NCBI GenBank assembly: GCA_963826115.1
Contig: CAWGVS010000012.1
Location: 608,001 to 672,000, forward strand
DNA from: an uncultured Candidatus Rokubacteria bacterium
GTDB lineage: Bacteria; Methylomirabilota; Methylomirabilia; Rokubacteriales; DASRDR01
Direction of reading: 5' to 3'
Length of the DNA: 64,000 nucleotides
Under the pieces are notes generated by a model, which had not been told where the DNA came from, did not search any database, and worked only from the letters and a program-made list of their open reading frames with translations. Every line of letters begins with the position of its first letter. Positions within the stretch are counted from its first letter, which is position 1. Positions 1 to 64,000 of this stretch are shown here, in pieces. The translations under genes were made by a program, and so were the position numbers.

Positions 1-1
1 G

Positions 2-280
2 CGCATCGGTGAAGGCCCCGCGCTCGAAACCGAACAGCTCCGCCTCGAGCAAGGTCTCGGGGATCGCGGCGCAGTTGACCTCGACGAGCGGGCCGGTCGC
101 CCGCGGGCCGGCCCGGTGAAGGGCGCGCACCAGGAGCCCCTTGCCCGTGCCCGTCTCCCCCAGGATCAGGAGCGTGGGCAGACGGCGTCCCGCACCCCCG
201 TGCGCGAGTACCCGCCCGACCGTGTCTCGGACGGCCTGGATCGCCGGACTCTCCCCGAGCACCTCGGCCAGGGGCGTCAC
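2..280 (-). CDS. Sigma-54-interacting AAA+ protein, N-terminal part (runs off the window)
   Basis: Manual translation gives [14 protein letters not shown]...[12 protein letters not shown]...[26 protein letters not shown] (Walker A, ELFG and GAFT motifs). Confidence 0.9.
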
Positions 281-290
281 GGCGGCTATT

Positions 291-506
291 CTACGCCGGC
301 GCCACGGATCCGGGCGCCGTGCGGAGGAGGCGGTGGCCGAGTGCGAGCAGGATGGAGCCGAGCCAGACCCGTGTCAGGCGGCGCGGCGGCCGGGCGTCGC
401 GGAGGAGCGCCCGTCGCGCGACGAAAGCGCAAGCCTCCGCCATTCGCTCTTCGGCTAGCAGCAGATGCGCGTCGGTCCAGGAATCGCCCGTCCGGTACGT
501 TCTCAT
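291..506 (-). CDS. Small hypothetical protein (71 aa)
   Basis: GGAGG RBS before ATG at 506; [22 protein letters not shown]... with a hydrophobic C-terminal stretch. Confidence 0.5.
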
Positions 507-740
507 CTGGGCCTCCGTGTCCGGCGTCTCTAGATGTCCACCGGCTCTTGACGGCCCATAGAGCAACGCGGATGCCAGCGACACATCTTTCGTAGATACG
601 GTCATTTAGAGCCGACACTGCGGCTCACGCCGTAGGTTCGCCAGTGGCGAAGGCGAAGATCCGCCACCGGCGCCAGCTCTCGGAGCGGCCAGTTCCTACC
701 AGTCAGGCGCGCGGCGCCACGACCCGGCCGGCGGCGCCGC

Positions 741-2126
741 CTACGGGTTGGTCGGCCAGACCGGCTGGTGGCTGCCGAGCGGCACGGTGGGGCGGGCCCA
801 GTAGGGCGGCGTCTCCGACAGCTCGAGGGCCGGCTTGAGATGTCGGAGCCGGCCGAAGGGCGTGTCCGTCTCGACGCAGAGCTCCGCGGGATCGCCGGTC
901 CCGCTCGCCTGGGCCGGGTCGCAGGTCGCGCCGAGGCGGACGAACCACATCCCGCTCCGGCAGAGCGAGGCGCGCACGTGATAGCTGCCGCCTTCGCGCG
1001 CGCGTCGGCCGAGCGCCACGAGCGTGCCCAGCGCCGCCAGGTACCCGGTCGTGAAGTCGCAGGCGGCGACCGGCATCCGTTCCGGTCGGTCGGGCCGGCC
1101 CTGGGCCGCCGCGATGCCGGTGACTGTCTGGGCGAGCTGCTCCCAGCCCGGGCGTGCCTCCCAGGGGCCCGCGTGGCCGTAGCAGTTGATCGAAACGTAG
1201 ATCAGGCCGGGCCGCAGGGCCGCGAGCTCGTCGGGGCCGAAGCCGCGCCGCGCGAGCGAGCCGGCTCGGTAGCCCTGCGCGAAGACGTCGGTGTGGCGGA
1301 CCAGCTCGCGCAGCCGCGTCGCGTCGTCGGGCTGGTCGAGATCGAGGAAGGCCGAGAGCTTGCCGTGGTTCGTGTCCATCACGAAGGCGTCCGGGTTGGG
1401 CAGCCAGGGGGACGCGATGTAGAGCACGTCGGCGCCGTGCTCGGCCAGCGTCCGGGCGTGTGACGGTCCCGCGAGGATTCGCGTCAGGTCGAGCACCCGC
1501 ACGCCGGACAGCGGTCGCTCTCCGGCCGGCAATGGCTCCGGCGCGGACTCGCCCAGCTTGACGATCTCGACCCGCGGTCGATCGGCGAGCGCGCGGCCCT
1601 GGGGGTGCGCGGCCCACTCCTCGGCGGTGCGCACCATCGCGCCGCACTGACCGGCCTGGGCGAGCGTGTCTTCCAGCGCCTCGCCGTCCCAGCCCGCCAC
1701 CGCGGCCGCGACGGACTCGCGCGCGCGTGCGCAGCCGAGCACCCGCATCGTGCCGTAGGCGAGGTTCGACAGGGCGCCGTGCACGTGCACCCAGCGGCCG
1801 TCGCGGCAGCGGTAGAAATCCACCAGCGGGTTGCCCGTGGCAGGCCCGACCGGGCCCGGCCCGCCGTCGAGCCTGAGATAGTCCCGGCTGTGCAGCGACG
1901 CCGCGGCCCGCCGGACGTCGACGCGCACCCGCTGGGGCCGGCCGCCGCGGAGTTCCCAGAGGTCCGACACCGCCACGCCGCAGGCGGCCAGCGCCACCGC
2001 CGCCGCCTCGCCGACCGGGAAGCGGTAGCCGAGGACCGGGTCACGTCCGTCGATCGTCGCCTGCACACCCTGTGAAGGCTTCAGGCCGACCTCGCCCAGC
2101 AGATCGTGGACTCGAGCGTCGATCAT
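741..2126 (-). CDS. CoA-transferase family III (CaiB/BaiF-like)
   Basis: PLSGVRVLDLTRILAGP, HGADVL, NHGKLS, LIYVSINCYG and RPGWE motifs. Confidence 0.93.
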   Translation of the reverse strand: MIDARVHDLLGEVGLKPSQGVQATIDGRDPVLGYRFPVGEAAAVALAACGVAVSDLWELRGGRPQRVRVDVRRAAASLHSRDYLRLDGGPGPVGPATGNPLVDFYRCRDGRWVHVHGALSNLAYGTMRVLGCARARESVAAAVAGWDGEALEDTLAQAGQCGAMVRTAEEWAAHPQGRALADRPRVEIVKLGESAPEPLPAGERPLSGVRVLDLTRILAGPSHARTLAEHGADVLYIASPWLPNPDAFVMDTNHGKLSAFLDLDQPDDATRLRELVRHTDVFAQGYRAGSLARRGFGPDELAALRPGLIYVSINCYGHAGPWEARPGWEQLAQTVTGIAAAQGRPDRPERMPVAACDFTTGYLAALGTLVALGRRAREGGSYHVRASLCRSGMWFVRLGATCDPAQASGTGDPAELCVETDTPFGRLRHLKPALELSETPPYWARPTVPLGSHQPVWPTNP

Positions 2127-2243
2127 CTCTGCCTCCGCGCGACTCTGGGTCAGTACGTGACCGAGGCGCCCCCCATGGGACCCGACCGAGAAGGGGCTTT
2201 ATGTAAACTACCCTCTGAGCTGCAACTGGTGGACCGGAAACAC

Positions 2244-2446
2244 GAATCGGGGGGCGTCGCCGCCCCCGATCGAGTGGTGAGCCGTGAAGGGATCGAACCT
2301 TCAATCTACTGACTAAGAGGTGGTTCCGTGACCGAACTCCTACGCACTCAGGAGAGCTAAGACGACGAATCTTCTGCGCGGCCGCGTGATGGATGTTCGC
2401 CTGCATGTGGTGGAGTTCGGTGGAGCTTGGCACTGGCATGTCACCG
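2244..2446 (-). repeat. att-like unit 1: hairpin L1 + tRNA-Lys 3' half (2275-2319, 3 mismatches) + arm RA
   Basis: gaatcggggggcgtcgccgcccccgatcgag-tggtgagccgtgaagggatcgaaccttcaatctactgactaagag-gtggttcc...ggcatgtcacc. Confidence 0.95.
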
Positions 2447-2613
2447 GAGATTCGTTATCAGCCAGACTTTAGACATGAAATCCTGCGTCTTTGGTACTTG
2501 CCCGAGGCTGGCGCCACTCGGGTCCCACTGCCAGCCCACGGTGCTCGAGTTGTGAACGACGACACAGATCGGCCGCGGCATCATACGGATCGACCTACTC
2601 AGGTCGTCCACAC

Positions 2614-3597
2614 CTACACTCGTCGTGCTGTCTTCTTCCTTGGCCGAGTGGGGTGCGGCGCGTTTGCGCCTTCGACTCCCTGCTCTCGACGATACTGCCC
2701 CGGGGAGATCCCCATGACCCGTCGGAATACCTTGCCAAAGGCACTGTCGGATTCGTATCCGACCGCGGCGGCAATCGCCGCGAGCTTCGCCGCACGGCTC
2801 TCCCGCATCATGCTCGCGGCCCGCACCATCCGCCACTGCGTGAGGTGCTCAAGGGGCGTTTCCCCGACGAGCGCCCGGAATCGTGCGGCGAACGCCGAGC
2901 GAGACATCGATACCCTGTGCGCCAGGGTCGGCACGGTCCACCCGTGTCCGGGCTGAAGATGTATGAGTCGCAAGGCCTCGCCCATCTGCTCGTCGCCGAG
3001 CGCCCGAAGCCAGCTCGGGCTCCCGCTCAACACCGACGACTGAATGCGGCTGCGCATGGCTTGAACGAAGAGCACCTCGGCCAGCCGATCCACGATCGCG
3101 GCGGATCCGGGCAGGTCCTGCACGGTCTCGGCCGCGATGAACTGCAACGTGGACTGGAACCACGGCGTCGAGTGCGGCCCGGAGGCGGGCAGATGGAGGA
3201 TCGGCGGGAGGTGCTTGACGAGAAGGTCGCTCTCCGGTGACGCGAACGTGAAGCACCCGGCGACGACCGACGTCGGGGCGCCGGGACCCCCGTACCGGAT
3301 GAGCCGCGACTGTTGAAAGGCCTCGGGCGTCGTGACCTCCCGCACGGAGCGGACACGGATCCCGGGGTTATTTCGGAGTGAATAAGTTCGGGGGGCCGGC
3401 AGGAAGACAAAGTCACCCCCGACAAGCGGGGTGAGCGGGAGCTCGTCCACCCCAAGCACGCAGGCGCCGCGGGTCACGATGAGGCAGATGCCTTTGCCGG
3501 CGGGGAACTCGAGGCCGAACGGCGCGGTCAGCTCGATCCGGCCGTAGAGGTGCCCCTGCGTCCGGAGCAGCGCCATGATCTCAGCGAGAACATCCAT
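2614..3597 (-). CDS. AraC-family regulator with N-terminal cupin domain
   Basis: MDVLAEIM...; C-terminal WTVPTLAHRVSMSRSAFAARF and VGYESDSAFGKVFRRVMGISPGQYR double HTH. Confidence 0.93.
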   Translation of the reverse strand: MDVLAEIMALLRTQGHLYGRIELTAPFGLEFPAGKGICLIVTRGACVLGVDELPLTPLVGGDFVFLPAPRTYSLRNNPGIRVRSVREVTTPEAFQQSRLIRYGGPGAPTSVVAGCFTFASPESDLLVKHLPPILHLPASGPHSTPWFQSTLQFIAAETVQDLPGSAAIVDRLAEVLFVQAMRSRIQSSVLSGSPSWLRALGDEQMGEALRLIHLQPGHGWTVPTLAHRVSMSRSAFAARFRALVGETPLEHLTQWRMVRAASMMRESRAAKLAAIAAAVGYESDSAFGKVFRRVMGISPGQYRREQGVEGANAPHPTRPRKKTARRV

Positions 3598-3793
3598 CTT
3601 TCACCCGTCGATCTGGCGTATTGGACCAATAATAGCGCCTTCTAGACATGAATCGTCCATCGCGCATGGCGTAATCTGCCATCGATGAGACGCAGCATAG
3701 ACCGTGACACGCGCGAGGTCCATCCTTCGCCGACAGGCGACGGGGCGGCCGAGCCGACGGTCGGCGAAGCGCCCCGACAACCAGGAGGTCCGG

Positions 3794-4123
3794 ATGTCCA
3801 TGCATCTGCCACGGCCGATCGAGGTCTATTTCTCACCAGGCACGGCCCACGACACGGACGCCCTTGCCACATGCTTTGACGTGAACGCCACGGTCCGGGA
3901 TGAAGGCCGTACGTTCGAGGGTTTGGCTGCCATCACGGCGTGGAGGACCGAGACAAAGAAGCGATATCGCTACACGGTCGAGCCAGTCGAGGCAGTTCAG
4001 CGGGACGGCCAGACCGTCGTCACGGCGAGAGTCTCCGGTGACTTCCCCGGCAGCCCGGTCACTCTGACGTTCATCTTCAGGCTCGAGCGCGACCGCATCA
4101 CATCGCTGGAGATCCGGTCATGA
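3794..4123 (+). CDS. SnoaL/NTF2-like protein
   Basis: [20 protein letters not shown]...[18 protein letters not shown]. Confidence 0.85.
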
Positions 4124-4902
4124 GCGACCATCTCGAGCTGGATGGCCGCCGGGCGCTTGTGACTGGCGGCACCCAGGGGATCGGTCACGCGGTGGCGACG
4201 CGGCTACGCGAGGCCGGGGCGACGGTGCTCACGACCGCCCGCGCCCGGCACGATGACTCGTCCCCGGAAGATCGGTTCGTGGCGGCGGACCTGAGCACCG
4301 CCGACGGCTGCGCCACCGTCGCGGACGCCGTCCGGCAGCGGCTCGGCGGCATCGACATCATCGTCCATGTCGTTGGCGGCTCTTCGGCGCCTGGAGGCGG
4401 ATTCGCGGTCCTGAACGATGCCGAGTGGCAGCGCGCGCTCGATCTCAACCTCTTTCCGGCAGTCCGGCTCGACCGCGCGCTCCTGCCGGCGATGGTGCGC
4501 CAGGGCGCGGGCGTGATCGTCCATGTCACATCGATTCAACGGCAGTTGCCGCTGCCCGACGCCACCCTGGCCTATGCCGCGGCGAAGGCGGCGCTCGCCA
4601 ACTACAGCAAGGGCCTGTCAAAGGAGGTGGCCGCGAAAGGCATCCGCGTAGTCCGCGTCTCCCCGGGCTGGGTGGAAACCGACGCGGCCGTTGGCCTGGT
4701 CAAGAAGTTGGCGGCGAGCCAGGGGACGGACTACGAGGGGGCCCGTCAGGCGCTGATGGCGTCCCTCGGCGGGATCCCGATCGGGCGGCCAGCAAAGCCG
4801 TGGGAGGTCGCCGATCTCATCGCGTTCCTCGTGTCTCCCCGCGCCGCCGCGATCACCGGCACGGAGTACGTGATCGACGGGGGGACAGTACCGACCGCAT
4901 GA
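4120..4902 (+). CDS. Short-chain dehydrogenase/reductase
   Basis: [11 protein letters not shown]-binding motif and YAAAK catalytic motif. Confidence 0.95.
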
Positions 4903-4929
4903 GGGTGCCGGCCTGAGATGAGGCCAAAC

Positions 4930-5130
4930 GAATCGGGGGCGTCGCCGCCCCCCGATCGAGTGGTGAGCCGTGAAGGAATCGAACCTTCAATCTACTGATC
5001 AAGAGTCCCGACCGGGCCCTATCTGAGCCGACCGTAGAGGATCCATCCCCGCAAGATTTCGGCGTTGAGCCGTCGGACGAGAGCGTTCCAGTGCGTCCTG
5101 ATGCGGGTGCGTTGGTAGCCGGTCGGTAGC
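4930..5130 (-). repeat. att-like unit 2: hairpin L1 + tRNA-Lys 3' half (4961-5005, 2 mismatches) + arm RC
   Basis: Core match; the arm ends in a GGTAGC pair at 5114-5130. Confidence 0.9.
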
Positions 5131-5445
5131 CAACAACGGGCGCACGTAGGCGCCCGAACCTACTGATTGGCGATCCGTATCAGGATCATCCTGGCATACA
5201 AGTACGACACCCTCTCTTCAAGGCGGTTCGCGTCTGCATCCGAGCCCAAGGCGCTGCTGGCGATGTCGGATGTCAGCCGGCAGCCGCGCCTCGAGGAGTT
5301 GCCAAGCTACACACGAAAGCGCGCCGCCCGGCGGGATCTCTGGCAATCATGCTCAGCCGCATCCACGCTCGGGCTACAATGCGTTCGCCTGGGGGAGCTT
5401 CATGAGGGCCACTCGCATAGAGGCGGGCACGGCTTGGCCCGTCGA

Positions 5446-7119
5446 ATGATGACGGAGCGCCAGGGCTCCCTGGGCATCGGTTACCCGAGTCAGTCCTCGC
5501 GCCGGGGGTTTCTCCGTCTCTTCGGTTTGGCGGCGGGCGGGGCGGGCCTGGCCGCGTGGCAACCCGAGCCGGCCGCCGCCCAGCAGGGGTCCGCCGGGCC
5601 GCGAGCCGGCGGTGAACTGGTGGTGGCCACTTGGGACGAGCCGATCTCTCTCGACCCGGCCAACACTGCCGCAGCGGGTCTGAACCCGGTCAAACTGATC
5701 TTCGACCCGCTGGTCGTCCAGAGTGGAGACTTCACGCCCTACCCCGGAGTGGCGGAGTCATGGGAGGTGTCCGCGGATGGTAGGGCGTACACCTTCCGGT
5801 TGAAGAGGGACGTCAAGTTCCATGACGGCGCGCCTCTCGACGCCCACGCGGTCAAGTTCAGCCTGGACCGCGCTACCGGTCCCCAGGCAAAGGCGAACTT
5901 CACGATTTCGCTCGCTAGTGTCTACCAGACCACCGAGGTGATCGACGGTCTGACTGCGCGGGTCGTTCTGAAGCAACCGTATGCGGCGTTCTTCCATGCG
6001 CTGGCGGAGGGGTACTACTCGATCGTCTCACCCGATGCGGCGCGGAAGCACGCGATGGAGTTCGATCGTAACCCGGTCGGGAGCGGGCCGTACATCTTTC
6101 AAGAGTGGCTCTCAAAGAGTCATGTCACCCTCAAGAGAAACCCTGACTACGCTTGGGGGTCGATCCTCTTCAAGCACCAGGGGCCGGCGTACCCTGACCG
6201 GCTCACGTTCCGTCTGGTTCCGGAGAGCTCGACCCGTCTGGCCACGATCGAGACCGGCGAGGTCCACGTCGCGCAGGAGATCCCGCCGGAGGAGGTCGAA
6301 CGCCTCAAGAGGCATGCGGGGCTCCAGGTGTTGAGCCGGATCGCTCCCGGCACCTGCGCGCAGCTCATGCTCAACACCACTCAGCCGCCGGTGGACGACA
6401 TCAGGGTCCGCCAGGCCCTGGAGTACGCCGTCGACCAGGACGAGCTGTGCAAGGTGCTCTTCCGGGGTGCCCTCACCCCTGCCCGCACGCCGCTGGCGCC
6501 GGGCACCTTGGGCTACGAGGACAACCTCACCAGGTTCTATCGCACCGACCACGCGAAATCCCGTGCCCTGCTGGAAGCGGCCGGCTGGCGGCTCGGTAAC
6601 GACGGCATCCGCACCAGGCAGGGCCACCGCCTCGAGTTGTCGATCAACATCGTCAGCGCCAGCATCCAGACGCTTCCGATCAAGGTGGCCGAGGTGGTGC
6701 AAGCTCAGCTTCGCGAGGTGGGTATCTTCCTGGTCATCAAGCAGACCGACACCGCCGCCTTGTTCGCGATCCTGAGGGCGGGGAGCCAGCAGATGGTGCT
6801 CGGCTGGCGCGCCGGCTCGGACCCGGACGTCCTGCGCCCGCTCTTTCACTCCAGCTTCTTCGGAAAGTCTCCGGTCGCGCGGATCCGCTTCAAACACGAG
6901 CGGCTCGATCGGTTGCTGGAGCAAGGCACGCTCGAGCTCGACCGCACCAGGCGCCAGGCGATCTACAAAGAGGTTCAGGAGATCGCCCTCCAGAACGCCC
7001 TGGTCGTGCCGCTCTGGAACCGCCACGCCTTCGTAGCGGCGCGATCCGAGGTCCGAGATCTCGGCCTCGACCCGCGGGGAGACGTCAGCCTGTACGACGC
7101 CTGGCTCCCGAGGGGGTGA
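5446..7119 (+). CDS. ABC peptide/nickel-type substrate-binding protein (family 5), Tat signal
   Basis: SRRGFL twin-arginine signal; AESWEVSADGRAYTFRLKRDVKFHDG; PVGSGPY. Start chosen at ATG 5446 rather than the ORF-track start. Confidence 0.92.
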   Translation: MMTERQGSLGIGYPSQSSRRGFLRLFGLAAGGAGLAAWQPEPAAAQQGSAGPRAGGELVVATWDEPISLDPANTAAAGLNPVKLIFDPLVVQSGDFTPYPGVAESWEVSADGRAYTFRLKRDVKFHDGAPLDAHAVKFSLDRATGPQAKANFTISLASVYQTTEVIDGLTARVVLKQPYAAFFHALAEGYYSIVSPDAARKHAMEFDRNPVGSGPYIFQEWLSKSHVTLKRNPDYAWGSILFKHQGPAYPDRLTFRLVPESSTRLATIETGEVHVAQEIPPEEVERLKRHAGLQVLSRIAPGTCAQLMLNTTQPPVDDIRVRQALEYAVDQDELCKVLFRGALTPARTPLAPGTLGYEDNLTRFYRTDHAKSRALLEAAGWRLGNDGIRTRQGHRLELSINIVSASIQTLPIKVAEVVQAQLREVGIFLVIKQTDTAALFAILRAGSQQMVLGWRAGSDPDVLRPLFHSSFFGKSPVARIRFKHERLDRLLEQGTLELDRTRRQAIYKEVQEIALQNALVVPLWNRHAFVAARSEVRDLGLDPRGDVSLYDAWLPRG

Positions 7120-7270
7120 GCGTCCGCGAGGTTCTAGCGTCGAGTCGAGCGCCTCGTGGAGACACACGGCGAGCATCACGAGGCTGCCAGTCGACGAGAT
7201 TCCAACCGACACGAGCCGATGTGGCCCCCTTGGCGCTCTCCAACGACCGGCGATCGCGTCCGCTCGCGCC

Positions 7271-7597
7271 TTACGCAAGTGTCGCGAAGGCGCAGAGTCG
7301 CGCCTCCGTGACCGCGAGCATCCAGCCTTGCAGACTGACGGTGCGACCTTCTTCAAAATCGTCCCGCGTCCGAAGTCGCACGAATTCGCGGAGCTGTATC
7401 CGGCCCAGAGCCCGCAACCTTGCCGTGTCCTCACGCGAGCAGATCAGATCCAGGAGGACCCTCTCGTCTACCTCCTCGGGAACGCTCCGCAGGGACTCGG
7501 CGCCAACAACCCCGGCGCTCTCCCTTTCCTCGAGGAGGCTCAGGAATCTCGCCGCGAGACTTCTGCGGCTCTGCCCTTCAACCCATTCTGCCCACAC
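7271..7597 (-). CDS. Small hypothetical protein downstream of the GMC oxidoreductase (5' end possibly frameshifted)
   Basis: C-terminal RDDFEEGRTVSLQGWMLAVTEARLCA looks protein-like; same strand as the GMC gene. Confidence 0.6.
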   Translation of the reverse strand: MWAEWVEGQSRRSLAARFLSLLEERESAGVVGAESLRSVPEEVDERVLLDLICSREDTARLRALGRIQLREFVRLRTRDDFEEGRTVSLQGWMLAVTEARLCAFATLA

Positions 7598-7673
7598 GGG
7601 CCACGTCAGTTCCGGCAGTCCGCAGCTCAGGGTCGTCTCGGGAATCGGCGGCGCTGGTCGCGGATCTGCGTCC

Positions 7674-9266
7674 TCACTTCATAAGACCTGTTATGCGGTC
7701 GGCCAGCCGCAGTGCAAGGGCAACGATCGTGAGTGTCGGAGTCCCCGAGCCACTCGTCGGGAAAACGGAGCTTCCGGCGACGAAGAGATTCCGCATCCCG
7801 TGGACTCGGCAATGTCGGTCCACGACGCCTTGCTCGGGGTCGTCGTGCATGCGCGTAGTTCCCATGTGATGCCAAGATCCGAGCGTCTCGGCGGGCCACG
7901 TGGCCTCGTTGTCGTCCAACAATACTTCCACCCGGCCGAGTCCGGCACGGCCGAGTTCCCTCCCGATAACTTCCAGGGCTTGCCTTGCGCTCAGCTTGTC
8001 GATCGCGCTCAGCCGCCAGTGCACCGCAACCCGCCGCTGCCCTAGCCGGTCACGCTCCATGCCTAGCGTCACCCGGCTCTCGGGATTTGGGGCCGGATCG
8101 ATCCTCGTGATCAGGTTGATGCGGTCGACGGGCGCCGCCTGCCGACCGCGCGCCCACCAGTAGGCCGCCACCGTCACGTCGTCGAGGTCGCGGATGACGT
8201 TCCCGACGTGCTTCCCGAAGCTGTCCGGCACTTCCCCTTGGCGAAGCTTTCCCAAGAGGTACTTGATGGACGCGACCCCCCTGGAGCTCGACGCCCTGAC
8301 GTATGATTCATCGTATCCCGGGTCGAGTCTCACCTGCACATCGACGACTCTCAAGCGACGCTGGGCGGGCGGCGACAGGGCTAGAGATCCCCTGATGCTC
8401 GTGTTGGCCACGACATGAAATCGGTAGAACTGCGGCATCAAAGAGTCAGCCGGGCGAAAGAGGCCACCGACGAAGGTGGGGTGATCAGCGAAAAACCTCC
8501 CGACGAGATCGTTGCCGTTGCCGAGACCGGTCGGTTGGATCCGATTCGACAGGAGGAGCAGACGGGCGTTCTCGATGCCACCGGCCGCCAGCACGAACAC
8601 CTTCGCCGCCACCAAGAAGCTGGTGCCCGTGAGACAGGCCACGCGGAGATGGGTGACGGTCCTCGCGGTCTCTTCGGTTTCGATTTCGGTCACGTTGGCA
8701 TTGAGGTACGTCGTGACGTTCTCCGCTCGGACAACCTCGTCCCGGTAGGTCTCGCCGAATCTCTTGAGCGGGTCGGGCGCTTCCTGCGTGACCGCCGTGA
8801 TCACGGCGTCTGCGTTCACTGACAGCGGTGCGTATCGATCGAGCGTCTGCCAATAGCTCGCCTCCCAGTGGGAGGAGCTGAGCTGACAGATGGATCGGGC
8901 GCGCTCGTAGAAGGGTTCCAGCTCGGCCTTGCGGAACGGCCACCCACTGTGGGGAATCCAGTCGCGGGCCTCGAAGTCGAGATCAGTAAGCGGTCGGCAT
9001 GCGCCATACCAGTGGTTCGTCGTCCCCCCGAAACAACGCAAGCGCGCCGTCCGGAGGGGGAGGGACGGAAGTCCGGTACTCTTGCCATCGGCGAGCGACT
9101 GGGTGTCTTCGTCGGGTCTGAATCCGCCGCTCTCCAGAAGACACACGCGAAACGGCCGACCGGCGAACTCGCGGGTCAGCGTAATCCCAGCCGCGCCGGC
9201 GCCGATGACGCAGACGTCCGTCTGAACGGTGGACCTGTCCGGTACGGAGCGGGCGTCAACGACCAC
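7674..9266 (-). CDS. GMC-family FAD oxidoreductase
   Basis: VCVIGAGAAG; LAAGGIENARLLL; HHMGTTRM; NLFVAGSSVFPT...PTLTIVALALRLAD. Confidence 0.94.
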   Translation of the reverse strand: MVVDARSVPDRSTVQTDVCVIGAGAAGITLTREFAGRPFRVCLLESGGFRPDEDTQSLADGKSTGLPSLPLRTARLRCFGGTTNHWYGACRPLTDLDFEARDWIPHSGWPFRKAELEPFYERARSICQLSSSHWEASYWQTLDRYAPLSVNADAVITAVTQEAPDPLKRFGETYRDEVVRAENVTTYLNANVTEIETEETARTVTHLRVACLTGTSFLVAAKVFVLAAGGIENARLLLLSNRIQPTGLGNGNDLVGRFFADHPTFVGGLFRPADSLMPQFYRFHVVANTSIRGSLALSPPAQRRLRVVDVQVRLDPGYDESYVRASSSRGVASIKYLLGKLRQGEVPDSFGKHVGNVIRDLDDVTVAAYWWARGRQAAPVDRINLITRIDPAPNPESRVTLGMERDRLGQRRVAVHWRLSAIDKLSARQALEVIGRELGRAGLGRVEVLLDDNEATWPAETLGSWHHMGTTRMHDDPEQGVVDRHCRVHGMRNLFVAGSSVFPTSGSGTPTLTIVALALRLADRITGLMK

Positions 9267-9285
9267 TGGGCCGTCGCTCCGTCAC

Positions 9286-10212
9286 TCAGCGAGGCTCTAG
9301 CGTCGGGTCGAGCGCCTCGCGAAGGCCGTCTCCCAGGGCGTTGATCGAGAGCACCGTCAGCAGGATCATCACTCCGGGAAACGTCGAGACCCACCAGCCG
9401 CTGCGCAGGTACTCCCGGCCGCTGCTCACCATGGCACCCCACTCCGGCGTGGGCGGCTGAACGCCCAAACCGAGGAACGAGAGGCCCGCGGCGACCAGGA
9501 TCGCCGCCGCGACACCGAGCGTCGCGATCGCGATCACCGGAGTCAACGCGTTCGGAAGCACGTGGACCAACATCACTCGCGCATCGCGCCCGCCGGTTGC
9601 GCGGGCCGCTTCCACGTGGAGGCTGCTCTTGGCAGAGAGCACGCTCGCCCGTACAACCCGCGTGTAGTGCGGAACGTACGAGATGCCCACGGCAACCATC
9701 ACGCTTGTCAGACCAGGCCCGAGTATGGCGATCACGGCCAACGCGAGGAGAATGCCGGGAAAGGCGAGCAGCACGTCCATCACACGCATGATGAGCATGT
9801 CACGCCATCCGCCGTGGAACCCGGCCAGCACCCCGAGGACGAGCCCACATGTCAACGAGATCCCGACTGACATGAGCCCGATCCGGAGGGAGAGTCGGGC
9901 GCCGTAGAGTACACGACTGAAGACATCACGGCCGAGGTGGTCACTGCCGAAGATCTGCTGCGCGCTCGGTGGTTCCAGGACCCTCGCCGAGTCGATCTTG
10001 ATGGGATCGCGGGGCGCGACCAGCGGCGCCAGAGTCGCCAAGACCGCGACAAGGCTCAGGACCGCGCCACTCGCGAGCGCGACCCGGTCCCGTCGGAGGC
10101 GCCGAAGAGCCTCCAGCCAGGGGCCCCGGGGCGCCCGCGGCGCTCGGCAACAGAGGGCCGCCGCGGCCGGGCCTGCGGGCGCAGGCCATCCGGCACGACC
10201 TCGCTCACTCAT
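9286..10212 (-). CDS. ABC peptide permease (DppC-like)
   Basis: GSDHLGRDVFSRVLYGAR; EAARATG; LSFLGLGVQPPTPEWG; NALGDGLREALDP. Confidence 0.93.
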   Translation of the reverse strand: MSERGRAGWPAPAGPAAAALCCRAPRAPRGPWLEALRRLRRDRVALASGAVLSLVAVLATLAPLVAPRDPIKIDSARVLEPPSAQQIFGSDHLGRDVFSRVLYGARLSLRIGLMSVGISLTCGLVLGVLAGFHGGWRDMLIMRVMDVLLAFPGILLALAVIAILGPGLTSVMVAVGISYVPHYTRVVRASVLSAKSSLHVEAARATGGRDARVMLVHVLPNALTPVIAIATLGVAAAILVAAGLSFLGLGVQPPTPEWGAMVSSGREYLRSGWWVSTFPGVMILLTVLSINALGDGLREALDPTLEPR

Positions 10213-11146
10213 GTCGCATCCGCGGATCCAGCGCAGCGCAGAGGACGTCGACGGCGAGGTTGACCAGGACGTACGTCGCACCCGAAATGAGAACGAAGCC
10301 CTGCACGACGGGGACGTCTCGATTCAGGATCGCCTCCACGGCGAGCCGGCCCAAGCCCTGTCGGGCGAACACGTTCTCGACGATGACGCTGCCGCCGAGC
10401 AGCGCGCCAAACTGCAGTCCGACGATCGTGACGACCGGGATCAGCGCGTTCCTCAGGGCGTGCCGTACCAAGAGGACCCGATCCGACAGGCCCTTGGCGC
10501 GGGCCGTCGTGATGTACGGCTGGGCGAGCGCCTCGCGGGTCTTGGCCCGCGTCACCAGACTGATGACCGCCATCGCCTGGATGCCCAACGTGAAGGCAGG
10601 GAGGATCAGACGCTCCGGGCCACCCTGACCCGTGGCTGGAAGCCAGCCCAGCCACAACGAGAACACGAAGATCAGAAGCAACCCCAGCCAGAAGGACGGC
10701 ATCGAAACACCGACGAGCGAGAACGCAAGACTCGCTCGGTCGAGCCAGGTGCCGCGATGGTTGGCGGTCAGCATCCCGAGCGACAGCCCGAGCACGATCG
10801 CCAGACCAAGGCCCGTGATGGTGAGCTGAATCGTGCTCGGGGCCTGTTGAAGGAGTTCGTCGAAGACGGGACGGTTCGAGCGTACCGACCGGCCGAGGTC
10901 CCCGCGGATCAGGTTGCCCAGGAAGCGCACGTACTGAACGACGATGGGGTCATCCAGACCAAGCCGGGCGCGCAGCTCGGCGATGCGCTCGGGACGGTCC
11001 CCGGAGTCCCCGAGCATGACCAGAACCGGATCGCCGGGCAGCAGATGCAGCACGGCGAACGTGAGGATCGATACACCCAACACGACGGGAATCGCGGCGA
11101 GCAAACGGTGCCCCACATACCGCAGCACGGGGCTACAGTAGCCCAC
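10205..11146 (-). CDS. ABC peptide permease (DppB-like); start uncertain
   Basis: LPGDPV; GDLGRS; YITTARAKGL; VIVENVFARQGLG; LDPR. Confidence 0.93.
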   Translation of the reverse strand: MGYCSPVLRYVGHRLLAAIPVVLGVSILTFAVLHLLPGDPVLVMLGDSGDRPERIAELRARLGLDDPIVVQYVRFLGNLIRGDLGRSVRSNRPVFDELLQQAPSTIQLTITGLGLAIVLGLSLGMLTANHRGTWLDRASLAFSLVGVSMPSFWLGLLLIFVFSLWLGWLPATGQGGPERLILPAFTLGIQAMAVISLVTRAKTREALAQPYITTARAKGLSDRVLLVRHALRNALIPVVTIVGLQFGALLGGSVIVENVFARQGLGRLAVEAILNRDVPVVQGFVLISGATYVLVNLAVDVLCAALDPRMRHE

Positions 11147-11461
11147 CGGGGCGGGCGCGGCAAAGCCACAGCTCTCACTGGTCCCACTGGGCGGCGCGAC
11201 GACGTCCCCCCCAAGGCGTGGTCACGCTTCAGAAGGCCCTGAGCACTCACGCTGCGGCGGGCGGGCGCTGGCCGTTGCGGGCGTGACCTAGCCGTTACGG
11301 TGTAGACCCGTCCTCGCCGCCGCCCACCCGGATCGCTGCTCCCGCGGCTCTGACCGAACCCATCGCGCCGGCACCCATACCTGGTTGACCTGGAGGCGAC
11401 GTGTGTCGCACGATGCGCGCGTTGGGCGACCCCGGCCGAACACGCGGGCGACGGAGATCCC

Positions 11462-13168
11462 ATGGCGACGAACCCCTGGAGCTACACGAGTGGCACGAGC
11501 GACGTCCCCCTGCTCGGCCTCACCATCGGCGACATGTTCGACGAGACGGTGGCCCGGTACCCGGACAACGAGGCGCTCGTCTCCTGCCACCAGGAACTCC
11601 GATATACGTATCGCCAGCTCCAGGCCGAGGTCGACCGCTGCGCCCGCGCGCTCATCGCCCTCGGAGTGGACAAGGGCCAGCGGGTAGGAATCTGGGCGCC
11701 CAACTGCGCCGAGTGGGCCATCACCCAGTTCGCGACGTCGAAGCTCGGCGCCATCCTCGTGAACATCAATCCGAGCTACCGGCTCAACGAAGTCCAGTAC
11801 GCGCTGAAGCAATCCGGCTGCGCCTGGCTCGTCACCGCGCCGCACTTCAAGGCCTCGGACTACACGGCGATGCTCCACGAGCTCGCGCCGGAGCTGGCAA
11901 GCAGCCAGCCCGGCTCTCTCGAGGCGGCTCGCTTCCCACACTTGCGCGGCGTGGTGCGGCTCGGCGCCGAGCCGGCGCCGGGGATGCTGGGCTGGAGCTC
12001 GCTGCTGGCGATGGCCGAGCGGGTCGGCGCCGACGAGCTGGCCCGCCGTCAGCGCCAGCAGGAGTTCGACGACCCCATCAACATCCAGTTCACGAGCGGA
12101 ACCACCGGCTATCCCAAGGGCGCCACGCTGAGCCACCACAACATCCTCAACAACGGCTTCTTCACCACCGAGCTGCTCCGCTTCACCGACCGCGACCGGC
12201 TCCTGATTCCCGTACCGCTCTACCACTGCTTCGGCATGGTCATGGGCAACCTGGGCTGCATGTCCCACGGCGCGACCATGATCTATCCAAACGACGGCTT
12301 CGACCCGCTGGCCGTCCTAGAGGCCGCCCAGGCCGAGCGCGCCAGCGCGCTCTACGGCGTGCCGACCATGTTCATCGCCGAGCTGAACCATCCCGACTTC
12401 GCGAAATACGACCTCTCCTCGCTGCGCACTGGCATCATGGCCGGCTCCCCCTGTCCGGTGGAAGTCATGAAGCAAGTGCAGGCGCGGATGCACATGCGCG
12501 ACGTGGCCTGCGCCTACGGCATGACGGAGACCAGCCCGGTGAGCACGCAGACGCGCATCGGGGCGCCGCTGGCCAAGCAGGTCGGCACGGTCGGCCAAGT
12601 GCACCCCCACGTGCAGATCAAGATCGTGGACCCGCAGACCGGCCAGGTGGTGCGGGTCGGCGAGCGCGGCGAGCTGTGCACGCGCGGCTACAGCGTGATG
12701 CTGGGCTACTGGGACAACGACGAGGCCACCCGGGCCGCGGTCGACGGCGCCCGCTGGATGCACACCGGCGACCTGGCCACGATGGACGAAGAGGGCTACC
12801 TCAACATCGTGGGACGGATCAAGGACATGATCATCCGCGGCGGCGAGAACGTGTACCCGCGCGAGATCGAGGAGTTCCTCTATGGCCACCCCAAGGTCCA
12901 GGACGTCCAGGTCATCGGCGTGCCCGACGAGAAGTACGGCGAGGAGATCATGGCCTGGGTGAAACTGCGCGAGGACCAGACCGCCACCGTCGAGGAGATC
13001 CGCGACTACTGCCGCGGCAAGATCGCCCACTACAAGGTCCCGCGCTACGTCCGCTTCGTGGACGCCTTTCCCATGACGGTCACCGGCAAGATCCAGAAGT
13101 TCGTGATGCGCGAGGAGAGCGTGACGCTGCTGGGTCTGGAGAAGGCCGCCGCCATCAGGATGGCCTAG
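11462..13168 (+). CDS. AMP-dependent acyl-CoA synthetase
   Basis: [40 protein letters not shown] and TGKIQK motifs. Confidence 0.96.
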
Positions 13169-13274
13169 AGGTTTCTCCCTCCCACCGCCCGAGCGTGCGC
13201 ATCAGCGCCACCGCGTTCGAGGTGCGCCCCCGCTGACGCGTAGGTGGCAAGACGCATCGCTTCCGGCCGCTCTT

Positions 13275-13484
13275 CTATCGTGGGGGGGACGGCCGGGCTA
13301 TCTCGTCGATGGCGCCGGCGTCCCGGTGACGTGCCTCGGGCAAGTGGATGTCCCAGCAGCGCACGCTGCAGAACCTGAGTTTCAGCCGTCCGGAGTTACA
13401 GGTCGACACTGAGCATCGATAGAACTTCGTCCCCATCAGGATCGGCGTCTTGCACACGGAGCACACTCCGAACTGTGTCGGCAT
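13275..13484 (-). CDS. Small Cys-rich putative zinc-binding protein (69 aa)
   Basis: CSVC...CSVSTC...FCSVRCWDIH; purine-rich RBS. Confidence 0.7.
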   Translation of the reverse strand: MPTQFGVCSVCKTPILMGTKFYRCSVSTCNSGRLKLRFCSVRCWDIHLPEARHRDAGAIDEIARPSPPR

Positions 13485-13556
13485 CCTCGCCCCTCCCTCT
13501 CACTTGAGGAGCATCTCACGATTCCGCTTCGCCGGGTCCCCGAGGCCCAAGAAGAC

Positions 13557-13756
13557 GAATCGGGGGGCGGCGCCGCCCCCGTCGAGTGGTGAGCCGTGAA
13601 GGAATCGAACCTTCAACCTGCTGATTGAGAGCTGGTTGCGGGCCCGAACTCCTCCGCACACAGGAGAGCCAAGACCACGAATCTTCTGCGCGGCCGCGTG
13701 ATGGATGTTCGCCCGGGTGCGGTGGAGTTCGGTGGAGTTTGGCACTGGCATGTCAC
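13557..13756 (-). repeat. att-like unit 3: L1 + tRNA-Lys 3' half (13587-13631, 2 mismatches) + arm RA
   Basis: Direct sequence match to the other units. Confidence 0.95.
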
Positions 13757-14133
13757 GGCGATTCTGCTGCCACGCACCGAGCCCCAGCGCCCACGTGCCC
13801 GCCTGACCTGACCCCAAGTTCGGCGCCCAGTTGAGAGCTCGATCAGGCCAACGCGCCGATTCGGGGCGAGTCATCATGGGGCGCCAGCTTCGCCGCCACC
13901 TTGTCGCCGTCGTATTGCGAATGACATGACGCTCCGGCCGCGGCCAGCTCCTCCAGGACCTCATGCCGGCGGCGGCCGGTTCGGATCCGCGTCGCGGTCA
14001 CTTCACGGCGACGGCCAGAAGCGGTCGAGGCTGCATCCGCTCCGGCCAAGCGCGGAGGTGGTCGCTGGGCCCGGTGGAAGCGCACGCAGACGCAGAGCGC
14101 GGCGAGGGCAGCCGATCAGCCGCGCGTGACGGA

Positions 14134-15594
14134 CTAGCGTCGGAAGACAAGGATCCCGTCTTGCTCGCTGAGGAGGGTGTAGCCCTTGTCGGGGAGGCGG
14201 GCGATCTCGTCCTCGAAGGAAGGCCCGGCCGGCCAGCGGTCGAGCCTGCGGTCGAGGATCACGTACTCCGCCCGGATCATCGGACCGGGCCCGAGGTCCG
14301 GGAAGAGATAGATGAACTCGCGATGCGTGAGATGAGGCAGGATGACGTGTTGCGTGGCGACCGCCGCCTCGCGTGGAAGGGCCTCGACGGTGGCGGCAAG
14401 CCTGCCGAGGTGAGGGGTCATCCGGTACTGGCGGAGGTGCCACGACTCGGGCTTCGCATGGAAGAAGAGCGACGCCGCCAGCAGCACGGCCGCCAGCCCA
14501 CGGTGTCCGGCGAAGCGATCACGGGCCACGCTGGACGGCGCGACCAAACGAGCCGCTCCTCCCAGGGCCGCATAGAAGACGACCGGCACCAGCTCCAGCA
14601 CGTAGTGGGACCCGATGGAGCTCTGCTGGGGCGTCGTCGACAGGAGGTTCTGGGCCAGGAAAGGGAGCGCCAGGAGCAAGCGCGCGGGCGCCAGGATCGG
14701 CAGGAAGGCGACAGGCCCGAAGAGGTGCACGAGGTAGACCAGCTTCCTGGCGACTAGCCACGATCCGCTGCCCAGCTGGTACCGGTCGTAGTACATGTAG
14801 CCCTGGGTGTTGAAGGCCGGGATTACCCAGAGGAAGCCCGCCGCCAGCCACACGGCGAAGCCCGCGCTCAGCGCGATACCGAGGGACCGCTGCCGGCCGG
14901 TCACGACGAGGTAGAGCCCCACGGCGATCCCTGCGGCCGGCATGTTCTCCTTGCAGAGCCCGGCCAGCACGAGGAAGGTCACCATCGGTCCCCATCGTCT
15001 GCGCTCCATGAAATGGAAGGCGAGCAGCAGGAGCACCGGCACGAACGCCGTGGGGTGGTAGTCGGTCCGGTTCGCGTTGCGAAGCGGCCGATAGAGTAGG
15101 TACAGGAGCGGGAAGAGGGGACCCAACACACTGCCGGGAAAGCTCGCGCGTGCCAGCCAGTAGAGCGGTACGGCGCCGAGCGCCAGGACGAGCCCCTGGG
15201 CCACCAGCGGGATCAGCGGCGAGGGAACGACCTGATAGAAGGGAACAAGGACGAGCTGGAGCGGGTCGAAGTGGTCGCCAAGGAGAATGGTATCGCCCTT
15301 GAGCGACGAGAAGAGCAGGCGCCCGTGGGTGGTGTTCCAGAGGGCCTGGTCGAAGATGCCGAGATCGAAGCCCGTCTGAAAGGTCCGGTGGCGGCGGACG
15401 GCGACGGTGATCAGCACGCTCGCCGCCAGCGCGATCAGCCCGTAGAGGGCGACGGGCGTGACCGCCAGCCAGTCGCCGAGAGTCCCGAGGAGTCGCGTGC
15501 CGGCGAGCGGGCCGGGATTCCGGTCACGCGCGAGCCGACGCCTCAGCCCGAGAAGGCAAAGGAAGCCCGTGACCCACCCGCCCAGGGTCGCCAC
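14134..15594 (-). CDS. DUF2079-like polytopic membrane protein (possibly GT-C-like); frame open upstream to ~15741
   Basis: FDLGIFDQALWN, LGDHFDP, DYHP, LCKE and HY motifs with many TM segments. Confidence 0.85.
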   Translation of the reverse strand: MATLGGWVTGFLCLLGLRRRLARDRNPGPLAGTRLLGTLGDWLAVTPVALYGLIALAASVLITVAVRRHRTFQTGFDLGIFDQALWNTTHGRLLFSSLKGDTILLGDHFDPLQLVLVPFYQVVPSPLIPLVAQGLVLALGAVPLYWLARASFPGSVLGPLFPLLYLLYRPLRNANRTDYHPTAFVPVLLLLAFHFMERRRWGPMVTFLVLAGLCKENMPAAGIAVGLYLVVTGRQRSLGIALSAGFAVWLAAGFLWVIPAFNTQGYMYYDRYQLGSGSWLVARKLVYLVHLFGPVAFLPILAPARLLLALPFLAQNLLSTTPQQSSIGSHYVLELVPVVFYAALGGAARLVAPSSVARDRFAGHRGLAAVLLAASLFFHAKPESWHLRQYRMTPHLGRLAATVEALPREAAVATQHVILPHLTHREFIYLFPDLGPGPMIRAEYVILDRRLDRWPAGPSFEDEIARLPDKGYTLLSEQDGILVFRR

Positions 15595-15953
15595 GTCGAC
15601 CGTGATGCGCGGGCCCCGGTAGACGAAGCCGCCGCTCAGGAAGAGGAGCGCCAGGCCAGCGAGGTACCCGTTCAGGAGCCAGTCGAAGGTGCGAGAAGCG
15701 AGCGTGCGCGCAGGGAGCGGCGCCTCACGACGCGTAGGCAGTCGCCTCCTTCAGAGGATCCTCGGTGGCTTGCCTGGGCCCATCTCCGGCTTCCCGAGGA
15801 CGCCACCCGATGATGCGCCCCAATCGGGCGAGCGTCCCACGGGAATCCTCGGGGTCGGGGTGCCCCCTGTCAAGTTACTCGCCCTCCCGCCAGGCTGGAA
15901 CCGCGGACCCGCCGCACCGGACGATTGGGCCGCAACTGCTCGCCCGGAAAAAC

Positions 15954-16156
15954 GAATCGGGGGGCGTCGCCGCCCCCCGATCGAGTGGTGAGCCGTGAAG
16001 AAATCGAACCTTCAACCTACTGATTAAGAGTCCCAGCCGGCCGCGACGCACCACACGCGATCCACAGCCATCAGCACGTCGGATCAGGAAAGGATCATGA
16101 GGTGACCTGCTCATACCCCGCTATGTCTCGCGGTGAGTTGGAACCGCTCTGGAACC
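15954..16156 (-). repeat. att-like unit 4: L1 + tRNA-Lys 3' half (15986-16030, 1 mismatch) + arm RB
   Basis: Core match; arm tcccagccggccgcgacgcac...; GGAACC pair at 16140-16156. Confidence 0.92.
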
Positions 16157-16362
16157 ATGCCCGCCTGTTCCTGGACGAGCGGCGTCGACCACCGGGACCG
16201 CAGGGATCTAGTTCGGTGGGGCGGGACGGACATCAGGGCGAAGGGGGGCTCGACCCGTCGTAGCCGCTCATCGTCCGGCCGAATGGCGACGGGACGAGTC
16301 CCTCCGATGAAGAGCTGTTGTGAGACATTAGCCTCACGTCTGCTGGGCTATGGTGATGCGAT

Positions 16363-17145
16363 GTGAGGAATAGCGACCGTGAACGAGACATAGCACGGCT
16401 TCGTGAGGCGATTGAGCGCCTGCATTCGCCACGGCTGCAGATGGCGCTGATCGTGGCACTGGCAGGAGCGGCCGGCTTCTTCGCCTCGTTTGCGTTGCTC
16501 CATCTCGGGGTCAAGTTCCTGTGGCTCCGATATCCGCTTGCCGTCGCAACCGCATACCTGACGTTCCTGCTGCTCCTCTGGTGCTGGCTGCGCCTGAAGA
16601 GGGACGATCTGCTCGAGAGTCTCGACGTTCCCGGCTCTGGCCCGGGCTCACACTTTCCGGGCGGAGACGCCACCCCAGAGAATGTCTGGCGGGCTGGAGG
16701 TGGTCGTTCGGGAGGCGGCGGGGCATCTGCCTCGTTTGGCGAGGGTCTGGGAACGGTGGACTCTTCCCCAGGCGCGAGTTCGCCACTGTCTGGAGAGAGT
16801 TCCACCACCCCGGAGGGTCCCGACTTGCCCGATGCCGAGAATCTGGCCGGGATCGCGGCTCTCGTGGCGTTGGCGGCGGCTGCGTGGGTTGCTGTCTGGA
16901 TGACGCTGGCCGCGCCGGCGTTTCTCGCGGAGCTCTTGCTGGATACAGCGCTCGCCGCCGGCTTGTATCGCCGGCTCCGTGCTGTCGAGGAAGGTCGCTG
17001 GCTTCGAACAGCCATGCGCCAGACCGTGTGGCCGTTCGTCTGTGTGGCGTTGGCATTCGCACTCGCTGGAGCCCTGATGCAAACCTACATGCCGAGCGCC
17101 CACTCGATCGGTGAGGTCATCCGCCGCGTCATCGAGAACCGGTAA
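16363..17145 (+). CDS. Hypothetical membrane protein (sole gene of cassette 4)
   Basis: Several TM segments flanking a Gly/Ser-rich loop. Confidence 0.8.
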   Translation: MRNSDRERDIARLREAIERLHSPRLQMALIVALAGAAGFFASFALLHLGVKFLWLRYPLAVATAYLTFLLLLWCWLRLKRDDLLESLDVPGSGPGSHFPGGDATPENVWRAGGGRSGGGGASASFGEGLGTVDSSPGASSPLSGESSTTPEGPDLPDAENLAGIAALVALAAAAWVAVWMTLAAPAFLAELLLDTALAAGLYRRLRAVEEGRWLRTAMRQTVWPFVCVALAFALAGALMQTYMPSAHSIGEVIRRVIENR

Positions 17146-17231
17146 GGGGACGCCACCACGCCGGATACTTGCGGCCGAGCTCGGCCAGTACTGGCAAGCG
17201 CTGGGATGGGTGGCAAGGATCTCGGAAAAAC

Positions 17232-17434
17232 GAATCGGGGGGCGTTGCCGCCCCCCGGTCGAGTGGTGAGCCGTGAAGGAATCGAACCTTCAACCTACTG
17301 ATTAAGAGGTGGTCGCGGACCCGAACTCCTCCGCACTCAGACGATCTAAGCGTACGTATTTCCTGCGAAGCCGCCTAACCGATGTTCGCCTGCGTGTGCT
17401 GGAGTTCGGTGGAGTTTGGCACTGGCATGTCACC
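17232..17434 (-). repeat. att-like unit 5: L1 + tRNA-Lys 3' half (17264-17308, exact) + arm RA
   Basis: Direct sequence match. Confidence 0.95.
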
Positions 17435-17783
17435 GAAGATTCCACCACCGGGCGGCCTGGGGCCATGCCGGCCTGCTCCAAGACATCGGCCCCTCCGACT
17501 GGGAGTTCAGTCTGGCCACGCGCCGATTCAGGGTGAGCTTCCACGGGACCAGCGCCGCATCCGCCCCGTCCAGCCAGAAGATCACGCCAATCCCCCGGCG
17601 GGACTTGCCAGCGCCGAGGCGGCGTCGCTCGAGGGCCGGGTGGCGGGCGGGCCAGCCCGTGCGTCGTCTCCGCTCGGCCCGGCTCAAGGGATTCCGGGCC
17701 TTCCCGCGCCGACCTCCGGCCGTCCTTGCCGCTCCCGCCGGTGCCGCGCTATGGTTCCCGCGGCGGCCGAGGGGCGGGCCGGG

Positions 17784-17860
17784 GTGACATTCCTCGCGGC
17801 GATCATGTTCGTGGACACGGTCCGGTCCACCGAGCGCGTCACCGCGATTGGGGATGCAAG
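17784..17860 (+). pseudogene. Fragment resembling a class III adenylate cyclase
   Basis: FLAAIMFVDTVRSTERVTAIGDAR resembles the LATILFTDIVGSTE...LGD motif. Confidence 0.5.
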
Positions 17861-17960
17861 GTCAAACCCGCATACTGGAACTCAGGGACGATCCGGTCCA
17901 ACAGCAACGGTGGTGTAGCGGGCTTGACGTCGTCGGCCTCGGTGGTTAGAGATAACCGTC

Positions 17961-18385
17961 ATGATCACGGGCCCCATCATCGCGGAGACTGCGGCGCTGG
18001 TCGGAGACCCGGCGAGGGCGACGATGATGTCGGCGCTGCTCGATGGCCGGGCCCTCACCGCGAGCGAGCTCGCCCTGGCGGCGCGGATCACACCGCCAAC
18101 CGCCAGCGCCCATCTCGCGAAGCTGACAGCGGCGGGCTTGCTCTCGGTCGCCCGGAGTGGGCGGCATCGCTATTTCCGGCTGGCCTCGCCGAAGGTCGTG
18201 GAGATGATCGAGGGGATCGTCGCCGTCGCCCTCGAGAAACGGCCGCGATACCCCCCGCTATCCGATGAGGCCCGCGCGCTGAATGCAGCCCGCATCTGCT
18301 ACGACCACCTGGCGGGCCGTCTCAGCGTCGATCTCACCGATGTCTTCGTCGCCCGCAAGTACGTCGCGCTCGAAGACGAAGGACC
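17961..18385 (+). pseudogene. ArsR-family regulator, C-terminally truncated
   Basis: ALVGDPARATMMSALLDGRALTASELA...GRHRYFRL...ARICYDHLAGRL, after which similarity is lost. Confidence 0.8.
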
Positions 18386-18607
18386 TTTGGCCTTCCGGAA
18401 TATCACCGCTGTCGTGGACAAGTCGGCACGCTGGTCGAGGTGCTCGCGGGTGGCACGGCCTTTGGAGGCCGAATTCAATGATCGTGACGAACGTACATGG
18501 AATCGGTTGGGGTACGCCCCGATCAAATCATGGTGTTGCACTACGAGCCTGTTGCGAGGTAGTCGCAGTGAGTATCCGGGCGGTCATGTCAGACGCCGGC
18601 TGGACGG

Positions 18608-19609
18608 TTAGCACGGCGCTTCGAACGTGGCGCACTGCGCGCACACGGAGTCGATGAGGTCGCGCATCGACTGGGAGCGTTCGATCTCGGGGCGATCGAG
18701 GTACCAGCCGATCAGCGCCATACCACGGATGAGCAGGAACATGGGGAGCAGTGCCCAAGCCTCGCCGGGCATCCCACGGGTGGAGCGATACCCAGCCAGG
18801 AAGGCGCGCTCGGCGGCAGCAAAGTGCGGCGTAGACCGATAGCGATAGAGCGCGACCGCCGCCTCGTATTGGTGCCAGCCGAATCCGGCGTCGTCGAAGT
18901 CGATCACGATCAGGCGCTCACCTTCGACCAGGACATTCCAGGGATGCAGGTCCGCGTGGATCAGGCTGTAGGTAGCGGGATACTGCCCGTAGCGCTCTAA
19001 CGCGCCGCGGATGCGCCCGCGCGTATCGAGCAGCAGCCGGCGCTCGGCGCTGGACAGGGTGGGGTGCGTCCAGAATGGACCCCAGAACGGCGCGTCGCCC
19101 ATCAAGCCATCGGCGTCGAAAGAGTGCCGGGCAAACGTCGCCGGCGGTTGCCAGCCGCTCGACTGATTGTGGATCGACGCCGCGATGACGCCAAGCTGGC
19201 TGAAGTAGCCTTCGAGCGTGAAGCCATCGTTGGTGTGCTCCAAGATGCCGGCAAGCAGCTCGCCCTCGATCCATCGCGCCATCCCGGCATGGCGGTGTTC
19301 CCCGGTGCCAGGGACGAACACTGACAGGTAGTCACGCCCATCGCGGGTGGCCACGGGCTCCGGCACGATGATGCCCGCCCCTGCCAGCGCGCGGGTCCAC
19401 GTGCGTTCCGAGTTCAGCTCGTCAAGCGTGTGATAGCGCGGGCGGTGCAATCGCAGCACGTACGAGGCGCCGTCATGCAGGTCCGTGACGCGAAAGGTGA
19501 CGTTTTCGGACAACGAGATGAGCGCGATCTCCCCCGGTTCGATTGGGAACTGCTTGAGGACGTCCAGCGCGACCGGCGAGTATGCCGCCCCGGCCGCCGC
19601 CCTATCCAT
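18608..19609 (-). CDS. APH/homoserine-kinase type II-like phosphotransferase
   Basis: SENVTF, YVLRLHR, LIHADLHPWN and IDFDDAG motifs. Confidence 0.92.
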   Translation of the reverse strand: MDRAAAGAAYSPVALDVLKQFPIEPGEIALISLSENVTFRVTDLHDGASYVLRLHRPRYHTLDELNSERTWTRALAGAGIIVPEPVATRDGRDYLSVFVPGTGEHRHAGMARWIEGELLAGILEHTNDGFTLEGYFSQLGVIAASIHNQSSGWQPPATFARHSFDADGLMGDAPFWGPFWTHPTLSSAERRLLLDTRGRIRGALERYGQYPATYSLIHADLHPWNVLVEGERLIVIDFDDAGFGWHQYEAAVALYRYRSTPHFAAAERAFLAGYRSTRGMPGEAWALLPMFLLIRGMALIGWYLDRPEIERSQSMRDLIDSVCAQCATFEAPC

Positions 19610-20885
19610 GGATCTCGGCGAGCGTGGCGTCGAAGGCATCGAGAAACGCCTCCGCATGCTCCTGAGCGAACACCAGCGGCGGACGAATCTTCACCACGTT
19701 GGCGAAGGCGCCAGCGTTGCCGGTGAGGAACCCCTTGTCCTTGAGGCGATTGACGACCTCGATCGCCATATCCTGATCGGGTGTCTTGCTGTCCTGGTCC
19801 GCTACCATCTCGATGCCGATGAAGAGCCCGTGACCACGAACGTCGCCGATCGCCGCACAGCGTGCCTTACGCTCGACGAGCGCCTGTTTCAGCGCGGCGC
19901 CGACCGTGGCGGCGTTCTCGCGCAGCTTCTGCCGTTCGATCTCGTCCAGCACCGCCATCCCAACCGCCGCCTGCAGCGGGCTCGATGCGAAGGTGTTGAA
20001 GTAGCGTGTCGCGGCACGATATCTGTCGATCAGCGACCTGCTGGCAGCGGTGGCCGCTAGAGGCAGGCCGTTGCCCATGGGTTTGCCGGTGACGACGATA
20101 TCCGGCGTGAACCCGGTGACCTCGTACCCCCACCAGCATCCGGTGCGGCAGTAGCCGGCCTGCACCTCGTCGGCAATCACCAGTCCGCCAGCCGCGCGCA
20201 CTATCTCCGCCGCCCGCGCCATGAAGCCGTGCGGTACGTCGGGCAGGCCCTCGTTGGCAAAGATCGAGCAGACGATCAGGCCGGCAAAGCCCACGCCCTC
20301 CGCTTCGAAGCTGCGAATGGTCCCTTGCAGCCGGTCGAGATGCGCATCGGCGAGTTCGGACTCGCTCGCGCCCGGCACGAGCGGGCGAAACAGCTCGGGG
20401 AAGGAGATGGCGCGCACGTCGCTGCCCGCGGGCTGATCGAGTGGCGCCCGGTTCAACCTGGCGACCGCCTCGCTGTTGCCGTGATACGTGGCGTTGGTGC
20501 AGACAATGCCGCGCTTGCCGGTGGCAAGCCGCGCCATGCGCAGGGCGACCTCGACGGCCTCGGTTCCAGAACAGCTGAACACCACGCTCTCGATCGGGGC
20601 GGTGTGGAGGCTCGTGAGGCGTTCGGCAAACTCGACGATGCCCTCGTGCAGATAGCGGCTGTGGACGTTGAGCGTGCCCTGCTGGCGGACCATGGCCTCG
20701 ACGACGTGCGGATTGGCGTGACCCACGCAGGGCACGTTGTTGTACATGTCCACGTAGCGCCTGCCGTCGACATCAAACAAGTAGATGCCATCGCCGCGGA
20801 CGATGTGCAGTGGCTTCGTGTAGAAGAGCCGCGCGCCGGCGCCTAGCGCCTGCTCACGGCGTGTGACGAGCTCGCTGTAGGACAT
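19602..20885 (-). CDS. Class III PLP aminotransferase / phospho-lyase-like protein
   Basis: DMYNNVPCVGH, DEVQAG, PDIVVTGKPMGNG, YFNTF and NVVKIRPPL motifs. Confidence 0.93.
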   Translation of the reverse strand: MSYSELVTRREQALGAGARLFYTKPLHIVRGDGIYLFDVDGRRYVDMYNNVPCVGHANPHVVEAMVRQQGTLNVHSRYLHEGIVEFAERLTSLHTAPIESVVFSCSGTEAVEVALRMARLATGKRGIVCTNATYHGNSEAVARLNRAPLDQPAGSDVRAISFPELFRPLVPGASESELADAHLDRLQGTIRSFEAEGVGFAGLIVCSIFANEGLPDVPHGFMARAAEIVRAAGGLVIADEVQAGYCRTGCWWGYEVTGFTPDIVVTGKPMGNGLPLAATAASRSLIDRYRAATRYFNTFASSPLQAAVGMAVLDEIERQKLRENAATVGAALKQALVERKARCAAIGDVRGHGLFIGIEMVADQDSKTPDQDMAIEVVNRLKDKGFLTGNAGAFANVVKIRPPLVFAQEHAEAFLDAFDATLAEIHG

Positions 20886-20994
20886 CGGTCACCTCCCATT
20901 CCCTCCGGCGGTCTGACAGTTCATGTAGCGTGCTCTACTGCACAATAATGGACTTCTGCGAGAGAGGCGCTCCCGCGAAAAGACACCGGCACAA

Positions 20995-21023
20995 CTCCGC
21001 CGGCAGTAAGCCTGCCGGCGGAG
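20995..21023. other. Perfect 12-bp inverted repeat
   Basis: ctccgccggcag-taagc-ctgccggcggag. Confidence 0.7.
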
Positions 21024-21412
21024 CGGGGGGTTGAGGCAAGCTGCCTGGGAGCCATAGTGATGGATGTGCGGAGTGTCCTCCGACCGCGAGCCGCTACTCC
21101 ACCTTCTCAGTGCCCTGCATCGCCGGACGGCTAGGGTCCACGATGTAGCGGATGCGTGGAAGCGTCAGGTCGCACACCGTGGCGGTGGCCGCGACGGGAT
21201 ACACCGGCTCCAATCCCCTGCCATCCACGCCTCCGCCGCGAAGGCGTCCAATTGCGGGCGGACCCGGTCGGCGCGGCAGAAGGTGTATTCCGGGTCCACC
21301 TGCACCAACCGCGGCCGCTCCTGCCTATCGGCGTGCACCCGAGCGAGATGCATGTTCGCGGTGTATTGCACGTCCCCACCGGAGATTGCCTGCGGGTCGA
21401 GCGCATAGGAAC

Positions 21413-21703
21413 AAGCGGGTGTTGAAGAGTGCCGGACTCCCGCTCCACTTTTCCCCCCATGGGCTTCGGCACACCTTCGCCTCGTTGCTGCTCCAGCAGG
21501 GCGAAAGCCCGGCCTATGTCCAGCGGCAGCTGGGCCACGCCTCGATTCAGCTCACGGTGGACACCTACGGGCGCTGGCTCCCGATGGGCAACCAGGCGGC
21601 CGTGGACCGACTGGACGAGCCAACTGGTAGCAAAATGGTAGCAAAAACAGAATCGGGGGATCCCGGTGTCCCGGAACCCCCCGATTTGAATGGTGAGCCG
21701 TGA
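21413..21703 (+). pseudogene. Tyrosine recombinase/integrase C-terminal remnant
   Basis: HGLRHTFAS (HxxR), LGHASI and catalytic DTY; no N-terminal part; stop codon lies inside the att core. Confidence 0.93.
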
Positions 21704-21861
21704 AGGAATCGAACCTTCAACCTACTGATTAAGAGGTGGTTCCGGGGCCGAACTCCTCCGCACTGAGGAGAGCTAGAACCACGAATCTTCTGCGCGGCCG
21801 CGTGATGGATGTGCGCCTGCGTGTGGTGGAGTTCGGTGGAGTTTGGCACTGGCATGTCACC
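21626..21861 (-). repeat. att-like unit 6: L2 (GGTAGC pair + variant hairpin) + tRNA-Lys 3' half (21691-21735, exact) + arm RA
   Basis: Direct sequence match. Confidence 0.95.
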
Positions 21862-21959
21862 GCGGATTCGAGCCTCCCAAGAGGAAACGACCGGCGGCTC
21901 CGCCGGCTGGTCGCGAAGGTCCTCCATACGATCGAGGCGCGCCCTCTCCCAAGAATTTG

Positions 21960-21985
21960 TCTCTCTCTCTCTCTCTCCCTCTCTC
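21960..21985. repeat. (CT)n microsatellite
   Basis: tctctctctctctctctccctctctc. Confidence 0.8.
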
Positions 21986-22036
21986 AGAACCGACGGCCCG
22001 CCAGAGTAGCGTCCCGTCGACCCGCAGGGTACCACG

Positions 22037-22621
22037 CTAGAACGGCCCGGGCCTTCCCAGCATCCCCCGAAGGAGGTCGGCTTGGCCGATGTGCTCGTAG
22101 TTGTGGGTGAGCGGGAGGTACACGAGACAGTAGCCTCGGGTCATCCCGGCCCACAACTCCTGGATACGTGAGGCCAGCGGGCCGGCAAGCATCCCCTCGT
22201 CGACGATGGCCCGCCCGAGTTCCTTCGGGCTAATCACGGTGTCCAGGGTGTCTGGCGTCAGCACGCCCACGACCGCAGCGGTCCGCTCCCCCACGGCCGC
22301 CCAGTAGGCCTGAAGCGCGCCCAGGTCGATCGTCTCGCAGAGCTGGTCGACCTCGGCCATAGTCATGCCCTCACCCATGTCGCGTCGCGCGACCTTGAGC
22401 CGCCTGGCCCAGGTGGCGTCGAGAACCTGCGGTCCAGTCGCAACCAGCAGGTTCACGGCGGTGTCCTCCGCGCGAGCCATGTGCCAGAGAAGCCACGCCA
22501 GGGGGTTGGTGGCGGGATGGACGTGTCCGCGGACCTGCTCGTCGGTCAGCCCTTCCGTCAGTCCATCGACCCGCGTGTGCATGCGGACGTGGCGCGCGAG
22601 GAACATCTGGGTCGCCTCCAT
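22037..22621 (-). CDS. DinB-family protein
   Basis: GGAGG RBS; NPLAWLLWHMARAED...HNYEHIGQ His motif. Confidence 0.88.
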   Translation of the reverse strand: MEATQMFLARHVRMHTRVDGLTEGLTDEQVRGHVHPATNPLAWLLWHMARAEDTAVNLLVATGPQVLDATWARRLKVARRDMGEGMTMAEVDQLCETIDLGALQAYWAAVGERTAAVVGVLTPDTLDTVISPKELGRAIVDEGMLAGPLASRIQELWAGMTRGYCLVYLPLTHNYEHIGQADLLRGMLGRPGPF

Positions 22622-22711
22622 GACTCGACCTCCTGGGGCAACGGCTTGATCCACCTGCCACCCCCGCTACGAAGCATCGGTTTGCCTCATCAGCCCTGGA
22701 CACCAGAGAAC

Positions 22712-25700
22712 TCAGCCCGCCTGCCCGAGTGCCGCCTCAGCCTTCTCCAGCCAGAAGCCCATGTCCATCTCGCGGTACATGGTCATTGCGGTGGTGAGGT
22801 GCTCGCGGGCTCTCGCTCGATCGCCTGTCTGGAGGTAGTGCTTGCCAAGGCCGAGGTGGCAGTGGGCCAGCTCCGGACGCATCGACAGCTCCGTCGCGAG
22901 GTCAAGCAGTCGACCCCAATCCAAGAGCGCCTCCTCGCTCGGAGGCTGTTTCCCCTGGAGGGCGAGCGCTTCGGCGCGAAGCCGGCCGAGGGGCACGTGG
23001 TAGGCGCGCGCGCCGTCCATCGTCGCGAGCGCGAGTCCTCGCGCGGCTGTCGCCTCCGCTTCCTGAAGGAGGCCGGCGGCCAGATACGCGCCTGCCAGCA
23101 TGACCCCGTACCGGGTCGTAATCTTCACCTGCGGCCCGAGCGTGTCACCCATGCGCTCCAGCGCACGCCTCAGTGCGCTCATGCCCTCATCGCGCTGGCT
23201 CAGCAAGAGGTGGGACAATCCGAGCCCCAGTCCGTTAGGACCTCTGGACCTCTCGCTGGCAAGCCCGTGCTCGAACGCGCGCGCGGCGGCTTGGATGTGG
23301 CCCCGCATCAGGAGGACGTAGCCGGCGTGCGCCCCGGCGAGCCCCTGGCTCGGCGGGTGGCGCAGCTCGCTCGCGATGCGCTGGGCCTCGCCCGCCGCGG
23401 CGAGGGCGGGACCGAACTCGCCGAGCGCCGCGTACGCCTCGGCCTCCCAGGCGCGAATGCTCGCTCGGATGGGAAGCACCAGCCCGGCAACTTCCGCGTC
23501 AACCGGCACCGTCGTGAACAGGCTCACGCCGGCGTCGAACTCCTGGATGGCATCATGGAAGCGTCCGCGGGCGAGGGAGGCGGCCCCCACGAGGAACTGC
23601 GCATAGCTCCGCGTCCGGAGGTCATCGGGAGCCGCCAGCGCAAATGCCTCCCGCGCCCGCTCGATCGCCTCCTCCAGATGGCCCGGTCCCGACCACAGCA
23701 TCCACAGACCCTGGGCCTCTTTTACGCGGATCTGGGCGAGCCGCTCGCGGTCATTCAGCGCCCGCGCCAGCGCGTCGGCTTGGACCATCAGCTTTTTGTA
23801 CCCTTCGAACTTCTCCTCGAATTGACTGGATTCGTGGCGCGCGGTCAGGAGCTCGAGATAGGCATCCAGTTTCAGTGTCAGGTCAGCATCGTCGCCCTGT
23901 TGGTCCAGGGCGCGGATCGCGGTCTCGTAGAAGCCGACGCCGCTCTCGTATCGCGCTTCCGCGATGGCCCGTCGCCCGGCGAGATGGAGATACTGCGCGG
24001 CGCGGGCCCACTCCTCGCCCTTCAGCGCATGGTGGGCGAGGCGCTCCGCGTACAGCGAGAGGCGGCCGTGGCCCGCGTGCTCCATGGCGGCCAGGACTCG
24101 CGCGTGCAGGGCGCGCCGCCGGTCGTGGAGCAGGCTTCCGTAGGCCACCTCGTGGGTCAGCGCGTGCTTGAACGTGTACACCGGCTCGGGGAACACGCTC
24201 GTCTCGTACAGGAACTCGGCGGCCTGGAGGTGCGCCAGTCCGCGCCGAAGGTCCTCCTCGCGCATCTCGGCGACCGCCTGAAGCACGGCCTCGGGCACGT
24301 CCTTCCCGATGACCGCGGCGGTCTGGAGGAGTCGCTTCTCCTCTGGCGGCAGTCGGTCGATCCGCGCGGCCAGCACGGCCTGCACCGTAGCCGGCACCTG
24401 GATGGCGGTGGTGGGTCCGCCCAATCGGTAGGCGCCTCGGCCGCCGACGAGTGCGCCCGTCTCGACCAGGGTGCGGGCGCTCTCCTCCAGGAAGAACGGA
24501 TTCCCCTCGGTGCGCTCAATCAGGAGTCGAGTCAGCGGCTGAAGGCTCGGTTCGTCCCCGAGCAGCGCCCGAAGGAGCTCCGCGGCACTCTCCGGGGGCA
24601 GGGAGTCCAGGCGGAGTTGCGTGTAGTAGGTCTTGCGGCCCCAGCGGTGCTCGTACTCCGGGCGGTAGTTCACGAGGAGCATCAGCCGCGTCGCCGGGAG
24701 GCTCTCGACCAGGCCGTCCAGGAGCCCTTGCGTCTCGTCGTCGATCCAATGGAGGTCTTCGAAGACGACAAGGACCGGCCGATCCTGGGCCTCCCGCAGG
24801 AGAAGCCGTTTGAGCCCGTCCAGTGTGCGCTGCCGACGCTGGGGTGCGTCGAGCGTCCGCCAGGCGGCCTCCTCGACCGGCACCTCCAGGAGCGAGAGGA
24901 GGGACGGCAACAGCGGCTCCAGCGCGCGGTCCAGCGTCAGGATCTTCCCCGTCACCTTCTCCTGTATCCTCCGGGGTTCATCCAGAACCTCGACCTGGAA
25001 GTAGCCCTTGAGGAGGTCGATGACCGGCAGGTAGGGAGTCGCCTTCCCGTAGGAGCTGGACCCCGCCTCCACGATGAGCCACCCGTGGGTCCGGTGGGAG
25101 TGCGTCACCTCCCAGACCAGTCGCGACTTCCCGACGCCTGGCTCCCCGACGAGGGCGACCACCTGACCGGATCCCGCAGCCGCTCGACCGATGGCCTGGC
25201 GCACCTGTTCCAGCTCCGCCGTCCGGCCGATGAACCGGGTGAGGCCGCGGGCCGCCGCCACGTGCAGCCTCGAGCGAAGTGGCCCGGCTCCTGTCATCTC
25301 ATAGAGGTCGACCGGCGCGCTCAGGCCCTTGACCGGCACCGGGCCGAGCGGCGTGACCGCGATGAACCCTTCCGCGAGACGGAGCACGTCAGCGGTCAGA
25401 AGGGTCGTGTCGGGCTTGGCCAGCTGCTCCAGGCGCGCGGCCAGGTGCGTCGTCTGACCGACCGCCGTGTAGTCCATCCGCAGATCGCTGCCGATGGCGC
25501 GCACGACCACCTCGCCCGAGTTCAGGCCGATGCGGACCTGGATCACGACACCGTGACGCCGCCGTACCTCCTCGGCATCGCGACGAATCGCCGCCTGCAT
25601 GGCGAGGGCGGCGTAACACGCCCGCACGGCGTGGTCCTCGTGGGCCACCGGCGCCCCGAAAAGCGCCATGATGCCGTCGCCCATCACCTGGTTCACCGTC

Positions 25701-26089
25701 CCCTCGTACCGGTGGACGGCTTCCATCATCCGCTCGAGCACCGGATCCAGGAGCTTCCGCGCGTCCTCGGGGTCCCGGTCGGCCAATAGCTCCATCGAGC
25801 CCTTGAGGTCCGCGAAGAGGACCGTTACCTGCTTGCGTTCGCCCTCGAGGGCGCTCTTCGAGGTGAGGATCTTCTCAGCGAGGTGCTTGGGGGTGTACGT
25901 CTCGGGTGAGACGTACCGGGTGTGTGTCGAGACCGGCCCCGTAACAGCGTGAGCGCATTCCGAGCAGAACTTGGCCTCCGGAGAGACCTGGGTGCCGCAG
26001 TTCGGGCACGTCCGCTCGAGCGGAGCGGCGCATTCCTCACAGAACTTTGCCTGGGAGCGATTGTCATGCTGGCACCGGGGACACTGCAT
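22712..26089 (-). CDS. Double zinc-ribbon + class III adenylate/guanylate cyclase + AAA + TPR protein
   Basis: CPRC..FCEEC..CPNC; ERKQVTVLFADLKGS; GDGIMALFG; GEPGVGKS; FEDLHWID; EGNPFFLEE. Confidence 0.95.
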   Translation of the reverse strand: MQCPRCQHDNRSQAKFCEECAAPLERTCPNCGTQVSPEAKFCSECAHAVTGPVSTHTRYVSPETYTPKHLAEKILTSKSALEGERKQVTVLFADLKGSMELLADRDPEDARKLLDPVLERMMEAVHRYEGTVNQVMGDGIMALFGAPVAHEDHAVRACYAALAMQAAIRRDAEEVRRRHGVVIQVRIGLNSGEVVVRAIGSDLRMDYTAVGQTTHLAARLEQLAKPDTTLLTADVLRLAEGFIAVTPLGPVPVKGLSAPVDLYEMTGAGPLRSRLHVAAARGLTRFIGRTAELEQVRQAIGRAAAGSGQVVALVGEPGVGKSRLVWEVTHSHRTHGWLIVEAGSSSYGKATPYLPVIDLLKGYFQVEVLDEPRRIQEKVTGKILTLDRALEPLLPSLLSLLEVPVEEAAWRTLDAPQRRQRTLDGLKRLLLREAQDRPVLVVFEDLHWIDDETQGLLDGLVESLPATRLMLLVNYRPEYEHRWGRKTYYTQLRLDSLPPESAAELLRALLGDEPSLQPLTRLLIERTEGNPFFLEESARTLVETGALVGGRGAYRLGGPTTAIQVPATVQAVLAARIDRLPPEEKRLLQTAAVIGKDVPEAVLQAVAEMREEDLRRGLAHLQAAEFLYETSVFPEPVYTFKHALTHEVAYGSLLHDRRRALHARVLAAMEHAGHGRLSLYAERLAHHALKGEEWARAAQYLHLAGRRAIAEARYESGVGFYETAIRALDQQGDDADLTLKLDAYLELLTARHESSQFEEKFEGYKKLMVQADALARALNDRERLAQIRVKEAQGLWMLWSGPGHLEEAIERAREAFALAAPDDLRTRSYAQFLVGAASLARGRFHDAIQEFDAGVSLFTTVPVDAEVAGLVLPIRASIRAWEAEAYAALGEFGPALAAAGEAQRIASELRHPPSQGLAGAHAGYVLLMRGHIQAAARAFEHGLASERSRGPNGLGLGLSHLLLSQRDEGMSALRRALERMGDTLGPQVKITTRYGVMLAGAYLAAGLLQEAEATAARGLALATMDGARAYHVPLGRLRAEALALQGKQPPSEEALLDWGRLLDLATELSMRPELAHCHLGLGKHYLQTGDRARAREHLTTAMTMYREMDMGFWLEKAEAALGQAG

Positions 26090-26293
26090 ACCGGGCCCCT
26101 CTCCCTTGGCGGAGCGCGGCCAGCGTAGCACGGCCAAGCCACAGGCCACCCTGCCCCCAGTCTGCACGACGGTCCGTCCACCAGTCGCCTGGCGCCGACG
26201 AGTGCCACAAATCTCGTGAGACTTCACACTTAGTCGGGGGCCCGATACCTCGCGATCCTAGAGCGGCCAAAGAACCGCGCTACTGGTCAGGAT

Positions 26294-26530
26294 GGTAGCG
26301 GGATGGTCGCAAAGACAGGATCAGGGGGCGCCGGTTACCCGGCAACCCCCTGATTTTGATGGTGAGCCGTGAAGGAATCGAACCTTCAACCTACTGATTA
26401 AGAGGTGGTCGCGGACCCGAACTCCTACGCACTCAGGAGCGCTAAGGCTACGAATCTTCTGCGTAGCCGCGTGATGGATGTGCGCCTGCGTGTGGTGGAG
26501 TTCGGTGGAGTTTGGCACTGGCGTGTCACC
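26294..26530 (-). repeat. att-like unit 7: L2 + tRNA-Lys 3' half (26360-26404, exact) + arm RA
   Basis: Direct sequence match. Confidence 0.95.
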
Positions 26531-26625
26531 GACGCTCCGGATGTGACGGGGCCCGGGCGCGAGGAGCCCCGGCCTCGCCGACTGCGACGGCGGCTGGCTC
26601 GAGGGCGAGGCCCAGGAGCGACGTC

Positions 26626-26706
26626 AAGCGCCGTGAGGCGACCTGTTCTCGTCTCACGGTGCCTTCGCGTGAATTGGAGCCGGCCTGGAACCAGAATCCG
26701 ACGCCA
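26626..26706. repeat. ~80-bp segment homologous to 32881-32960 (distal part of the RB arm)
   Basis: aagcgccgtgaggcgacctgtt...tggaaccagaatccgacgcca in both places. Confidence 0.88.
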
Positions 26707-26988
26707 TACGCCTTCCCGGGGACATCGCCACCCGACGGAAGCAGCCCGCGCTCCGTGGGGCTCGGTCACGGCGCTGGGTGGCCACAGATCCAACGCCCTG
26801 AGACGGAGCGAGCCGTCTGCCACCTCGAGGACTCGCATGCCGCGCCCTCACCGGCCGGGCCGCCCGCCTGGCAGTGCGGGGCGACCAGCAGAAGTGCGTC
26901 CGGTCGTCAGCAAGCTTTCCCCTTCTGTGGGCGCCGTGCCACCATGGCCCATGGGTGGTTCCGCTCCTCATCCAGCATTGGAGGTCCT

Positions 26989-27519
26989 ATGGCTGCGATT
27001 CTTCGAGGGCGATCGATGCGGACGGCGTTACCCGTCTCCGTTCGGATCAGCACGCCGGACATCGAGATCTTCGATCTCGGCAGGACAGTCGATCGGGTCG
27101 CCCTGCAAAAGGGCACTCACCGTCTCATCGTCGGACGGCTCATGGGCGGGTGCTGTTGGAGCTTGCTGCGGGCACGCCTCAAAGATGGATTCGTCGTCGG
27201 GATCGAGGTCGAGCGGTGCAAGGACTCGGCGCCCGTCGACAAGCGGATCGCCGGTGTCCTGCAGCGCGCGGTACGCACGCTCGCTCGGCGAGCGCATCGC
27301 GGCGCTCAACCGGTCCCGATCCGGGAATTCCTGAACCCCACCGCGATGAAGCGGATCGCGTCGAATCTCGTGGTCGAGCACTGCTTCGAGGTCTGTATCA
27401 CCACGATAGGCGCACCCGAACCACGGGAGAAGTGCTACCTCTGCTGTGCCACCATCTGGTTCATCGAGACCGGCGGCCCCAGACCGAAACGGATCACCCG
27501 GTGGTGCCTTCCGTTCTAA
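26989..27519 (+). CDS. Hypothetical Cys-rich protein (176 aa)
   Basis: GGAGG RBS + ATG; GGCC, HCFEVC, CYLCC and WC. Confidence 0.7.
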   Translation: MAAILRGRSMRTALPVSVRISTPDIEIFDLGRTVDRVALQKGTHRLIVGRLMGGCCWSLLRARLKDGFVVGIEVERCKDSAPVDKRIAGVLQRAVRTLARRAHRGAQPVPIREFLNPTAMKRIASNLVVEHCFEVCITTIGAPEPREKCYLCCATIWFIETGGPRPKRITRWCLPF

Positions 27520-27694
27520 CGTCCGCTGCGGATATGCGTCGCGTGGGGACGCGGTCGGCATCGCTCAGCCGAGGTTCGAGAACACCTTCGGGACGTCGTC
27601 ATCCTGCTCGAGCGCATCCACGAATTTCGGGATCAAGGTCGAGTCTGGCGCGAATCATTACGCGATCGTCGGGACTATCGCGATCTCCACCGTC

Positions 27695-27814
27695 ATGCCG
27701 ATCGGAACGAACCACTGTGTGGAGACAAGGGAAGAGACGGTCATTCAGCTCCACGGGATCGGTCCGTGGGACGTCACGTACGTCAATCCGGAGGACGATC
27801 CGCGGAAGCGATAG
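27695..27814 (+). pseudogene. Cupin-domain protein C-terminal remnant
   Basis: MPIGTNHCVETREETVIQLHGIGPWDVTYVNPEDDPRKR*. Confidence 0.7.
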
Positions 27815-27917
27815 CGCGCGGGGGCCTTGGCGTCGCTTGGGCCAACTTCGCGGTGCAACCAAAGGCGCTTCGCGCCGCGGCTGACGGCAAGCGTTGATGT
27901 GACTCCCGTCCGTCTAG

Positions 27918-28055
27918 AACGTGCTGGGGGTGCCGCTCGCGGCGGGGATCCTCTATCCGGTGCTGGGTCCCCTGCTGAGCCCGATGGTCGCGAGCGCCGC
28001 GATGACGTTCAGCTCGGTCTCGGTGATCGCCAACGCGCTCCGCCTCCGCCGCGCG
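27918..28055 (+). pseudogene. Heavy-metal (CopA-type) P1B-ATPase C-terminal remnant
   Basis: [14 protein letters not shown]...[26 protein letters not shown]. Confidence 0.88.
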
Positions 28056-28279
28056 CGGCCCTCTCAGCCGAGGGCGGGGTTCTGCCAGGCTTCTCCCGAC
28101 TGGCGCGTCCGGCCGGGATCGGCTAGAGTCCCGCCGTCCCGGCGAGACCTTGGCCGGGTCAACGGGCGCGTTCGAGCGGCACTCCTGAGCGAGTAACGAG
28201 GGTCCGGCCAGGGCGCCGGCCCTCGATCGGTCATATAGAGACCTCCAAAAAGGCCTGTGCCCCCAGGTGGGAGGTGCAT

Positions 28280-29294
28280 ATGATCCCGTCGAGCCTCGGC
28301 CGTTACACCCGCCGCGACTTCCTCAGAACCAGCGCCCTGGCCGTGACCGGCCTCGGGCTCGCCGCTCGACCGGCCTGGGCCGAGCCGCCGCCCGAGGTGC
28401 GGACGCTCAAGCTCAGCAAGGAGCCCTACGCCTGCCTCGCGCCCCAGTACGTGGTCGATGAGTTCCTGGCGGCCGAGGGCTTCGCGCGGCGTGCAGCGCG
28501 TGGACGTTGGCGAGGGGTCGACGTTCAAGCTCATCGTCAAGGGCGAGCTCGACTTCATGCTCGATACGTCCTGCTCGATCGTCACCAATATCGACGCCGG
28601 TGAGCCTGTCGTCACGCTCGCCGGGCTTCACGGCGGGTGCTTCGAGCTGTTTGGGACCGACCGGGTCCGCTCGATCCGTGACCTCAAGGGGAAGACGGTC
28701 GGCCTCCTGTCGGAGGATGCCCCGGAACGCATCCTGGTCTCGGCGATGGCCGCCTACGTGGGGCTCGACCCCCGGCGGGACATCAAGTGGGCGGCTCATC
28801 CCTTCGAGGAGACGAAGCGGCTCCTGGCCGAGGGCAAGCTGGACGCCTACATGGCCTTCCCTCCGGAGCCGCAGGAGCTCAGGGCGAAGCGGATCGGTCG
28901 GGTCATCGTCAACACGACGACGGATCGGCCCTGGTCGGAGCATTTCTGCTGCATGGCGGTCGGGAGCCGCGAGTTCGTCGGGAAGTATCCCGTGGCCACG
29001 AAGCGCTTCCTGCGCGCGATCCTCAAGGCAACCGATCTCTGCGCCCGCGAGCCCGACCGGGTCGCCCGCTACCTCGTCGACAAGGGCTATACGACGAATC
29101 TCGAGTACACCAACCAGACCCTCCGGAATGTCACATACACGAAGTGGCGGACGGACAGCCCCGAGGCGACGCTCCGCTTCTACGCGCTGCGGCTCCGCGA
29201 CGTCGGCATGATCAAGGCGACCCCGCAGAAGATCCTCGCCCAGGGCACCGACTGGCGCTTCCTCAACGAGCTGAAGAAGGAGATGAAGGGATGA
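28280..29294 (+). pseudogene. NitT/TauT-type ABC substrate-binding protein with Tat signal; frameshift near 28485
   Basis: TRRDFL...EPPPEVRTL in one frame, continuing as AGLHGGCFELF...DRPWSEHFCC in another. Confidence 0.85.
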
Positions 29295-30285
29295 TTCGCC
29301 GGCGTCAGTTCCTGAAGGCGGTCGCGGCCGGCTCCACGGGATTCGTGCCGCTCGCGCCGCGGCTCACGGTGGCCGGGCCGCCGCCTGAGACGACCACGGT
29401 GAGGCTGTTGCAAATTGCTAGTGCTTGTCAGGGACCGCTGCACGCAGCCGAAGAGCTCTTGCTGGCCGACGGATTCACCCATGTGGAGTACGTCAAGACA
29501 GAGTTGGCCTCCGTCTTCAAACCCCTGGCCTCTGGCGAAGCGCACTTTGCCCTGTATTTCGGCGCCGACCTAGTCAGGCAGATCGACGCCGGCGACCCGA
29601 TCGTGACGGTGGCGGGTCTCCATGTCGGGTGCTTCGAGCTCTTTGGCGGCCCCGGCGTCCGGACTGTCAGAGACCTGAAGGGCAAGACGGTCTCCACACC
29701 AGGGCTAGAAAGCCCCCAACAGAAGTACATCGCCAGCATGGCGGCATACGTGGGAGTGGACCCGCAAAAAGACATCAACTGGGTGGCCCATGGCTCGGCG
29801 GAAGCCGCCCAACTCCTCGCGGCCGGGAAAATTGATGCTCTGATGGGGTTCGCGGAGCTCGCGCAGGAACTTCGAGCCAAGAAGATCGGCCACGTTGTGG
29901 TCAACAGCACCATCGACCGGCCGTGGTCGCAATACTTCTGCTGCATGGTGGTTGGAAATCGAGAGTTCGTCCAGAGGTCCCCGGTCGCCACGAAACGCAC
30001 AGTGCGGGCCATCTTGAAGGCGAATTCCATCTGCTCGTTAGAGCCAGACCGGATCGCGCGGCTCCTCGTAGCCAAGGGCGTCGCAACCAGCTACGACTAC
30101 ACCCTCCAGACGATCAAAGAGCTTCCTTACGCGCGGTGGCGTGAGTACCAGCCCGAAGACACGATACGTTTTTACGCTCTTCGCCTCCATGAGGCGGGCA
30201 TGGTCAAGTCGAGCCCGCAGAAAATCATCACCCAGGGGACCGACTGGCGGTCCTCAACGAGCTGAAGAAGGAGCTGAAGGCGTAG
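29291..30285 (+). CDS. Second NitT/TauT-type substrate-binding protein; 1-nt frameshift near the C-terminus
   Basis: RRRQFL; GLHVGCFELF; DRPWSQYFCC; TDWR(F)LNELKKELKA split at ~30251. Confidence 0.87.
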
Positions 30286-30334
30286 GGGAAAACGAGCTGA
30301 ATCGGAAACTGAAAGGCTAGGGGAAGGAAGGTTC

Positions 30335-30985
30335 GTGACAGCTGAAACCCGCACGTCGGACCCTCGCCGTGATCATCGGAGATGGCCAGTTTGCCCCCGC
30401 GTTGCCGCGGTGGCTGCCCTCGTGCTGCTCCTATGGCCGGCCCCTGGTAGTGCCCACCAGGCGAAGGAAGGCGGCCGACTCGCGAAGATCGGCCCGGCAC
30501 CGGAGTTCACGTTGACCACGACGGAGGGCGGTCGCCTGTCGCTCGGCGACCTGCGCGGCAAGGTGGTCGCGGTCACCTTCATCTATGCCACGTGCACGGA
30601 CACCTGTCCGCTCCTCACCGACAAGATGGTTGGGATGCAGAAGCGGCTCGGTCGTGACTTCGGTCCGAAAGTCCGGTTCGTGTCGATCACGGTGGATCCC
30701 GAGCGCGACACGCCCCAGATCCTCGCGCAGTACGCGCGGAACCACAGTGTCGACCCGGTGGGTTGGGCCTTCCTCACCGGCACACCGAGTGAGATCCGAG
30801 ACGTCGGACGACGGTATGGAATCTATGCCAAGAAGACCGACCGGGGCGATGTCGACCATACTGTCCTGACCTCGATCGTCGACCAGCACGGGATTCTCCG
30901 CGTCCAGTACCTCGGCATTCGCTTCGACCCCGAGGAATTCCTGCGGGACGTCCGGAGCCTCCTGCGCGAAGCGAAGGCTCCATGA
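30335..30985 (+). CDS. SCO1/SenC-family protein
   Basis: FIYATCTDTCP (CxxxC), SITVDPERDT, WAFLTG and DH. Confidence 0.93.
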   Translation: MTAETRTSDPRRDHRRWPVCPRVAAVAALVLLLWPAPGSAHQAKEGGRLAKIGPAPEFTLTTTEGGRLSLGDLRGKVVAVTFIYATCTDTCPLLTDKMVGMQKRLGRDFGPKVRFVSITVDPERDTPQILAQYARNHSVDPVGWAFLTGTPSEIRDVGRRYGIYAKKTDRGDVDHTVLTSIVDQHGILRVQYLGIRFDPEEFLRDVRSLLREAKAP

Positions 30986-32533
30986 TCCGCTGGCTCCCCC
31001 GGCTGGTTGCCCGCCTGCCACTGAGCGTCCACGGGAAGCTCCTGTTCGCCTTCCTGGCGATCGTCGGCCTGCTGATCGCGGTCGGCGCGGTGGGCCTCCA
31101 GGTGCTGAGCGGCGTGAACCGGCGCGCCGAGGACATGGTCAAGCTTCAGCGCAAGATCGCCGCCTACCGGCAGCTCCAGCACGACACGACGAGCCAGCTC
31201 TACGGCGTGTCCTCGGCCCTCCTCGTTCCCGACGACCGGACCCTCGAGGCGACGCTCCGCCAGCTGAACCAGTTCGGGTACGATCTCGACCGGCTCGCCT
31301 TCGTCGCCCAGGACGAGGTCGAGCTCTTCGGGCGCGTGCGCGAGGACTACGAGGAGTTCATCAAGATCGTCACCCAGGTGATCGAGCTGATCCGGGCCGG
31401 GAAGGGGCCGGCCGGCCGCGAGCTCCAGCTGAGCCGGGCCGGCCCTCTGGCCGACCGCCTCGAGCGGCTGACGAACGAGCTGGTGAACAAGGCCGAGGCG
31501 GACATGGTGGCCAGCATCGAGGCCAGCCAGGACGCTTACGTGACGTCCCAGCGGGTGGTCGTCGGGTTCGCGGTTGGAAGCATCTTGCTTGCGCTGGTCC
31601 TCGGCTACGGCATCTCGTGGTCCGTCATCGGGCCGGTGCAGCAGATGGACGTCCGGCTCCGCGAGATCGCCGGGGGCGACTTCGCCAAGCGCGTGGAGAT
31701 CTCGAACCGGGACGAGCTGGGCGCGCTGGCGGCGAACCTGAACCGGATGAGCGACGAGCTGGGCCGTGCTCTACCGCCAGCTCGCGGCGGCCAACCAGCA
31801 CAAGTCCGAGTTCCTGGCCAACATGTCCCACGAGCTCCGGACGCCGCTCAACGCGATCATCGGCTTCTCCGAGGTCCTCCACGAGCGGATGTTCGGCGAG
31901 CTCAACGAGAAGCAGGCCGAGTACATCCAGGACATCCTCGCCTCCGGCCGCCATCTGCTCTCGCTGATCAACGACATCCTGGATCTCTCGAAGGTGGAGG
32001 CGGGGCGGATGGAGCTCGACGTCGCGCCGTTCGACCTGCCGACCGCGCTCGAGAGCGCCGTGACCCTGGTCAAGGAGCGCGCCGTCCGCCGCGGGCTGAG
32101 CCTCGACCTCACCGTGGACTCCGGGCTGGGAACGCTCGTCGGCGACGAGCGGAAGGTCAAGCAGATCTTGCTGAATCTCCTCTCGAACGCGGTGAAGTTC
32201 ACGCCCGACGGAGGACGCGTCACGCTGATGGCGACGCCGGCCGGTGGGCCTTCGGGGGCTCCCGAGATGGTCGAGATCGCGGTCAGCGACACCGGACTCG
32301 GGATCGCCCCAGCCGACCAGGCGACGATCTTCGAGGAGTTCCGCCAGGTCGGGAGCGGATCACAGAAGCAAGAGGGAACGGGTCTCGGGCTCACGCTGAC
32401 GAAGAAGTTCGTCGAGCTCCACGGCGGACACATCTGGGTCTCGAGCGAGGTGGGAAAGGGCTCGACGTTCACGTTCACCCTGCCGAGGAAGCCAGGGCGC
32501 CCGCGTGAAGGCGCCCACGGGCCGAGCCTTTGA
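30982..32533 (+). pseudogene. HAMP-domain sensor histidine kinase; frameshift near 31768
   Basis: Two TMs and a HAMP domain in one frame; FLANMSHELRTPLN, NAVKFT, DTGLGI and GTGLGL in the next. Confidence 0.9.
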
Positions 32534-32648
32534 GGTGACAAGGACGGTGACCTGCTTGCCGTCGCCCTCTGGGGCTGACTTCGAGGTGAGGATGCTATCG
32601 GTACGGTGTTTCGCCGTGCAGGCCCGTGACGAGGCGAATCTCGGCCCG
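32533..32648 (-). pseudogene. Degenerate fragment of the same cyclase family as 22712-26089
   Basis: TAKHRTDSILTSKSAPEGDGKQVTVL versus TPKHLAEKILTSKSALEGERKQVTVL. Confidence 0.8.
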
Positions 32649-32744
32649 AATTGATGCGGCGCGGCGCACTGCCAAGAACACTCATGGCCAGGCGGCTCGG
32701 CCGCACGATGAGCAGACCGATTCAAACTCCCCGTGCTAAAGCAC

Positions 32745-32960
32745 GAATCGGAGGGCGTTGCCGCCCCCCGATCGAGTGGTGAGCCGTGAAGGAATCGAAC
32801 CTTCAACCTACTGATTAAGAGTCCCAACCGGCCGCAACGCACGGCACGCCATCGGCAGCTATCCGCACGTCAGATTAAGGAAGCGCCGCGAGGCGACCTG
32901 TTCGCGCCTCACGGTACCTTCGCGCGAGTTGGAACCGTCTGGAACCAGAATCCGACGCCA
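32745..32960 (-). repeat. att-like unit 8: L1 + tRNA-Lys 3' half (32777-32821, exact) + arm RB
   Basis: Core match; tcccaaccggccgcaacgcac; GGAACC pair at 32931-32946. Confidence 0.93.
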
Positions 32961-33088
32961 GGTGCGCCCACAAGTCATTTCGCACGCGAGACCGTGCCCA
33001 GCGCGAGCTCCATTGCCAGGATTCACATCGATCGGTCGCCGCATCCTGCACTGGGATCAATTCCGACTCAGTTCGTATTGGGGGGAAC

Positions 33089-33634
33089 ATGAGAACCTCC
33101 GCCTTGGTCTTGTGCATCATTCTTTCGGGTTGTGCTGCGAGTCCCGAGAAGCTCGACTCGGTTGGGAAGACCGAGGCGGCACGAATGGTGCCGCCCCTAA
33201 GGCGCTTTTCCAGCTACGCGAGTTATGAACTCAAGCCGATGGCACTAAGCCCGGCCGTTCAAAGCGCGCCGGAAAAGGTGAAGGCTGCGGGAGAGCTCGA
33301 GAATACGCTACGGGCCAAGCTTCAGCCTCTGCTTGAGCAGTGGAATGCGGCATCCCGCGATCGGTCCGGCACCCTCGTCATCGAGCCCCAACTTGCGTCC
33401 CTGAGGATTGTCAGCGGCGGCGCGAGGTTCTGGGCCGGAGCATTGGCGGGAGAGTCGAGCATTGACATGGACCTTGCCGTTACCGACCAAGGCACGGGTC
33501 AGCAAATTGCGAAGCCACGCATCACCCTCAAGGCCAACGCCATGGCCGGAGGATGGTCGGTCGGCAAGAGCGACCAGAACCTGCTCGACTACATTGCGAG
33601 CATCGCGCACGCATACATGACGATGAACTACTGA
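33089..33634 (+). CDS. Lipoprotein (DUF4410-like), sole gene of cassette 8
   Basis: Lipobox LSGC; SGGARFWAGALAG motif. Confidence 0.85.
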   Translation: MRTSALVLCIILSGCAASPEKLDSVGKTEAARMVPPLRRFSSYASYELKPMALSPAVQSAPEKVKAAGELENTLRAKLQPLLEQWNAASRDRSGTLVIEPQLASLRIVSGGARFWAGALAGESSIDMDLAVTDQGTGQQIAKPRITLKANAMAGGWSVGKSDQNLLDYIASIAHAYMTMNY

Positions 33635-33747
33635 GACCAGAGCCCCGGTGGCCCCCGCCAGGGACTGAGCGCGTGCGGGGGCGCTCAACCGCTCCGCTCG
33701 GTACAAGAACCCTGCCGAAATAGGCTGAGTCTCCGGCCCCCCCCAAC

Positions 33748-33950
33748 GAATCGGGGGGCGTCGCCGCCCCCCGATCGAGTGGTGAGCCGTGAAGGAATCG
33801 AACCTTGAACCTGCTGATTAAGAGGTGGTTCCGGGCCCGAGCTCCCACGCACGCAGACGATCTAAGCGTATGTATTTCCTGCGAGGCCGCCTGACCGATG
33901 GTCGTCTGAGTGCGGCTTAGTCCGGTGGAATTTAGCACTGGCATGTCACC
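33748..33950 (-). repeat. att-like unit 9: L1 + tRNA-Lys 3' half (33780-33824, 2 mismatches) + arm RA
   Basis: Direct sequence match. Confidence 0.95.
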
Positions 33951-34143
33951 GGCGATTCATCACCAGCCAGACCTTAGACGTAAGGTCCTCCGTTTTGGTA
34001 CTTGCCCAAGGCCGGCGCCACTCGGGTCCCATTGCCAGCCCACGGTGCTCCAGTTGTGAACGACGACACAGATCGACGGCGGCACTGAACGGGCCGGGGG
34101 GCAACACTGCCCGCCCTTTTTGTGTTCCGTCATTGATCCCGAC

Positions 34144-35580
34144 TCACGCGCTTGGCCTGATGTTCTGGTTCAGTCGAAACAGGTTTGCCGGATCGTATCT
34201 GGTCTTCAAAGCGACGAGGCGCTTGTAGTTCGCGGCGCCGTAGCTGTTGCGCACCAACTCCTCGCCCTCCTCGCCAAGGCCCGCGAAGTTGAGATAGGCG
34301 CGGCCGCCGGAATGATGCTTCATGTCGCCCCAGAAGGCGCGCGACCAGGACAGGTTGCGCTGGTCGTCGGCCGGATTTATCCAAATCGAATCGATGCTCA
34401 GCATGTAGCGCATATTGCGCTCGCCGAAGGCGGTCGCGTTGCCAGCCACTCGACCGACGGCGCCGCCCAGATACCACACCGAGCAGAGCGTCAGGTCGGA
34501 GGGGCGATCAGCGGCGTGTGGCGCGATCTCGTCGATCATCCGGTCGTCTAGGCCATTGAGATAGAGCGATTTGAAGTAGGCGCGATGAACGCCCTTAGGG
34601 AACAGCCCATCATAGAGCTTCTGCACGCTGCAGTAGGGCATCCGGCCGCTGAAATCCAGCACCGGCGTGGCCAACTCGCGCAGAGGTCTGACGGCTTGTT
34701 CGCCCTCGTCCGCGGGGCCCGCCCACACCCCGGCCAGGGCCAAGACCCGCGCGCCCCAGGTCTCCTCGGGATACTCCGGATCGTTGGGGATGGTGGAGAA
34801 TTCGACCAGCGTTCCACCGATCTCGTCGGGTGCGGTTGCCATGAAGTCGCGCCAGCCCTTCATGACCTGGGTGGCGTCCTCGGCCCGGTAGATGGCACCC
34901 AGGAACATCACCTCCGGCCCGACGGGATGCAGCTGGAACTCGAACGAGGTGACGACGCCAAAATTGCCGCCGCCCCCGCGCACGGCCCAGAAGAGATCGC
35001 TGTTCTCGGCCGCGCTGGCGGTGCGAAGCTGGCCGTCCGCGGTGACGATGTCGACCGACAGGACATTGTCGAGGCTGAGGCCATACTTGCCGCGCAGCCA
35101 GCCGAGGCCGCCGGCGAGTGTCAGCCCGCCGACGCCCGTCGCCGAAATGACGCCGCCCGGCGTCGCCAGACCGTGGACTTGCGCCTCGCGGTCGAAATCG
35201 CCCCAGGTCGCGCCGCCCTGCACCCATGCCCGCCGCGCTGTGGAATCGACCCGGACCGCGTTCATCCGCGACAGATCGATCATGAGCCCCCCGTCGCACG
35301 AACCGCTGCCCGCTGAGTTGTGGCCCCCGCCCCGCACTGCAGTCAGAAGCCCGTTCTCACGCGCGGCATTGACCGCGTGAACGATGTCGGCGGTGCCGCT
35401 GCAGCGGGCGATGAGCGCCGGCTTCTTGTCGAACATGCCGTTCCAGATGAGCCGCGCCCTGTCATAGCCGTCGTCACCCGGTTGGAGCAGTTCGCCGCGC
35501 AGATTGGCGCGCAACGCCTTTGCCGCCGCTTCAAGACTGTGTCCGGACGACGCGCCCGCAGTGGCTTGTCGGTGTGTCAT
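34144..35580 (-). CDS. FAD-linked oxidoreductase (BBE/VAO family)
   Basis: RGGGH, DLFWAVRGGGGNFGVVT, YLNF and KTRYDPANLF motifs. Confidence 0.95.
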   Translation of the reverse strand: MTHRQATAGASSGHSLEAAAKALRANLRGELLQPGDDGYDRARLIWNGMFDKKPALIARCSGTADIVHAVNAARENGLLTAVRGGGHNSAGSGSCDGGLMIDLSRMNAVRVDSTARRAWVQGGATWGDFDREAQVHGLATPGGVISATGVGGLTLAGGLGWLRGKYGLSLDNVLSVDIVTADGQLRTASAAENSDLFWAVRGGGGNFGVVTSFEFQLHPVGPEVMFLGAIYRAEDATQVMKGWRDFMATAPDEIGGTLVEFSTIPNDPEYPEETWGARVLALAGVWAGPADEGEQAVRPLRELATPVLDFSGRMPYCSVQKLYDGLFPKGVHRAYFKSLYLNGLDDRMIDEIAPHAADRPSDLTLCSVWYLGGAVGRVAGNATAFGERNMRYMLSIDSIWINPADDQRNLSWSRAFWGDMKHHSGGRAYLNFAGLGEEGEELVRNSYGAANYKRLVALKTRYDPANLFRLNQNIRPSA

Positions 35581-35735
35581 GCTTTGCCCCCTTGCTCTCC
35601 GCGCAGCAACGCAGGCCAGCGCGGCACGTTCGAAATCAGGACGGTCCAAGACTAATGGTTGAGCCTGGACCTTCGTAAGAGGCAGAATGGACACAACCGG
35701 GGCAAATGTGACACCGCGCTGATCTGGGAGGATCA

Positions 35736-36866
35736 ATGGCCAGATCCGAAGCGAAGTTGCCGCGCATCTGTCTGCTCGCCGCGGCGGAAACCTCTCCCTC
35801 GGTGCTCTATGGCCTCTATGACGTCTTGAGTACGGCAGGGCCGGTCTACTCAGAACTGACCAGCGGGAATCCGGCGGAGAAGATGCTCGACGTCAGGATC
35901 GTGGCCGCCACCATCGATCCGTTCCGCTGCTACGGCAGCGTGATGGTCGAACCGCATGATGCCATCGACCGGCTACATGAAACCGATGTCGCGATCGTGT
36001 GCGATATGTATACGCCGATCGACACGCCGCCGCGCGGGCGCTACCGGCGAGAGATCGAGTGGCTGAACCGAATCTACGCCAAGGGTGCCATCCTCGGTTC
36101 CGTCTGCTCGGGCTCCCTGGTGCTCGCCGAGGCGGGCCTTCTGGACGGACTGCAGGCAGCCGGACATTGGGCCTATCGCGAATTGTTTCGTGAACACTAT
36201 CCGAAGGTGAAGTTTCGGGTGGATTCGATCTTAAGTGTTGCTGGTGAGCAAGACCGGATCGTGACGGCGGGAGGTGTGACCGCCTGGCAGGAACTGGCGC
36301 TCTACCTGATTGCCCGGCTTTGCGGGCCCCAGCATGCGATCAGAACGGCCAAGATCCACATGCTGTCGGATCACTCGGACGGCCAGTTACCCTTTGCCGT
36401 GATCACGCTGCGTGTGGGGAACACGGACGCCGTCATCGCCGACTGCCAACACTGGATAACTGAACATTACGCGTGCCAGAATCCTGTGACCAGCATGATT
36501 GCTCACTCGGGCCTCAAGCCCCGCACCTTCGCCCGGCGGTTTCTGGCGGCGACCGGCTTTCATCCGGTGGACTATGTGCACGCGGTTCGCATCGAGGAGG
36601 CGAAACAACGCCTGGAAACCGATACCGTCAGCGTCGAGGAAATCGGCCACCTCGTGGGCTATGAGGACCCCACCTTCTTTCGCCGCCTGTTCAAGCGCAA
36701 GGTCGGCCTGACCCTTGCGGCATACCGGCGAAAATTCTCCAAGATCGCCACAATCGGACATTCGGGGACGCAATACTCAATTCCGACGCCTCGACGGCGG
36801 GATTTCGGGATGACGGCCCACGGGATCAAGCTGCCCACCGCCCGGGTCGTCCGGGGAACCCCGTGA
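35736..36866 (+). CDS. GlxA-family (DJ-1/PfpI + AraC) regulator
   Basis: SVCSGSLVLAEAGLLDG; RTFARRF; VGYEDPTFFRRLFKR. Confidence 0.93.
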   Translation: MARSEAKLPRICLLAAAETSPSVLYGLYDVLSTAGPVYSELTSGNPAEKMLDVRIVAATIDPFRCYGSVMVEPHDAIDRLHETDVAIVCDMYTPIDTPPRGRYRREIEWLNRIYAKGAILGSVCSGSLVLAEAGLLDGLQAAGHWAYRELFREHYPKVKFRVDSILSVAGEQDRIVTAGGVTAWQELALYLIARLCGPQHAIRTAKIHMLSDHSDGQLPFAVITLRVGNTDAVIADCQHWITEHYACQNPVTSMIAHSGLKPRTFARRFLAATGFHPVDYVHAVRIEEAKQRLETDTVSVEEIGHLVGYEDPTFFRRLFKRKVGLTLAAYRRKFSKIATIGHSGTQYSIPTPRRRDFGMTAHGIKLPTARVVRGTP

Positions 36867-37006
36867 ACCAAGCGGAACGAATTCCTACCTCTAGCTCGCC
36901 CCGCTTGCCCATCCGTTGCGGGCAGGGCGCGCTCCTGATCTCAGACTCGGACAGAACTCGGACAAAATAGCGAGGGCGGCCCGGAGGCCGCCCTCTAACC
37001 ACCCGG

Positions 37007-37530
37007 ATTTCGGCTTCGTCGCCGACAACCGCAAGGCGATCTCGGCCAAGTACGGGCTGATCAGCCCGCAGTCGATGGCCGCGATCCAGCGGGCGCTGCT
37101 CACCTGGACGCGAAGGGCGGCGAAGAGCTGTTCGGCGAGCCGGCGCTCGACCTGACCGACCTGATGCGCACGGATCTCAGCGGCACGCGGGATCGTCAAC
37201 GTCCTGGCGGCCGACCAGCTCGATCCTGAAGCCGCGGCTCTACTCGAGCTTTCTGCTGTGGCTGCTGTCGGAGCTGTTCGAGAACGCTGCCGGAAGTCGG
37301 CGATCTCGATAAGCCGAAGCTCGTGTTCTTCTTTGACGAGGCTCATCTGCTGTTCGACGACGCGCCCGCGGCGCTGCGGCAGCGGGTCGAGCAGGTCGTG
37401 CGGATCATCCGGTCGAAGGGGGTCGGCGTGTACTTCTGCTCGCAGTTCCCGGACGACGTGCCGAACGAGATCCTGGGCCAGCTCGGCAACCGGATGCAGC
37501 ACGCGCTGCGCGCCTATACCCCGCGCGACC
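37007..37530 (+). pseudogene. Internal fragment of a DUF853/HerA-like ATPase with several frameshifts
   Basis: [43 protein letters not shown] and [17 protein letters not shown] spread across frames. Confidence 0.88.
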
Positions 37531-38015
37531 TGAGCTTCTCGGCCCGGGACACTGTCGCCGTCCTGGTCTTTCCGGACGGTCGGCCGCTCGCCCTCGCGCT
37601 AGAGAATCAGGAGTAGGTCGGCCGGCTGGCGCTCGAAATGCTGGCGTCCGATAGCGACGAGGCCGGCCCCTCAGAAGCGAAGCAAGGTTGGCTCGAGGCG
37701 GGGAGGCGGCCGCGTCTGTCCGTGACGTTCACGCCCCCGCGCTCGGTACGCTTCCAGTTCAGCACGGCGGGCCCAGCGGCGGAACAAGACGTTCAGGTCG
37801 ACGAGATCATCACGCGAATCGTCGGCGAGTGGCCGGACTACATCCCGCCATGTGCCGCCCTTGACGGGGCCTGTCCCGGACGCGTACCGTCGGGTGACGC
37901 TGGCCGGAGCGGGCTTCATCCGCCAGCCCCCTTGCGGCCGAGAACGAGCTTTATGTCGACTGTCCTCCGGCCGGTCGTATGCATTCCACGGCTGCTGTGA
38001 ACGGCTCTGGAGAAA

Positions 38016-38180
38016 ATGGAAGGACAAACCCCAGAGTGCCGAGCCGTAAGGCCCCGCAGTCTCAAGACCATCCGCCGCCCGACGACGCCCTGCCCTCGCT
38101 GCGGCGCGCCGGTGCGCACGATAAAGCTCCCGCTGAGCTCGCTCCGGCGGCTCGACTGGCGGCTCTTCGGCGAGGCGTGA
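38016..38180 (+). CDS. Small ORF (54 aa) with a CPRCG motif, absent from the ORF track
   Basis: GGAG RBS; MEGQTPECRAVRPRSLKTIRRPTTPCPRCGAPVRTIKLPLSSLRRLDWRLFGEA*; co-oriented with the next two genes. Confidence 0.4.
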   Translation: MEGQTPECRAVRPRSLKTIRRPTTPCPRCGAPVRTIKLPLSSLRRLDWRLFGEA

Positions 38181-38208
38181 GACTCAGCGTGCAGGGAGAG
38201 TAACCTCC

Positions 38209-38853
38209 ATGGAACTGCTCATTGTGGCGATCGCTGTGATCTGTGTCGTTGTGATCGTCATCATCGCCGTCGTCGCCCCGACTCAGCCAGCCAATCACCC
38301 GGCGCGGCGAGAGGCAATCCGGACGCGGCAAGAGGCAATCGGCGAGGAGGCGAGGCATTTCTTCGCCGACGCGAGCAAGGCGCTCTGCCTCCCTCCGGTG
38401 CAGACGCACATCGTCCTCGCCCCTGGTGAGGTCGCCATCCGCCAGGAGTCCGTACAGCTTCACGAGTCGCGCGCCGTACGCCTCTATGGCGGCGTCGGAA
38501 CCCGGATCGGGAAGATCTATCTCGGCGGCGGGACATCCAGCTCCTACCAGACCATCAAGCCGATCGACACGGGAACGCTGCTGCTGACCACCGAGCGGCT
38601 TGTCTTCGATGGGGGAAAGGAAAATCGCATCGTCAAGGCGAAAGAGATCCTTTCGGTCCAGCCCTCCGAGGATGCGATCGAGGTGAGTACGTCACGTCGG
38701 CAGAAGAGTCAGGTCTATACCGTCAGCAACCCGCTGATCTGGGCGACGCTCATCAAGACCGTGGCCGGCGGAAACGTCGAGGCGCTCAAGCAGGCCATCG
38801 CGAATGGAGCCGCGAGGCAGGGCGGATCGCTGCCACCTGGGCAGGGAACATAG
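38209..38853 (+). CDS. Hypothetical protein with N-terminal membrane anchor
   Basis: Hydrophobic N-terminus; IDTGTLLLTTERLVFDG (PH-like by inference). Confidence 0.8.
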   Translation: MELLIVAIAVICVVVIVIIAVVAPTQPANHPARREAIRTRQEAIGEEARHFFADASKALCLPPVQTHIVLAPGEVAIRQESVQLHESRAVRLYGGVGTRIGKIYLGGGTSSSYQTIKPIDTGTLLLTTERLVFDGGKENRIVKAKEILSVQPSEDAIEVSTSRRQKSQVYTVSNPLIWATLIKTVAGGNVEALKQAIANGAARQGGSLPPGQGT

Positions 38854-38856
38854 AGT

Positions 38857-39351
38857 ATGCATGGCCCCGTCCCGCGTATGACCGAGCGGGAGTGGATGGC
38901 TATTGTCGATGCCCTCTATGGATTGCCGGTCAGCGCCAGTCACCGCAGCATCGCCTCCGGCCTGTCCCGTCGGCTCGTCGAAGCGGACGCGGCAAGCGGG
39001 ATCGGGGCCAAGTGGGGAGTGAACGCTCGAGCACTCGCCCAGCGGCTCCAGGCGGCTTCCATGGAGGAGGCGCTGAACCTCGTGCGGATCGTCCGCGATC
39101 TCTGGAAGAACCCAAGCGGCGACTGGTCTGTGGCCTTCTACGATCATGGCGTCCGATTTGAACGAGAGCCTCGACAAGAGGTGCGAGCGACCGCCTTTCC
39201 CACCGACGAGCAAATGTCCATGCTGTTCGACTTGATGCGCGCAGACCGCCGGGAGGAGTTCGACTCGCTTTGCGAGTCGCTCGGCGTGCTGAATCCCGCT
39301 GCACTCTGGGCGGGACCGCGGCACGGCGGGCGTCCCTCCAAGGTGCCGTAA
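38857..39351 (+). CDS. Hypothetical protein
   Basis: ORF starts 3 nt after the previous stop; protein-like composition. Confidence 0.65.
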   Translation: MHGPVPRMTEREWMAIVDALYGLPVSASHRSIASGLSRRLVEADAASGIGAKWGVNARALAQRLQAASMEEALNLVRIVRDLWKNPSGDWSVAFYDHGVRFEREPRQEVRATAFPTDEQMSMLFDLMRADRREEFDSLCESLGVLNPAALWAGPRHGGRPSKVP

Positions 39352-39462
39352 GGCCCTACTCTCCTGGTGCAGTGAAGAATGAGCATGGCCGTCCTCGGGG
39401 CTCCTGGCGGACGAGATCACGCCTCGCCGCCGGGCGCTGGGATGGGCTGCAACTGCTTGCCC

Positions 39463-39496
39463 AAAAAAGAATCGGGGGGCGTTGCCGCCCCCCGAT
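39463..39496 (-). terminator. Intrinsic terminator after tRNA-Lys (prototype of hairpin L1)
   Basis: Minus strand ATCGGGGGGCG-GCAA-CGCCCCCCGAT followed by TCTTTTTT. Confidence 0.9.
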
Positions 39497-39500
39497 CGAG

Positions 39501-39576
39501 TGGTGAGCCGTGAAGGAATCGAACCTTCAACCTACTGATTAAGAGTCAGTTGCTCTACCAATTGAGCTAACGGCTC
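39501..39576 (-). tRNA. tRNA-Lys(CTT)
   Basis: GAGCCGT/ACGGCTC acceptor stem, CTGA-CT CTT AA-TCAG anticodon arm, GTTCGATT T-loop, encoded CCA. Confidence 0.98.
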
Positions 39577-39590
39577 ACGAGCGAGCTTTG

Positions 39591-39666
39591 TGGTACGCCC
39601 GAGAGGATTTGAACCTCTGACCTTCGGATCCGGAGTCCGACGCTCTATCCGCTGAGCTACGGGCGC
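39591..39666 (-). tRNA. tRNA-Arg(CCG)
   Basis: Cloverleaf with TCGGA-CT CCG GA-TCCGA anticodon arm and CCA end. Confidence 0.97.
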
Positions 39667-39732
39667 CCAACTCTATCGGCCAGGCCGAGCCGGAAGAGTT
39701 CATGACCACTGTCACTTCCAGGCGCGGAGCGG

Positions 39733-39761
39733 ATTTTCCCATGCGGCCCTGGCGGGGTCAA
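39733..39761 (-). promoter_or_regulatory. Putative sigma70 promoter of tRNA-Arg/tRNA-Lys
   Basis: TTGACC-17 bp-GAAAAT followed by a GC-rich discriminator. Confidence 0.55.
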
Positions 39762-39816
39762 GGGGCCGCGACCCCTCTGGCGCGGGCGCCGCGCCGCCGC
39801 GACCGCGGATCGCGGC

Positions 39817-40284
39817 TCAGGCCTCGCGACGGCCCGCGAGGGCCGCCTCGATGTCCTTCACGCGGTGCGCCGCCGAGTGGCCGTCGAAGTCGCCCGGCCA
39901 GTACGCGGTCCGGCCCGCGCGGCTGAACCAGGCCGCGGGCGTCCGCGCGACCGTCCGCAGGACGTCGGCGTGAACCTCCCGGTGCCAGGCGACGACCGCG
40001 CGCGGAGGCCGACGGCGCCAGCGCCGGTAGATCAGGTCGTTGATCGCGTTGACCCCGAGCCCCCGGAGCTCCGGCGGCCGCCGCTCGCCCCGGAACACGC
40101 GCGCGCTGTGCTCCTTCCAGTAGACGATGTGGGCGAGCGCGTCCTTGACCGTCCAGGGCGCGCGCGTCGGCGGGCGCGGGACCGGCCGGCGCCAGTCGAC
40201 GGGACGGAGCCGCCGGACGAGACGGTCGAGGGCCGCGTACTCGCGGCGGGTCCGGGCGCCGACGCTCTGGCGGGTGTGGCGCAT
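39817..40284 (-). CDS. DinB / maleylpyruvate-isomerase N-terminal-like protein
   Basis: PWTVKDALAHIVYW...GHSAAH. Confidence 0.8.
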   Translation of the reverse strand: MRHTRQSVGARTRREYAALDRLVRRLRPVDWRRPVPRPPTRAPWTVKDALAHIVYWKEHSARVFRGERRPPELRGLGVNAINDLIYRRWRRRPPRAVVAWHREVHADVLRTVARTPAAWFSRAGRTAYWPGDFDGHSAAHRVKDIEAALAGRREA

Positions 40285-40308
40285 TACCCGGGACCGGTCC
40301 GGCGGGGG

Positions 40309-40353
40309 TGGTACGCCCGGCAGGGATCGAACCTGCGCCCTACGGATTCGAAG
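40309..40353 (-). repeat. Duplicated 3' half of tRNA-Arg(TCG) (att site)
   Basis: tggtacgcccggcagggatcgaacctgcgccctacggattcgaag matches 42678-42722 with 1 mismatch. Confidence 0.95.
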
Positions 40354-40439
40354 GCCATGCCCCGACGCTACCACCGGACGCCATCGGACGACACCGTCAT
40401 CGATCCGCGAGCTTGGGTCGCCTCGCTCTTGGGGATGGA

Positions 40440-40890
40440 GAGTGTCTTGATGCCCAGGTGCACCAGGTCCCCGGGGCCGGCCCCGCCCGTACCGCTGGAC
40501 CGGCTCGGCGGGCTCGAGCGCCCGCAAGCGGGCCAGGCCGAGCCGACGGAGGTGCCGGGCGACCGTGGCCCGGCTGAAGTGCAGGGCCCGGGCGATCTGC
40601 GCCCCGGTCCAGCGCTGGCGCCGTAGGCGCCGGATCCACGGGACGAGCGCCGGGGCGATGGCGGGCGGCGAGCGATGCGGGCGACAGGACCGATCCCGCA
40701 GGCCCGCGAGCCCCTCCTCCCGATACCGGCGCCGCCACGTCCGGACGGTCCGTTCACTGAGGCCCAAGGCGTCCGCGATGTCGCGCCCCGATTCGGCACC
40801 CCGGTGCACGCGCCGGACGAGCGGGGCTCGACTGCGGGAGGACCCCGCGCGACCTGCGGTGCGGGGTCCAACGGGCATCCGGAACACCCA
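40440..40890 (-). pseudogene. IS481-family transposase N-terminal remnant
   Basis: LGLSERTVRTWRRRYREEGLAGLRDRSCRPHRSP...VQRY...PGDLVHLGIK, truncated and frameshifted. Confidence 0.88.
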
Positions 40891-40923
40891 CTGGGGTTGG
40901 CAGGCTATACTGCCCGGAATCTG

Positions 40924-42336
40924 ATGAGGCTCGGTGGGGCGATCGGACTCCGGGCCGCCGGCCATCTCGCACTGGCCGGCGGGATCGTGCTTCTCAGCTA
41001 CGTGCATCCGCCATGGCACGCCGCCGCGTACGCGGAAATGCGCCAGGTACTGCTGCCCGCGGGAGCCGCGCTGCCGCCCGGGGTCCCGCTCATCGCCCTG
41101 ATCCTTCTGCCAGCGCTCGCGGCGCTCATGGCCTGGAATGCCGCGCGACTGAGCGCGGCACTCGCGCGTGTATCGGCGAGCCCCGTGCGGCCCGTCGTGG
41201 TCGTGGCGGTGGCCCTCGTGTTCTTGAGCGTGGCAGTGTTCCCGTTTCTCTCCCACGACCTCGAGCTGTACCACGCGCACGCCAAGATGCTCGCCGAGCA
41301 CGGCGTCAGTCCATATCGGTCCACGCCGCGGCAGGTGCTCGGCTCGATCCCTCGGGGCATGCCGTGGCCCGACCAGCTGGCACCGTACGGACCCGTGCCG
41401 CTTGTCCTGCAGGCGGTCCTGGTGGGGCGCGTGTCTGACCCGTTGGCCGCCGCGATCATCCTCAAAGCGCTCGCGGCGCTCCCGACGTTGCTCTTCGTGA
41501 TACTCCTGGCGCGCTGGCGAACGCCCACACCGGCCGCGCGGGCGTCAGCCATCGTCGCCGTGGGATGGCAGCCACTGCCGTTCCTCGAGCTGGGCGGCAT
41601 GGGCCACATCGAGGGGTGGGTCGGCCTGGCAAGCGCGTTCGCCCTCCTGGCGTTCGTGCGGGGGCGGGTCTGGAGCGGGACGCTCCTGCTCAGCGCCGCC
41701 GCGCTCGTGAAGCTGGAAGCCCTCCTGTTCGTGCCGCTCGCCCTGGCGTTCGTTGCCGGCTCCCGCGACCAGGCTCCAGGCGCCAGGTCTCGGCGCCTCG
41801 CTGCCCTGGCGGCCTGGCCGCTGGCGATCGGCGGCGTCGTCTTCCTCGCCTACATCCCGCTGGGCGGCCTGGGCGCTGGGCTGGATGCGATCCGCGTGGA
41901 GGCGTCGAAGACGCTCCGCTCCGTTCCCCAGGCGATCGGCTTCGTGACCGGAACGCCGGGGCGAGACGTCGCGTGGCTGCTGCGCTGGGTACTGGCCCTC
42001 ATTCTCCTCGTCCTCGCCTTCTCGGCCTGGCGGCGACGCACTCTGTTCCGTCCCGCCGCCCTCGGCTACGCCGCGTATCTCTGCCTCGGCAAGAGCTTCC
42101 TGCAGCCCTGGCACCTGGTCCCGCTGGTGCATCTCGCCGCCGTCGCGCCGCTCGCCGGCGAGGCGGACGAGGGCGCCGGCCGGCTCGTCGCGCTGTGGTC
42201 CGTGAGCGCCGTTCTCGGCGGGTATACCTATCTCTTCCTCGCCGGCTCGCTGGCGCCGCGCGAGCAGACGATCTCCACGCTGATCATGTTGCTCGGGCCG
42301 CTCGCGGGCCTGGCGTGGATGACCATCCGACGCTGA
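40924..42336 (+). CDS. Polytopic GT-C-type (MptA/B-like) glycosyltransferase homolog
   Basis: FLSHDLELY, APYGP, WQPLPFLELGGMGH and QPWH motifs; many TM segments. Confidence 0.75.
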   Translation: MRLGGAIGLRAAGHLALAGGIVLLSYVHPPWHAAAYAEMRQVLLPAGAALPPGVPLIALILLPALAALMAWNAARLSAALARVSASPVRPVVVVAVALVFLSVAVFPFLSHDLELYHAHAKMLAEHGVSPYRSTPRQVLGSIPRGMPWPDQLAPYGPVPLVLQAVLVGRVSDPLAAAIILKALAALPTLLFVILLARWRTPTPAARASAIVAVGWQPLPFLELGGMGHIEGWVGLASAFALLAFVRGRVWSGTLLLSAAALVKLEALLFVPLALAFVAGSRDQAPGARSRRLAALAAWPLAIGGVVFLAYIPLGGLGAGLDAIRVEASKTLRSVPQAIGFVTGTPGRDVAWLLRWVLALILLVLAFSAWRRRTLFRPAALGYAAYLCLGKSFLQPWHLVPLVHLAAVAPLAGEADEGAGRLVALWSVSAVLGGYTYLFLAGSLAPREQTISTLIMLLGPLAGLAWMTIRR

Positions 42337-42677
42337 TCGACGCCGAGATCGCTCAATCGGAGCGCGACGGCGCGCCCGCCGAAAGGTCGTTCGGGCGGCG
42401 AGGCGCCCGGCCAGCGCCGAATCCGAAGTGGCGCTCGCGAGCACGGTTCCCTTCCAACGACCGTTGGCCTCCCGGGTGCCGCTCGCTACCTCCCGGTTTG
42501 ATTCAGCTCAAGACCCAGGACCGAGCGCGCGGACGGGCATCCCGCTCCGGCCAGAGGGCGGCGCGTTGTGATGACGTGGGGTGGCCTGCCAGGCAGTCCT
42601 CCGTGAATACTCGGCACGCTCTGACGAAGTCGGGAGGGCGGAGGGGGCCGGCAGGCTCCGCAACGCGGCGAAAGGGG

Positions 42678-42754
42678 TGGTACGCCCGGCAGGGATCGAA
42701 CCTGCGACCTACGGATTCGAAGTCCGTCGCTCTGTCCAACTGAGCTACGGGCGC
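42678..42754 (-). tRNA. tRNA-Arg(TCG)
   Basis: ACGGA-CT TCG AA-TCCGT anticodon arm; CCA end. Confidence 0.97.
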
Positions 42755-42810
42755 CCCGATCGATCCCTGCGCGGCCCGTCCCCCCGCCCGGCGAACGCCG
42801 CGGGGGAGCG

Positions 42811-42887
42811 TGGGGTGAGCGAAGGGACTTGAACCCTCAACCCCTGGAGCCACAGTCCAGTGCTCTAACCATTGAGCTACGCTCACC
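42811..42887 (-). tRNA. tRNA-His(GTG)
   Basis: CTGGA-CT GTG GC-TCCAG anticodon arm; G-1:C73 pair; CCA end. Confidence 0.97.
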
Positions 42888-42923
42888 GTTCCTGGGCCCG
42901 GCCCCCGGGTACGGAAGGTCCCC

Positions 42924-42952
42924 ATGGTACGGAGCGGCCCCGGCGCTGTCAA
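42924..42952 (-). promoter_or_regulatory. Putative sigma70 promoter of tRNA-His/tRNA-Arg
   Basis: TTGACA-17 bp-TACCAT. Confidence 0.75.
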
Positions 42953-43082
42953 TCGCGGCAGGCCTCACCGGGCCGGCCGGCCCCGCGCGGCCGGGCGGGA
43001 CTTGACGGGGCGCGCGGCGAATGGTCTCTTGTGGCGACCCGCGCGCGCGGTCCCTCGAGACGCGGGGCGCGACAGCATCAAG

Positions 43083-44282
43083 ATGCCGGTGCGTATCGTC
43101 AACGTCATCACCCGGATGATCGTCGGGGGCCCCCAGCAGGTCTCCCTCCTCACCGCCCACTACTACCGGGGCTCCCCGGCCGTGGACTTCCACCTCGTCT
43201 TCGGCAAGGCGACGGGCCCCGAGGGCGACTACCACCGGGAGATCGCGGCGAGCGGCATCCCGCACCACCCGCTGGCGACCCTCGTGCGCGAGCTCGCCCC
43301 CGTGACCGACCTCCGCGCCCTCGGCGGCCTGGTGGCGCTCTTCCGGCGGCTCCGCCCGCATCTGGTCCACGCGCGCTCCGCCAAGGCCCGCTTCCTCGCG
43401 CCGCTGGCGGCGCGCCTGGCGCGAGTCCCGGTCACCCTCCAGACCGTCCACGGCTGGTCCTTCAACAATGCCGTCGACCGGCGGCGGGCTCTCTTCGTCC
43501 GGCTCGAGCGGCTGGCGCGGCGGTTCTGCGACGCCACCGTGCTCGTGTCCCAGCAAGACCTCGCCGAGGGCGTCTCGCTCGGCGTTCTGCCGGCCGCCGC
43601 CGTCACCCGAGGCGACGCGCCCGTCATCCGCTCCGGTGTCGACCTGACCGAGGTCGCTCCGCTCGACGCGCCCGCGCGCCGCGCGCTCCGGGCCGCCGAG
43701 GGCGTGCCCGACGACCGGCCCGTCGTCAGCCTGGTCCAGCGGCTGAGCCCGCCCAAGACGCCCCTGGTCTTCGTGCAGGCCCTGCCGCGGATCCTCGCCG
43801 AGCGGCCCGACGTCGCGGCGTGGATCGTCGGGGACGGCCCGCTCCGCGCGGCGGTCGAGTCGGCGGCCGCCGGCGGCGGGCTCGCGGGGCGGGTCCGTTT
43901 CCTCGGCCTCCGCAAGGACGTCCCGGCGGTCCTCGCCGCCTCGGATGTCGCCGTCCACAGCTCGCTCCGCGAGGGCCTGCCGCGCGTCGTGCTCGAGGCG
44001 CTCGCCGTCGGGGTGCCGGTCGTGGCCACCGCCGTGGGCGGCGTGCCCGACGCCGTGGCGGACGGCGTCCACGGGCTCCTGGTGCCACCCGAGGACCCGG
44101 CCGCGCTCGCCGGCGCCGTGCTGGCCACGCTCGCGGACCCGGCGCAGGCCGCGCGCCGGGCGGCGGCGGGCCGGGCCGCGGTGCGGGCGTTCTCCGCGCG
44201 GCAGATGCTCGACGAGCAGCACGCGCTCTACCGACGCCTCCTGGCGCGCCGGGGCATCGCGCTGGCGGAGCGACCCGCGTGA
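43083..44282 (+). CDS. GT4 glycosyltransferase
   Basis: ITRMIVGGPQ, TVHG and SLREGLPRVVLEALAVGVPVV (EX7E). Confidence 0.94.
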   Translation: MPVRIVNVITRMIVGGPQQVSLLTAHYYRGSPAVDFHLVFGKATGPEGDYHREIAASGIPHHPLATLVRELAPVTDLRALGGLVALFRRLRPHLVHARSAKARFLAPLAARLARVPVTLQTVHGWSFNNAVDRRRALFVRLERLARRFCDATVLVSQQDLAEGVSLGVLPAAAVTRGDAPVIRSGVDLTEVAPLDAPARRALRAAEGVPDDRPVVSLVQRLSPPKTPLVFVQALPRILAERPDVAAWIVGDGPLRAAVESAAAGGGLAGRVRFLGLRKDVPAVLAASDVAVHSSLREGLPRVVLEALAVGVPVVATAVGGVPDAVADGVHGLLVPPEDPAALAGAVLATLADPAQAARRAAAGRAAVRAFSARQMLDEQHALYRRLLARRGIALAERPA

Positions 44283-45157
44283 CCGGGAGCGCGACGGCCC
44301 CGCCGCACGTCTTCACCGTCGACGTCGAGGACTGGTACCAGGGCCTCGACCTCGACGAGGACGAGTGGGCGCGCTTCGCGCCCCGGCTCGAGACCGGGCT
44401 CGCACGGCTCCTCGCGCTGCTCGACGACGCCGGCGCGCGGGCGACCTTCTTCGTCGTCGGGTGGCAGGCCGACCGCACGCCCGGGATCGTGCGCGAGATC
44501 GCGGCCCAAGGTCACGAGATCGCGTGCCACGGCTACTCGCACCGGTTCGTGTACCGCCTGACGCCGGCCACGTTCCGCGAGGACCTCCGGCGGAGCCGCG
44601 ACATCCTCGAAAGCATCCTCGGGCGGCCGGTCATCGGGTTCCGGGCGCCGTTCTTCTCGATCACCGCCGACGCCCTGTGGGCGCTGGACGTGCTCCTCGA
44701 GGAGGGATTCCAGTACGACTCGAGCATCTTCCCGGTGTGGAACCACCGGTACGGCATGCCGCGCGCGGCCCGGCAGCCCGGTCTCGTCGCCACGCCGTCC
44801 GGCAGCGCGATCTTCGAGATCCCGCTCTCGACGGTACGGTTCGCCGCTCGCGGCTTGCCGTTCGGGGTGAACGTGCCCGTGAGCGGCGGCGCCTACTTCC
44901 GGCTCTACCCCTACGGGGTCACGCGGGCGCTGGTCCGGCGCCTCGAGCGCGGCGGCGACCGCCTGGTCTTCTACGCGCACCCCTGGGAGTACGACCCGAC
45001 GCACCCGCGCATCCGGCTCCCGCACCCCGTGTCCCAGGTGACCCACTACGCGAACCTGGGCGCGATGGCCGCGCGGACCCGGCAGCTGCTCGGGGACTTC
45101 CGGTTCGTCGCGATCCGCGAGGCGTTCGCCGCGGAGATCGCCGCGGCGCGCGCCTGA
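44279..45157 (+). CDS. Polysaccharide deacetylase (DUF3473-type)
   Basis: FTVDVEDWY, ATFF, HEIACHGYSH, GFRAP, YDSS, GGAYFR and HPWEYD. Confidence 0.93.
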   Translation: MTGSATAPPHVFTVDVEDWYQGLDLDEDEWARFAPRLETGLARLLALLDDAGARATFFVVGWQADRTPGIVREIAAQGHEIACHGYSHRFVYRLTPATFREDLRRSRDILESILGRPVIGFRAPFFSITADALWALDVLLEEGFQYDSSIFPVWNHRYGMPRAARQPGLVATPSGSAIFEIPLSTVRFAARGLPFGVNVPVSGGAYFRLYPYGVTRALVRRLERGGDRLVFYAHPWEYDPTHPRIRLPHPVSQVTHYANLGAMAARTRQLLGDFRFVAIREAFAAEIAAARA

Positions 45158-45173
45158 CGTCGGGCGCCGCCCC

Positions 45174-45947
45174 GTGCGCCTCTACGTGCTCACGCAGGAG
45201 GACGCCTTCTACATCCCGCCGCTGCTCGACCACCTCCTCGGCGCGAGGCGCGACGACGTGGTCGCCATCGGCGTGGTGCCGGGCGAGCTCCGGGCGCGGC
45301 ACGCGCAGCGCTACTGGGCGCTGATGGGGCCGCGCGCGTTCCTGCTCCAGCTCGGGAACCTGGCCCGGCACCGGGTCCTCGGGCTCGCCGGCCGCGTCGT
45401 GCCGCTCCGCCGGAGCTACTCGGTGGCGGATGTCGCGCGCCGCCACCGGGTGCCGCTCGAGCGGGTGCCGGCCGTGAACGCGCCGGCGTTCGTCGAGAGC
45501 CTCCGGGCGCGGGCCATCGACGTCCTGATCTCGGTGGCGTGCCCACAGATCCTCGGCGCCGGGGCCCTCGCCGCGCCGGCGCGGGGCGCCATCAACCTGC
45601 ACGGGGCGCTCCTCCCGGACTACCGCGGCCTCCTGCCGGGCTTCTGGGTGCTCGCCAACGGCGAGACCGAGACGGGGGCCACCGTGCACTACATGACGGC
45701 ACGCGTGGACGACGGTCCGGTGATCGCGCAGGAGCGCGTGCCGATCCGGGATCGGGACACCGTCCACACGCTCGTCTGGCGGACGAAGGTGGAGGTGGGG
45801 GGGCCGCTTCTCGTCCGCGCCCTCGCGCGGCTCGAGGCGGGCCCGGTCGACGCGCGGCCCCCGGCCGACGGCGCGGGCCGGGCCTTCCGCTATCCGGACG
45901 CCGCGGCGGTCGCGCGCTTCCGGGCCCGCGGCCGCCGCTTCATCTGA
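45174..45947 (+). CDS. Formyltransferase-family protein
   Basis: INLHGALLPDYRG, GATVH and DDGPVI. Confidence 0.9.
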   Translation: MRLYVLTQEDAFYIPPLLDHLLGARRDDVVAIGVVPGELRARHAQRYWALMGPRAFLLQLGNLARHRVLGLAGRVVPLRRSYSVADVARRHRVPLERVPAVNAPAFVESLRARAIDVLISVACPQILGAGALAAPARGAINLHGALLPDYRGLLPGFWVLANGETETGATVHYMTARVDDGPVIAQERVPIRDRDTVHTLVWRTKVEVGGPLLVRALARLEAGPVDARPPADGAGRAFRYPDAAAVARFRARGRRFI

Positions 45948-45962
45948 GCGGCGGCGGCGGGC

Positions 45963-46955
45963 TCAGGCGGGGCCGGCCGCGGCGAAGCGGCCCGGCTCGC
46001 GGTCGTAGCGCTGCTTGCAGCCGCCGCAGCAGAAGTAGACGGGTCCCGCGGGGCCGTCCGACCGGTAGCGCGCCGACGCGATCGTCACCGTCATCCCGCA
46101 CACCGGGTCCCGCGCCGTCAGGGGCGCGGCCGGGGGCGCGGCGGCCGGCGCGGCGAGCGGCAGCGTCACCGGCGGGTGCGGCCGGCGCCGCCGCGCGATG
46201 ATCTCGGCCAGGATGCTGACCGCGATCTCCTCCGGGGCGACGGCGCCGAGGTCGAGGCCGGCCGGCGCCTTCAATCGCGCGAGCCGCTCGGCGGGGACGG
46301 CCCGCGCCCGGAGCGCCTCGCGCACGACCTCGGCGCGGGTCGGGCTCGCGACCAGGCTCACGTAGTCGGCGTCGCTCCGGAGCGCCCGCTCGAGCGCGTC
46401 CTCGTCGAACCGGCCGTGGGTCGCCACGACGATCGCGGTCCCTCGCGTCACCGTGACCAGGCCGAGGTCGTCGACCACGCGCACGTCGCCGAGGCGGCCG
46501 GCCGGGGGCGTCTCGGGCTCCACGACGGTGACCGCGAAGTGCGCCGCGGCCCCGAGGCCCGCGAGCGTCTCGACGACCGGGCCGCTCCCGACGAGGACGA
46601 GCGCGGGCGTCGGGAGGACCGGCTCCACGAAGATCTCGAGCGTCCCGCCGCTGTGACAGGTCATCGTGTACTCCCGCACGCCCTCCGTGCGGCCGAGCGA
46701 CGGGCCGCCCTTGCCGACGAGGACCAGGAAGCGCGGCTGCCCGTCCTCGATGGCGCCCAGCGCCTCCTTGACCGCGACGGGCTCGGCGCAGCTGCCGCCG
46801 ACCCAGCCCGACACCGTGCCGTCGGCCCGGATCACCGCCTTGGCCCCGGGCTTGGCCGACGTGGGCCGCTCGCAGCGCACGACGGTGGCGACGGCGAACG
46901 GCTCGCCCCGCCGCCGGAGCGCCTCGGCCTCGGCGAGCCAGTCTGTCTGGAACAC
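45963..46955 (-). CDS. XdhC/CoxF-type maturation protein with C-terminal YHS domain
   Basis: GWVGGSC, CHSGG, PAGLDLGA..PEEIAVSILAE; DPVCGM...YFCCGGC. Confidence 0.92.
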   Translation of the reverse strand: MFQTDWLAEAEALRRRGEPFAVATVVRCERPTSAKPGAKAVIRADGTVSGWVGGSCAEPVAVKEALGAIEDGQPRFLVLVGKGGPSLGRTEGVREYTMTCHSGGTLEIFVEPVLPTPALVLVGSGPVVETLAGLGAAAHFAVTVVEPETPPAGRLGDVRVVDDLGLVTVTRGTAIVVATHGRFDEDALERALRSDADYVSLVASPTRAEVVREALRARAVPAERLARLKAPAGLDLGAVAPEEIAVSILAEIIARRRRPHPPVTLPLAAPAAAPPAAPLTARDPVCGMTVTIASARYRSDGPAGPVYFCCGGCKQRYDREPGRFAAAGPA

Positions 46956-47048
46956 CCCCTACCCCCGACCCCTTCCCCCGCGCCGGGGGAAGAAGCACCT
47001 ATCCTCGCGACGCCGACGCTGCCCCCGCACGGACCAGGCTCCGGTGGG

Positions 47049-49430
47049 TCACTCCGTCACGCCGTGGGCGCGGAGGAGCTTCCAGACCTTGTGCGGCGTG
47101 ATGGGGATGTCGATGTGGCGCACGCCGAGATGCCAGAGCGCGTCCACGACCGCGTTGGCGATGGCGGCCGGCGCGCCGACCGTCGCCGACTCCCCGATGC
47201 CCTTCGCGCCGATCGGGTGGTGGGGCGACGGGGTGATGGTGTGGCCCGTCTCCCACTTCGGGGTCTCCACCGCCGTCGGGACGAGGTAGTCCACGAAGCT
47301 CCCGCCGCGGATGTTCCCGCCCTCGTCGTAGGTGATCTCCTCGAAGAGCGCGGGCGCGAGCCCCATCGTGAGGCCGCCGTGGACCTGCCCCTGGACGATC
47401 ATCGGGTTGATGATGTTGCCGCAGTCGTCGATGGCGACGAAGCGGCGGATCTTCACCTCGCCCGTCCCCTTGTCGATGTCCACGACGCAGATGTAGCTGC
47501 CGAAGGGATAGGTGAGGTTCGGGGGATCGTAGTAGGAGACGGCCTCGAGTCCGGCCTCCATCCCCTGCGGGTGATTCGTGTACGCGGCGAACGCGATCTC
47601 CTGGATCGTCTTCGCCCGGCTCGGCGCGCCCTTGACGGAGAACTTCCCGGGCTCCCAGACGAGGTCCTCCTCGGCCACCTCGAGGAGGTGCGCCGCGATC
47701 TTCCGCGCCTTGGCCTGGATCTTCCGCGCCGCGACGGCGGCCGCCGCGCCCGCGACCGGCGTCGAGCGGCTGGCATAGGTCCCGAGCCCGTAGGGCGCGG
47801 TGTCCGTGTCCCCTTCCTCCACCTGGATGTGGGCGGCCGGGATCCCCAGCTCCTCGGCGAGGATCTGGGCGTACGTCGTCTCGTGCCCCTGGCCCTGCGA
47901 CTTCGTCCCGAAGCGCGCGATGGCCCGGCCCGTCGGGTGGATCCGGATCTCGCAGCTGTCGAACATCTTGAGCCCGAGGATGTCGAAGTGCTTCGACGGC
48001 CCCGCCCCGACGATCTCGGTGAAGCTCGAGATGCCGATCCCCATCAGCTCGCCCCGGGCGCGCTTGTCCGCCTGCTCGCGCCGCAGCGCCGGGTATCCGA
48101 TCGTGTCCATCGCCTTCTGGAGCGCGCCGCCATAGTTGCCGCTGTCGTACTCCCAGCCGAGGGCCGACTTGTAGGGAAACTGCTCCGGCTTGATGAAGTT
48201 CTTGAAGCGGAACTCCGCCGGATCGATCCCCAGCTGGTGCGCCATCAGGTCCGCCATCCGCTCGATGGTGTGGACGGCCTCCGTGACGCGGAACGAGCAC
48301 CGGTAGGCGATGCCGCCCGGCGGCTTGTTCGTGTAGGCCCCGTCGACCTCGACGTGGGCGGCCTTGAGATCGTAGGAGCCGGTGCAGACGTGGAAGAGCC
48401 CCGCCGGGAACTTCGACGGGTTGGCCGCCGCGTCGGCGTAGCCGTGGTCGGCGATGGTCTTGATCCGGAGCGCGGTGAGCTTCCCTTCCTTCGTCGCGGC
48501 CAGCTCGGCGGTGATGTGGTAGTCGCGCGCGAAGGAGTCGGCCTGGAGGTTCTCCATCCGGTCCTCGATCCACTTCACCGGTTTCCCGGTGAGGACCGAC
48601 GCGGCGACCGCGATCACGTAACCCGGGTACACCGGCACCTTCCCGCCGAACCCCCCGCCGATGTCCGGCGAGATGATCCGGATCTTGTGCTCCTCGAGCC
48701 CCACGTGCCCCGCCACCAGCGCGAAGACCGTGCGGATCGCGTGCGGGGCCTGGGTCGTCATCCAGACCGTCAGCTTCCCCGTCACCTTGTCGAACTGGGC
48801 CACGCAGCCGCAGGTCTCGATCGACGCCACGTGGATGCGCGGGAGGTAGATATCCTCCTTGACCGTCACCGCCGCCTCGCGGAACGCGCGGTCCGTCGCG
48901 GCCCGATCGCCCCACTCCCAGTGCCAGATGTGGTTGTCCTTCTTGTCCTTCTTGTCGGTGCGGAGCACCGGGGCGCCGGGCTCGAGGGCCTTCTTCGGGT
49001 CGACGACCACGGGCAGGGGGTCGTACTGGACCTCGACCGCGTCGGCGCCGTCGGCCGCGATGTAGCGCTCGGTCGCCAGGACCGCGGCGACCTCCTGGGC
49101 CTGGTACATGACCTTCTCCACCGGCAGCACCATCTGCGTGTCCGACATGAGGGTCGGCATCCAGTGGAGGTTGTACTTGGCGAGGTCCTGGCCCGTGATC
49201 ACCGCGAGGACGCCGGGGATCGCGAGCGCCTTCGCCGTGTCGATCTTCACGATCTTCGCGTGCGCGTACGGGCTCCGCACGATGTCGAGGTACAGCATGC
49301 CGGGGAGCTGGACGTCGTCGACGTACGTCCCCTGGCCGCGGATGAAGCGCGGGTCTTCCTTCCGCTTGAGCGAGTGACCCATGCCCCCGACTTCGGGCGA
49401 CGTGCGCGGGGCGTGCTCGGGCGCCATCAT
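47049..49430 (-). CDS. coxL: Aerobic CO dehydrogenase large subunit, form I
   Basis: Active-site motif AYRCSFR; GGGFGGK; QGQGHET. Confidence 0.95.
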
Positions 49431-49437
49431 GCCCCTC

Positions 49438-49911
49438 CTATCCAACGGGCGCGGCCAGCTTGGCGGCCGCGTGCTGGATGGCCTTGACGATGTTCACGTA
49501 GCCGGTGCAGCGGCAGAGGTTGCCCGAGATCGCGTGTCGGATCTCGTCCTCGCTCGGGCGCGGGTGGTCCTGGAGGTACGCGTAGCTCGTCATGAGCATG
49601 CCCGGCGTGCAGTAGCCGCACTGGAGGCCGTGCTCCTGCATGAACCCCTCCTGGACCGGGTGGAGCTGGCCGTTCTGCTCGAGCCCCTCGACGGTCATGA
49701 CCGTCCGGCCGTCCGCCTGGACGGCGAAGACCGTGCACGACTTCACCGGGCGGCCGTCGAGAAGGACCGTGCAGGCCCCGCAGTGGGTCGTGTCGCAGCC
49801 GATGTGCGTGCCCGTGAGGCGGAACACCTCGCGGAGCAGGTGGACCAGCAGCAGCCGGGGCTCGACATCGGCGTCGCGCCGCTCGCCGTTGACCGTCACG
49901 CCCACGCGCAT
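49438..49911 (-). CDS. coxS: CO dehydrogenase small (2Fe-2S) subunit
   Basis: [23 protein letters not shown]. Confidence 0.94.
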
Positions 49912-49966
49912 CCGGACCTCCTTACCGTCTGATGGCCAGTGTCGCCCCGGTCGCCCGGGCCGCCGG

Positions 49967-50842
49967 TCAGTGCGCGGCGCCCGCGCGCTCGAGGGCGCGC
50001 CGGATCGCCCGGCCCGTCAGCACGCGGACCAGGTCACGCTTGTATTCGACGGACCCGCGGAGGTCCTCCGACGGATCGCTCGCCGCGGCCGCGGCCTTCG
50101 CCACCTCGCGGATCGTCGCCTCGTCGGGGCGATGGCCCTGGAGGAGGGCCTCGGCCCGCGCGGCCTTGATGGGCGTGGGCCCCACGTTGGTGAGCCCGAT
50201 CCCCGCGTGGGCGCACGTCCCGTCGGCGGCGAGCGTGACCTGGACGGCCACTCCCGCCGTCGCGAAGTCCCCGACCTTCCGCTCGAGCTTCAGGTAGGCC
50301 CCGCCCGACCGCGCGGGCGGGAGCGGGACCCGGATCTCGGTGAGGATCTCGCCCGCGCCGAGGGCCGTCTCGAGGGGACCCGTGAAGAAGCCCGTGACCG
50401 GGATGCGCCGGGTCCCCTTCGGCCCGGTCGCCGACACCTCCGCCTCGAGCGCCAGCATCACCGCGGGGTGGTCGTTGGCCGGATCGCCGTGGGCCAGGTT
50501 GCCGCCGACCGTCGCGAGGTTCCGCACGAGCGGGTCGGCGATCACCCGGCACGCGTCGGCGAGGATCGGGAAGCGCCGCCGCACGAGGTCCGACGCCTCG
50601 AGCTCCGACTCCCGCACGAGGGCGCCGATCACGAGCGCGCCGTCCCGCTCGGCGATCGCGCCGAGCCCGGCGATCCGGTTCAGGTCGACGACGTGGCGGG
50701 GCGAGGCGAGCCGGAGCTTCATCAGCGGGATCAGGCTCTGGCCGCCCGCGAGGACCTTGGCGTCCTCGCCCAGCCGGCCGAGGAGGGCGATCGCATCCTG
50801 CAGGGTGGACGGGCGGTGGTACTCGAAGGCCGCGGGAATCAT
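49967..50842 (-). CDS. coxM: CO dehydrogenase medium (FAD) subunit
   Basis: [14 protein letters not shown] and RNLATVGGN. Confidence 0.94.
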
Positions 50843-50899
50843 GCTCGTCCTCCCAGCGCCGGCGATGAGGGGACCGGAGGCGATGCGGACCGCGGCCCG

Positions 50900-50928
50900 A
50901 TACTAGGAGTCGCGTTCCGGACTGTCAA
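50900..50928 (-). promoter_or_regulatory. Putative sigma70 promoter of coxMSL
   Basis: TTGACA-17 bp-TAGTAT. Confidence 0.75.
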
Positions 50929-50946
50929 GCAGACGACGGTGGCTCC

Positions 50947-52293
50947 TGTTGGGAGCACATGATGTGACCGCTCCCGAGAGCAAGTGACATGACCGCTCCT
51001 GCAGGCCCCAGGGGAAGCTACCGCCACCGAGGCGGTGGCGATGAGCTATCCCGTGGCGGCCGTGGAGCGTGCCATGACGATCCACCAGGCCATCCTTCAC
51101 GCCTTGCATGGTCGCCAGACCTGGCTTCAGGTCGCCGACGTCCTGGGGTTGAGCCCCCGGACCGTGCGGCGCTGGCGGTGGAAGTTTGAGCGCGATGGGG
51201 TCAAAGGCCTGCTCGATCGGCGCCGGCAGACCCCATCGACCCGACGGGTGCCCGTCGCGGAGCTCCAACGCGTCCGGCGCTTGTATCGGGAGCGCTACAC
51301 GGGCTTCAACGTCCGCCACTTCCACCAGCTCGCCCAGCGGGATCACGGGGTGACGTTTTCCTACACCCTCGTGAAGGCCGCGCTCCAGCAGGCCGGCCTC
51401 GTCCGGCGGGCCCGCGCCCGCGGCCGGCATCGTCGGCGGCGCGAGCCCCGCCCGGGCTTCGGCGAACTGCTGCACCTCGATGGCAGTCGCCACCGCTGGC
51501 TCGCCCTGGTCCCGGAGGCCTGGCACACCCTCCTGGTCGTCGTCGACGATGCGACGAAGCAGGTGCTCGATGCCCACCTCAGAGACGGGGGCGAGAGCAC
51601 GCGCGCGATCATGACCGCCTTGTCGGCCGTGTGCACGCGGTACGGGTTGCCCGGCGCCCTGTACACCGACCGTGCGCACTGGGCCGTCCACACCGCAACC
51701 TCGGGCAGTGCGCCCGATCGTACTCGCCTGACGCAGGTGGGCCGCGCGCTGCAGGCCCTCGGCATCGAACACATCCTCGGCCACTCCCCGCAGGCCCGCG
51801 GGCGCAGCGAACGCGCCAACCGCACGCTGCAGGATCGACTGGTCAACGAGCGGCGCGTCGCGGGGATCCGGACCGTCCCGGCCGCCAATCGCTACCTCGC
51901 GGGGCGCTTCCTCCCGGCCTACAACCAGACCTTCGGCCGCCCGCCCACCGACCCGCATTCGGCCTTCGTGCCCGTCACCCCGGCTCAGCTCGAGCCCATC
52001 CTCTGCCATGCGGAGGGGCGCGTCGTCGCCCGGGACAACACCGTGACCCTGGATCGTGTGGTCCTGCAGCTCAGCCAGCAGCGCGGCCGCCGCACCTGCG
52101 CCGGCCTCCCGGTCCTGGTGCGCCGCCACCTCGATGGCCGCCACTCCGTGTGGTGGTGGGGGCGGCGCTGCCTGGGCCGCTACGATCCGCAGGGCCGCCC
52201 GCTCACCGCCCTCCCAGCCCCCGTATCGGCCTAACCATGGACCGGTCACTTCACGTGTCAAAACCCGAGCGGTCAGATCACTTGTCAACAACA
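50947..52293 (+). mobile_element. IS1202-family (ISNCY) insertion sequence with 18-bp target duplication
   Basis: TGT...ACA ends, repeated TGAnnTGACCG motifs at both ends, flanking gcagacgacggtggctcc at 50929-50946 and 52294-52311. Confidence 0.92.
51035..52234 (+). CDS. DDE transposase (IS1202/ISNCY type)
   Basis: HTH; GELLHLDGSRHRW; VDDAT; LYTDR; SPQARGRSERANRTLQDRL. Confidence 0.95.
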   Translation: MAMSYPVAAVERAMTIHQAILHALHGRQTWLQVADVLGLSPRTVRRWRWKFERDGVKGLLDRRRQTPSTRRVPVAELQRVRRLYRERYTGFNVRHFHQLAQRDHGVTFSYTLVKAALQQAGLVRRARARGRHRRRREPRPGFGELLHLDGSRHRWLALVPEAWHTLLVVVDDATKQVLDAHLRDGGESTRAIMTALSAVCTRYGLPGALYTDRAHWAVHTATSGSAPDRTRLTQVGRALQALGIEHILGHSPQARGRSERANRTLQDRLVNERRVAGIRTVPAANRYLAGRFLPAYNQTFGRPPTDPHSAFVPVTPAQLEPILCHAEGRVVARDNTVTLDRVVLQLSQQRGRRTCAGLPVLVRRHLDGRHSVWWWGRRCLGRYDPQGRPLTALPAPVSA

Positions 52294-52385
52294 GCAGACG
52301 ACGGTGGCTCCCGTCTCGGCCTTGAAATCGTCAGTCTCGGAGGGAAGTTCCCGCAGTCACCCGGCGTGGGCCGGGGACCGCGCGG

Positions 52386-53636
52386 TCACACCACGGGAAG
52401 CGCGGCCGGGGCGCGCCGCGTCAGGAGCTCCGCCCCTGACGGCGTCACCACGATGTTCTCCTCGTGCACCATGAGACGCCGCGCCAGACCGCCCGCCCCG
52501 GGCAGCGTGAGGCTCGGCTCGAGCGTGAGGACCATGCCGGCCTCGAGGACCGTGTCGTCGTCGGGGGCGAGGGACGGCGGCTCGGTCAGGTCGAGGCCGA
52601 GGCCGTGTCCCATCCGGCCGACCGGCGTGTCACGCCGGCCCGCCGGATCCACCACCGCCGCCATCGCGCGCCACACCTCGGCGGCGGTCCGGCCCGGGCG
52701 CATGGCGGCGAGCCCGGCCTCGGTGGCCGCGAACACGCGCCGGTAGGCGTCCTGCATCTCGTCGGACGCGCGGCCGAAGGCGAAGTTCCGGTCGAAATCG
52801 CAGAAGTAGCCGCGCCAGGTTGCCCCCACGTCGATGATCAGGAGGTCGCCGGTCTCGAGCCGCCGGTCGGTTGGGCCCATGTTGATCTGCTCGTAGCCGT
52901 GCGGGCCCGAGACGGGGATGAGGTACGGGACCGCGTCGGCGCCGAGCTCGACGAGGAGCCCGTGGAACCGGCGCGCCACGTCGCGCTCGGTCAGCCCGGG
53001 CCGGAGCTCGCCGGCCAGCCGCGCGAACCCCTCGCTCGCGAGCTCCGCGCTCCGGCGAACGCGCGCCACCTCGAGGGCGCTCTTCACCATGCGCACCGGC
53101 CGGAGGACGGGCCCCGCGTCGAGGAAGGGCTCGGGCCGCGTCGCGGCGACCCGCAGGAAGTCGGCGATGGGCATCTGGACCCGCATCTCGGGACCGATCT
53201 CCGCCGCGACGCGGCCGCGCGGCCCGGCGAGCTCGCGGAGGGCGTCGACCACCAGGCTCACGCCGTCGTCGGCCGGGCGGGGGGCGGGCCACGTCCGCAC
53301 GTCCTCGAGCCACGTCGTGGCGCGGATGCCCGCCGCGTTGCTCGACGGGGCCACGGCCACGGGCTCGCCCTCGACGGGGAGAAGGACGAACCGCGGCCGC
53401 GTGGGGCTCACCCAGGTCTGGCTGTGGAAGCCCGTGAGATAGCGGATGTTCTTCTCGGAGGTGAGGAACAGGCAGTCGACCCGCGCGTCGGCCATCCGCC
53501 GCCGCACCGCCGCGACCCGCCGCCGGTACTCCTCGGGCGGGAACTCCCAGCCGGCGTCCGCCGGCGGGCGATCGAGGCGCCCCCAACCCGTTCCGCCGGC
53601 GCGCCCGGGCGGCCCGCCTCCCCCCGTGGGACTCAT
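52386..53636 (-). CDS. M24 Xaa-Pro peptidase-family protein
   Basis: RYLTGF, RMVKS, IDVG..GYFCD, GHGLG, EP and HEE motifs. Confidence 0.92.
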   Translation of the reverse strand: MSPTGGGGPPGRAGGTGWGRLDRPPADAGWEFPPEEYRRRVAAVRRRMADARVDCLFLTSEKNIRYLTGFHSQTWVSPTRPRFVLLPVEGEPVAVAPSSNAAGIRATTWLEDVRTWPAPRPADDGVSLVVDALRELAGPRGRVAAEIGPEMRVQMPIADFLRVAATRPEPFLDAGPVLRPVRMVKSALEVARVRRSAELASEGFARLAGELRPGLTERDVARRFHGLLVELGADAVPYLIPVSGPHGYEQINMGPTDRRLETGDLLIIDVGATWRGYFCDFDRNFAFGRASDEMQDAYRRVFAATEAGLAAMRPGRTAAEVWRAMAAVVDPAGRRDTPVGRMGHGLGLDLTEPPSLAPDDDTVLEAGMVLTLEPSLTLPGAGGLARRLMVHEENIVVTPSGAELLTRRAPAALPVV

Positions 53637-53758
53637 GGCCCCCGCAGGGTACACTGGGGGCCGACGGGACTCCCAGCCTTCGGGCCCGGTGCGGCCGGCG
53701 GCGGGATGGCGGATCTCGAGCGCTCGGTCGACGGGCCGGTCAACGTGGAGGATCACGC

Positions 53759-54646
53759 ATGCTCACGCGCGAGCAGGTGCAGACGTACCGGAGAGACGGC
53801 TACCTCGTGATCGAGAACGTCCTGAGCCCAGCGGAGCTCGGGACCCTCCGCCAGGTCATTGCCGACCTGATCGAAGGCTCGCGCGCGATCACCACCCACG
53901 ACAAGGTCTACGACCTCGAGCCGACGCACACCGCCGAGGAGCCGCGGGTCCGCCGGATCAAGGAGCCGCACAACGTCCACGCGGCCTTCCGCGACGTCGC
54001 GTTCAGCCCGAAGATCGCGGCGATCCTCGGCCCGCTCCTCGGGCCCTCCGGCGTCCGCTACCAGACCGGCAAGCTCAACATGAAGTCGGCGGGCTACGGC
54101 GCCGCGGTGGAGTGGCACCAGGACTGGGCCTTCTACCCGCACACGAACGACGACCTCCTGGCGATCGGGCTCTACCTCGACGACTGCGGACCGGACAACG
54201 GGCCCCTCATGGTGATCCCCGGCAGTCACACGTGGCCGATCGCCGACCACCACGCCGACGGGGTGTTCTGCGGCGCCATCGACCCCAAGGCCGCGGACAT
54301 CGACTTCTCCAAGGCGGTGATGCTCACCGGCCCCGCGGGGAGCATGACGATCCACCACGTCCGGATGGTGCACGGCTCGGCCCTGAACACGTCGAACCGC
54401 CCCCGGCGCCTCCTCCTCTTCCAGTACACGGCGGTCGACGCCTTCCCGCTGATGGGCATCCCGGACTGGGCGGCGTTCAACGCGAACATCGTGACGGGCG
54501 AGCCGACGATGGTGCCCCGGATGACCCCCGTGCCGGTCCGGATCCCGCTGCCGGCCGCGCCCTTCGCGGGGTCGATCTACGAGAACCAGCGGACGCTGGA
54601 GAACCGCTACTTCGAGGTCTTCGACGAAGAGGAGAAGGTCACCTAA
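53759..54646 (+). CDS. PhyH-family Fe(II)/2OG dioxygenase
   Basis: WHQDW, NGPLMVIPGSH, HGS..N and R motifs. Confidence 0.93.
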   Translation: MLTREQVQTYRRDGYLVIENVLSPAELGTLRQVIADLIEGSRAITTHDKVYDLEPTHTAEEPRVRRIKEPHNVHAAFRDVAFSPKIAAILGPLLGPSGVRYQTGKLNMKSAGYGAAVEWHQDWAFYPHTNDDLLAIGLYLDDCGPDNGPLMVIPGSHTWPIADHHADGVFCGAIDPKAADIDFSKAVMLTGPAGSMTIHHVRMVHGSALNTSNRPRRLLLFQYTAVDAFPLMGIPDWAAFNANIVTGEPTMVPRMTPVPVRIPLPAAPFAGSIYENQRTLENRYFEVFDEEEKVT

Positions 54647-54695
54647 GCGGCCGCCGCTCGCGCCGCGCTCCTCGCGCGCCGCGCCTTGCGGACCC

Positions 54696-55973
54696 TTGGC
54701 GCGGGTGTTACGGTCTCCTGGCGTACGCAGCGAACCACAGGGAGCTCCGCCAGTTCGCTCCCGGATCCCGGAGCGCCCCGATGGTGCCACAGTCACGCTG
54801 GATGCCGCCGCTCGCCGCGCCGTGTACGACCTCCTGATCCACGCGGGGCGCGTGGTCTGCCCGGCGACCGGCCTCGACGGGCCGGGGGCGCTCGCCGTCG
54901 CGGACGGGCGGATCGTCGCCGCGGGCCCGGGCGTGGACGGGCCGGCGCGCGAGACGCGCTCCCTGCCGGACGCTACCCTCCTCCCGGGGCTGGTCGACCT
55001 CCACGCGCACCCGGCGCGGGGCGAGTCCCGCTACGGGGTCGATCCGGACCTCCACTTCCTGCCGTTCGGGACGACCACCGTCCTCGCCCAGGGCGAGGCC
55101 GGGGCTCTCAATCTCGCGCGCTACCAGGCGACGGTGATCGAGCCCTCGCGGACGCGCGTCCGGCTCGCCGTCAACATCGGCCGGCGGGGCGAGGCGACGC
55201 CCGGCGGGGCGTGCGAGGCCGGGGAGGACGTCGACGCCGCGGCGTGCATCGAGGCGGTGCGGGCGAACCAGAAGCAGGGCGGCGAGGCGCTCTGGGGGCT
55301 CTCGGTCAACGTGAGCCCGGCCACGTGCGGCCGCACCGACCCGCGCGCGGTGATGGCGGCGGGGCTCAGGGCCGCGGAGGAGACCGGGCTCCCGCTCCTC
55401 TTCGGACCGCGCCGCGCGGCCGACTGGGCGCTCGCGGACCAGCTGCCGCGCCTCCGCCCCGGCGACGTGGTCACCTATTGCTTCACGGATTGCGCGGAAG
55501 GCCTCCTCGACGGGGATCGCGTCCGCGACGCGGTCTGGGCCGCGCGCGAGCGGGGGATCCGCTTCGACGTGGGTCACGGGATGGGCTCGTTCGACTTCCG
55601 CGTGGCCGAGCGGGCCATCCGGGAGGGCTTCCTCCCCGATGCGATCTCGACCGACCGGTACCAGCGTCACCTCGCGCTGTCGCCGCGCCACGACCTCCCG
55701 CGCACGCTCTCCAAGCTCCTCGCGGCGGGGATGACCGAGCCGGACGTCTTCCTGCGCGTGACGACGCGGCCGGCGGCGATCCTCGGCCTCGCCGGCGAGA
55801 TCGGGACGCTCGCCCCCGGGGCCTGCGCGGACCTCGCGGCGCTCGCATGGAATCCTGCCGCGCCGCCGCTCCGCGACACGGCCGGCGCCGAGCGTCCGGG
55901 CGGCGCCTGGGCGCCGGTCCTGACCGTCCGCGCCGGCCGGGTGATCCCCGTCACCGCCGAGACCGCCCCCTGA
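54696..55973 (+). CDS. Amidohydrolase (dihydroorotase/deacetylase-like); true start probably further downstream
   Basis: PGLVDLHAH, FDVGHG..SF, ISTD and GTLAPGACADL. Confidence 0.88.
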   Translation: MARVLRSPGVRSEPQGAPPVRSRIPERPDGATVTLDAAARRAVYDLLIHAGRVVCPATGLDGPGALAVADGRIVAAGPGVDGPARETRSLPDATLLPGLVDLHAHPARGESRYGVDPDLHFLPFGTTTVLAQGEAGALNLARYQATVIEPSRTRVRLAVNIGRRGEATPGGACEAGEDVDAAACIEAVRANQKQGGEALWGLSVNVSPATCGRTDPRAVMAAGLRAAEETGLPLLFGPRRAADWALADQLPRLRPGDVVTYCFTDCAEGLLDGDRVRDAVWAARERGIRFDVGHGMGSFDFRVAERAIREGFLPDAISTDRYQRHLALSPRHDLPRTLSKLLAAGMTEPDVFLRVTTRPAAILGLAGEIGTLAPGACADLAALAWNPAAPPLRDTAGAERPGGAWAPVLTVRAGRVIPVTAETAP

Positions 55974-56866
55974 TGCCGTCGCGCTGGGAGCGGCTGAAGA
56001 ACGACCAGCGGGTGCTCGCGGCCCTGTTCCTGCTCCCCGCGCTGCTGGTCCTCGTGAGCGTCGTGGTGTACCCGTTCGCCGACGCCGTCTGGATCAGCTT
56101 CCAGGCGAAGCAGGCCGGCACGCCCGGGCGCTTCATCGGGCTCCAGAACTACGGCGAGCTCCTCGGCAACCCGGTCTTCCTCCAGATCGTCGGGAACACG
56201 ATCTTCTACACGGGCGTCGCGGTCGCGATCAAGTTCCTGCTGGGGCTCCTGGCGGCGCTGGTGCTGGCGCCCGCGCGCCGCCTAAACGGCCTGTACCGCA
56301 CCGTGCTCTTCGTCCCGTGGGCCGTGCCCACCGTGATCGCGGCGCTCAACTGGCGGTGGGTCTACGACGAGTTCAGCGGCATGCTGAACAACGTGCTGCT
56401 CGCGCTCGGGCTCACGCAGAACGTCGTCGCCTGGCTGGCCGAGCCGCGGCTCGCCATGTGGTGCGTGATCGCCGTCGCGGTGTGGACGGGCACGCCCTTC
56501 TACACGATGAGCTTCCTGGCCGGGCTCCAGGCCATCCCCAAGGAGCTCTACGAGGCCGCCCGGCTCGACGGCGCCTCCGCGCTCCAGGAGTTCCGCCACG
56601 TGACCGTGCCCGGGATGCAGGCGATCTTCCTGGTCACGGTCATGCTGTCGACGGTCTTCACCTCGACCAGCCTGGTGATCGTCAACATCCTCACCAACGG
56701 CGCGCCGGCCGAGCGCACGAACATCCTTCCGAACTTCTCCTACAACCTCGCGATGGGGACGGGGCGGCTCGGGATCGCGTCGGCGGTCAACATGATCTTC
56801 TTCCCGCTCCTGATCCTGATGATCGTGGGGCTCAGCCGGCGCCTCCTGGCGGCGCGCGCGGCCTGA
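55973..56866 (+). CDS. Carbohydrate ABC permease
   Basis: FIGLQNY; LAGLQAIPKELYEAARLDGAS. Confidence 0.94.
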   Translation: MPSRWERLKNDQRVLAALFLLPALLVLVSVVVYPFADAVWISFQAKQAGTPGRFIGLQNYGELLGNPVFLQIVGNTIFYTGVAVAIKFLLGLLAALVLAPARRLNGLYRTVLFVPWAVPTVIAALNWRWVYDEFSGMLNNVLLALGLTQNVVAWLAEPRLAMWCVIAVAVWTGTPFYTMSFLAGLQAIPKELYEAARLDGASALQEFRHVTVPGMQAIFLVTVMLSTVFTSTSLVIVNILTNGAPAERTNILPNFSYNLAMGTGRLGIASAVNMIFFPLLILMIVGLSRRLLAARAA

Positions 56867-56870
56867 CGCG

Positions 56871-57722
56871 ATGGCGGCCCCGGCGAGCGCGTCGCGGCAG
56901 CGGTGGCTCCGGGAGGCCGCGGCCTACCTCGTGCTCCTGGTCCTGATGGTCTGGACCCTCGGCCCGCTCTACTGGATGGTGACCACCTCGCTCAAGACGA
57001 ACGCCGAGGTGTACGGGACCACGGCGACGCTCTGGCCGCGGCAGCCGACCTGGGCGAACTACCGCGTCCTCTTCACGAAGACGCCGTTCGCCGTGTACTT
57101 CCAGAACAGCGTCCTCATCGCGCTCGGGACCACGTTCATCACCGTGCTGGCGAGCGCGCTCGGCGCCTACGCGCTGGTCCGGCTCCGCTTCCCGGGCCGT
57201 CGCCTCCTCGCGCGCGTCCTCGTCTACACGTACCTCGTGCCGCAGTCGCTCCTGTTCATTCCGCTCTTCACGATCCTCGTGAACGCCGGGCTCTCCAACA
57301 CGCGCACCGGCCTCGTCCTCACGTACCTCGGCTTCACGGTGCCGTTCTGCACGTGGCTCCTGATGGGCTACTTCCTGTCGGTGCCGGTCGAGCTGGAGGA
57401 GGCGGGCCTCGTCGACGGCTGCAGCCGCCTGGGCGTGCTCTTCCGCATCGTGATGCCGGTGACCCTGCCCGCGCTCGCGGTGACGGCGTTCTTCTCGTTC
57501 ACGCTGTCCTGGAACGAGTACCTCTACGCCTCCGTCTTCGTCTCGGACGTGAACGCGAAGACCATCCCGACCGGCATCCCGAGCTTCATCATCGAGGACG
57601 TGTTCTTCTGGGGGCCGATGATGGCCTCCACCGTGCTGAGCGTGATCCCGCCGCTCGCCGTCTACTTCCTGTTCCAGCGATGGCTGATCACCGGTCTCAC
57701 CCTGGGCGCCGTCAAGGGCTGA
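56871..57722 (+). CDS. Carbohydrate ABC permease
   Basis: PVELEEAGLVDG; SWNEY. Confidence 0.94.
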   Translation: MAAPASASRQRWLREAAAYLVLLVLMVWTLGPLYWMVTTSLKTNAEVYGTTATLWPRQPTWANYRVLFTKTPFAVYFQNSVLIALGTTFITVLASALGAYALVRLRFPGRRLLARVLVYTYLVPQSLLFIPLFTILVNAGLSNTRTGLVLTYLGFTVPFCTWLLMGYFLSVPVELEEAGLVDGCSRLGVLFRIVMPVTLPALAVTAFFSFTLSWNEYLYASVFVSDVNAKTIPTGIPSFIIEDVFFWGPMMASTVLSVIPPLAVYFLFQRWLITGLTLGAVKG

Positions 57723-57760
57723 CGCCGCCCCGCTCCCGAACCCCTGACACGGAGGACCGC

Positions 57761-59101
57761 ATGATGGACTCTCCCAAGCTGACCCGCCGGACGCTGCTCA
57801 AGGCCGGAGCCGGCGCCGCCGCGTTCGCCACCACGAGCAACATCTTCACGCCGCTCAAGAGCTTCGCCGCGCGGGACCAGAAGCTCGTCTTCTGGCTTCA
57901 GCCGAACTTCAACCCGACGGCGGACAAGATCCTCGAGGAGCAGACGCGCGCCTTCGCCAAGCAGGCCGGGCTGAAGGACGCGGAGCTCCAGATCCTCAAG
58001 GTGCCCGGCGGCGAGATCCCCACCCGCATGGCGGCCGCGCTCGAGGTGAACGCGCCGCCCGACGTGACGCGGCTCGAGGAGGGCTTCGTCGCGCGCATGC
58101 GGGCCCAGAAGGCGCTCCTCGACATCACCGACGTGATGGGCGAGATGAAGAAGGTCCCGGGCGGCGTCAACGCGGCCGTCGTTGGCCTGACCGAGGAGGG
58201 CGGCCGCAACTTCGCGGTCCCCATGGGCCTGAACCCGGTGGTCATGCACGCCCGCATGGACCTCCTGGAGCAGGCCGGCTACAGCACGTTCCCCGAGACC
58301 TGGGAGAAGTTCATCGAGGCCTCGCTCAAGATCAACAAGCCGCCGTTCTATGCCTACGGGATGGCGCTCGGCACGTCGCCCGGAAACGACAGCACCGAGG
58401 ACATCATGGCGTGCGTGTGGGCGTACGGCGGCAACATCATCGACAAGAACAACCGGGTGGTCTTCAACTCCCCCGGCACCGTGGCGGGCTTCCAGCTGGC
58501 CAAGGACATGTACCTGAAGCACCAGATCGTCCCGAAGGGGACGCTCAGCTGGGACAACTCGGGGAACAACAAGGCGTACCAGTCGAAGCAGGTGGCCTTC
58601 GTCTACAACCCGCCGAGCGTCTACTCCTACCTCCTCCAGGAGGACAAGGAGCTGGCCGCCAAGACCGGGATCTTCGCGGCCCCCGGCGGACCGGCCGGGC
58701 GGATGAAGCGCGTGTACTGCGACTACTACGGCGTCTTCAAGGCGACCCCGTACCCGGACATCGCCAAGGGCCTCGTCCGGTACTTCATGGAGCCGAAGAA
58801 CTACAACGAGTTCATCACCGGCACGGCCTCGCGGTACCTGCCGGTGTACCCGAAGCTCCTCGACGATCCCTTCTGGACCTCGAAGAAGGAGTTCGCCGGG
58901 CTCATCCAGATCGGCCGCGAGGGCGAGACGATCGCGCGGGCCGGCGTCATCACGGCGGCGCTCGGCGAGGTGGTCGCGCAGTCGCTCCTCGCGAAGTCGG
59001 TCCAGACGGTGCTGGTCAACAACGTCGATCCCGCCGAGGCCGTGGCCAAGGCCCACGCGGAGATCGTCGCCATCTACAAGCGCTTCAACGAGCCGGTCTA
59101 G
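57761..59101 (+). CDS. ABC substrate-binding protein (family 1), Tat signal
   Basis: GGAGG RBS; TRRTLL; PETWE; WDNSGNN. Confidence 0.92.
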   Translation: MMDSPKLTRRTLLKAGAGAAAFATTSNIFTPLKSFAARDQKLVFWLQPNFNPTADKILEEQTRAFAKQAGLKDAELQILKVPGGEIPTRMAAALEVNAPPDVTRLEEGFVARMRAQKALLDITDVMGEMKKVPGGVNAAVVGLTEEGGRNFAVPMGLNPVVMHARMDLLEQAGYSTFPETWEKFIEASLKINKPPFYAYGMALGTSPGNDSTEDIMACVWAYGGNIIDKNNRVVFNSPGTVAGFQLAKDMYLKHQIVPKGTLSWDNSGNNKAYQSKQVAFVYNPPSVYSYLLQEDKELAAKTGIFAAPGGPAGRMKRVYCDYYGVFKATPYPDIAKGLVRYFMEPKNYNEFITGTASRYLPVYPKLLDDPFWTSKKEFAGLIQIGREGETIARAGVITAALGEVVAQSLLAKSVQTVLVNNVDPAEAVAKAHAEIVAIYKRFNEPV

Positions 59102-59173
59102 GCCGGCCGCGTTCCGCCACGCCGGCGCCTCCCCGCGGGGGCGCCGGCGCCGCATCACGCCCGGAAGGGACCG

Positions 59174-60775
59174 ATGCTCGACCTCGTGATCTCGGGCGGC
59201 CTCGTGCTCGACGGCACGGGCGCGCCCACCGTGCCGGCCGACGTGGGCGTGGCCGGCGGGCGGATCGTCGAGGTCGGGCGCCTCCCGGGCGTCCGGGCGA
59301 CCCGGGTGATCCGCGCCGACGGGCGCGTCGTCTGTCCCGGCTTCATCGACATGCACGCCCACGACGACTTCAACCTGCCGGTGAACCCGCTGGCGGCCGA
59401 GAAGACGCGGCAGGGCGTGACCACCCTCGTGACCGGCAACTGCGGGCTGTCGCCCGCGCCGCTCGGCACCGCGCACCGCCAGGCCGTCCTCGACGCGGTC
59501 GACACGCTCGACAGCGGCCTCGCCTACGACTGGCCGACGTTCGGCGCGTTCCTCGACCGGATGCCGCCCCTCGGCCTGAACGTGGCGACGCTCGTCGGCC
59601 ACGGGACCGTGCGCGCCGCCGTGCTGGGCGGCGAGGCGCGGGCGCCCCGCCCGGACGAGCTCGCGCGCATGGCGGCGCTGGTCGACGAGGCAATGGCGGC
59701 CGGCGCCTTCGGGCTCTCGACGGGGCTTTTCGGCCCGCCGTCCGGGTATGCGGCGACCGACGAGGTCGTCGCGCTCGCCCGCGTCGCCGCCCGCCACGGC
59801 GGCGCCTACCACACGCACATGCGCGACGAGGGCGTGCGGATCGCCGAGGCCGTCGACGAGGCGCTCGCGATCGGCGCGCAGGCTGGCTGCCCCGTCCAGA
59901 TCTCGCACCTCAAGATCTCGAGCCTCGACCGCTGGGGGCGCGCCCCCGAGATCCTCGCCGCGATCGCCGCTGCCCGGGCCCGCGGCGTGCGCGTGACGTG
60001 CGATCAGTACCCCTATCACGCGTCGAGCGGCGGGCTTCGCCACCACTTGCCGGCGTGGGTCCACGCGGGCGGCCTCCCCGCGCTCCTCGGCCGGATTCGC
60101 GAGTCCGCGACGCGCGCCCGCCTCCGCTACGACCTCGTCGAGGGGATGGCGAAGGCTGGCGTCTCGATGCGCTTCTACCGGTGGGACCTGACGCGGGTCA
60201 GCGAGTCGCCGACGCGCCCGGAGTACGCGGGGCGCACGCTGGCCGAGATCGGCGCGCGCGAGGGGAAGGCGCCGGTCGATGCGCTCCTCGACCTGCTCCT
60301 GGCGGACGGCGGGCGCACCGGCGGGATCTACTTCCACATCAGCGAGGACGACGTCCGGACCATCATGCGCGATCCGCACGTCGGCGTCGGCTCGGACGGC
60401 CTCTACACCGGCCGCCCGGGGCAGCCCGCGCGGGGGCGCCCGCACCCGCGCCACTTCGGGACCTTCCCGCGCGTCCTCGGCCGCTACGTCCGGGGCGAGG
60501 GCGTCCTCGCACTGCCGGAGGCGGTCCGCAAGATGACGTCCCTCTCGGCCGACGCGCTCGGCCTCGCGGATCGCGGCCGGATCCGGGCCGGCGCGGCGGC
60601 CGACCTCGTCGTCTTCGACCCGGCCACGGTCCTCGACCGCGCCACGTTCGAGGCACCCCATGCGGCCCCCGAGGGCATCGGCGCGGTCGTCGTCAACGGC
60701 GTCCCCGTCGTCCTCGACGGCGAGCCCACGGGCGCGACGCCCGGGCGCGTGCTCCGCCGCGGGCGGCCCGGCTAG
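59174..60775 (+). CDS. N-acyl-D-amino-acid deacylase family protein
   Basis: PGFIDMHAH, GNCG, THMRDE, GSDG and HPRHFGTFPR. Confidence 0.93.
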   Translation: MLDLVISGGLVLDGTGAPTVPADVGVAGGRIVEVGRLPGVRATRVIRADGRVVCPGFIDMHAHDDFNLPVNPLAAEKTRQGVTTLVTGNCGLSPAPLGTAHRQAVLDAVDTLDSGLAYDWPTFGAFLDRMPPLGLNVATLVGHGTVRAAVLGGEARAPRPDELARMAALVDEAMAAGAFGLSTGLFGPPSGYAATDEVVALARVAARHGGAYHTHMRDEGVRIAEAVDEALAIGAQAGCPVQISHLKISSLDRWGRAPEILAAIAAARARGVRVTCDQYPYHASSGGLRHHLPAWVHAGGLPALLGRIRESATRARLRYDLVEGMAKAGVSMRFYRWDLTRVSESPTRPEYAGRTLAEIGAREGKAPVDALLDLLLADGGRTGGIYFHISEDDVRTIMRDPHVGVGSDGLYTGRPGQPARGRPHPRHFGTFPRVLGRYVRGEGVLALPEAVRKMTSLSADALGLADRGRIRAGAAADLVVFDPATVLDRATFEAPHAAPEGIGAVVVNGVPVVLDGEPTGATPGRVLRRGRPG

Positions 60776-62187
60776 ACGCGCGGCCAGCGGCCGGGGACGC
60801 CGAGGCCGAGCCGCTCGGCCAGGCGCCCGACGGACGCCCGCGCCTCCCGGAGGACCTCGCCCTCGCTGACCCGCGTCGAGCGGCCGCCTTCCAGCACGAT
60901 GCGGCCGTTCACCAGCACCGTGTCGGCGCTGGGCCCGCGCCCGACGGTGACGAGCTGGTGCGCGGGGTCGACGCCGGGGCCGAGCTCGATCGCGTCCCGC
61001 TGACGCACGACCAGGTCGGCGCGCTTCCCCGGTTCGAGGCTTCCGACGAGGTGGTCGAGCCCCGCCGCCCGCGCGGCGCCGCGCGTCGCCATCTCGACCG
61101 CGTCCTCCGGGAGGATCGGCTGACCGGCCTCGGCCATGAGGTGGAGCGCCAGGAACGGCGCGTCCCCGACGGCGCTCTGGCGGGCGGAGTCCGTGCCGAG
61201 GCCGACCGGCACGCCCCGGCGGCGCATCTCGGGGATGCGCGTCGGGAGCCGGTGCGGCGTCCCCTTCTGGAGGTAGGCGAGCGGACACCAGACGATCGAC
61301 AGTCCCGCGTCGAGGATCGGCGCGACGTCGCCATCGCGGATCACGTTCATGTGAACGAAGGTCGCGTTCGGTCCGAGGACGCCGAGCGCGGCGAGGTAGG
61401 CGAACCGGGGCTGCCCCCACCGCGCCTCCATCGCCGCCGCGAGGTCGAGGTCGTAGCCGAGGTGGGAGTTCAGGATCACGCCCTCCTGGTCGGCGAGCGC
61501 CTTGGCCGCACGAAAGAGCTCGTCGGACGCGGTGCCCTCGCCGTACAGCGCGACGTGCCCGTGCACGGTGTCGTCGGGATCGCGGTTCCGGCCGAGCTGC
61601 CCCCCGAGGCCCGCGAGCGCCCGCTCGCGCGTCGGCGGGACCCGCGCGAAGAGGCTCGGGCTCTTCAACCCCGGGATCACGTCCATCAGCGCGGGGTCGT
61701 CCCAGAGATAGGGATCGGCGAGCGAGCACCGGACGCCGGTCGCCCGCGCGGCGTCGGCGACGGCATCGGGCTCGAAGGCGCTGCCCGGCTCGACGAACGC
61801 CGTGTACCCCTGGCGCAGGAGCTCGAGGCAGCCGAGCGCGGCGGCGGCCCGCTCGTCCTCGGGCCGGAGCGCCGCCTTCCAGTCGGCATAGTTCGGCCCC
61901 CGGCCGCCACCCTGGGTGCTGCTGTCGCCCTGGAAGAAGCCGCGGCAGGTCTGCGCGTTGATGTGGAGATGCGCGTCGATGAACCCAGGATGGACGATCG
62001 CGCCGCCGACGTCGAGCGTGCGCGGGGCCTGCCAGCTCGCGAGGACCTCGCTGTCCGGGCCGACCGCGACGATCGTGTGGCCCCGCACCGCGACGGCGCC
62101 CGACCGGTACACGGTGCGGTCGGCGTCGAGCGTCAGGACCTCGCCGCCCGCGACGATCAGGTCGCAGCGCGCCGGCGCGGCCCTCAC
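60772..62187 (-). CDS. Metal-dependent amidohydrolase/deaminase
   Basis: PGFIDAHLH, FVH, GLGTD and GSLEPGKRADLV. Confidence 0.9.
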   Translation of the reverse strand: MRAAPARCDLIVAGGEVLTLDADRTVYRSGAVAVRGHTIVAVGPDSEVLASWQAPRTLDVGGAIVHPGFIDAHLHINAQTCRGFFQGDSSTQGGGRGPNYADWKAALRPEDERAAAALGCLELLRQGYTAFVEPGSAFEPDAVADAARATGVRCSLADPYLWDDPALMDVIPGLKSPSLFARVPPTRERALAGLGGQLGRNRDPDDTVHGHVALYGEGTASDELFRAAKALADQEGVILNSHLGYDLDLAAAMEARWGQPRFAYLAALGVLGPNATFVHMNVIRDGDVAPILDAGLSIVWCPLAYLQKGTPHRLPTRIPEMRRRGVPVGLGTDSARQSAVGDAPFLALHLMAEAGQPILPEDAVEMATRGAARAAGLDHLVGSLEPGKRADLVVRQRDAIELGPGVDPAHQLVTVGRGPSADTVLVNGRIVLEGGRSTRVSEGEVLREARASVGRLAERLGLGVPGRWPRV

Positions 62188-62214
62188 CGCGGGCGGCCCG
62201 CGCGCCTGCCCGCG

Positions 62215-63342
62215 CTAGGTGTCATGGCCGGCCGGGGCGGCGCGCCGCCAGCGCTCGAGCACCGCGGGGTCGATCTCGACGCCCAGCCCGGGGCCCTCCG
62301 GCGGATAGGCGTAGCCGCCCTCGATGCGGAGCGGGCGCGTCAGGAGGTCCTCGGCGTGATAGAGGACGCCGCAGGTGTCGCTGTCGGGCCCGAGGTTCGT
62401 CATCGCCACGCCGAGGTGGATCTGCGCCGCCGTGCCGATGCCGAACTCCGGCATGCTGCCGATCATGCACGGCATGCCGGCCGCCTCGCAGAGCGCGAAG
62501 ATGCGCTGGGCGTTCCAGAGGCCCCCGGCCTCGGTGACGTACACGTTCGCGATGTCGGCGGCGCCGCGGCGAATGACCTCCATCGCGTCGCGCGGCGTCC
62601 GGACGCTCTCGTCCGCCATCAGCGGCACCCCGATCGCGCGGCGCACCTCGGCCATCTGGTCGAGCTCGCGCGGCGGGAGCGGCTGCTCGACCAGCTCGAG
62701 GTCCCAGGGCTCCATGGCGCGGATCAGCCGGATGGCCTCCTTCGCGGTCGGCCAGGCCATGTTGGCGTCGACGCGGAGCCGCACGGCGGGTCCGATCGCC
62801 TCCCGCACGCGCCGGACGGCCTCGAGGTCGCGCGCCGGGTCGCTCCCCACCTTCACCTTGATCGTCCGGTGGCCCTCCCGGACGCGCTCGCGCGCGAACT
62901 CGGCCATGGCCGCGGGCTCGCCGAAGGGCACGGAGTAGCTGAGCGGGATGCGCTCCCGCACCTTGCCGCCGAGGAGCGCGTAGACCGGCGCGTCGAGGGC
63001 CTTCCCCAGGACATCCCAGAGCGCCATCTCGATGCCGGCCTTCGCCTCCTCGACGCCGTCGAGGGCCTGATCCATCCGCTGGACGAGATAGGCGATGCGC
63101 CGGGGGTCCTCGCCGATCACGGCCGGGGCGAGCGCCGCCTCGACGTCCCGCGCGAGCAGCCGCCCGCGGCGCTTGAACACGGACGCGATCTCGCCGATGC
63201 CGGTGATGCCGGCGTCCGTGTCGACGAAGACGATCGCGTGCTCGGAGACGGCGGCGACCCCGAGCGCCGTGCGGGTCGCGGCGCCATAGGCGAGGCGGCG
63301 CGGACCCCAGACCACGACGGCTCGCACGCCGGTGATCTTCAT
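62215..63342 (-). CDS. Mandelate racemase/muconate lactonizing enzyme-family protein
   Basis: KVKVG, RVDAN, VEQP, ADES and GPGLG. Confidence 0.93.
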   Translation of the reverse strand: MKITGVRAVVVWGPRRLAYGAATRTALGVAAVSEHAIVFVDTDAGITGIGEIASVFKRRGRLLARDVEAALAPAVIGEDPRRIAYLVQRMDQALDGVEEAKAGIEMALWDVLGKALDAPVYALLGGKVRERIPLSYSVPFGEPAAMAEFARERVREGHRTIKVKVGSDPARDLEAVRRVREAIGPAVRLRVDANMAWPTAKEAIRLIRAMEPWDLELVEQPLPPRELDQMAEVRRAIGVPLMADESVRTPRDAMEVIRRGAADIANVYVTEAGGLWNAQRIFALCEAAGMPCMIGSMPEFGIGTAAQIHLGVAMTNLGPDSDTCGVLYHAEDLLTRPLRIEGGYAYPPEGPGLGVEIDPAVLERWRRAAPAGHDT

Positions 63343-63406
63343 CGGGTCGGAATGGGCGACGGAGAGAACGGGCGGAGCCGGCGTGGGGCGGGACGCGTGG
63401 CGCGCG

Positions 63407-63751
63407 TCAAACGCCTTCCTGGGCGGCGGTGTCGGCCACGCCGTCCTCGTCCAGCTCGGCCGGGTCGGGGTCCATCGCGTCCGGATATTTCACCGGGACG
63501 TTCTGGGCGACCCAGAGCTTCCAGTCGCTCCACGCGTGGTCGAGCTCGTGGAGGAACGCTCCGCGCTTCTCGGCCGGCGGCAGGCGACGGTCCACGACGA
63601 TCGTCCGGTTGTCGACGTCCCACTCGGCCGCGCGGTCGTCCTTGTCCGGGGGCGCCTGGACGACGGCGATCTCGTACCCGAAGGGCAACTCGACCTTCCG
63701 GGGGAGCCGGTAGATCGAGCCCTTGCCGGGGGTGGGCGTGGCGTCCGTCAT
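63407..63751 (-). CDS. Small HExxH-motif protein (metallopeptidase-like)
   Basis: TIVVDRRL...AFLHELDHA; start at ATG 63751 inferred. Confidence 0.7.
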   Translation of the reverse strand: MTDATPTPGKGSIYRLPRKVELPFGYEIAVVQAPPDKDDRAAEWDVDNRTIVVDRRLPPAEKRGAFLHELDHAWSDWKLWVAQNVPVKYPDAMDPDPAELDEDGVADTAAQEGV

Positions 63752-64000
63752 GACCGGCACGCGGAGGAGGGCCTCGTCCGGGTCGCAGCCATGCCCGCGA
63801 GGATACTGGCCCCCCCTGGCGAGGTCAAATGGCCGGGTGACGCCGCCGTCGACCGCGACTCGATAAATCATCGCAACATGCCGAATGGATTGACTTTTCA
63901 CTCATGGGTCTCGGATCCGGCCCGCGTGGTGAGCCCGGCGGGCGGGGCGCCACGACGACGAGGGGATCCGCGCCTACCCGCCAGGCCTCCCGCCCGGCCA

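Follow-up and report, generated by a model that had tools for sequence, protein, structure and literature searches.

Integrons, pdif modules and psi-SCC elements stockpile recombinase-less gene cassettes at one site. Genomic islands at tRNA genes have been described in several forms. Islander marks an island by a displaced direct 3' tDNA fragment, with attP centred on the anticodon; its tandem call needs an integrase in each member, and tandems of three or more were met only four times in 2168 genomes (PMC4383910). CIMEs (cis-mobilizable elements) keep their att sites (attL and attR) and are without integration or transfer genes; in the ICESt1/ICESt3 family of Streptococcus, elements lie in tandem at the 3' end of the target gene, and accretion with an integrase-bearing element has been proposed (PMC5704250, citing Pavlovic 2004 and Bellanger 2011 for ICESt1/ICESt3). 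In Dehalococcoides, tandem islands lie downstream of ssrA, a tmRNA gene present in single copy, with 3'-end direct repeats of 20 bp and a number that varies between strains; 16 islands keep a serine-recombinase module, and 15 are without an integration module, for which the authors suggest CIMEs (PMC3146451). Prochlorococcus tycheposons insert successively at tRNA genes, pushing older elements inward and leaving partial tRNAs and degraded integrases; the islands are mostly scattered remnants, with one or two intact elements per genome (bioRxiv 10.1101/2020.12.28.424599).

Extent and setting of the array

The locus described here belongs to an uncultured soil Rokubacteria, whose genome, like all genomes compared, is a MAG (contamination 5.3%). 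The window analysed is a stretch of 64,000 nucleotides. Searching it for the 45-bp 3' half of tRNA-Lys(CTT) gave 10 plus-strand matches (at most 3 mismatches; 0 expected, 100 shuffles), reproducing the positions, common orientation and core-to-core spacings of the original prediction.

2275, 4961, 13587, 15986, 17264, 21691, 26360, 32777, 33780 and 39501, + strand: core copies in the window
39501-39576, - strand: intact tRNA-Lys(CTT) gene (ARAGORN and Rfam)
39501-39545: the repeated core within the intact gene, its 3' 45 bases
581387, 593851, 598056 and 599700 on contig C12: further core copies left of the window

The array had been thought to start at 2244 and to comprise nine units; with the four cores further left, it has 14 sites and 13 units over ~66 kb (window plus left extension). 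All 14 core copies are direct and on the same strand, with none on the other. The genome has 64 tRNAs, among which tRNA-Lys(CTT) is single-copy, and the array is embedded in an 880-kb contig with ordinary flanks. GC content is 0.64-0.69 in the part taken to be young and 0.64-0.73 left of the window, against 0.72 genome-wide; most core mismatches and mutated loops are found in the leftmost cores. On another contig of the genome, tRNA-Thr(CGT) carries a second array, in which there are no integrase matches.

Anatomy of the att sites

As read from the sequence, each site has the layout of a full attP, with a terminator hairpin on the P' side, then the core and a P arm of ~130 bp. Core identity stops at the anticodon loop (TTAAGAG, + strand) in 14 of the genome's 14 sites; the next two bases, TC, are common to three window copies (4961, 15986 and 32777) rather than the two first counted. 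Between 15986 and the tRNA, the rightmost six sites have an unmutated loop. Core 2275 has three mismatches and a loop mutated to CTAAGAG, core 4961 has two mismatches, and the loop of core 13587 is mutated to TTGAGAG. The repeat is longer than the 45 bp originally assigned to it, since a hairpin precedes the core; hairpin, core and arm together form repeats of 77 to ~210 bp. H1, a tRNA-terminator-like hairpin, precedes the core in 8 of 10 window sites, and a different hairpin, H2, lies before cores 21691 and 26360.

2244-2454, + strand: att site with H1, core (2275-2319) and then an armA P arm of ~130 bp
~39469-39500: H1 terminator hairpin at the intact tRNA

P arms were compared over 46 sites in six stretches from four genomes. 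They cluster into armA (21 sites), armB (11), armC (4) and armD (2), besides five singletons and three that run on into an intact tRNA 5' half. Anchored similarity of armA, armB and armC stops ~127-135 bp out, and a sharp P-arm end at ~130 bp is seen in 36 sites. The distal direct repeats are GGAGTTCGG-T-GGAGTTTGG in armA (plus an inverted copy close to the core), TGGAACC-N4-TGGAACC in armB and two copies of TTCTCGGACA in armC. The H2 P' side has two copies of TGGTAGCA in nine sites, eight of which retain only 63-73 bp up to these repeats. In a heterobivalent attP of the lambda type, arm repeats on both P and P' are bound by the N-terminal domain of the integrase. Here, conserved direct repeats are distal in the P arms and present in the H2 P' side; their sequences are unlike between the two sides, contrary to the prediction from a single arm-binding domain. 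The arm repeats are the best-conserved arm columns (21 sequences, four species), which suggests selection for protein binding, and they may bind protein. Folded as a consensus, armA gives a covariation term of 0.12, with compensatory change in 2 of 28 pairs.

Where shared att arms had been expected, there are at least three P-arm families and three P'-side types, implying several integrase specificities. Within units, P-arm and P'-side types are combined in a way that is only weakly non-random (Fisher p ~0.07; units not independent). The sharp arm boundaries may provide a map of the minimal functional attP for a tRNA-Lys integrase family.

Units, integrases and related genomes

The units of the window and their cargo are as follows.

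1-2274: right end of a 10.6-kb unit starting left of the window at C12:599700 (armC), with a CoA-transferase gene (741-2126, -)
2275-4960: 2.7-kb unit, three genes, AraC/cupin regulator (2614-3597, -), SnoaL-like protein (3704-4123, +) and short-chain dehydrogenase (4120-4902, +)
4961-13586: 8.6-kb unit, P arm of singleton type; peptide/nickel-type solute-binding protein, GMC oxidoreductase, two ABC permeases, AMP-binding ligase
13587-15985: 2.4-kb single-gene unit, armA; DUF2079 membrane protein (14134-15594, -)
15986-17263: 1.3-kb single-gene unit, P arm armB with TGGAACC-N4-TGGAACC end; predicted membrane protein, 260 aa (16363-17145, +)
17264-21690: 4.4-kb unit, P arm armA, P' side H2; ArsR/MarR regulator, APH-family phosphotransferase, class-III aminotransferase, integrase remnant
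21404-21703, +: 3' remnant of a tRNA-Lys-specific tyrosine integrase, ~100 codons, stop codon inside core 21691
21691-26359: 4.7-kb unit, P arm armA, P' side H2; DinB/mycothiol-transferase-like protein, adenylate-cyclase/AAA/TPR regulator (1171 aa)
26360-32776: 6.4-kb unit; two NMT1-like binding proteins, SCO1/SenC, sensor histidine kinase in two reading frames (30982-~31800 and 31766-32533)
32777-33779: 1.0-kb single-gene unit, armB; DUF4410 lipoprotein (33089-33634, +)
33780-39500: 5.7-kb unit adjoining the tRNA, without integrase, P arm a diverged armA; BBE/FAD oxidase, AraC/DJ-1 regulator, HerA_C fragment (37230-37616), two ORFs of unassigned family (38209-38853 and 38857-39351)

Three units, not two as first proposed, hold a single gene; the other 6 of the 9 in the window have more than one, four of these with regulator genes of their own, and unit genes use both strands. 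The cargo is compact and non-mobile in kind (metabolism, transport, regulation). No interior similarity was found between any two window units. Cargo is unrelated from unit to unit, as first described, and each unit is bounded by complete att-like sites. Pfam scans of ORFs in the window and left extension revealed no transfer genes or further mobility-gene debris.

The claim that no intact integrase is present held. A six-frame search for PF00589 in four genomes (G000, G003, G008 and G014) gave, among the 79 matches listed, a single in-array match, a fragment at window 21404-21568; among the same matches, the nearest others on the contig, ~43 kb and ~145 kb rightward, are fragments too. The TGGTAGCA direct repeats fall in the last codons of the remnant at 21404-21703. 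Across the four genomes, 0 of 40 units have an intact integrase and two have remnants, the other being a shorter one beside the tRNA of G003. With a full-length cognate integrase as query, tblastn matched only the 107-aa remnant and one G003 remnant of ~57 aa. An intact homologue of the remnant was to be looked for elsewhere in the host genome; tblastn found no close homologue of the one identifiable cognate integrase there, so the array is probably static in this genome at present. Seven further congeners have no PF00589 match within 60 kb of the tRNA-Lys(CTT) core. Integrase remnants also lie at tRNA-Ala(GGC) and tRNA-Arg(TCT) of the host genome, in which integrase loss therefore seems common.

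Across the order, 183 genomes were searched for relatives of the remnant; of the 14 loci fetched, a tRNA-Lys gene is present at 10. One of these 10 has an open 444-aa frame, 76% identical, that converges on tRNA-Lys(CTT) and has the same TGGTAGCA repeats, and intact relatives adjoin tRNA-Lys genes in other genera within the order. Contigs with intact cognate integrases stop within a few kb; no helper element joining an integrase to an armA, armB or armC site was found. Hits to the armA motif were confined to two metagenome contigs and three MAGs of Rokubacteria, with none in viral contigs.

Three congeneric genomes have similar arrays, bringing the total to 40 units in four genomes; as the original prediction required, content varies between congeners and is mostly different. 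Unit 2275-4960 is 95.2% identical over 2692 bp to a G003 unit in a different array context, whereas right-flank core DNA of the host genome and G003 is 78-81% identical. Unit 9 of G003 matches unit 5 of G014 at 97%, and unit 3 of G008 matches unit 4 of G014 at 93%, both with differing neighbours; for unit 26360-32776, a metagenome contig has a 91% match of 4368 bp, behind another att site. Four integrase-less units thus recur in other organisms at 91-97%, with different neighbours checked in three pairs. Recurrence so far above core-DNA identity and among different neighbours indicates that non-autonomous units moved between lineages as units. Two G008 contigs, 99% identical, show a rearrangement whose joint lies away from any core. 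The G003 copy of the shared unit stops at the hairpin, without the core. The short-read contigs examined showed no excision product, no circular junction and no presence/absence polymorphism.

Origin of the array and comparison with known systems

We consider it reasonably probable that the locus is a tandem accretion array of non-autonomous CIME-like units, built by repeated site-specific insertion through helper integrases. At least 13 integrative units would have inserted successively at the anticodon loop of the sole tRNA-Lys(CTT). Each incoming circle would carry an attP made up of a P' side, a crossover loop and a P arm of ~130 bp with terminal short direct repeats; with a terminator hairpin and a copy of the tRNA 3' half on the P' side, the tRNA would be rebuilt at each insertion. 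Crossover presumably occurs within the 7-base loop. Each insertion would push older units leftward, in keeping with the leftmost cores being the most mismatched and having mutated loops, and with the older part of the array coming closer in GC content to the mean of the genome. The units would depend on helper-borne, tRNA-Lys-specific tyrosine integrases, either brought in as composites from which helpers then excise alone, or acted on by helper integrases in trans. Site anatomy, integrase absence, a cognate integrase family linked to tRNA-Lys and cross-species units are the observations behind this reading. The units keep both att sites (cores, P arm and P' side) without integration or transfer genes, as CIMEs do, and the same integrase-less units in other species are indirect evidence for what may be CIME-type mobilisation, by accretion with an element that bears an integrase. 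The data are fitted equally well by mobilisation in trans, by helper-assisted delivery in cis (accretion) and by RecA exchange.

A stronger version is possible, and we hold it only tentatively: a true cassette system on tRNA att sites in Rokubacteria, with minimal cassettes moved in trans and between species. The pool of cassettes, some of one gene and ~1 kb, would have no borders other than a P arm of 130 bp and a P' end of 35-200 bp; transient helpers with tRNA-Lys (and tRNA-Thr) integrases would excise, exchange and re-insert them, and a single tRNA would be the common dock for several integrase specificities. Functionally, such a system would be an analogue of integrons with its evolutionary origin in heterobivalent phage-type integrases. 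If mobilisation in trans were borne out, the units would make up a second cassette-exchange system, independent of integrons, and the att arms with the cognate tRNA-Lys integrase would form a defined, testable pair.

Decay in situ, in which separate autonomous islands (phage, ICE or IME) lost their mobility genes here and nothing moved without an integrase, seems to us unlikely. The broken genes (the 3' integrase remnant kept in one unit, the HerA_C fragment and the two-frame kinase) are compatible with it, as are the shorter remnant beside the G003 tRNA and those at tRNA-Ala(GGC) and tRNA-Arg(TCT), and decay is a step of the published three-step model, as set out in the cited part of PMC5704250. 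Random deletion should leave ragged ends, yet 36 P arms end sharply at ~130 bp and eight of nine H2 P' sides are trimmed to 63-73 bp at TGGTAGCA. Intact integrases are absent from all 40 units with remnants in only two, the scanned ORFs hold no other mobility-gene debris, and four units integrase-less in two organisms call for the same deletion twice or for transfer after loss.

Still less probable is homologous recombination, with the repeats serving as portable homology by which units would come, go and be reshuffled through RecA crossover after DNA uptake, no integrase being used and the arms merely coming along. The repeats are long enough for RecA, the host genome is without a cognate integrase, and both the off-core joint in G008 and the core-less G003 copy would suit such exchange. 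Against it, identity ends exactly at the anticodon loop in all 14 sites, as integrase crossover predicts, the repeats are the best-conserved arm columns, several arm families stand side by side unhomogenised, and the family of cognate integrases is linked to tRNA-Lys. That a metagenome assembler chained strain-specific versions of a single island, or of a few, at the shared repeat is highly improbable, despite the MAG's contamination, the conflicting G008 arrangements and the fact that no short-read contig bridges a core, given arrays in four separate MAGs and an unrelated metagenome contig, the 880-kb contig with its ordinary flanks, the dissimilar unit interiors, the gradual shift of core mismatches and GC along the array, and the second array at tRNA-Thr(CGT).

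As a probable tandem accretion array, the locus extends the reach of this process to ~66 kb of accessory functions in metabolism, transport and regulation, docked at one tRNA with no resident recombinase, and the same pattern occurs in several species belonging to an uncultured soil phylum. It is not the integron-like platform first proposed. No intI lies beside it, the lone PF00589 match (six-frame search, among the matches listed) being a 3' fragment within a unit; its sites consist of a tRNA 3' half, a hairpin and an arm of 130 bp, and are not attC, which are imperfect inverted repeats that fold as single strands; and in place of promoterless single ORFs in one orientation it has genes on both strands and mostly multi-gene units, some with regulators. 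Unlike integrons, pdif modules and psi-SCC elements, the array is without a platform integrase, attI/attC or a common promoter logic, and its att sites appear to be of the heterobivalent type, as opposed to folded attC or Xer sites.

By the Islander mark, there are 13 displaced fragments, which share the strand of the gene's 3' half, with identity ending at the anticodon loop; an integrase of its own is found in 0 of 13 units here and 0 of 40 in four genomes. Under the Islander rule as given in the cited part of PMC4383910, the array would go unseen; since integrase-per-island pipelines would miss such arrays, the non-autonomous share of island DNA may be underestimated. In the accounts cited here, accretion and the CIME model are already in print (PMC5704250, PMC3146451). 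Like the CIMEs of ICESt1/ICESt3 described there, the array units keep their att sites, have no integration or transfer genes and lie in tandem at the 3' end of a gene. Unlike them, they stand 13 in a row (40 across four genomes) without an intact integrase or a resident helper, go down to one gene (1.0-1.3 kb), and have several att-arm families per tRNA; the host is an uncultured Rokubacteria lineage. Compared with the Dehalococcoides islands as reported, integrases number 0 of 40, the 45-bp core has arms and the type is tyrosine. Set against tycheposon islands as described in the preprint, the array is dense and regular, with complete att sites and without replication or integrase hallmark genes. 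It is an extreme case of a known mode of genomic-island growth.

Extent and cargo of the tRNA-Lys array

The array lies at the single tRNA-Lys(CTT) gene found among the 64 tRNAs of the source genome (G000):

Window 39501-39576, − strand: tRNA-Lys(CTT), called by ARAGORN and agreed by Rfam

Recurrence of the 3′ half of this gene, the basis of the original prediction, was confirmed: its 3′ 45 bases (the core) occur ten times in the window, all on the + strand and with 0 to 3 mismatches (0 expected, 100 shuffles). A search of the whole contig (the window is G000:C12:608001-672000) added four copies to the left (C12 581387, 593851, 598056, and 599700) and found none on the opposite strand. With a unit defined as the DNA from one core to the next, the nine units first described are real and form the right-hand part of a longer array; the ten window and four leftward copies make 14 sites and 13 units over ∼66 kb. 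Since the genome has no other tRNA-Lys(CTT), the tRNA must be rebuilt at every insertion. GC content is 0.64 to 0.69 in the window units and 0.64 to 0.73 in units left of the window, compared with a G000 mean of 0.72 and 0.74 to 0.76 in the right flank of the array. The most mismatched, loop-mutated cores are the leftmost, and the loop stays unmutated from 15986 up to the tRNA (six sites); the core-mismatch and GC trends are both consistent with units entering beside the tRNA and ageing leftward.

The window units carry, on both strands, genes for regulators, binding proteins, permeases, oxidoreductases, and membrane proteins, as well as a ligase, an aminotransferase, and a kinase-like phosphotransferase; cargo of the four leftward units is similar in kind. 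As proposed, cargo is unrelated between units, with interior similarity absent between any two window units, and single-gene units exist, numbering three of the nine window units rather than two. The cargo of the two smallest units is rare, occurring in 3 and 5 of the 183 genomes of the order (G000 counted) at 34 to 46% identity; one of these homologs adjoins tRNA-Arg(TCT), and the loci of the others yielded no att-like sequence.

Two window genes are incomplete or split. A sensor histidine kinase at 30982-32533 lies in two frames (4HB and HAMP from 30982 onward; HisKA and HATPase at 31766-32533), which is a frameshift or sequencing error. The tRNA-proximal unit contains a gene fragment, a 128-residue frame at 37230-37616 whose match to the 502-position HerA_C helicase profile covers just positions 247 through 329; it may be left over from a transfer or defense module.

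Anatomy of the att-like sites

Identity between the cores and the tRNA stops at the anticodon loop (TTAAGAG on the + strand). Left of the core, on the P′ side, 8 of the 10 window sites have a GC-rich hairpin (H1) with a T run following on the tRNA strand, which is the predicted intrinsic terminator of the tRNA; the sites at 21691 and 26360 have another hairpin (H2) preceded by two copies of TGGTAGCA. The right flanks (P arms) of 46 sites were compared; the sites come from six stretches in G000 and three congeners with similar arrays (G003, G008, and G014). The flanks fall into armA (21 sites), armB (11), armC (4), and armD (2); the rest comprise five singletons and three that run on into an intact 5′ half of the tRNA, so that the one common set of att arms originally envisaged gives way to several families.

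In armA, armB, and armC, core-anchored similarity stops at ∼127 to 135 bp and unrelated DNA follows. Their distal ends are short direct repeats, among the best-conserved columns: GGAGTTCGG-T-GGAGTTTGG in armA, with an inverted copy close to the core; TGGAACC-N4-TGGAACC in armB; and two copies of TTCTCGGACA in armC. The P-arm repeats are unlike those of the P′ side in sequence. P′ side, core, and P arm total ∼210 to 240 bp, roughly as large as a lambda-type attP, and every internal junction would thus be a complete, often hybrid, attP-like site. Pairing of arm type with P′ type appears weakly non-random, a suggestive result: 7 of 21 armA/armD units have H2 ends, compared with 0 of 9 armB units (p 0.07, Fisher test), and ends of a third P′-side type, H3, are present in 4 of 9 armB units vs. 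2 of 19 armA units (p 0.06), as scored by a simple classifier that leaves three G000 units unclassed and on related units that are not independent.

The armA repeats are best read as putative protein-binding repeats in preference to an RNA element; Rfam returns nothing in the window beyond its four tRNAs, and RNAalifold on 12 copies shows next to no covariation (term 0.12). An ATG-started frame (MFACV...) occurs in the distal portion of armA, at window 17382 onward and in other copies, and in several units continues into the cargo; it is probably a chance product of GC-rich DNA. Three cores of G014:C7 (L017/L018; 16152, 22337, and 23902 of the reverse-complemented stretch) have four to five extra anticodon-loop bases at the inferred crossover point; these could be faulty strand-exchange footprints or inactivating mutations.

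Integrases and other tRNA sites

A six-frame PF00589 search of G000, G003, G008, and G014 listed 79 matches, one of them within an array (window 21404-21568). It marks the 3′-terminal ∼100 codons of a tyrosine integrase (the remnant; window 21404-21703, in unit 17264-21690), directed toward the core and with its stop codon within it. The absence of an intact integrase, predicted for the window units, holds for 40 units in four genomes. With the remnant as query, 53 of the 183 genomes of the order gave a match, and a tRNA-Lys gene (CTT or TTT) is present at 10 of the 14 loci fetched besides that of the window. In one genome (G021), an open 444-residue frame with PF00589 and a SAM-like N-terminal domain is 76% identical to the remnant; it converges on tRNA-Lys(CTT), and its last codons hold the TGGTAGCA repeats as the remnant does. 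This locus places the remnant in a tRNA-Lys-specific integrase family and identifies H2 as its P′ side.

An intact homolog elsewhere in the genome, which the original prediction had proposed to seek, was not found in G000; tblastn with the full-length integrase returned no close homolog there outside the array. In the arrays and the relatives' tRNA-Lys loci, this query recovered the known 107-residue remnant and a ∼57-residue piece beside the G003 tRNA, the other matches being just short ones over the tRNA-overlap tail. In other genera of the family, it detected a remnant (G019) and a full-length gene of 41% identity beside tRNA-Lys(CTT) (G020). Seven further congeners have no PF00589 match within 60 kb of a tRNA-Lys(CTT) core, two other full-length homologs have no adjoining tRNA, and all relatives listed from phage and plasmid collections are below 31% identity. 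In the search for an autonomous parent element, contigs bearing intact cognate integrases broke off after a few kb (G021, 5.3 kb; G065, ending 3.4 kb past the gene; G020, at the contig end), and no helper element carrying array arms was found, including by an armA motif search that covered viral contigs. Two sets of candidates were rejected: + strand ORFs of integrase-like size (335 to 409 residues) ending just left of cores in relatives, which have no Pfam match and are taken for shadow frames of GC-rich DNA, and window ORFs 38209-38853 and 38857-39351, considered as integrase remnants, which are Pfam-negative at E up to 0.1 and have no relatives in other arrays or the rest of the genome.

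G000 has a second such array on contig C6 (5892-47770), at tRNA-Thr(CGT) (C6:5892). The 3′ half of that tRNA, beginning at the anticodon loop, recurs in four direct copies (31625, 37275, 38612, and 47731) with flanks conserved on both sides, and C6 has no PF00589 match among those listed. A third tRNA, tRNA-Arg(TCG) at window 42678-42754, may bound a small unit immediately beyond the right end of the tRNA-Lys array, since 42 bases of its 3′ half recur (97.6% identity) 2.3 kb to its left, at 40309-40350. The − strand ORF 39817-41301, with an IS481-type HTH at residues 156 through 254 and a DinB-like part, crosses this fragment and therefore may not be one gene. Farther along the contig, a 133-residue integrase remnant frame (C12:690923-691063) lies ∼130 bases from tRNA-Arg(TCT), a gene with a matching 3′-half copy ∼6 kb off; a 172-residue one with one TAG (C12:792359-792733) lies beside tRNA-Ala(GGC), a gene accompanied by a displaced 3′ fragment. 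Across G000, tRNA-associated integrases seem generally prone to decay.

Shared units and origin of the array

The core pattern is present in 19 of 41 genomes searched; at ≤3 mismatches there are 13 cores in G000, 12 in G003, 16 in G008, 7 in G014, and 0 to 2 in the others, many of these last assemblies being fragmented. The six fetched stretches hold 40 core-bounded units of 572 to 32570 bp, eight of them under 2 kb. Content varies between genomes, as anticipated, and some units are common. Window unit 2275-4960 matches G003 at 95.2% over 2692 bp, where the copy is preceded by a different unit and ends at a hairpin without a core; core DNA of the right flank is 78 to 81% identical between these genomes. 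Two G014 units also have counterparts among different neighbors: the single-gene unit 5 (1.5 kb) matches G003 unit 9 at 97%, and unit 4 matches G008 unit 3 at 93% over 5.6 kb. Part of window unit 26360-32776 (4.4 kb, 91% identity) is present on a metagenome contig, where it follows an att site that has another integrase remnant. Each compared genome is a different species of the collection, and at least four integrase-less units are common to two organisms at 91 to 97%, far above the core identity calibrated, on short stretches, for G000 vs. G003 and G008. It follows that units without an integrase were transferred, alone or within composites.

CoA-transferase genes lie directly left of two cores (window 741-2126 and C12:579730-581142) and are paralogs, 52% identical. 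The far-left one has 88% orthologs in G014 (partial, 175-residue match) and G004, positioned left of the leftmost core in G014 and right of a core and armA in G004 (C14, L035), so species differ in where the array ends on the left.

On these sequence comparisons, we judge it rather probable that the array is an extreme and new form of tandem accretion, in which the accreted units are non-autonomous and bounded by att sites. Heterobivalent tyrosine integrases would integrate repeatedly at the tRNA-Lys anticodon loop, the helper having departed after delivery or never having belonged to the unit. This reading joins accretion to the cis-mobilizable element model, in which att sites are kept and integration and transfer genes lost, as set out in PMC5704250. 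It retains the integrase-less, transferred units of varied content first proposed and drops the integron likeness along with the single arm set; the array is not an integron. In-place decay, by which the units are remains of once autonomous islands, fits a few broken genes and has to be set beside the transfer of integrase-less units; we consider it unlikely. RecA-mediated exchange, for which the repeats offer 77 to ∼210 bp, is quite improbable.

Contigs C3 (50287-62559) and C4 of G008 (L009-L016) are 99 to 99.6% identical over 9.7 kb in a different arrangement. The unit that lies against the tRNA in C3 is fused, in C4, to internal sequence of the unit before it, with the joint falling outside any core; the conflict reflects strain variation, a rearrangement, or a chimeric contig. 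Short-read Logan contigs compared with window 13501-33500 gave pieces of 150 to 730 bases that match several units, some without difference; the best read set contained 0.40 of sampled words, the pieces bridge no core and include no excision product, and the listed joints are short-sided with unrelated letters. All genomes are MAGs, which, with the G008 conflict, is what an assembly artefact chaining strain alternatives at the shared repeat would draw on, and we give that explanation very little credence.

The nearest published cases, within the literature searched, are the Dehalococcoides ssrA islands, 15 of which lack an integration module (PMC3146451), and tycheposon-built islands (bioRxiv 10.1101/2020.12.28.424599). 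Islander-type rules need one integrase per island and yielded tandems of at least three just 4 times in 2168 genomes (PMC4383910). In the literature text searched, such arrays are undescribed in Rokubacteria, and the tycheposon and Dehalococcoides supplements may hold closer parallels. The array is unusual for its length and regularity, for the complete absence of resident integrases in 40 units, for its one-gene cassettes, and for the docking of several arm families at one tRNA.

Follow-up and report, generated by a model that had tools for sequence, protein, structure and literature searches.

An intact tRNA-Lys(CTT) gene, identified with ARAGORN and Rfam, is located on the minus strand at 39501..39576 of the 64,000-nt stretch that was analyzed (the window), and appears to be the attachment target of a large array. 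Besides this gene, the window contains nine 45-nt copies of the tRNA-Lys(CTT) 3′ half, all in identical orientation and with 0–3 mismatches. The copied stretch extends from the tRNA's 3′ end to the anticodon loop and ends in ...CTGATTAAGAG on the plus strand. The copies (cores) are located on the minus strand at 2275..2319 (core 1, 3 mismatches), 4961..5005 (core 2, 2 mismatches), 13587..13631 (core 3, 2 mismatches), 15986..16030 (core 4, 1 mismatch) and 33780..33824 (core 9, 2 mismatches). Cores 5 (17264..17308), 6 (21691..21735), 7 (26360..26404) and 8 (32777..32821) are identical to the tRNA.

When the 6.24-Mb genome was searched with the 45-mer, allowing up to 8 substitutions, 14 matches were obtained, which were all on one strand of a single 66-kb stretch; no match was found outside this stretch or in the opposite orientation. 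Chance can therefore be excluded. The whole array consists of 13 partial copies over 66 kb, five of which are identical to the tRNA. Four copies are located left of the window (C12:581387, 593851, 598056 and 599700), and the initial annotation, which had the array start at position 2244, was therefore wrong on this point. The conserved chromosomal left flank (C12:575001-581386) matched its counterparts next to the arrays of the genomes G001 and G014 at 85–90%, and thus the entire 66 kb sits between this flank and the tRNA. The GC content of the island is ∼65% (63.5–69.5% in 2-kb windows) and that of the flanks 72–74% (72–76% in 2-kb windows). Across the genus, the array size ranges from 1–2 copies up to 13–16. 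As expected for a genomic island, an intact tDNA at one end, 13 same-strand 3′ tDNA fragments, foreign composition and variable presence were found. All compared genomes are metagenome-assembled, with 1–7% contamination as estimated from marker genes (5.3% for the source genome).

Cassettes and their arms

The travelling units are the intervals from core to core, nine of which (E1 to E9) are in the window. E1 (2320..4960, 2.6 kb) encodes an AraC/cupin regulator, a SnoaL-like protein and a short-chain dehydrogenase, and E2 (5006..13586, 8.6 kb) contains peptide-type ABC transporter genes, a GMC oxidoreductase and an acyl-CoA synthetase. E3 (13632..15985, 2.4 kb) encodes a DUF2079 membrane protein, while no family match was obtained for E4 (16031..17263, 1.2 kb). 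An ArsR-type regulator, an APH-type kinase, a class-III aminotransferase and an integrase fragment are found in E5 (17309..21690, 4.4 kb), followed by a DinB-like protein and a 1171-aa cyclase/AAA/TPR regulator in E6 (21736..26359, 4.6 kb), from which the integrase is gone. E7 (26405..32776, 6.4 kb) is a composite with two NMT1-like binding proteins, SCO1 and a HAMP histidine kinase. E8 (32822..33779, 1.0 kb) encodes a DUF4410-like protein, and E9 (33825..39500, 5.7 kb) a BBE-type FAD oxidase, an AraC/DJ-1 regulator and four ORFs without family match. The cassettes thus carry 1–6 genes each, in both orientations, and some intervals are composite, with internal cores that are truncated. Among 30 array ORFs scanned with Pfam, none had a domain typical of recombinases, transposases, replication or transfer. 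The array contained no serine recombinase, and conjugation or mobilisation genes had left no visible traces in it.

Directly past the tRNA's 3′ end, at 39467..39500 on the minus strand, lies the L1 module. It consists of a G+C-rich hairpin and, next on the tRNA strand, a T-run, and from its intrinsic-terminator shape is the putative terminator hairpin of the tRNA. This module of ∼40 nt is also present left of cores 1–5, 8 and 9 (starting at 2242, 4928, 13555, 15952, 17230, 32743 and 33746). Cores 6 and 7 are preceded by a different arm, L2 (21631..21690 in E5 and ∼26300-26359 in E6), consisting of two GGTAGCA direct repeats and a hairpin unlike that of L1. L2 represents what is left, on the att-proximal side, of a deleted integrase gene.

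On the right side of the cores, the RA arm is a module of ∼130 nt, present in cassette E1 (2320..2446) and at 13632-13758, 17309-17435, 21736-21862, 26405-26531 and 33825-33951. It is sharply bounded, with ...TGGCACTGGCATGTCACCG as its last letters; 17 of 17 RA arms in four genomes were full length and stopped at the same end nucleotide, with unrelated cargo adjoining. The RB arm is found in E4 (16031..16146) and E8 (32822-32937), and its distal part remains within E7 (26626-26682), after the RA arm of this composite. At the tRNA junction, the right side is the 5′ half of the tRNA itself, and the 3′ half and terminator come from the last cassette, E9. The distribution given in the initial annotation, with L1 in units 1–5, 8, 9 and the tRNA, L2 in units 6 and 7, RA in units 1, 3, 5, 6, 7 and 9, RB in 4 and 8, and RC in 2, was reproduced exactly.

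When 51 junctions from six genomes were compared, the right arms fell into 11 clusters, with 21 RA, 12 RB/RC-like, five RD and two RE arms, six singletons and four native tRNA 5′ halves. Among the left arms, four recurrent types and nine singletons were found, and the L1 module was retained at 21 junctions. This diversity agrees with the earlier suggestion that several element lineages share the site.

Position of the switch and cassettes shared between species

In 51 of 51 junctions from the six genomes, the similarity to junctions of another type stopped where the anticodon loop has its 5′ edge, and identity of the window junctions ended at the anticodon loop in 10 of 10. Polymorphisms in the core, 6–7 nt from the loop edge, were not inherited with the right-hand cassette. 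Both observations support recombination within the core at the anticodon loop, as had been proposed for this locus.

Several cassettes are shared between species but have different neighbors there. E1 is present as a whole in two other species, with 96.3% identity over 2642 nt in G001 and 95.3% over 2634 nt in G003. Among the three E1-bearing species, the chromosome to the right of the tRNA shows no more than 78–81% identity. Other shared cassettes are G003_e9, which is shared with G014c7_e5, G008c3_e3, shared with G014c7_e4, and G003_e2, shared with the second half of the interval in G001. In five of six cross-genome comparisons (four shared cassettes), the right arm R(n), the cargo and the left arm of the following core, L(n+1), were kept together, and the outer arms L(n) and R(n+1) were unrelated. 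The inner arms of shared cassettes were 76–94% identical, whereas the outer arms reached 52–63%, which is approximately the level of unrelated sequence in the same alignment; the summary values were 82–94% for inner and 52–58% for outer arms. In the sixth comparison, G003_e2 versus G001, the R(n) arm was lost (52%) and the L(n+1) side alone was kept. The acyl-CoA synthetase part of E2 was found alone, with 93–96% identity and with both arms different, at four places in three other genomes.

The expected pairing of R(n) with L(n+1) across genomes therefore stood for individual cassettes but not for arm types. R(n) did not predict the L(n+1) of the same interval, since RA intervals end in L1, L2, L3 or other arms. 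Pairing is thus a property of individual cassettes, and a picture of one lineage with one attP is too neat.

Integrase remnant and its relatives

An open frame on the plus strand (21152..21703) reads into core 6, and its last ∼100 codons correspond to the C terminus of a tyrosine integrase. Positions 112–165 of PF00589, including the region of the catalytic Tyr, match 21404-21568, and the N-terminal ∼300 codons are absent. This ∼100-aa fragment, found in one of the 13 intervals, is the only PF00589 match of the array, which thus has no tyrosine integrase of its own of the kind by which tRNA islands are recognized. No intact PF00589 gene was present in or adjoining the source array, a search of the source genome gave no intact member of the cognate integrase lineage, and none was found in the examined arrays of G001, G002, G003, G008 and G014, so that ∼43 intervals in six genomes were without an intact integrase. 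In G008, contigs C69 and C75 carried two weak integrase fragments, at distances to cores of 6.5 kb and 33 kb. Two stretches of a 157-kb metagenome contig were similar, with only a 98-aa integrase fragment in one (L071) and none in the other (L074).

Relatives of the fragment in other genera are 68–88% identical over its length and directly adjoin a tRNA-Lys gene in eight of 11 loci (CTT in three, TTT in five), with a tail containing the same GGTAGCA repeats and hairpin. The full-length form has 431 aa with PF14659 and PF00589. In one relative of full length (L039), the first stop codon of the integrase frame is reached only within the tRNA, after the hairpin has been crossed, and therefore integration would alter its predicted last codons. 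This resembles Mx8 IntP, for which attP reportedly lies within the 3′ end of int.

Ten integrase fragments had differing truncation points, ranging from residue 182 to 333, and the att-proximal end was kept in all of them. The different cut points indicate independent deletions. These remnants are present for L2-type arms. No remnant was found for the 21 L1-type arms, for which an integrase that was lost and one that was never there thus look the same. For the array as a whole, loss of the integrases is inferred rather than their original absence.

Origin of the array

Taken together, the island was most likely formed by serial site-specific integration (tandem accretion) at the anticodon loop of tRNA-Lys(CTT), by elements that are now integrase-less. 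Small circular elements would have entered the tRNA gene one by one with the help of tyrosine integrases, with strand exchange probably within the anticodon loop. The attachment site of such an element would consist of the terminator hairpin (L), the 45-nt copy of the tRNA 3′ half and a right arm (R) particular to that element. Upon integration, the incoming copy and terminator would complete the tRNA and the earlier 3′ half and terminator would be shoved outward, so that the newest cassette would be nearest to the tRNA. Each junction would then have its left arm from the left cassette and its right arm from the right one, and therefore the arms look shuffled exactly at the core. Several lineages (RA, RB, RC, RD and others) would have shared the site. 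Later deletion of the integrase genes would have left att-flanked, CIME-like cassettes with ordinary genes for metabolism and regulation, which in the source genome would be immobile by site-specific means unless an outside integrase arrives. Neither excised nor circular forms were detected, and site-specific recombination is therefore deduced from the anatomy of the locus and was not observed.

It is possible, although rather doubtful, that the integrase-less cassettes are working satellites, which form an integron-like pool and are moved in trans by the integrases of rare autonomous relatives. Each would be a unit of 1–9 kb that retains its entire attachment site, in which terminator hairpin, tRNA half and ∼130-nt R arm add up to ∼210 nt. 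The common end of the RA arms, the retained L1 modules, the partial cores identical to the tRNA and the 95–96% identity of integrase-less cassettes between species with more divergent chromosomes would fit such a pool, as would the lack of an intact integrase in the six genomes and in the metagenome contig. However, a helper with RA, a whole integrase and L2 was not found in 15 genomes of the genus, a viral collection and five metagenome stretches. The many cut points of the integrase remnants point to decay by deletion, truncated cores and composite intervals indicate that att sites decay too, recent arrival alone would account for the intact arms, and circular forms were not detected.

Homologous recombination alone is improbable. 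Here the ∼200-nt L-core-R repeats would be portable homology, by which cassettes are gained, lost and re-ordered by RecA-type exchange after DNA uptake. The L1-core-RA junctions, ∼78–87% identical over ∼205–214 nt, would be of sufficient length for exchange, a cognate integrase is missing from the genome, and the same cargo bears different arms. Such exchange would be expected to occur at points scattered over the shared sequence, whereas unlike arms (L1-RB, L2-RA, L3-RD and others) switch precisely at the loop edge, which is one limit of the homology. It also leaves the tRNA-Lys-linked integrase remnants at junctions unexplained, and some process duplicating the tRNA half was needed for the first copies.

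An assembly artefact, in which the metagenome assembler joined strain variants of the island end to end, is very unlikely: repeats might mislead an assembler, and the source genome has the contamination given above, but the array lies inside an 880-kb contig, 13 of 13 intervals differ from one another, and similar arrays were assembled independently in G003 (790-kb contig), G008, G014 and the 157-kb metagenome contig. A MITE-like repeat, that is, a tRNA-derived non-autonomous transposon of ∼205 nt (L-core-R) copied whole, is scarcely credible and had already been argued against: four window junctions do share the L1-core-RA make-up and a length of 204–206 nt, but no target-site duplications flank these units, copies are confined to a single locus and orientation, left and right arms assort freely, and shared cassettes retain inner and not outer arms.

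Tandem accretion by site-specific integration can be compared with several known systems. A sublocation scheme for tRNA-targeting integrative elements was reportedly proposed by Williams in 2002. The locus resembles Islander class A (anticodon-centered attP) in having an intact tDNA at one end with 3′ tDNA fragments of the same orientation at the opposite end, the identity from anticodon loop to 3′ end, and an integrase with SAM-like and catalytic tyrosine domains. The Islander description (PMC4383910) lists 2083 anticodon-class islands and 3760 with 3′ fragments; an own integrase is required for an island to be counted, and tandems of at least three occur only four times among 3919 islands. 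Unlike those islands (PMC4383910), the array has 13 tandem intervals without an intact integrase, and the terminator hairpin is copied as well.

By analogy, the units are best read as resembling CIMEs or remnants of tycheposon islands. CIMEs formed by tandem accretion are described in the streptococcal ICE/IME literature, where the example worked through likewise concerns a tRNA-Lys gene; as in CIMEs, the cassettes keep attL and attR and lack integration and transfer genes. Unlike in streptococcal CIMEs, remains of conjugation or mobilisation genes are missing, far more units are accreted and the host is an uncultured Rokubacteria. In Prochlorococcus tycheposon islands, as far as the excerpt of their description goes (10.1101/2020.12.28.424599), successive integrations occur at one tRNA, newcomers displace older elements inward, and fragmented integrases, scattered partial tRNAs and niche-adaptive cargo are found. 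Accretion at one tRNA, a fragmented integrase and partial tRNAs are shared with that excerpted account, whereas in the array no helicase/primase replication module (0 of 30 ORFs scanned) or intact integrase is present, and a ∼130-nt R arm and a copied terminator do not appear in the same excerpt.

An integron array is similar by analogy only, in its single locus and orientation, recurring recombination site and cassettes shared across species. Unlike in integrons, a resident integrase and an attI platform are missing, a tRNA half takes the place of attC as the site, and cassettes contain up to six genes on both strands instead of single, mostly promoterless ORFs. Assignment to integrons (no IntI/attI, no attC) or MITEs (no duplications, no dispersed copies) was rejected.

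Tandem accretion is a known route to genomic islands, and the array described here, found in uncultured Rokubacteria, is unusually large and has no working integrase. If the cassettes were indeed moved in trans, the tRNA-Lys locus would be a shared and growing cassette store for the genus, in which accessory metabolism would be traded between species as att-tagged cassettes, without the cost of a recombinase for each cassette.

Extent and cargo of the array at tRNA-Lys

Four tRNA genes, tRNA-Lys(CTT) (39501-39576), tRNA-Arg(CCG) (39591-39666), tRNA-Arg(TCG) (42678-42754) and tRNA-His (42811-42886), were identified on the minus strand by both ARAGORN and Rfam. Repeat finding and direct listing of the window revealed nine additional copies of the 3'-terminal 45 nt of tRNA-Lys, all on the strand of the tRNA and starting at 2275, 4961, 13587, 15986, 17264, 21691, 26360, 32777 and 33780. 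This core spans from the tRNA 3' terminus to the anticodon loop, ends on the plus strand with ...ACTGATTAAGAG, and is followed immediately by divergent sequence. No tRNA was called by ARAGORN on any partial core copy. The G+C content across ~2000-40000 is 63.5-69.5% vs 72-76% on either side (2-kb windows).

A genome-wide search allowing up to 8 substitutions detected the 45-mer 14 times in the 6.24-Mb assembly, all on one strand of contig C12 between 581387 and 647545, and no copy was found in the rest of the assembly. The array was present in the window as the initial annotation had described it, but its real extent is larger, with four more core copies to the left of the window, which starts at position 608001 of C12 and ends at 672000. 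Beyond the outermost core, the sequence matches the left flanks of arrays in two related genomes at 85-90%, and therefore the island comprises the whole 66 kb from this flank to the tRNA, divided into 13 intervals and amounting to ~1% of the genome. Core mismatches against the tRNA, in outward order 0, 2, 0, 0, 0, 0, 1, 2, 2, 3, 2, 0, 3 and 5, form at best a loose gradient, the outermost copy being the most degenerate.

The nine window cassettes, the intervals between cores, are termed E1 to E9, with E9 nearest to the intact tRNA. Pfam was searched with 30 ORFs chosen for length and G+C at third codon positions, and their products have unremarkable accessory functions: AraC regulators, a SnoaL-like protein, a short-chain dehydrogenase, a peptide-type ABC transporter, GMC and BBE oxidases, an acyl-CoA synthetase, DUF2079, ArsR, an APH-type kinase, an aminotransferase, a DinB-like protein, a 1171-aa cyclase/AAA/TPR protein, NMT1-like binding proteins, SCO1, a histidine kinase and DUF4410. 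The histidine kinase (30982-32533) is split into overlapping frames, a HAMP ORF (30982-32508) and a HisKA/HATPase ORF (31766-32533), and is either a frameshifted gene or the product of an assembly indel. Two NMT1/THI5-like paralogues lie in tandem at 28458-30265, with direct repeats ~992 nt apart and 73-97% identical. No recombinase, transposase, replication or transfer protein could be identified among the 30 ORFs, and comparison of the unknown ORFs of E4, E7 and E9 with PHROGs and NCBIfam gave nothing informative (a single match, E = 0.008, with a family that has no known function). When searched in six frames with PF00589, the genome yielded 10 matches, of which only a fragment in E5 lies inside the array; the sole serine recombinase of the genome is encoded on another contig.

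The core is present in 19 of 41 related genomes, our genome (G000) included, and all genomes compared are metagenome-assembled. G003 contains 13 copies on one 790-kb contig, G008 16 on several contigs, G014 eight and G002 two; several genomes contain one. None of the PF00589 matches of G001, G002, G003, G008 and G014 lies inside the fetched arrays; two weak PF00589 fragments on contigs C69 and C75 of G008 are located 6.5 and 33 kb from cores.

Arm types and the point of exchange

Each core is flanked by a left (L) and a right (R) arm, and direct listing of all ten window junctions agrees with the arm types of the initial annotation. L1 is found left of units 1-5, 8 and 9 and of the tRNA, and L2 left of units 6 and 7; RA is found right of units 1, 3, 5, 6, 7 and 9, RB right of 4 and 8, and a third type right of 2. 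L1 (~40 nt) follows directly on the tRNA 3' terminus and consists, on the tRNA strand, of a G+C-rich hairpin and then a T-run, which is the shape of an intrinsic terminator. It is present at 21 junctions in five genomes, with cassette-specific sequence upstream. L2 (~60 nt) contains two GGTAGCA direct repeats and a hairpin unlike that of L1. RA is ~130 nt long in all 17 RA-type intervals (four genomes), which share the end nucleotide ...TGGCACTGGCATGTCACCG and continue with unrelated sequence. Within it, GGAGTT(CG) occurs twice in direct and once in inverted orientation; these copies may serve as arm-type binding sites. Among 185,579 species genomes the RA motif was found in 16 stretches, all in four assemblies with records titled uncultured Candidatus Rokubacteria, and in addition in five stretches of metagenome contigs.

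No match to Rfam was obtained in the arms at gathering thresholds. A function of RA as an RNA or tRNA mimic was rejected; judged by eye, the anticodon stem could not come from RA. Some intervals are composites with decayed internal sites. In E7 the RA arm is followed after ~90 nt by the distal part of an RB arm (26626-26682, 88% identical to 32881-32937), which looks like the fossil of a deleted junction.

L1 was found combined with seven right-arm types, L2 with four and L3, a further left type, with six. This free assortment of the arms argues, as the initial annotation had proposed, against a MITE-like unit copied as a whole. In addition, the ~205-nt L1-core-RA units have no flanking duplications, do not occur elsewhere and are never inverted. 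Junctions with unlike arms switch at the edge of the anticodon loop, at all 51 junctions listed. In the core left of E1 the three genomes have different polymorphisms, also at the bases 6 and 7 nt away from this edge, while the RA arm just past the edge is 94% identical among them. If the core polymorphisms predate the insertions, the exchange took place within the last 5-6 nt, i.e., inside the anticodon loop. Both the position of the switches and the near-edge polymorphisms, which were not carried along with RA, uphold the earlier proposal that exchange occurs in the core at the anticodon loop. The core site corresponds to an anticodon-centred attachment-site class that is listed in the Islander paper (PMC4383910). 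Three junctions of contig C7 of G014 (loci L023 and L024) have 4-5 extra bases in the anticodon loop (CTGATTA, 4-5 nt, AGAG), and one G008 junction lacks a base inside it; errors at the exchange point would fit both.

Shared cassettes and cargo

All arrays were cut at the cores and the intervals were compared all against all. Four cassettes are common to different genomes, end to end or nearly so: E1 (96.3% identical to G001 over 2642 nt and 95.3% to G003 over 2634 nt), G003_e9 and G014c7_e5 (96.3%, 1516 nt), G008c3_e3 and G014c7_e4 (91-93%, 5.8 kb), and G003_e2 and the second half of a G001 interval (93%). The chromosomal genes to the right of the tRNA are only 78-81% identical between the species of G000, G001 and G003, compared with 95-96% for the cassette, and therefore E1 moved between species recently. 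To its left lie L1 in G000, another hairpin in G001 and L2 in G003; on its right in G001 and G003 the core is truncated and the L1 hairpin alone is left.

For the six pairs of shared cassettes, the 60-130 nt flanking each of the two bounding cores on either side were compared by global alignment. The inner arms, R(n) and L(n+1), share 76-94% identity in five pairs, whereas the outer arms, L(n) and R(n+1), are 52-63% identical, approximately the level of unrelated sequences in the same alignment. In the sixth pair, G003_e2 and the G001 half interval, L(n+1) is kept (88%) and R(n) is unrelated (52%), because the left core in G001 is truncated. Pairing of R(n) with L(n+1), for which the initial annotation had proposed a test, was thus retained for individual cassettes but not for arm types: when the 51 junctions were clustered, the L type at the distal end of an interval could not be predicted from its R type, and RA intervals end in L1, L2, L3 and others. 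The statistic for arm-type association was dropped, and pairing was judged on the individual shared cassettes.

Cargo also recurs in other surroundings. Copies of the acyl-CoA synthetase gene of E2, 93-96% identical, are present once each in G004 and G013 and twice in G008, and the sequences flanking them differ on both sides. A BBE-type FAD oxidase and AraC/DJ-1 pair of E9 (34116-36865) has an inverted 92% copy on contig C7 of the same genome (295-3049), directly downstream of tRNA-Met(CAT), further copies in G008 and G014 (both 92%) and a partial one at a contig end in G011 (93%). Therefore, the same cargo occurs in islets at different tRNAs, and cargo was also exchanged between att contexts. 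Homologs of E6 and E9 cargo in G004, G008, G012 and G014 had no flanking tRNA-Lys cores within the fetched stretches and are uninformative on the cassette borders.

Displaced 3' halves were observed at other tRNAs. At 40309-40346, 2.3 kb downstream of tRNA-Arg(TCG), lies a copy of 38 nt from the 3' half of this tRNA. The stretch ~40357-42677 between the two has no counterpart in the syntenic regions of G002 and G003 and forms a small islet of its own at a second tRNA. Elsewhere in the genome (C6, C12, C1/C7) there are four such copies for Thr(CGT) (C6:31629-47770), two each for Arg(TCT) and Met(CAT) and one for Ala(GGC). Integrase fragments adjoin tRNA-Ala(GGC) and tRNA-Arg(TCT). The 'tRNA-Pyl(cta)' called by ARAGORN at C12:686301 shares 97% identity in its 3' half with tRNA-Arg(TCT), which lies 5 kb away, and is probably a displaced copy that has mutated and not a suppressor tRNA.

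Integrase remnants and growth of the island

The integrase remnant of E5 is an open frame (21152-21703) that precedes L2 and reads into core 6. The final ~100 codons of this frame correspond to the C terminus of the catalytic domain of tyrosine integrases (PF00589 positions 112-165). When a full-length relative was used as query in G000, only one fragment was found beyond that of E5, beside tRNA-Ala(GGC). The 81-aa fragment has matches at E <= 1e-8 in 78 of 183 genomes of the same order, a count that includes two unpublished genomes (G045 and G176), on which no other result depends. Among 11 loci fetched outside G000, tRNA-Lys lies directly at the 3' end of the integrase gene in eight (CTT in L030, L034 and L036, TTT in the other five) and none is present in three; L034 and L036 also have the tail of GGTAGCA repeats and hairpin. 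The integrase lineage of the E5 fragment targets tRNA-Lys. The full-length integrase of locus L039 has 431 aa, with a SAM-like N-terminal and a catalytic domain, and is <31% identical to phage integrases. Its frame (3510-4805, minus strand) continues without a stop through the terminator hairpin and ~70 nt of tRNA-Lys, and therefore the last codons would differ between the integrated and the excised form. The starts of ten integrase fragments vary between residues 182 and 333, and the att-proximal end is retained in each; within the genus the gene is lost to varying extents at 10 of 10 L2 arms. Therefore, loss of the integrase by independent deletions is common. We infer only by association in decayed elements that the RA arm is linked to the L2-type integrase.

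The anatomy of the array is that of tandem accretion, with site-specific integration inferred from sequence. Each incoming element would supply its own tRNA 3' half and terminator and so complete the tRNA, and the previous 3' half would be displaced outward. The same process has been reported for streptococcal ICE/IME/CIME tandems and for tycheposon islands (10.1101/2020.12.28.424599). The intervals are CIME-like, as att sites are kept and integration genes absent, probably through loss. Unusual features are how many units there are (13 in this array and 12-16 in relatives), that the arms are preserved at full length and that ~43 intervals across six genomes lack an intact integrase. The latter two observations are also compatible with a bolder minority reading, in which the integrase-less intervals are cassettes moved in trans. 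It is a minority reading because no helper element was found in a viral collection or in metagenome contigs, and no excised form in Logan contigs. The contigs with full-length integrase relatives are too short (L039, 5.3 kb) or without the tRNA (L040 and L041) to reveal an intact helper, and no tRNA lies within 6-8 kb of two full-length integrases of the same genus (61-64% identity) or of one fragment. The viral collection gave no match to the RA motif, and metagenome contigs contained two more arrays but only one 98-aa integrase fragment. Logan contigs of four runs (share <=0.18) contained no convincing bridge across any junction, and no excised form was found in these low-share runs. Some short Logan contigs match perfectly, so these runs contain a close relative, at low depth. 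The few apparent joints, e.g., those connecting 37010 with 39501 and 33951 with 40317 in X3, have sides shorter than 30 nt at 90% identity; they may stem from repeats or other organisms and were given no weight.

The locus is a natural case that shows cleanly how a 66-kb island can arise from many small cassettes through site-specific accretion at a single tRNA gene, here in an uncultured soil lineage; a narrow literature search on Rokubacteria mobile elements (integrase/tRNA) gave nothing relevant. In the Islander study, tandems of three or more were found four times among 3919 islands (PMC4383910). Arrays of this length lie outside what integrase-anchored island finders report, and such finders would miss the island or fuse it into a single unit. 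Should the cassettes turn out to be moved in trans, the locus would represent a second, tRNA-based solution to the problem solved by integrons.
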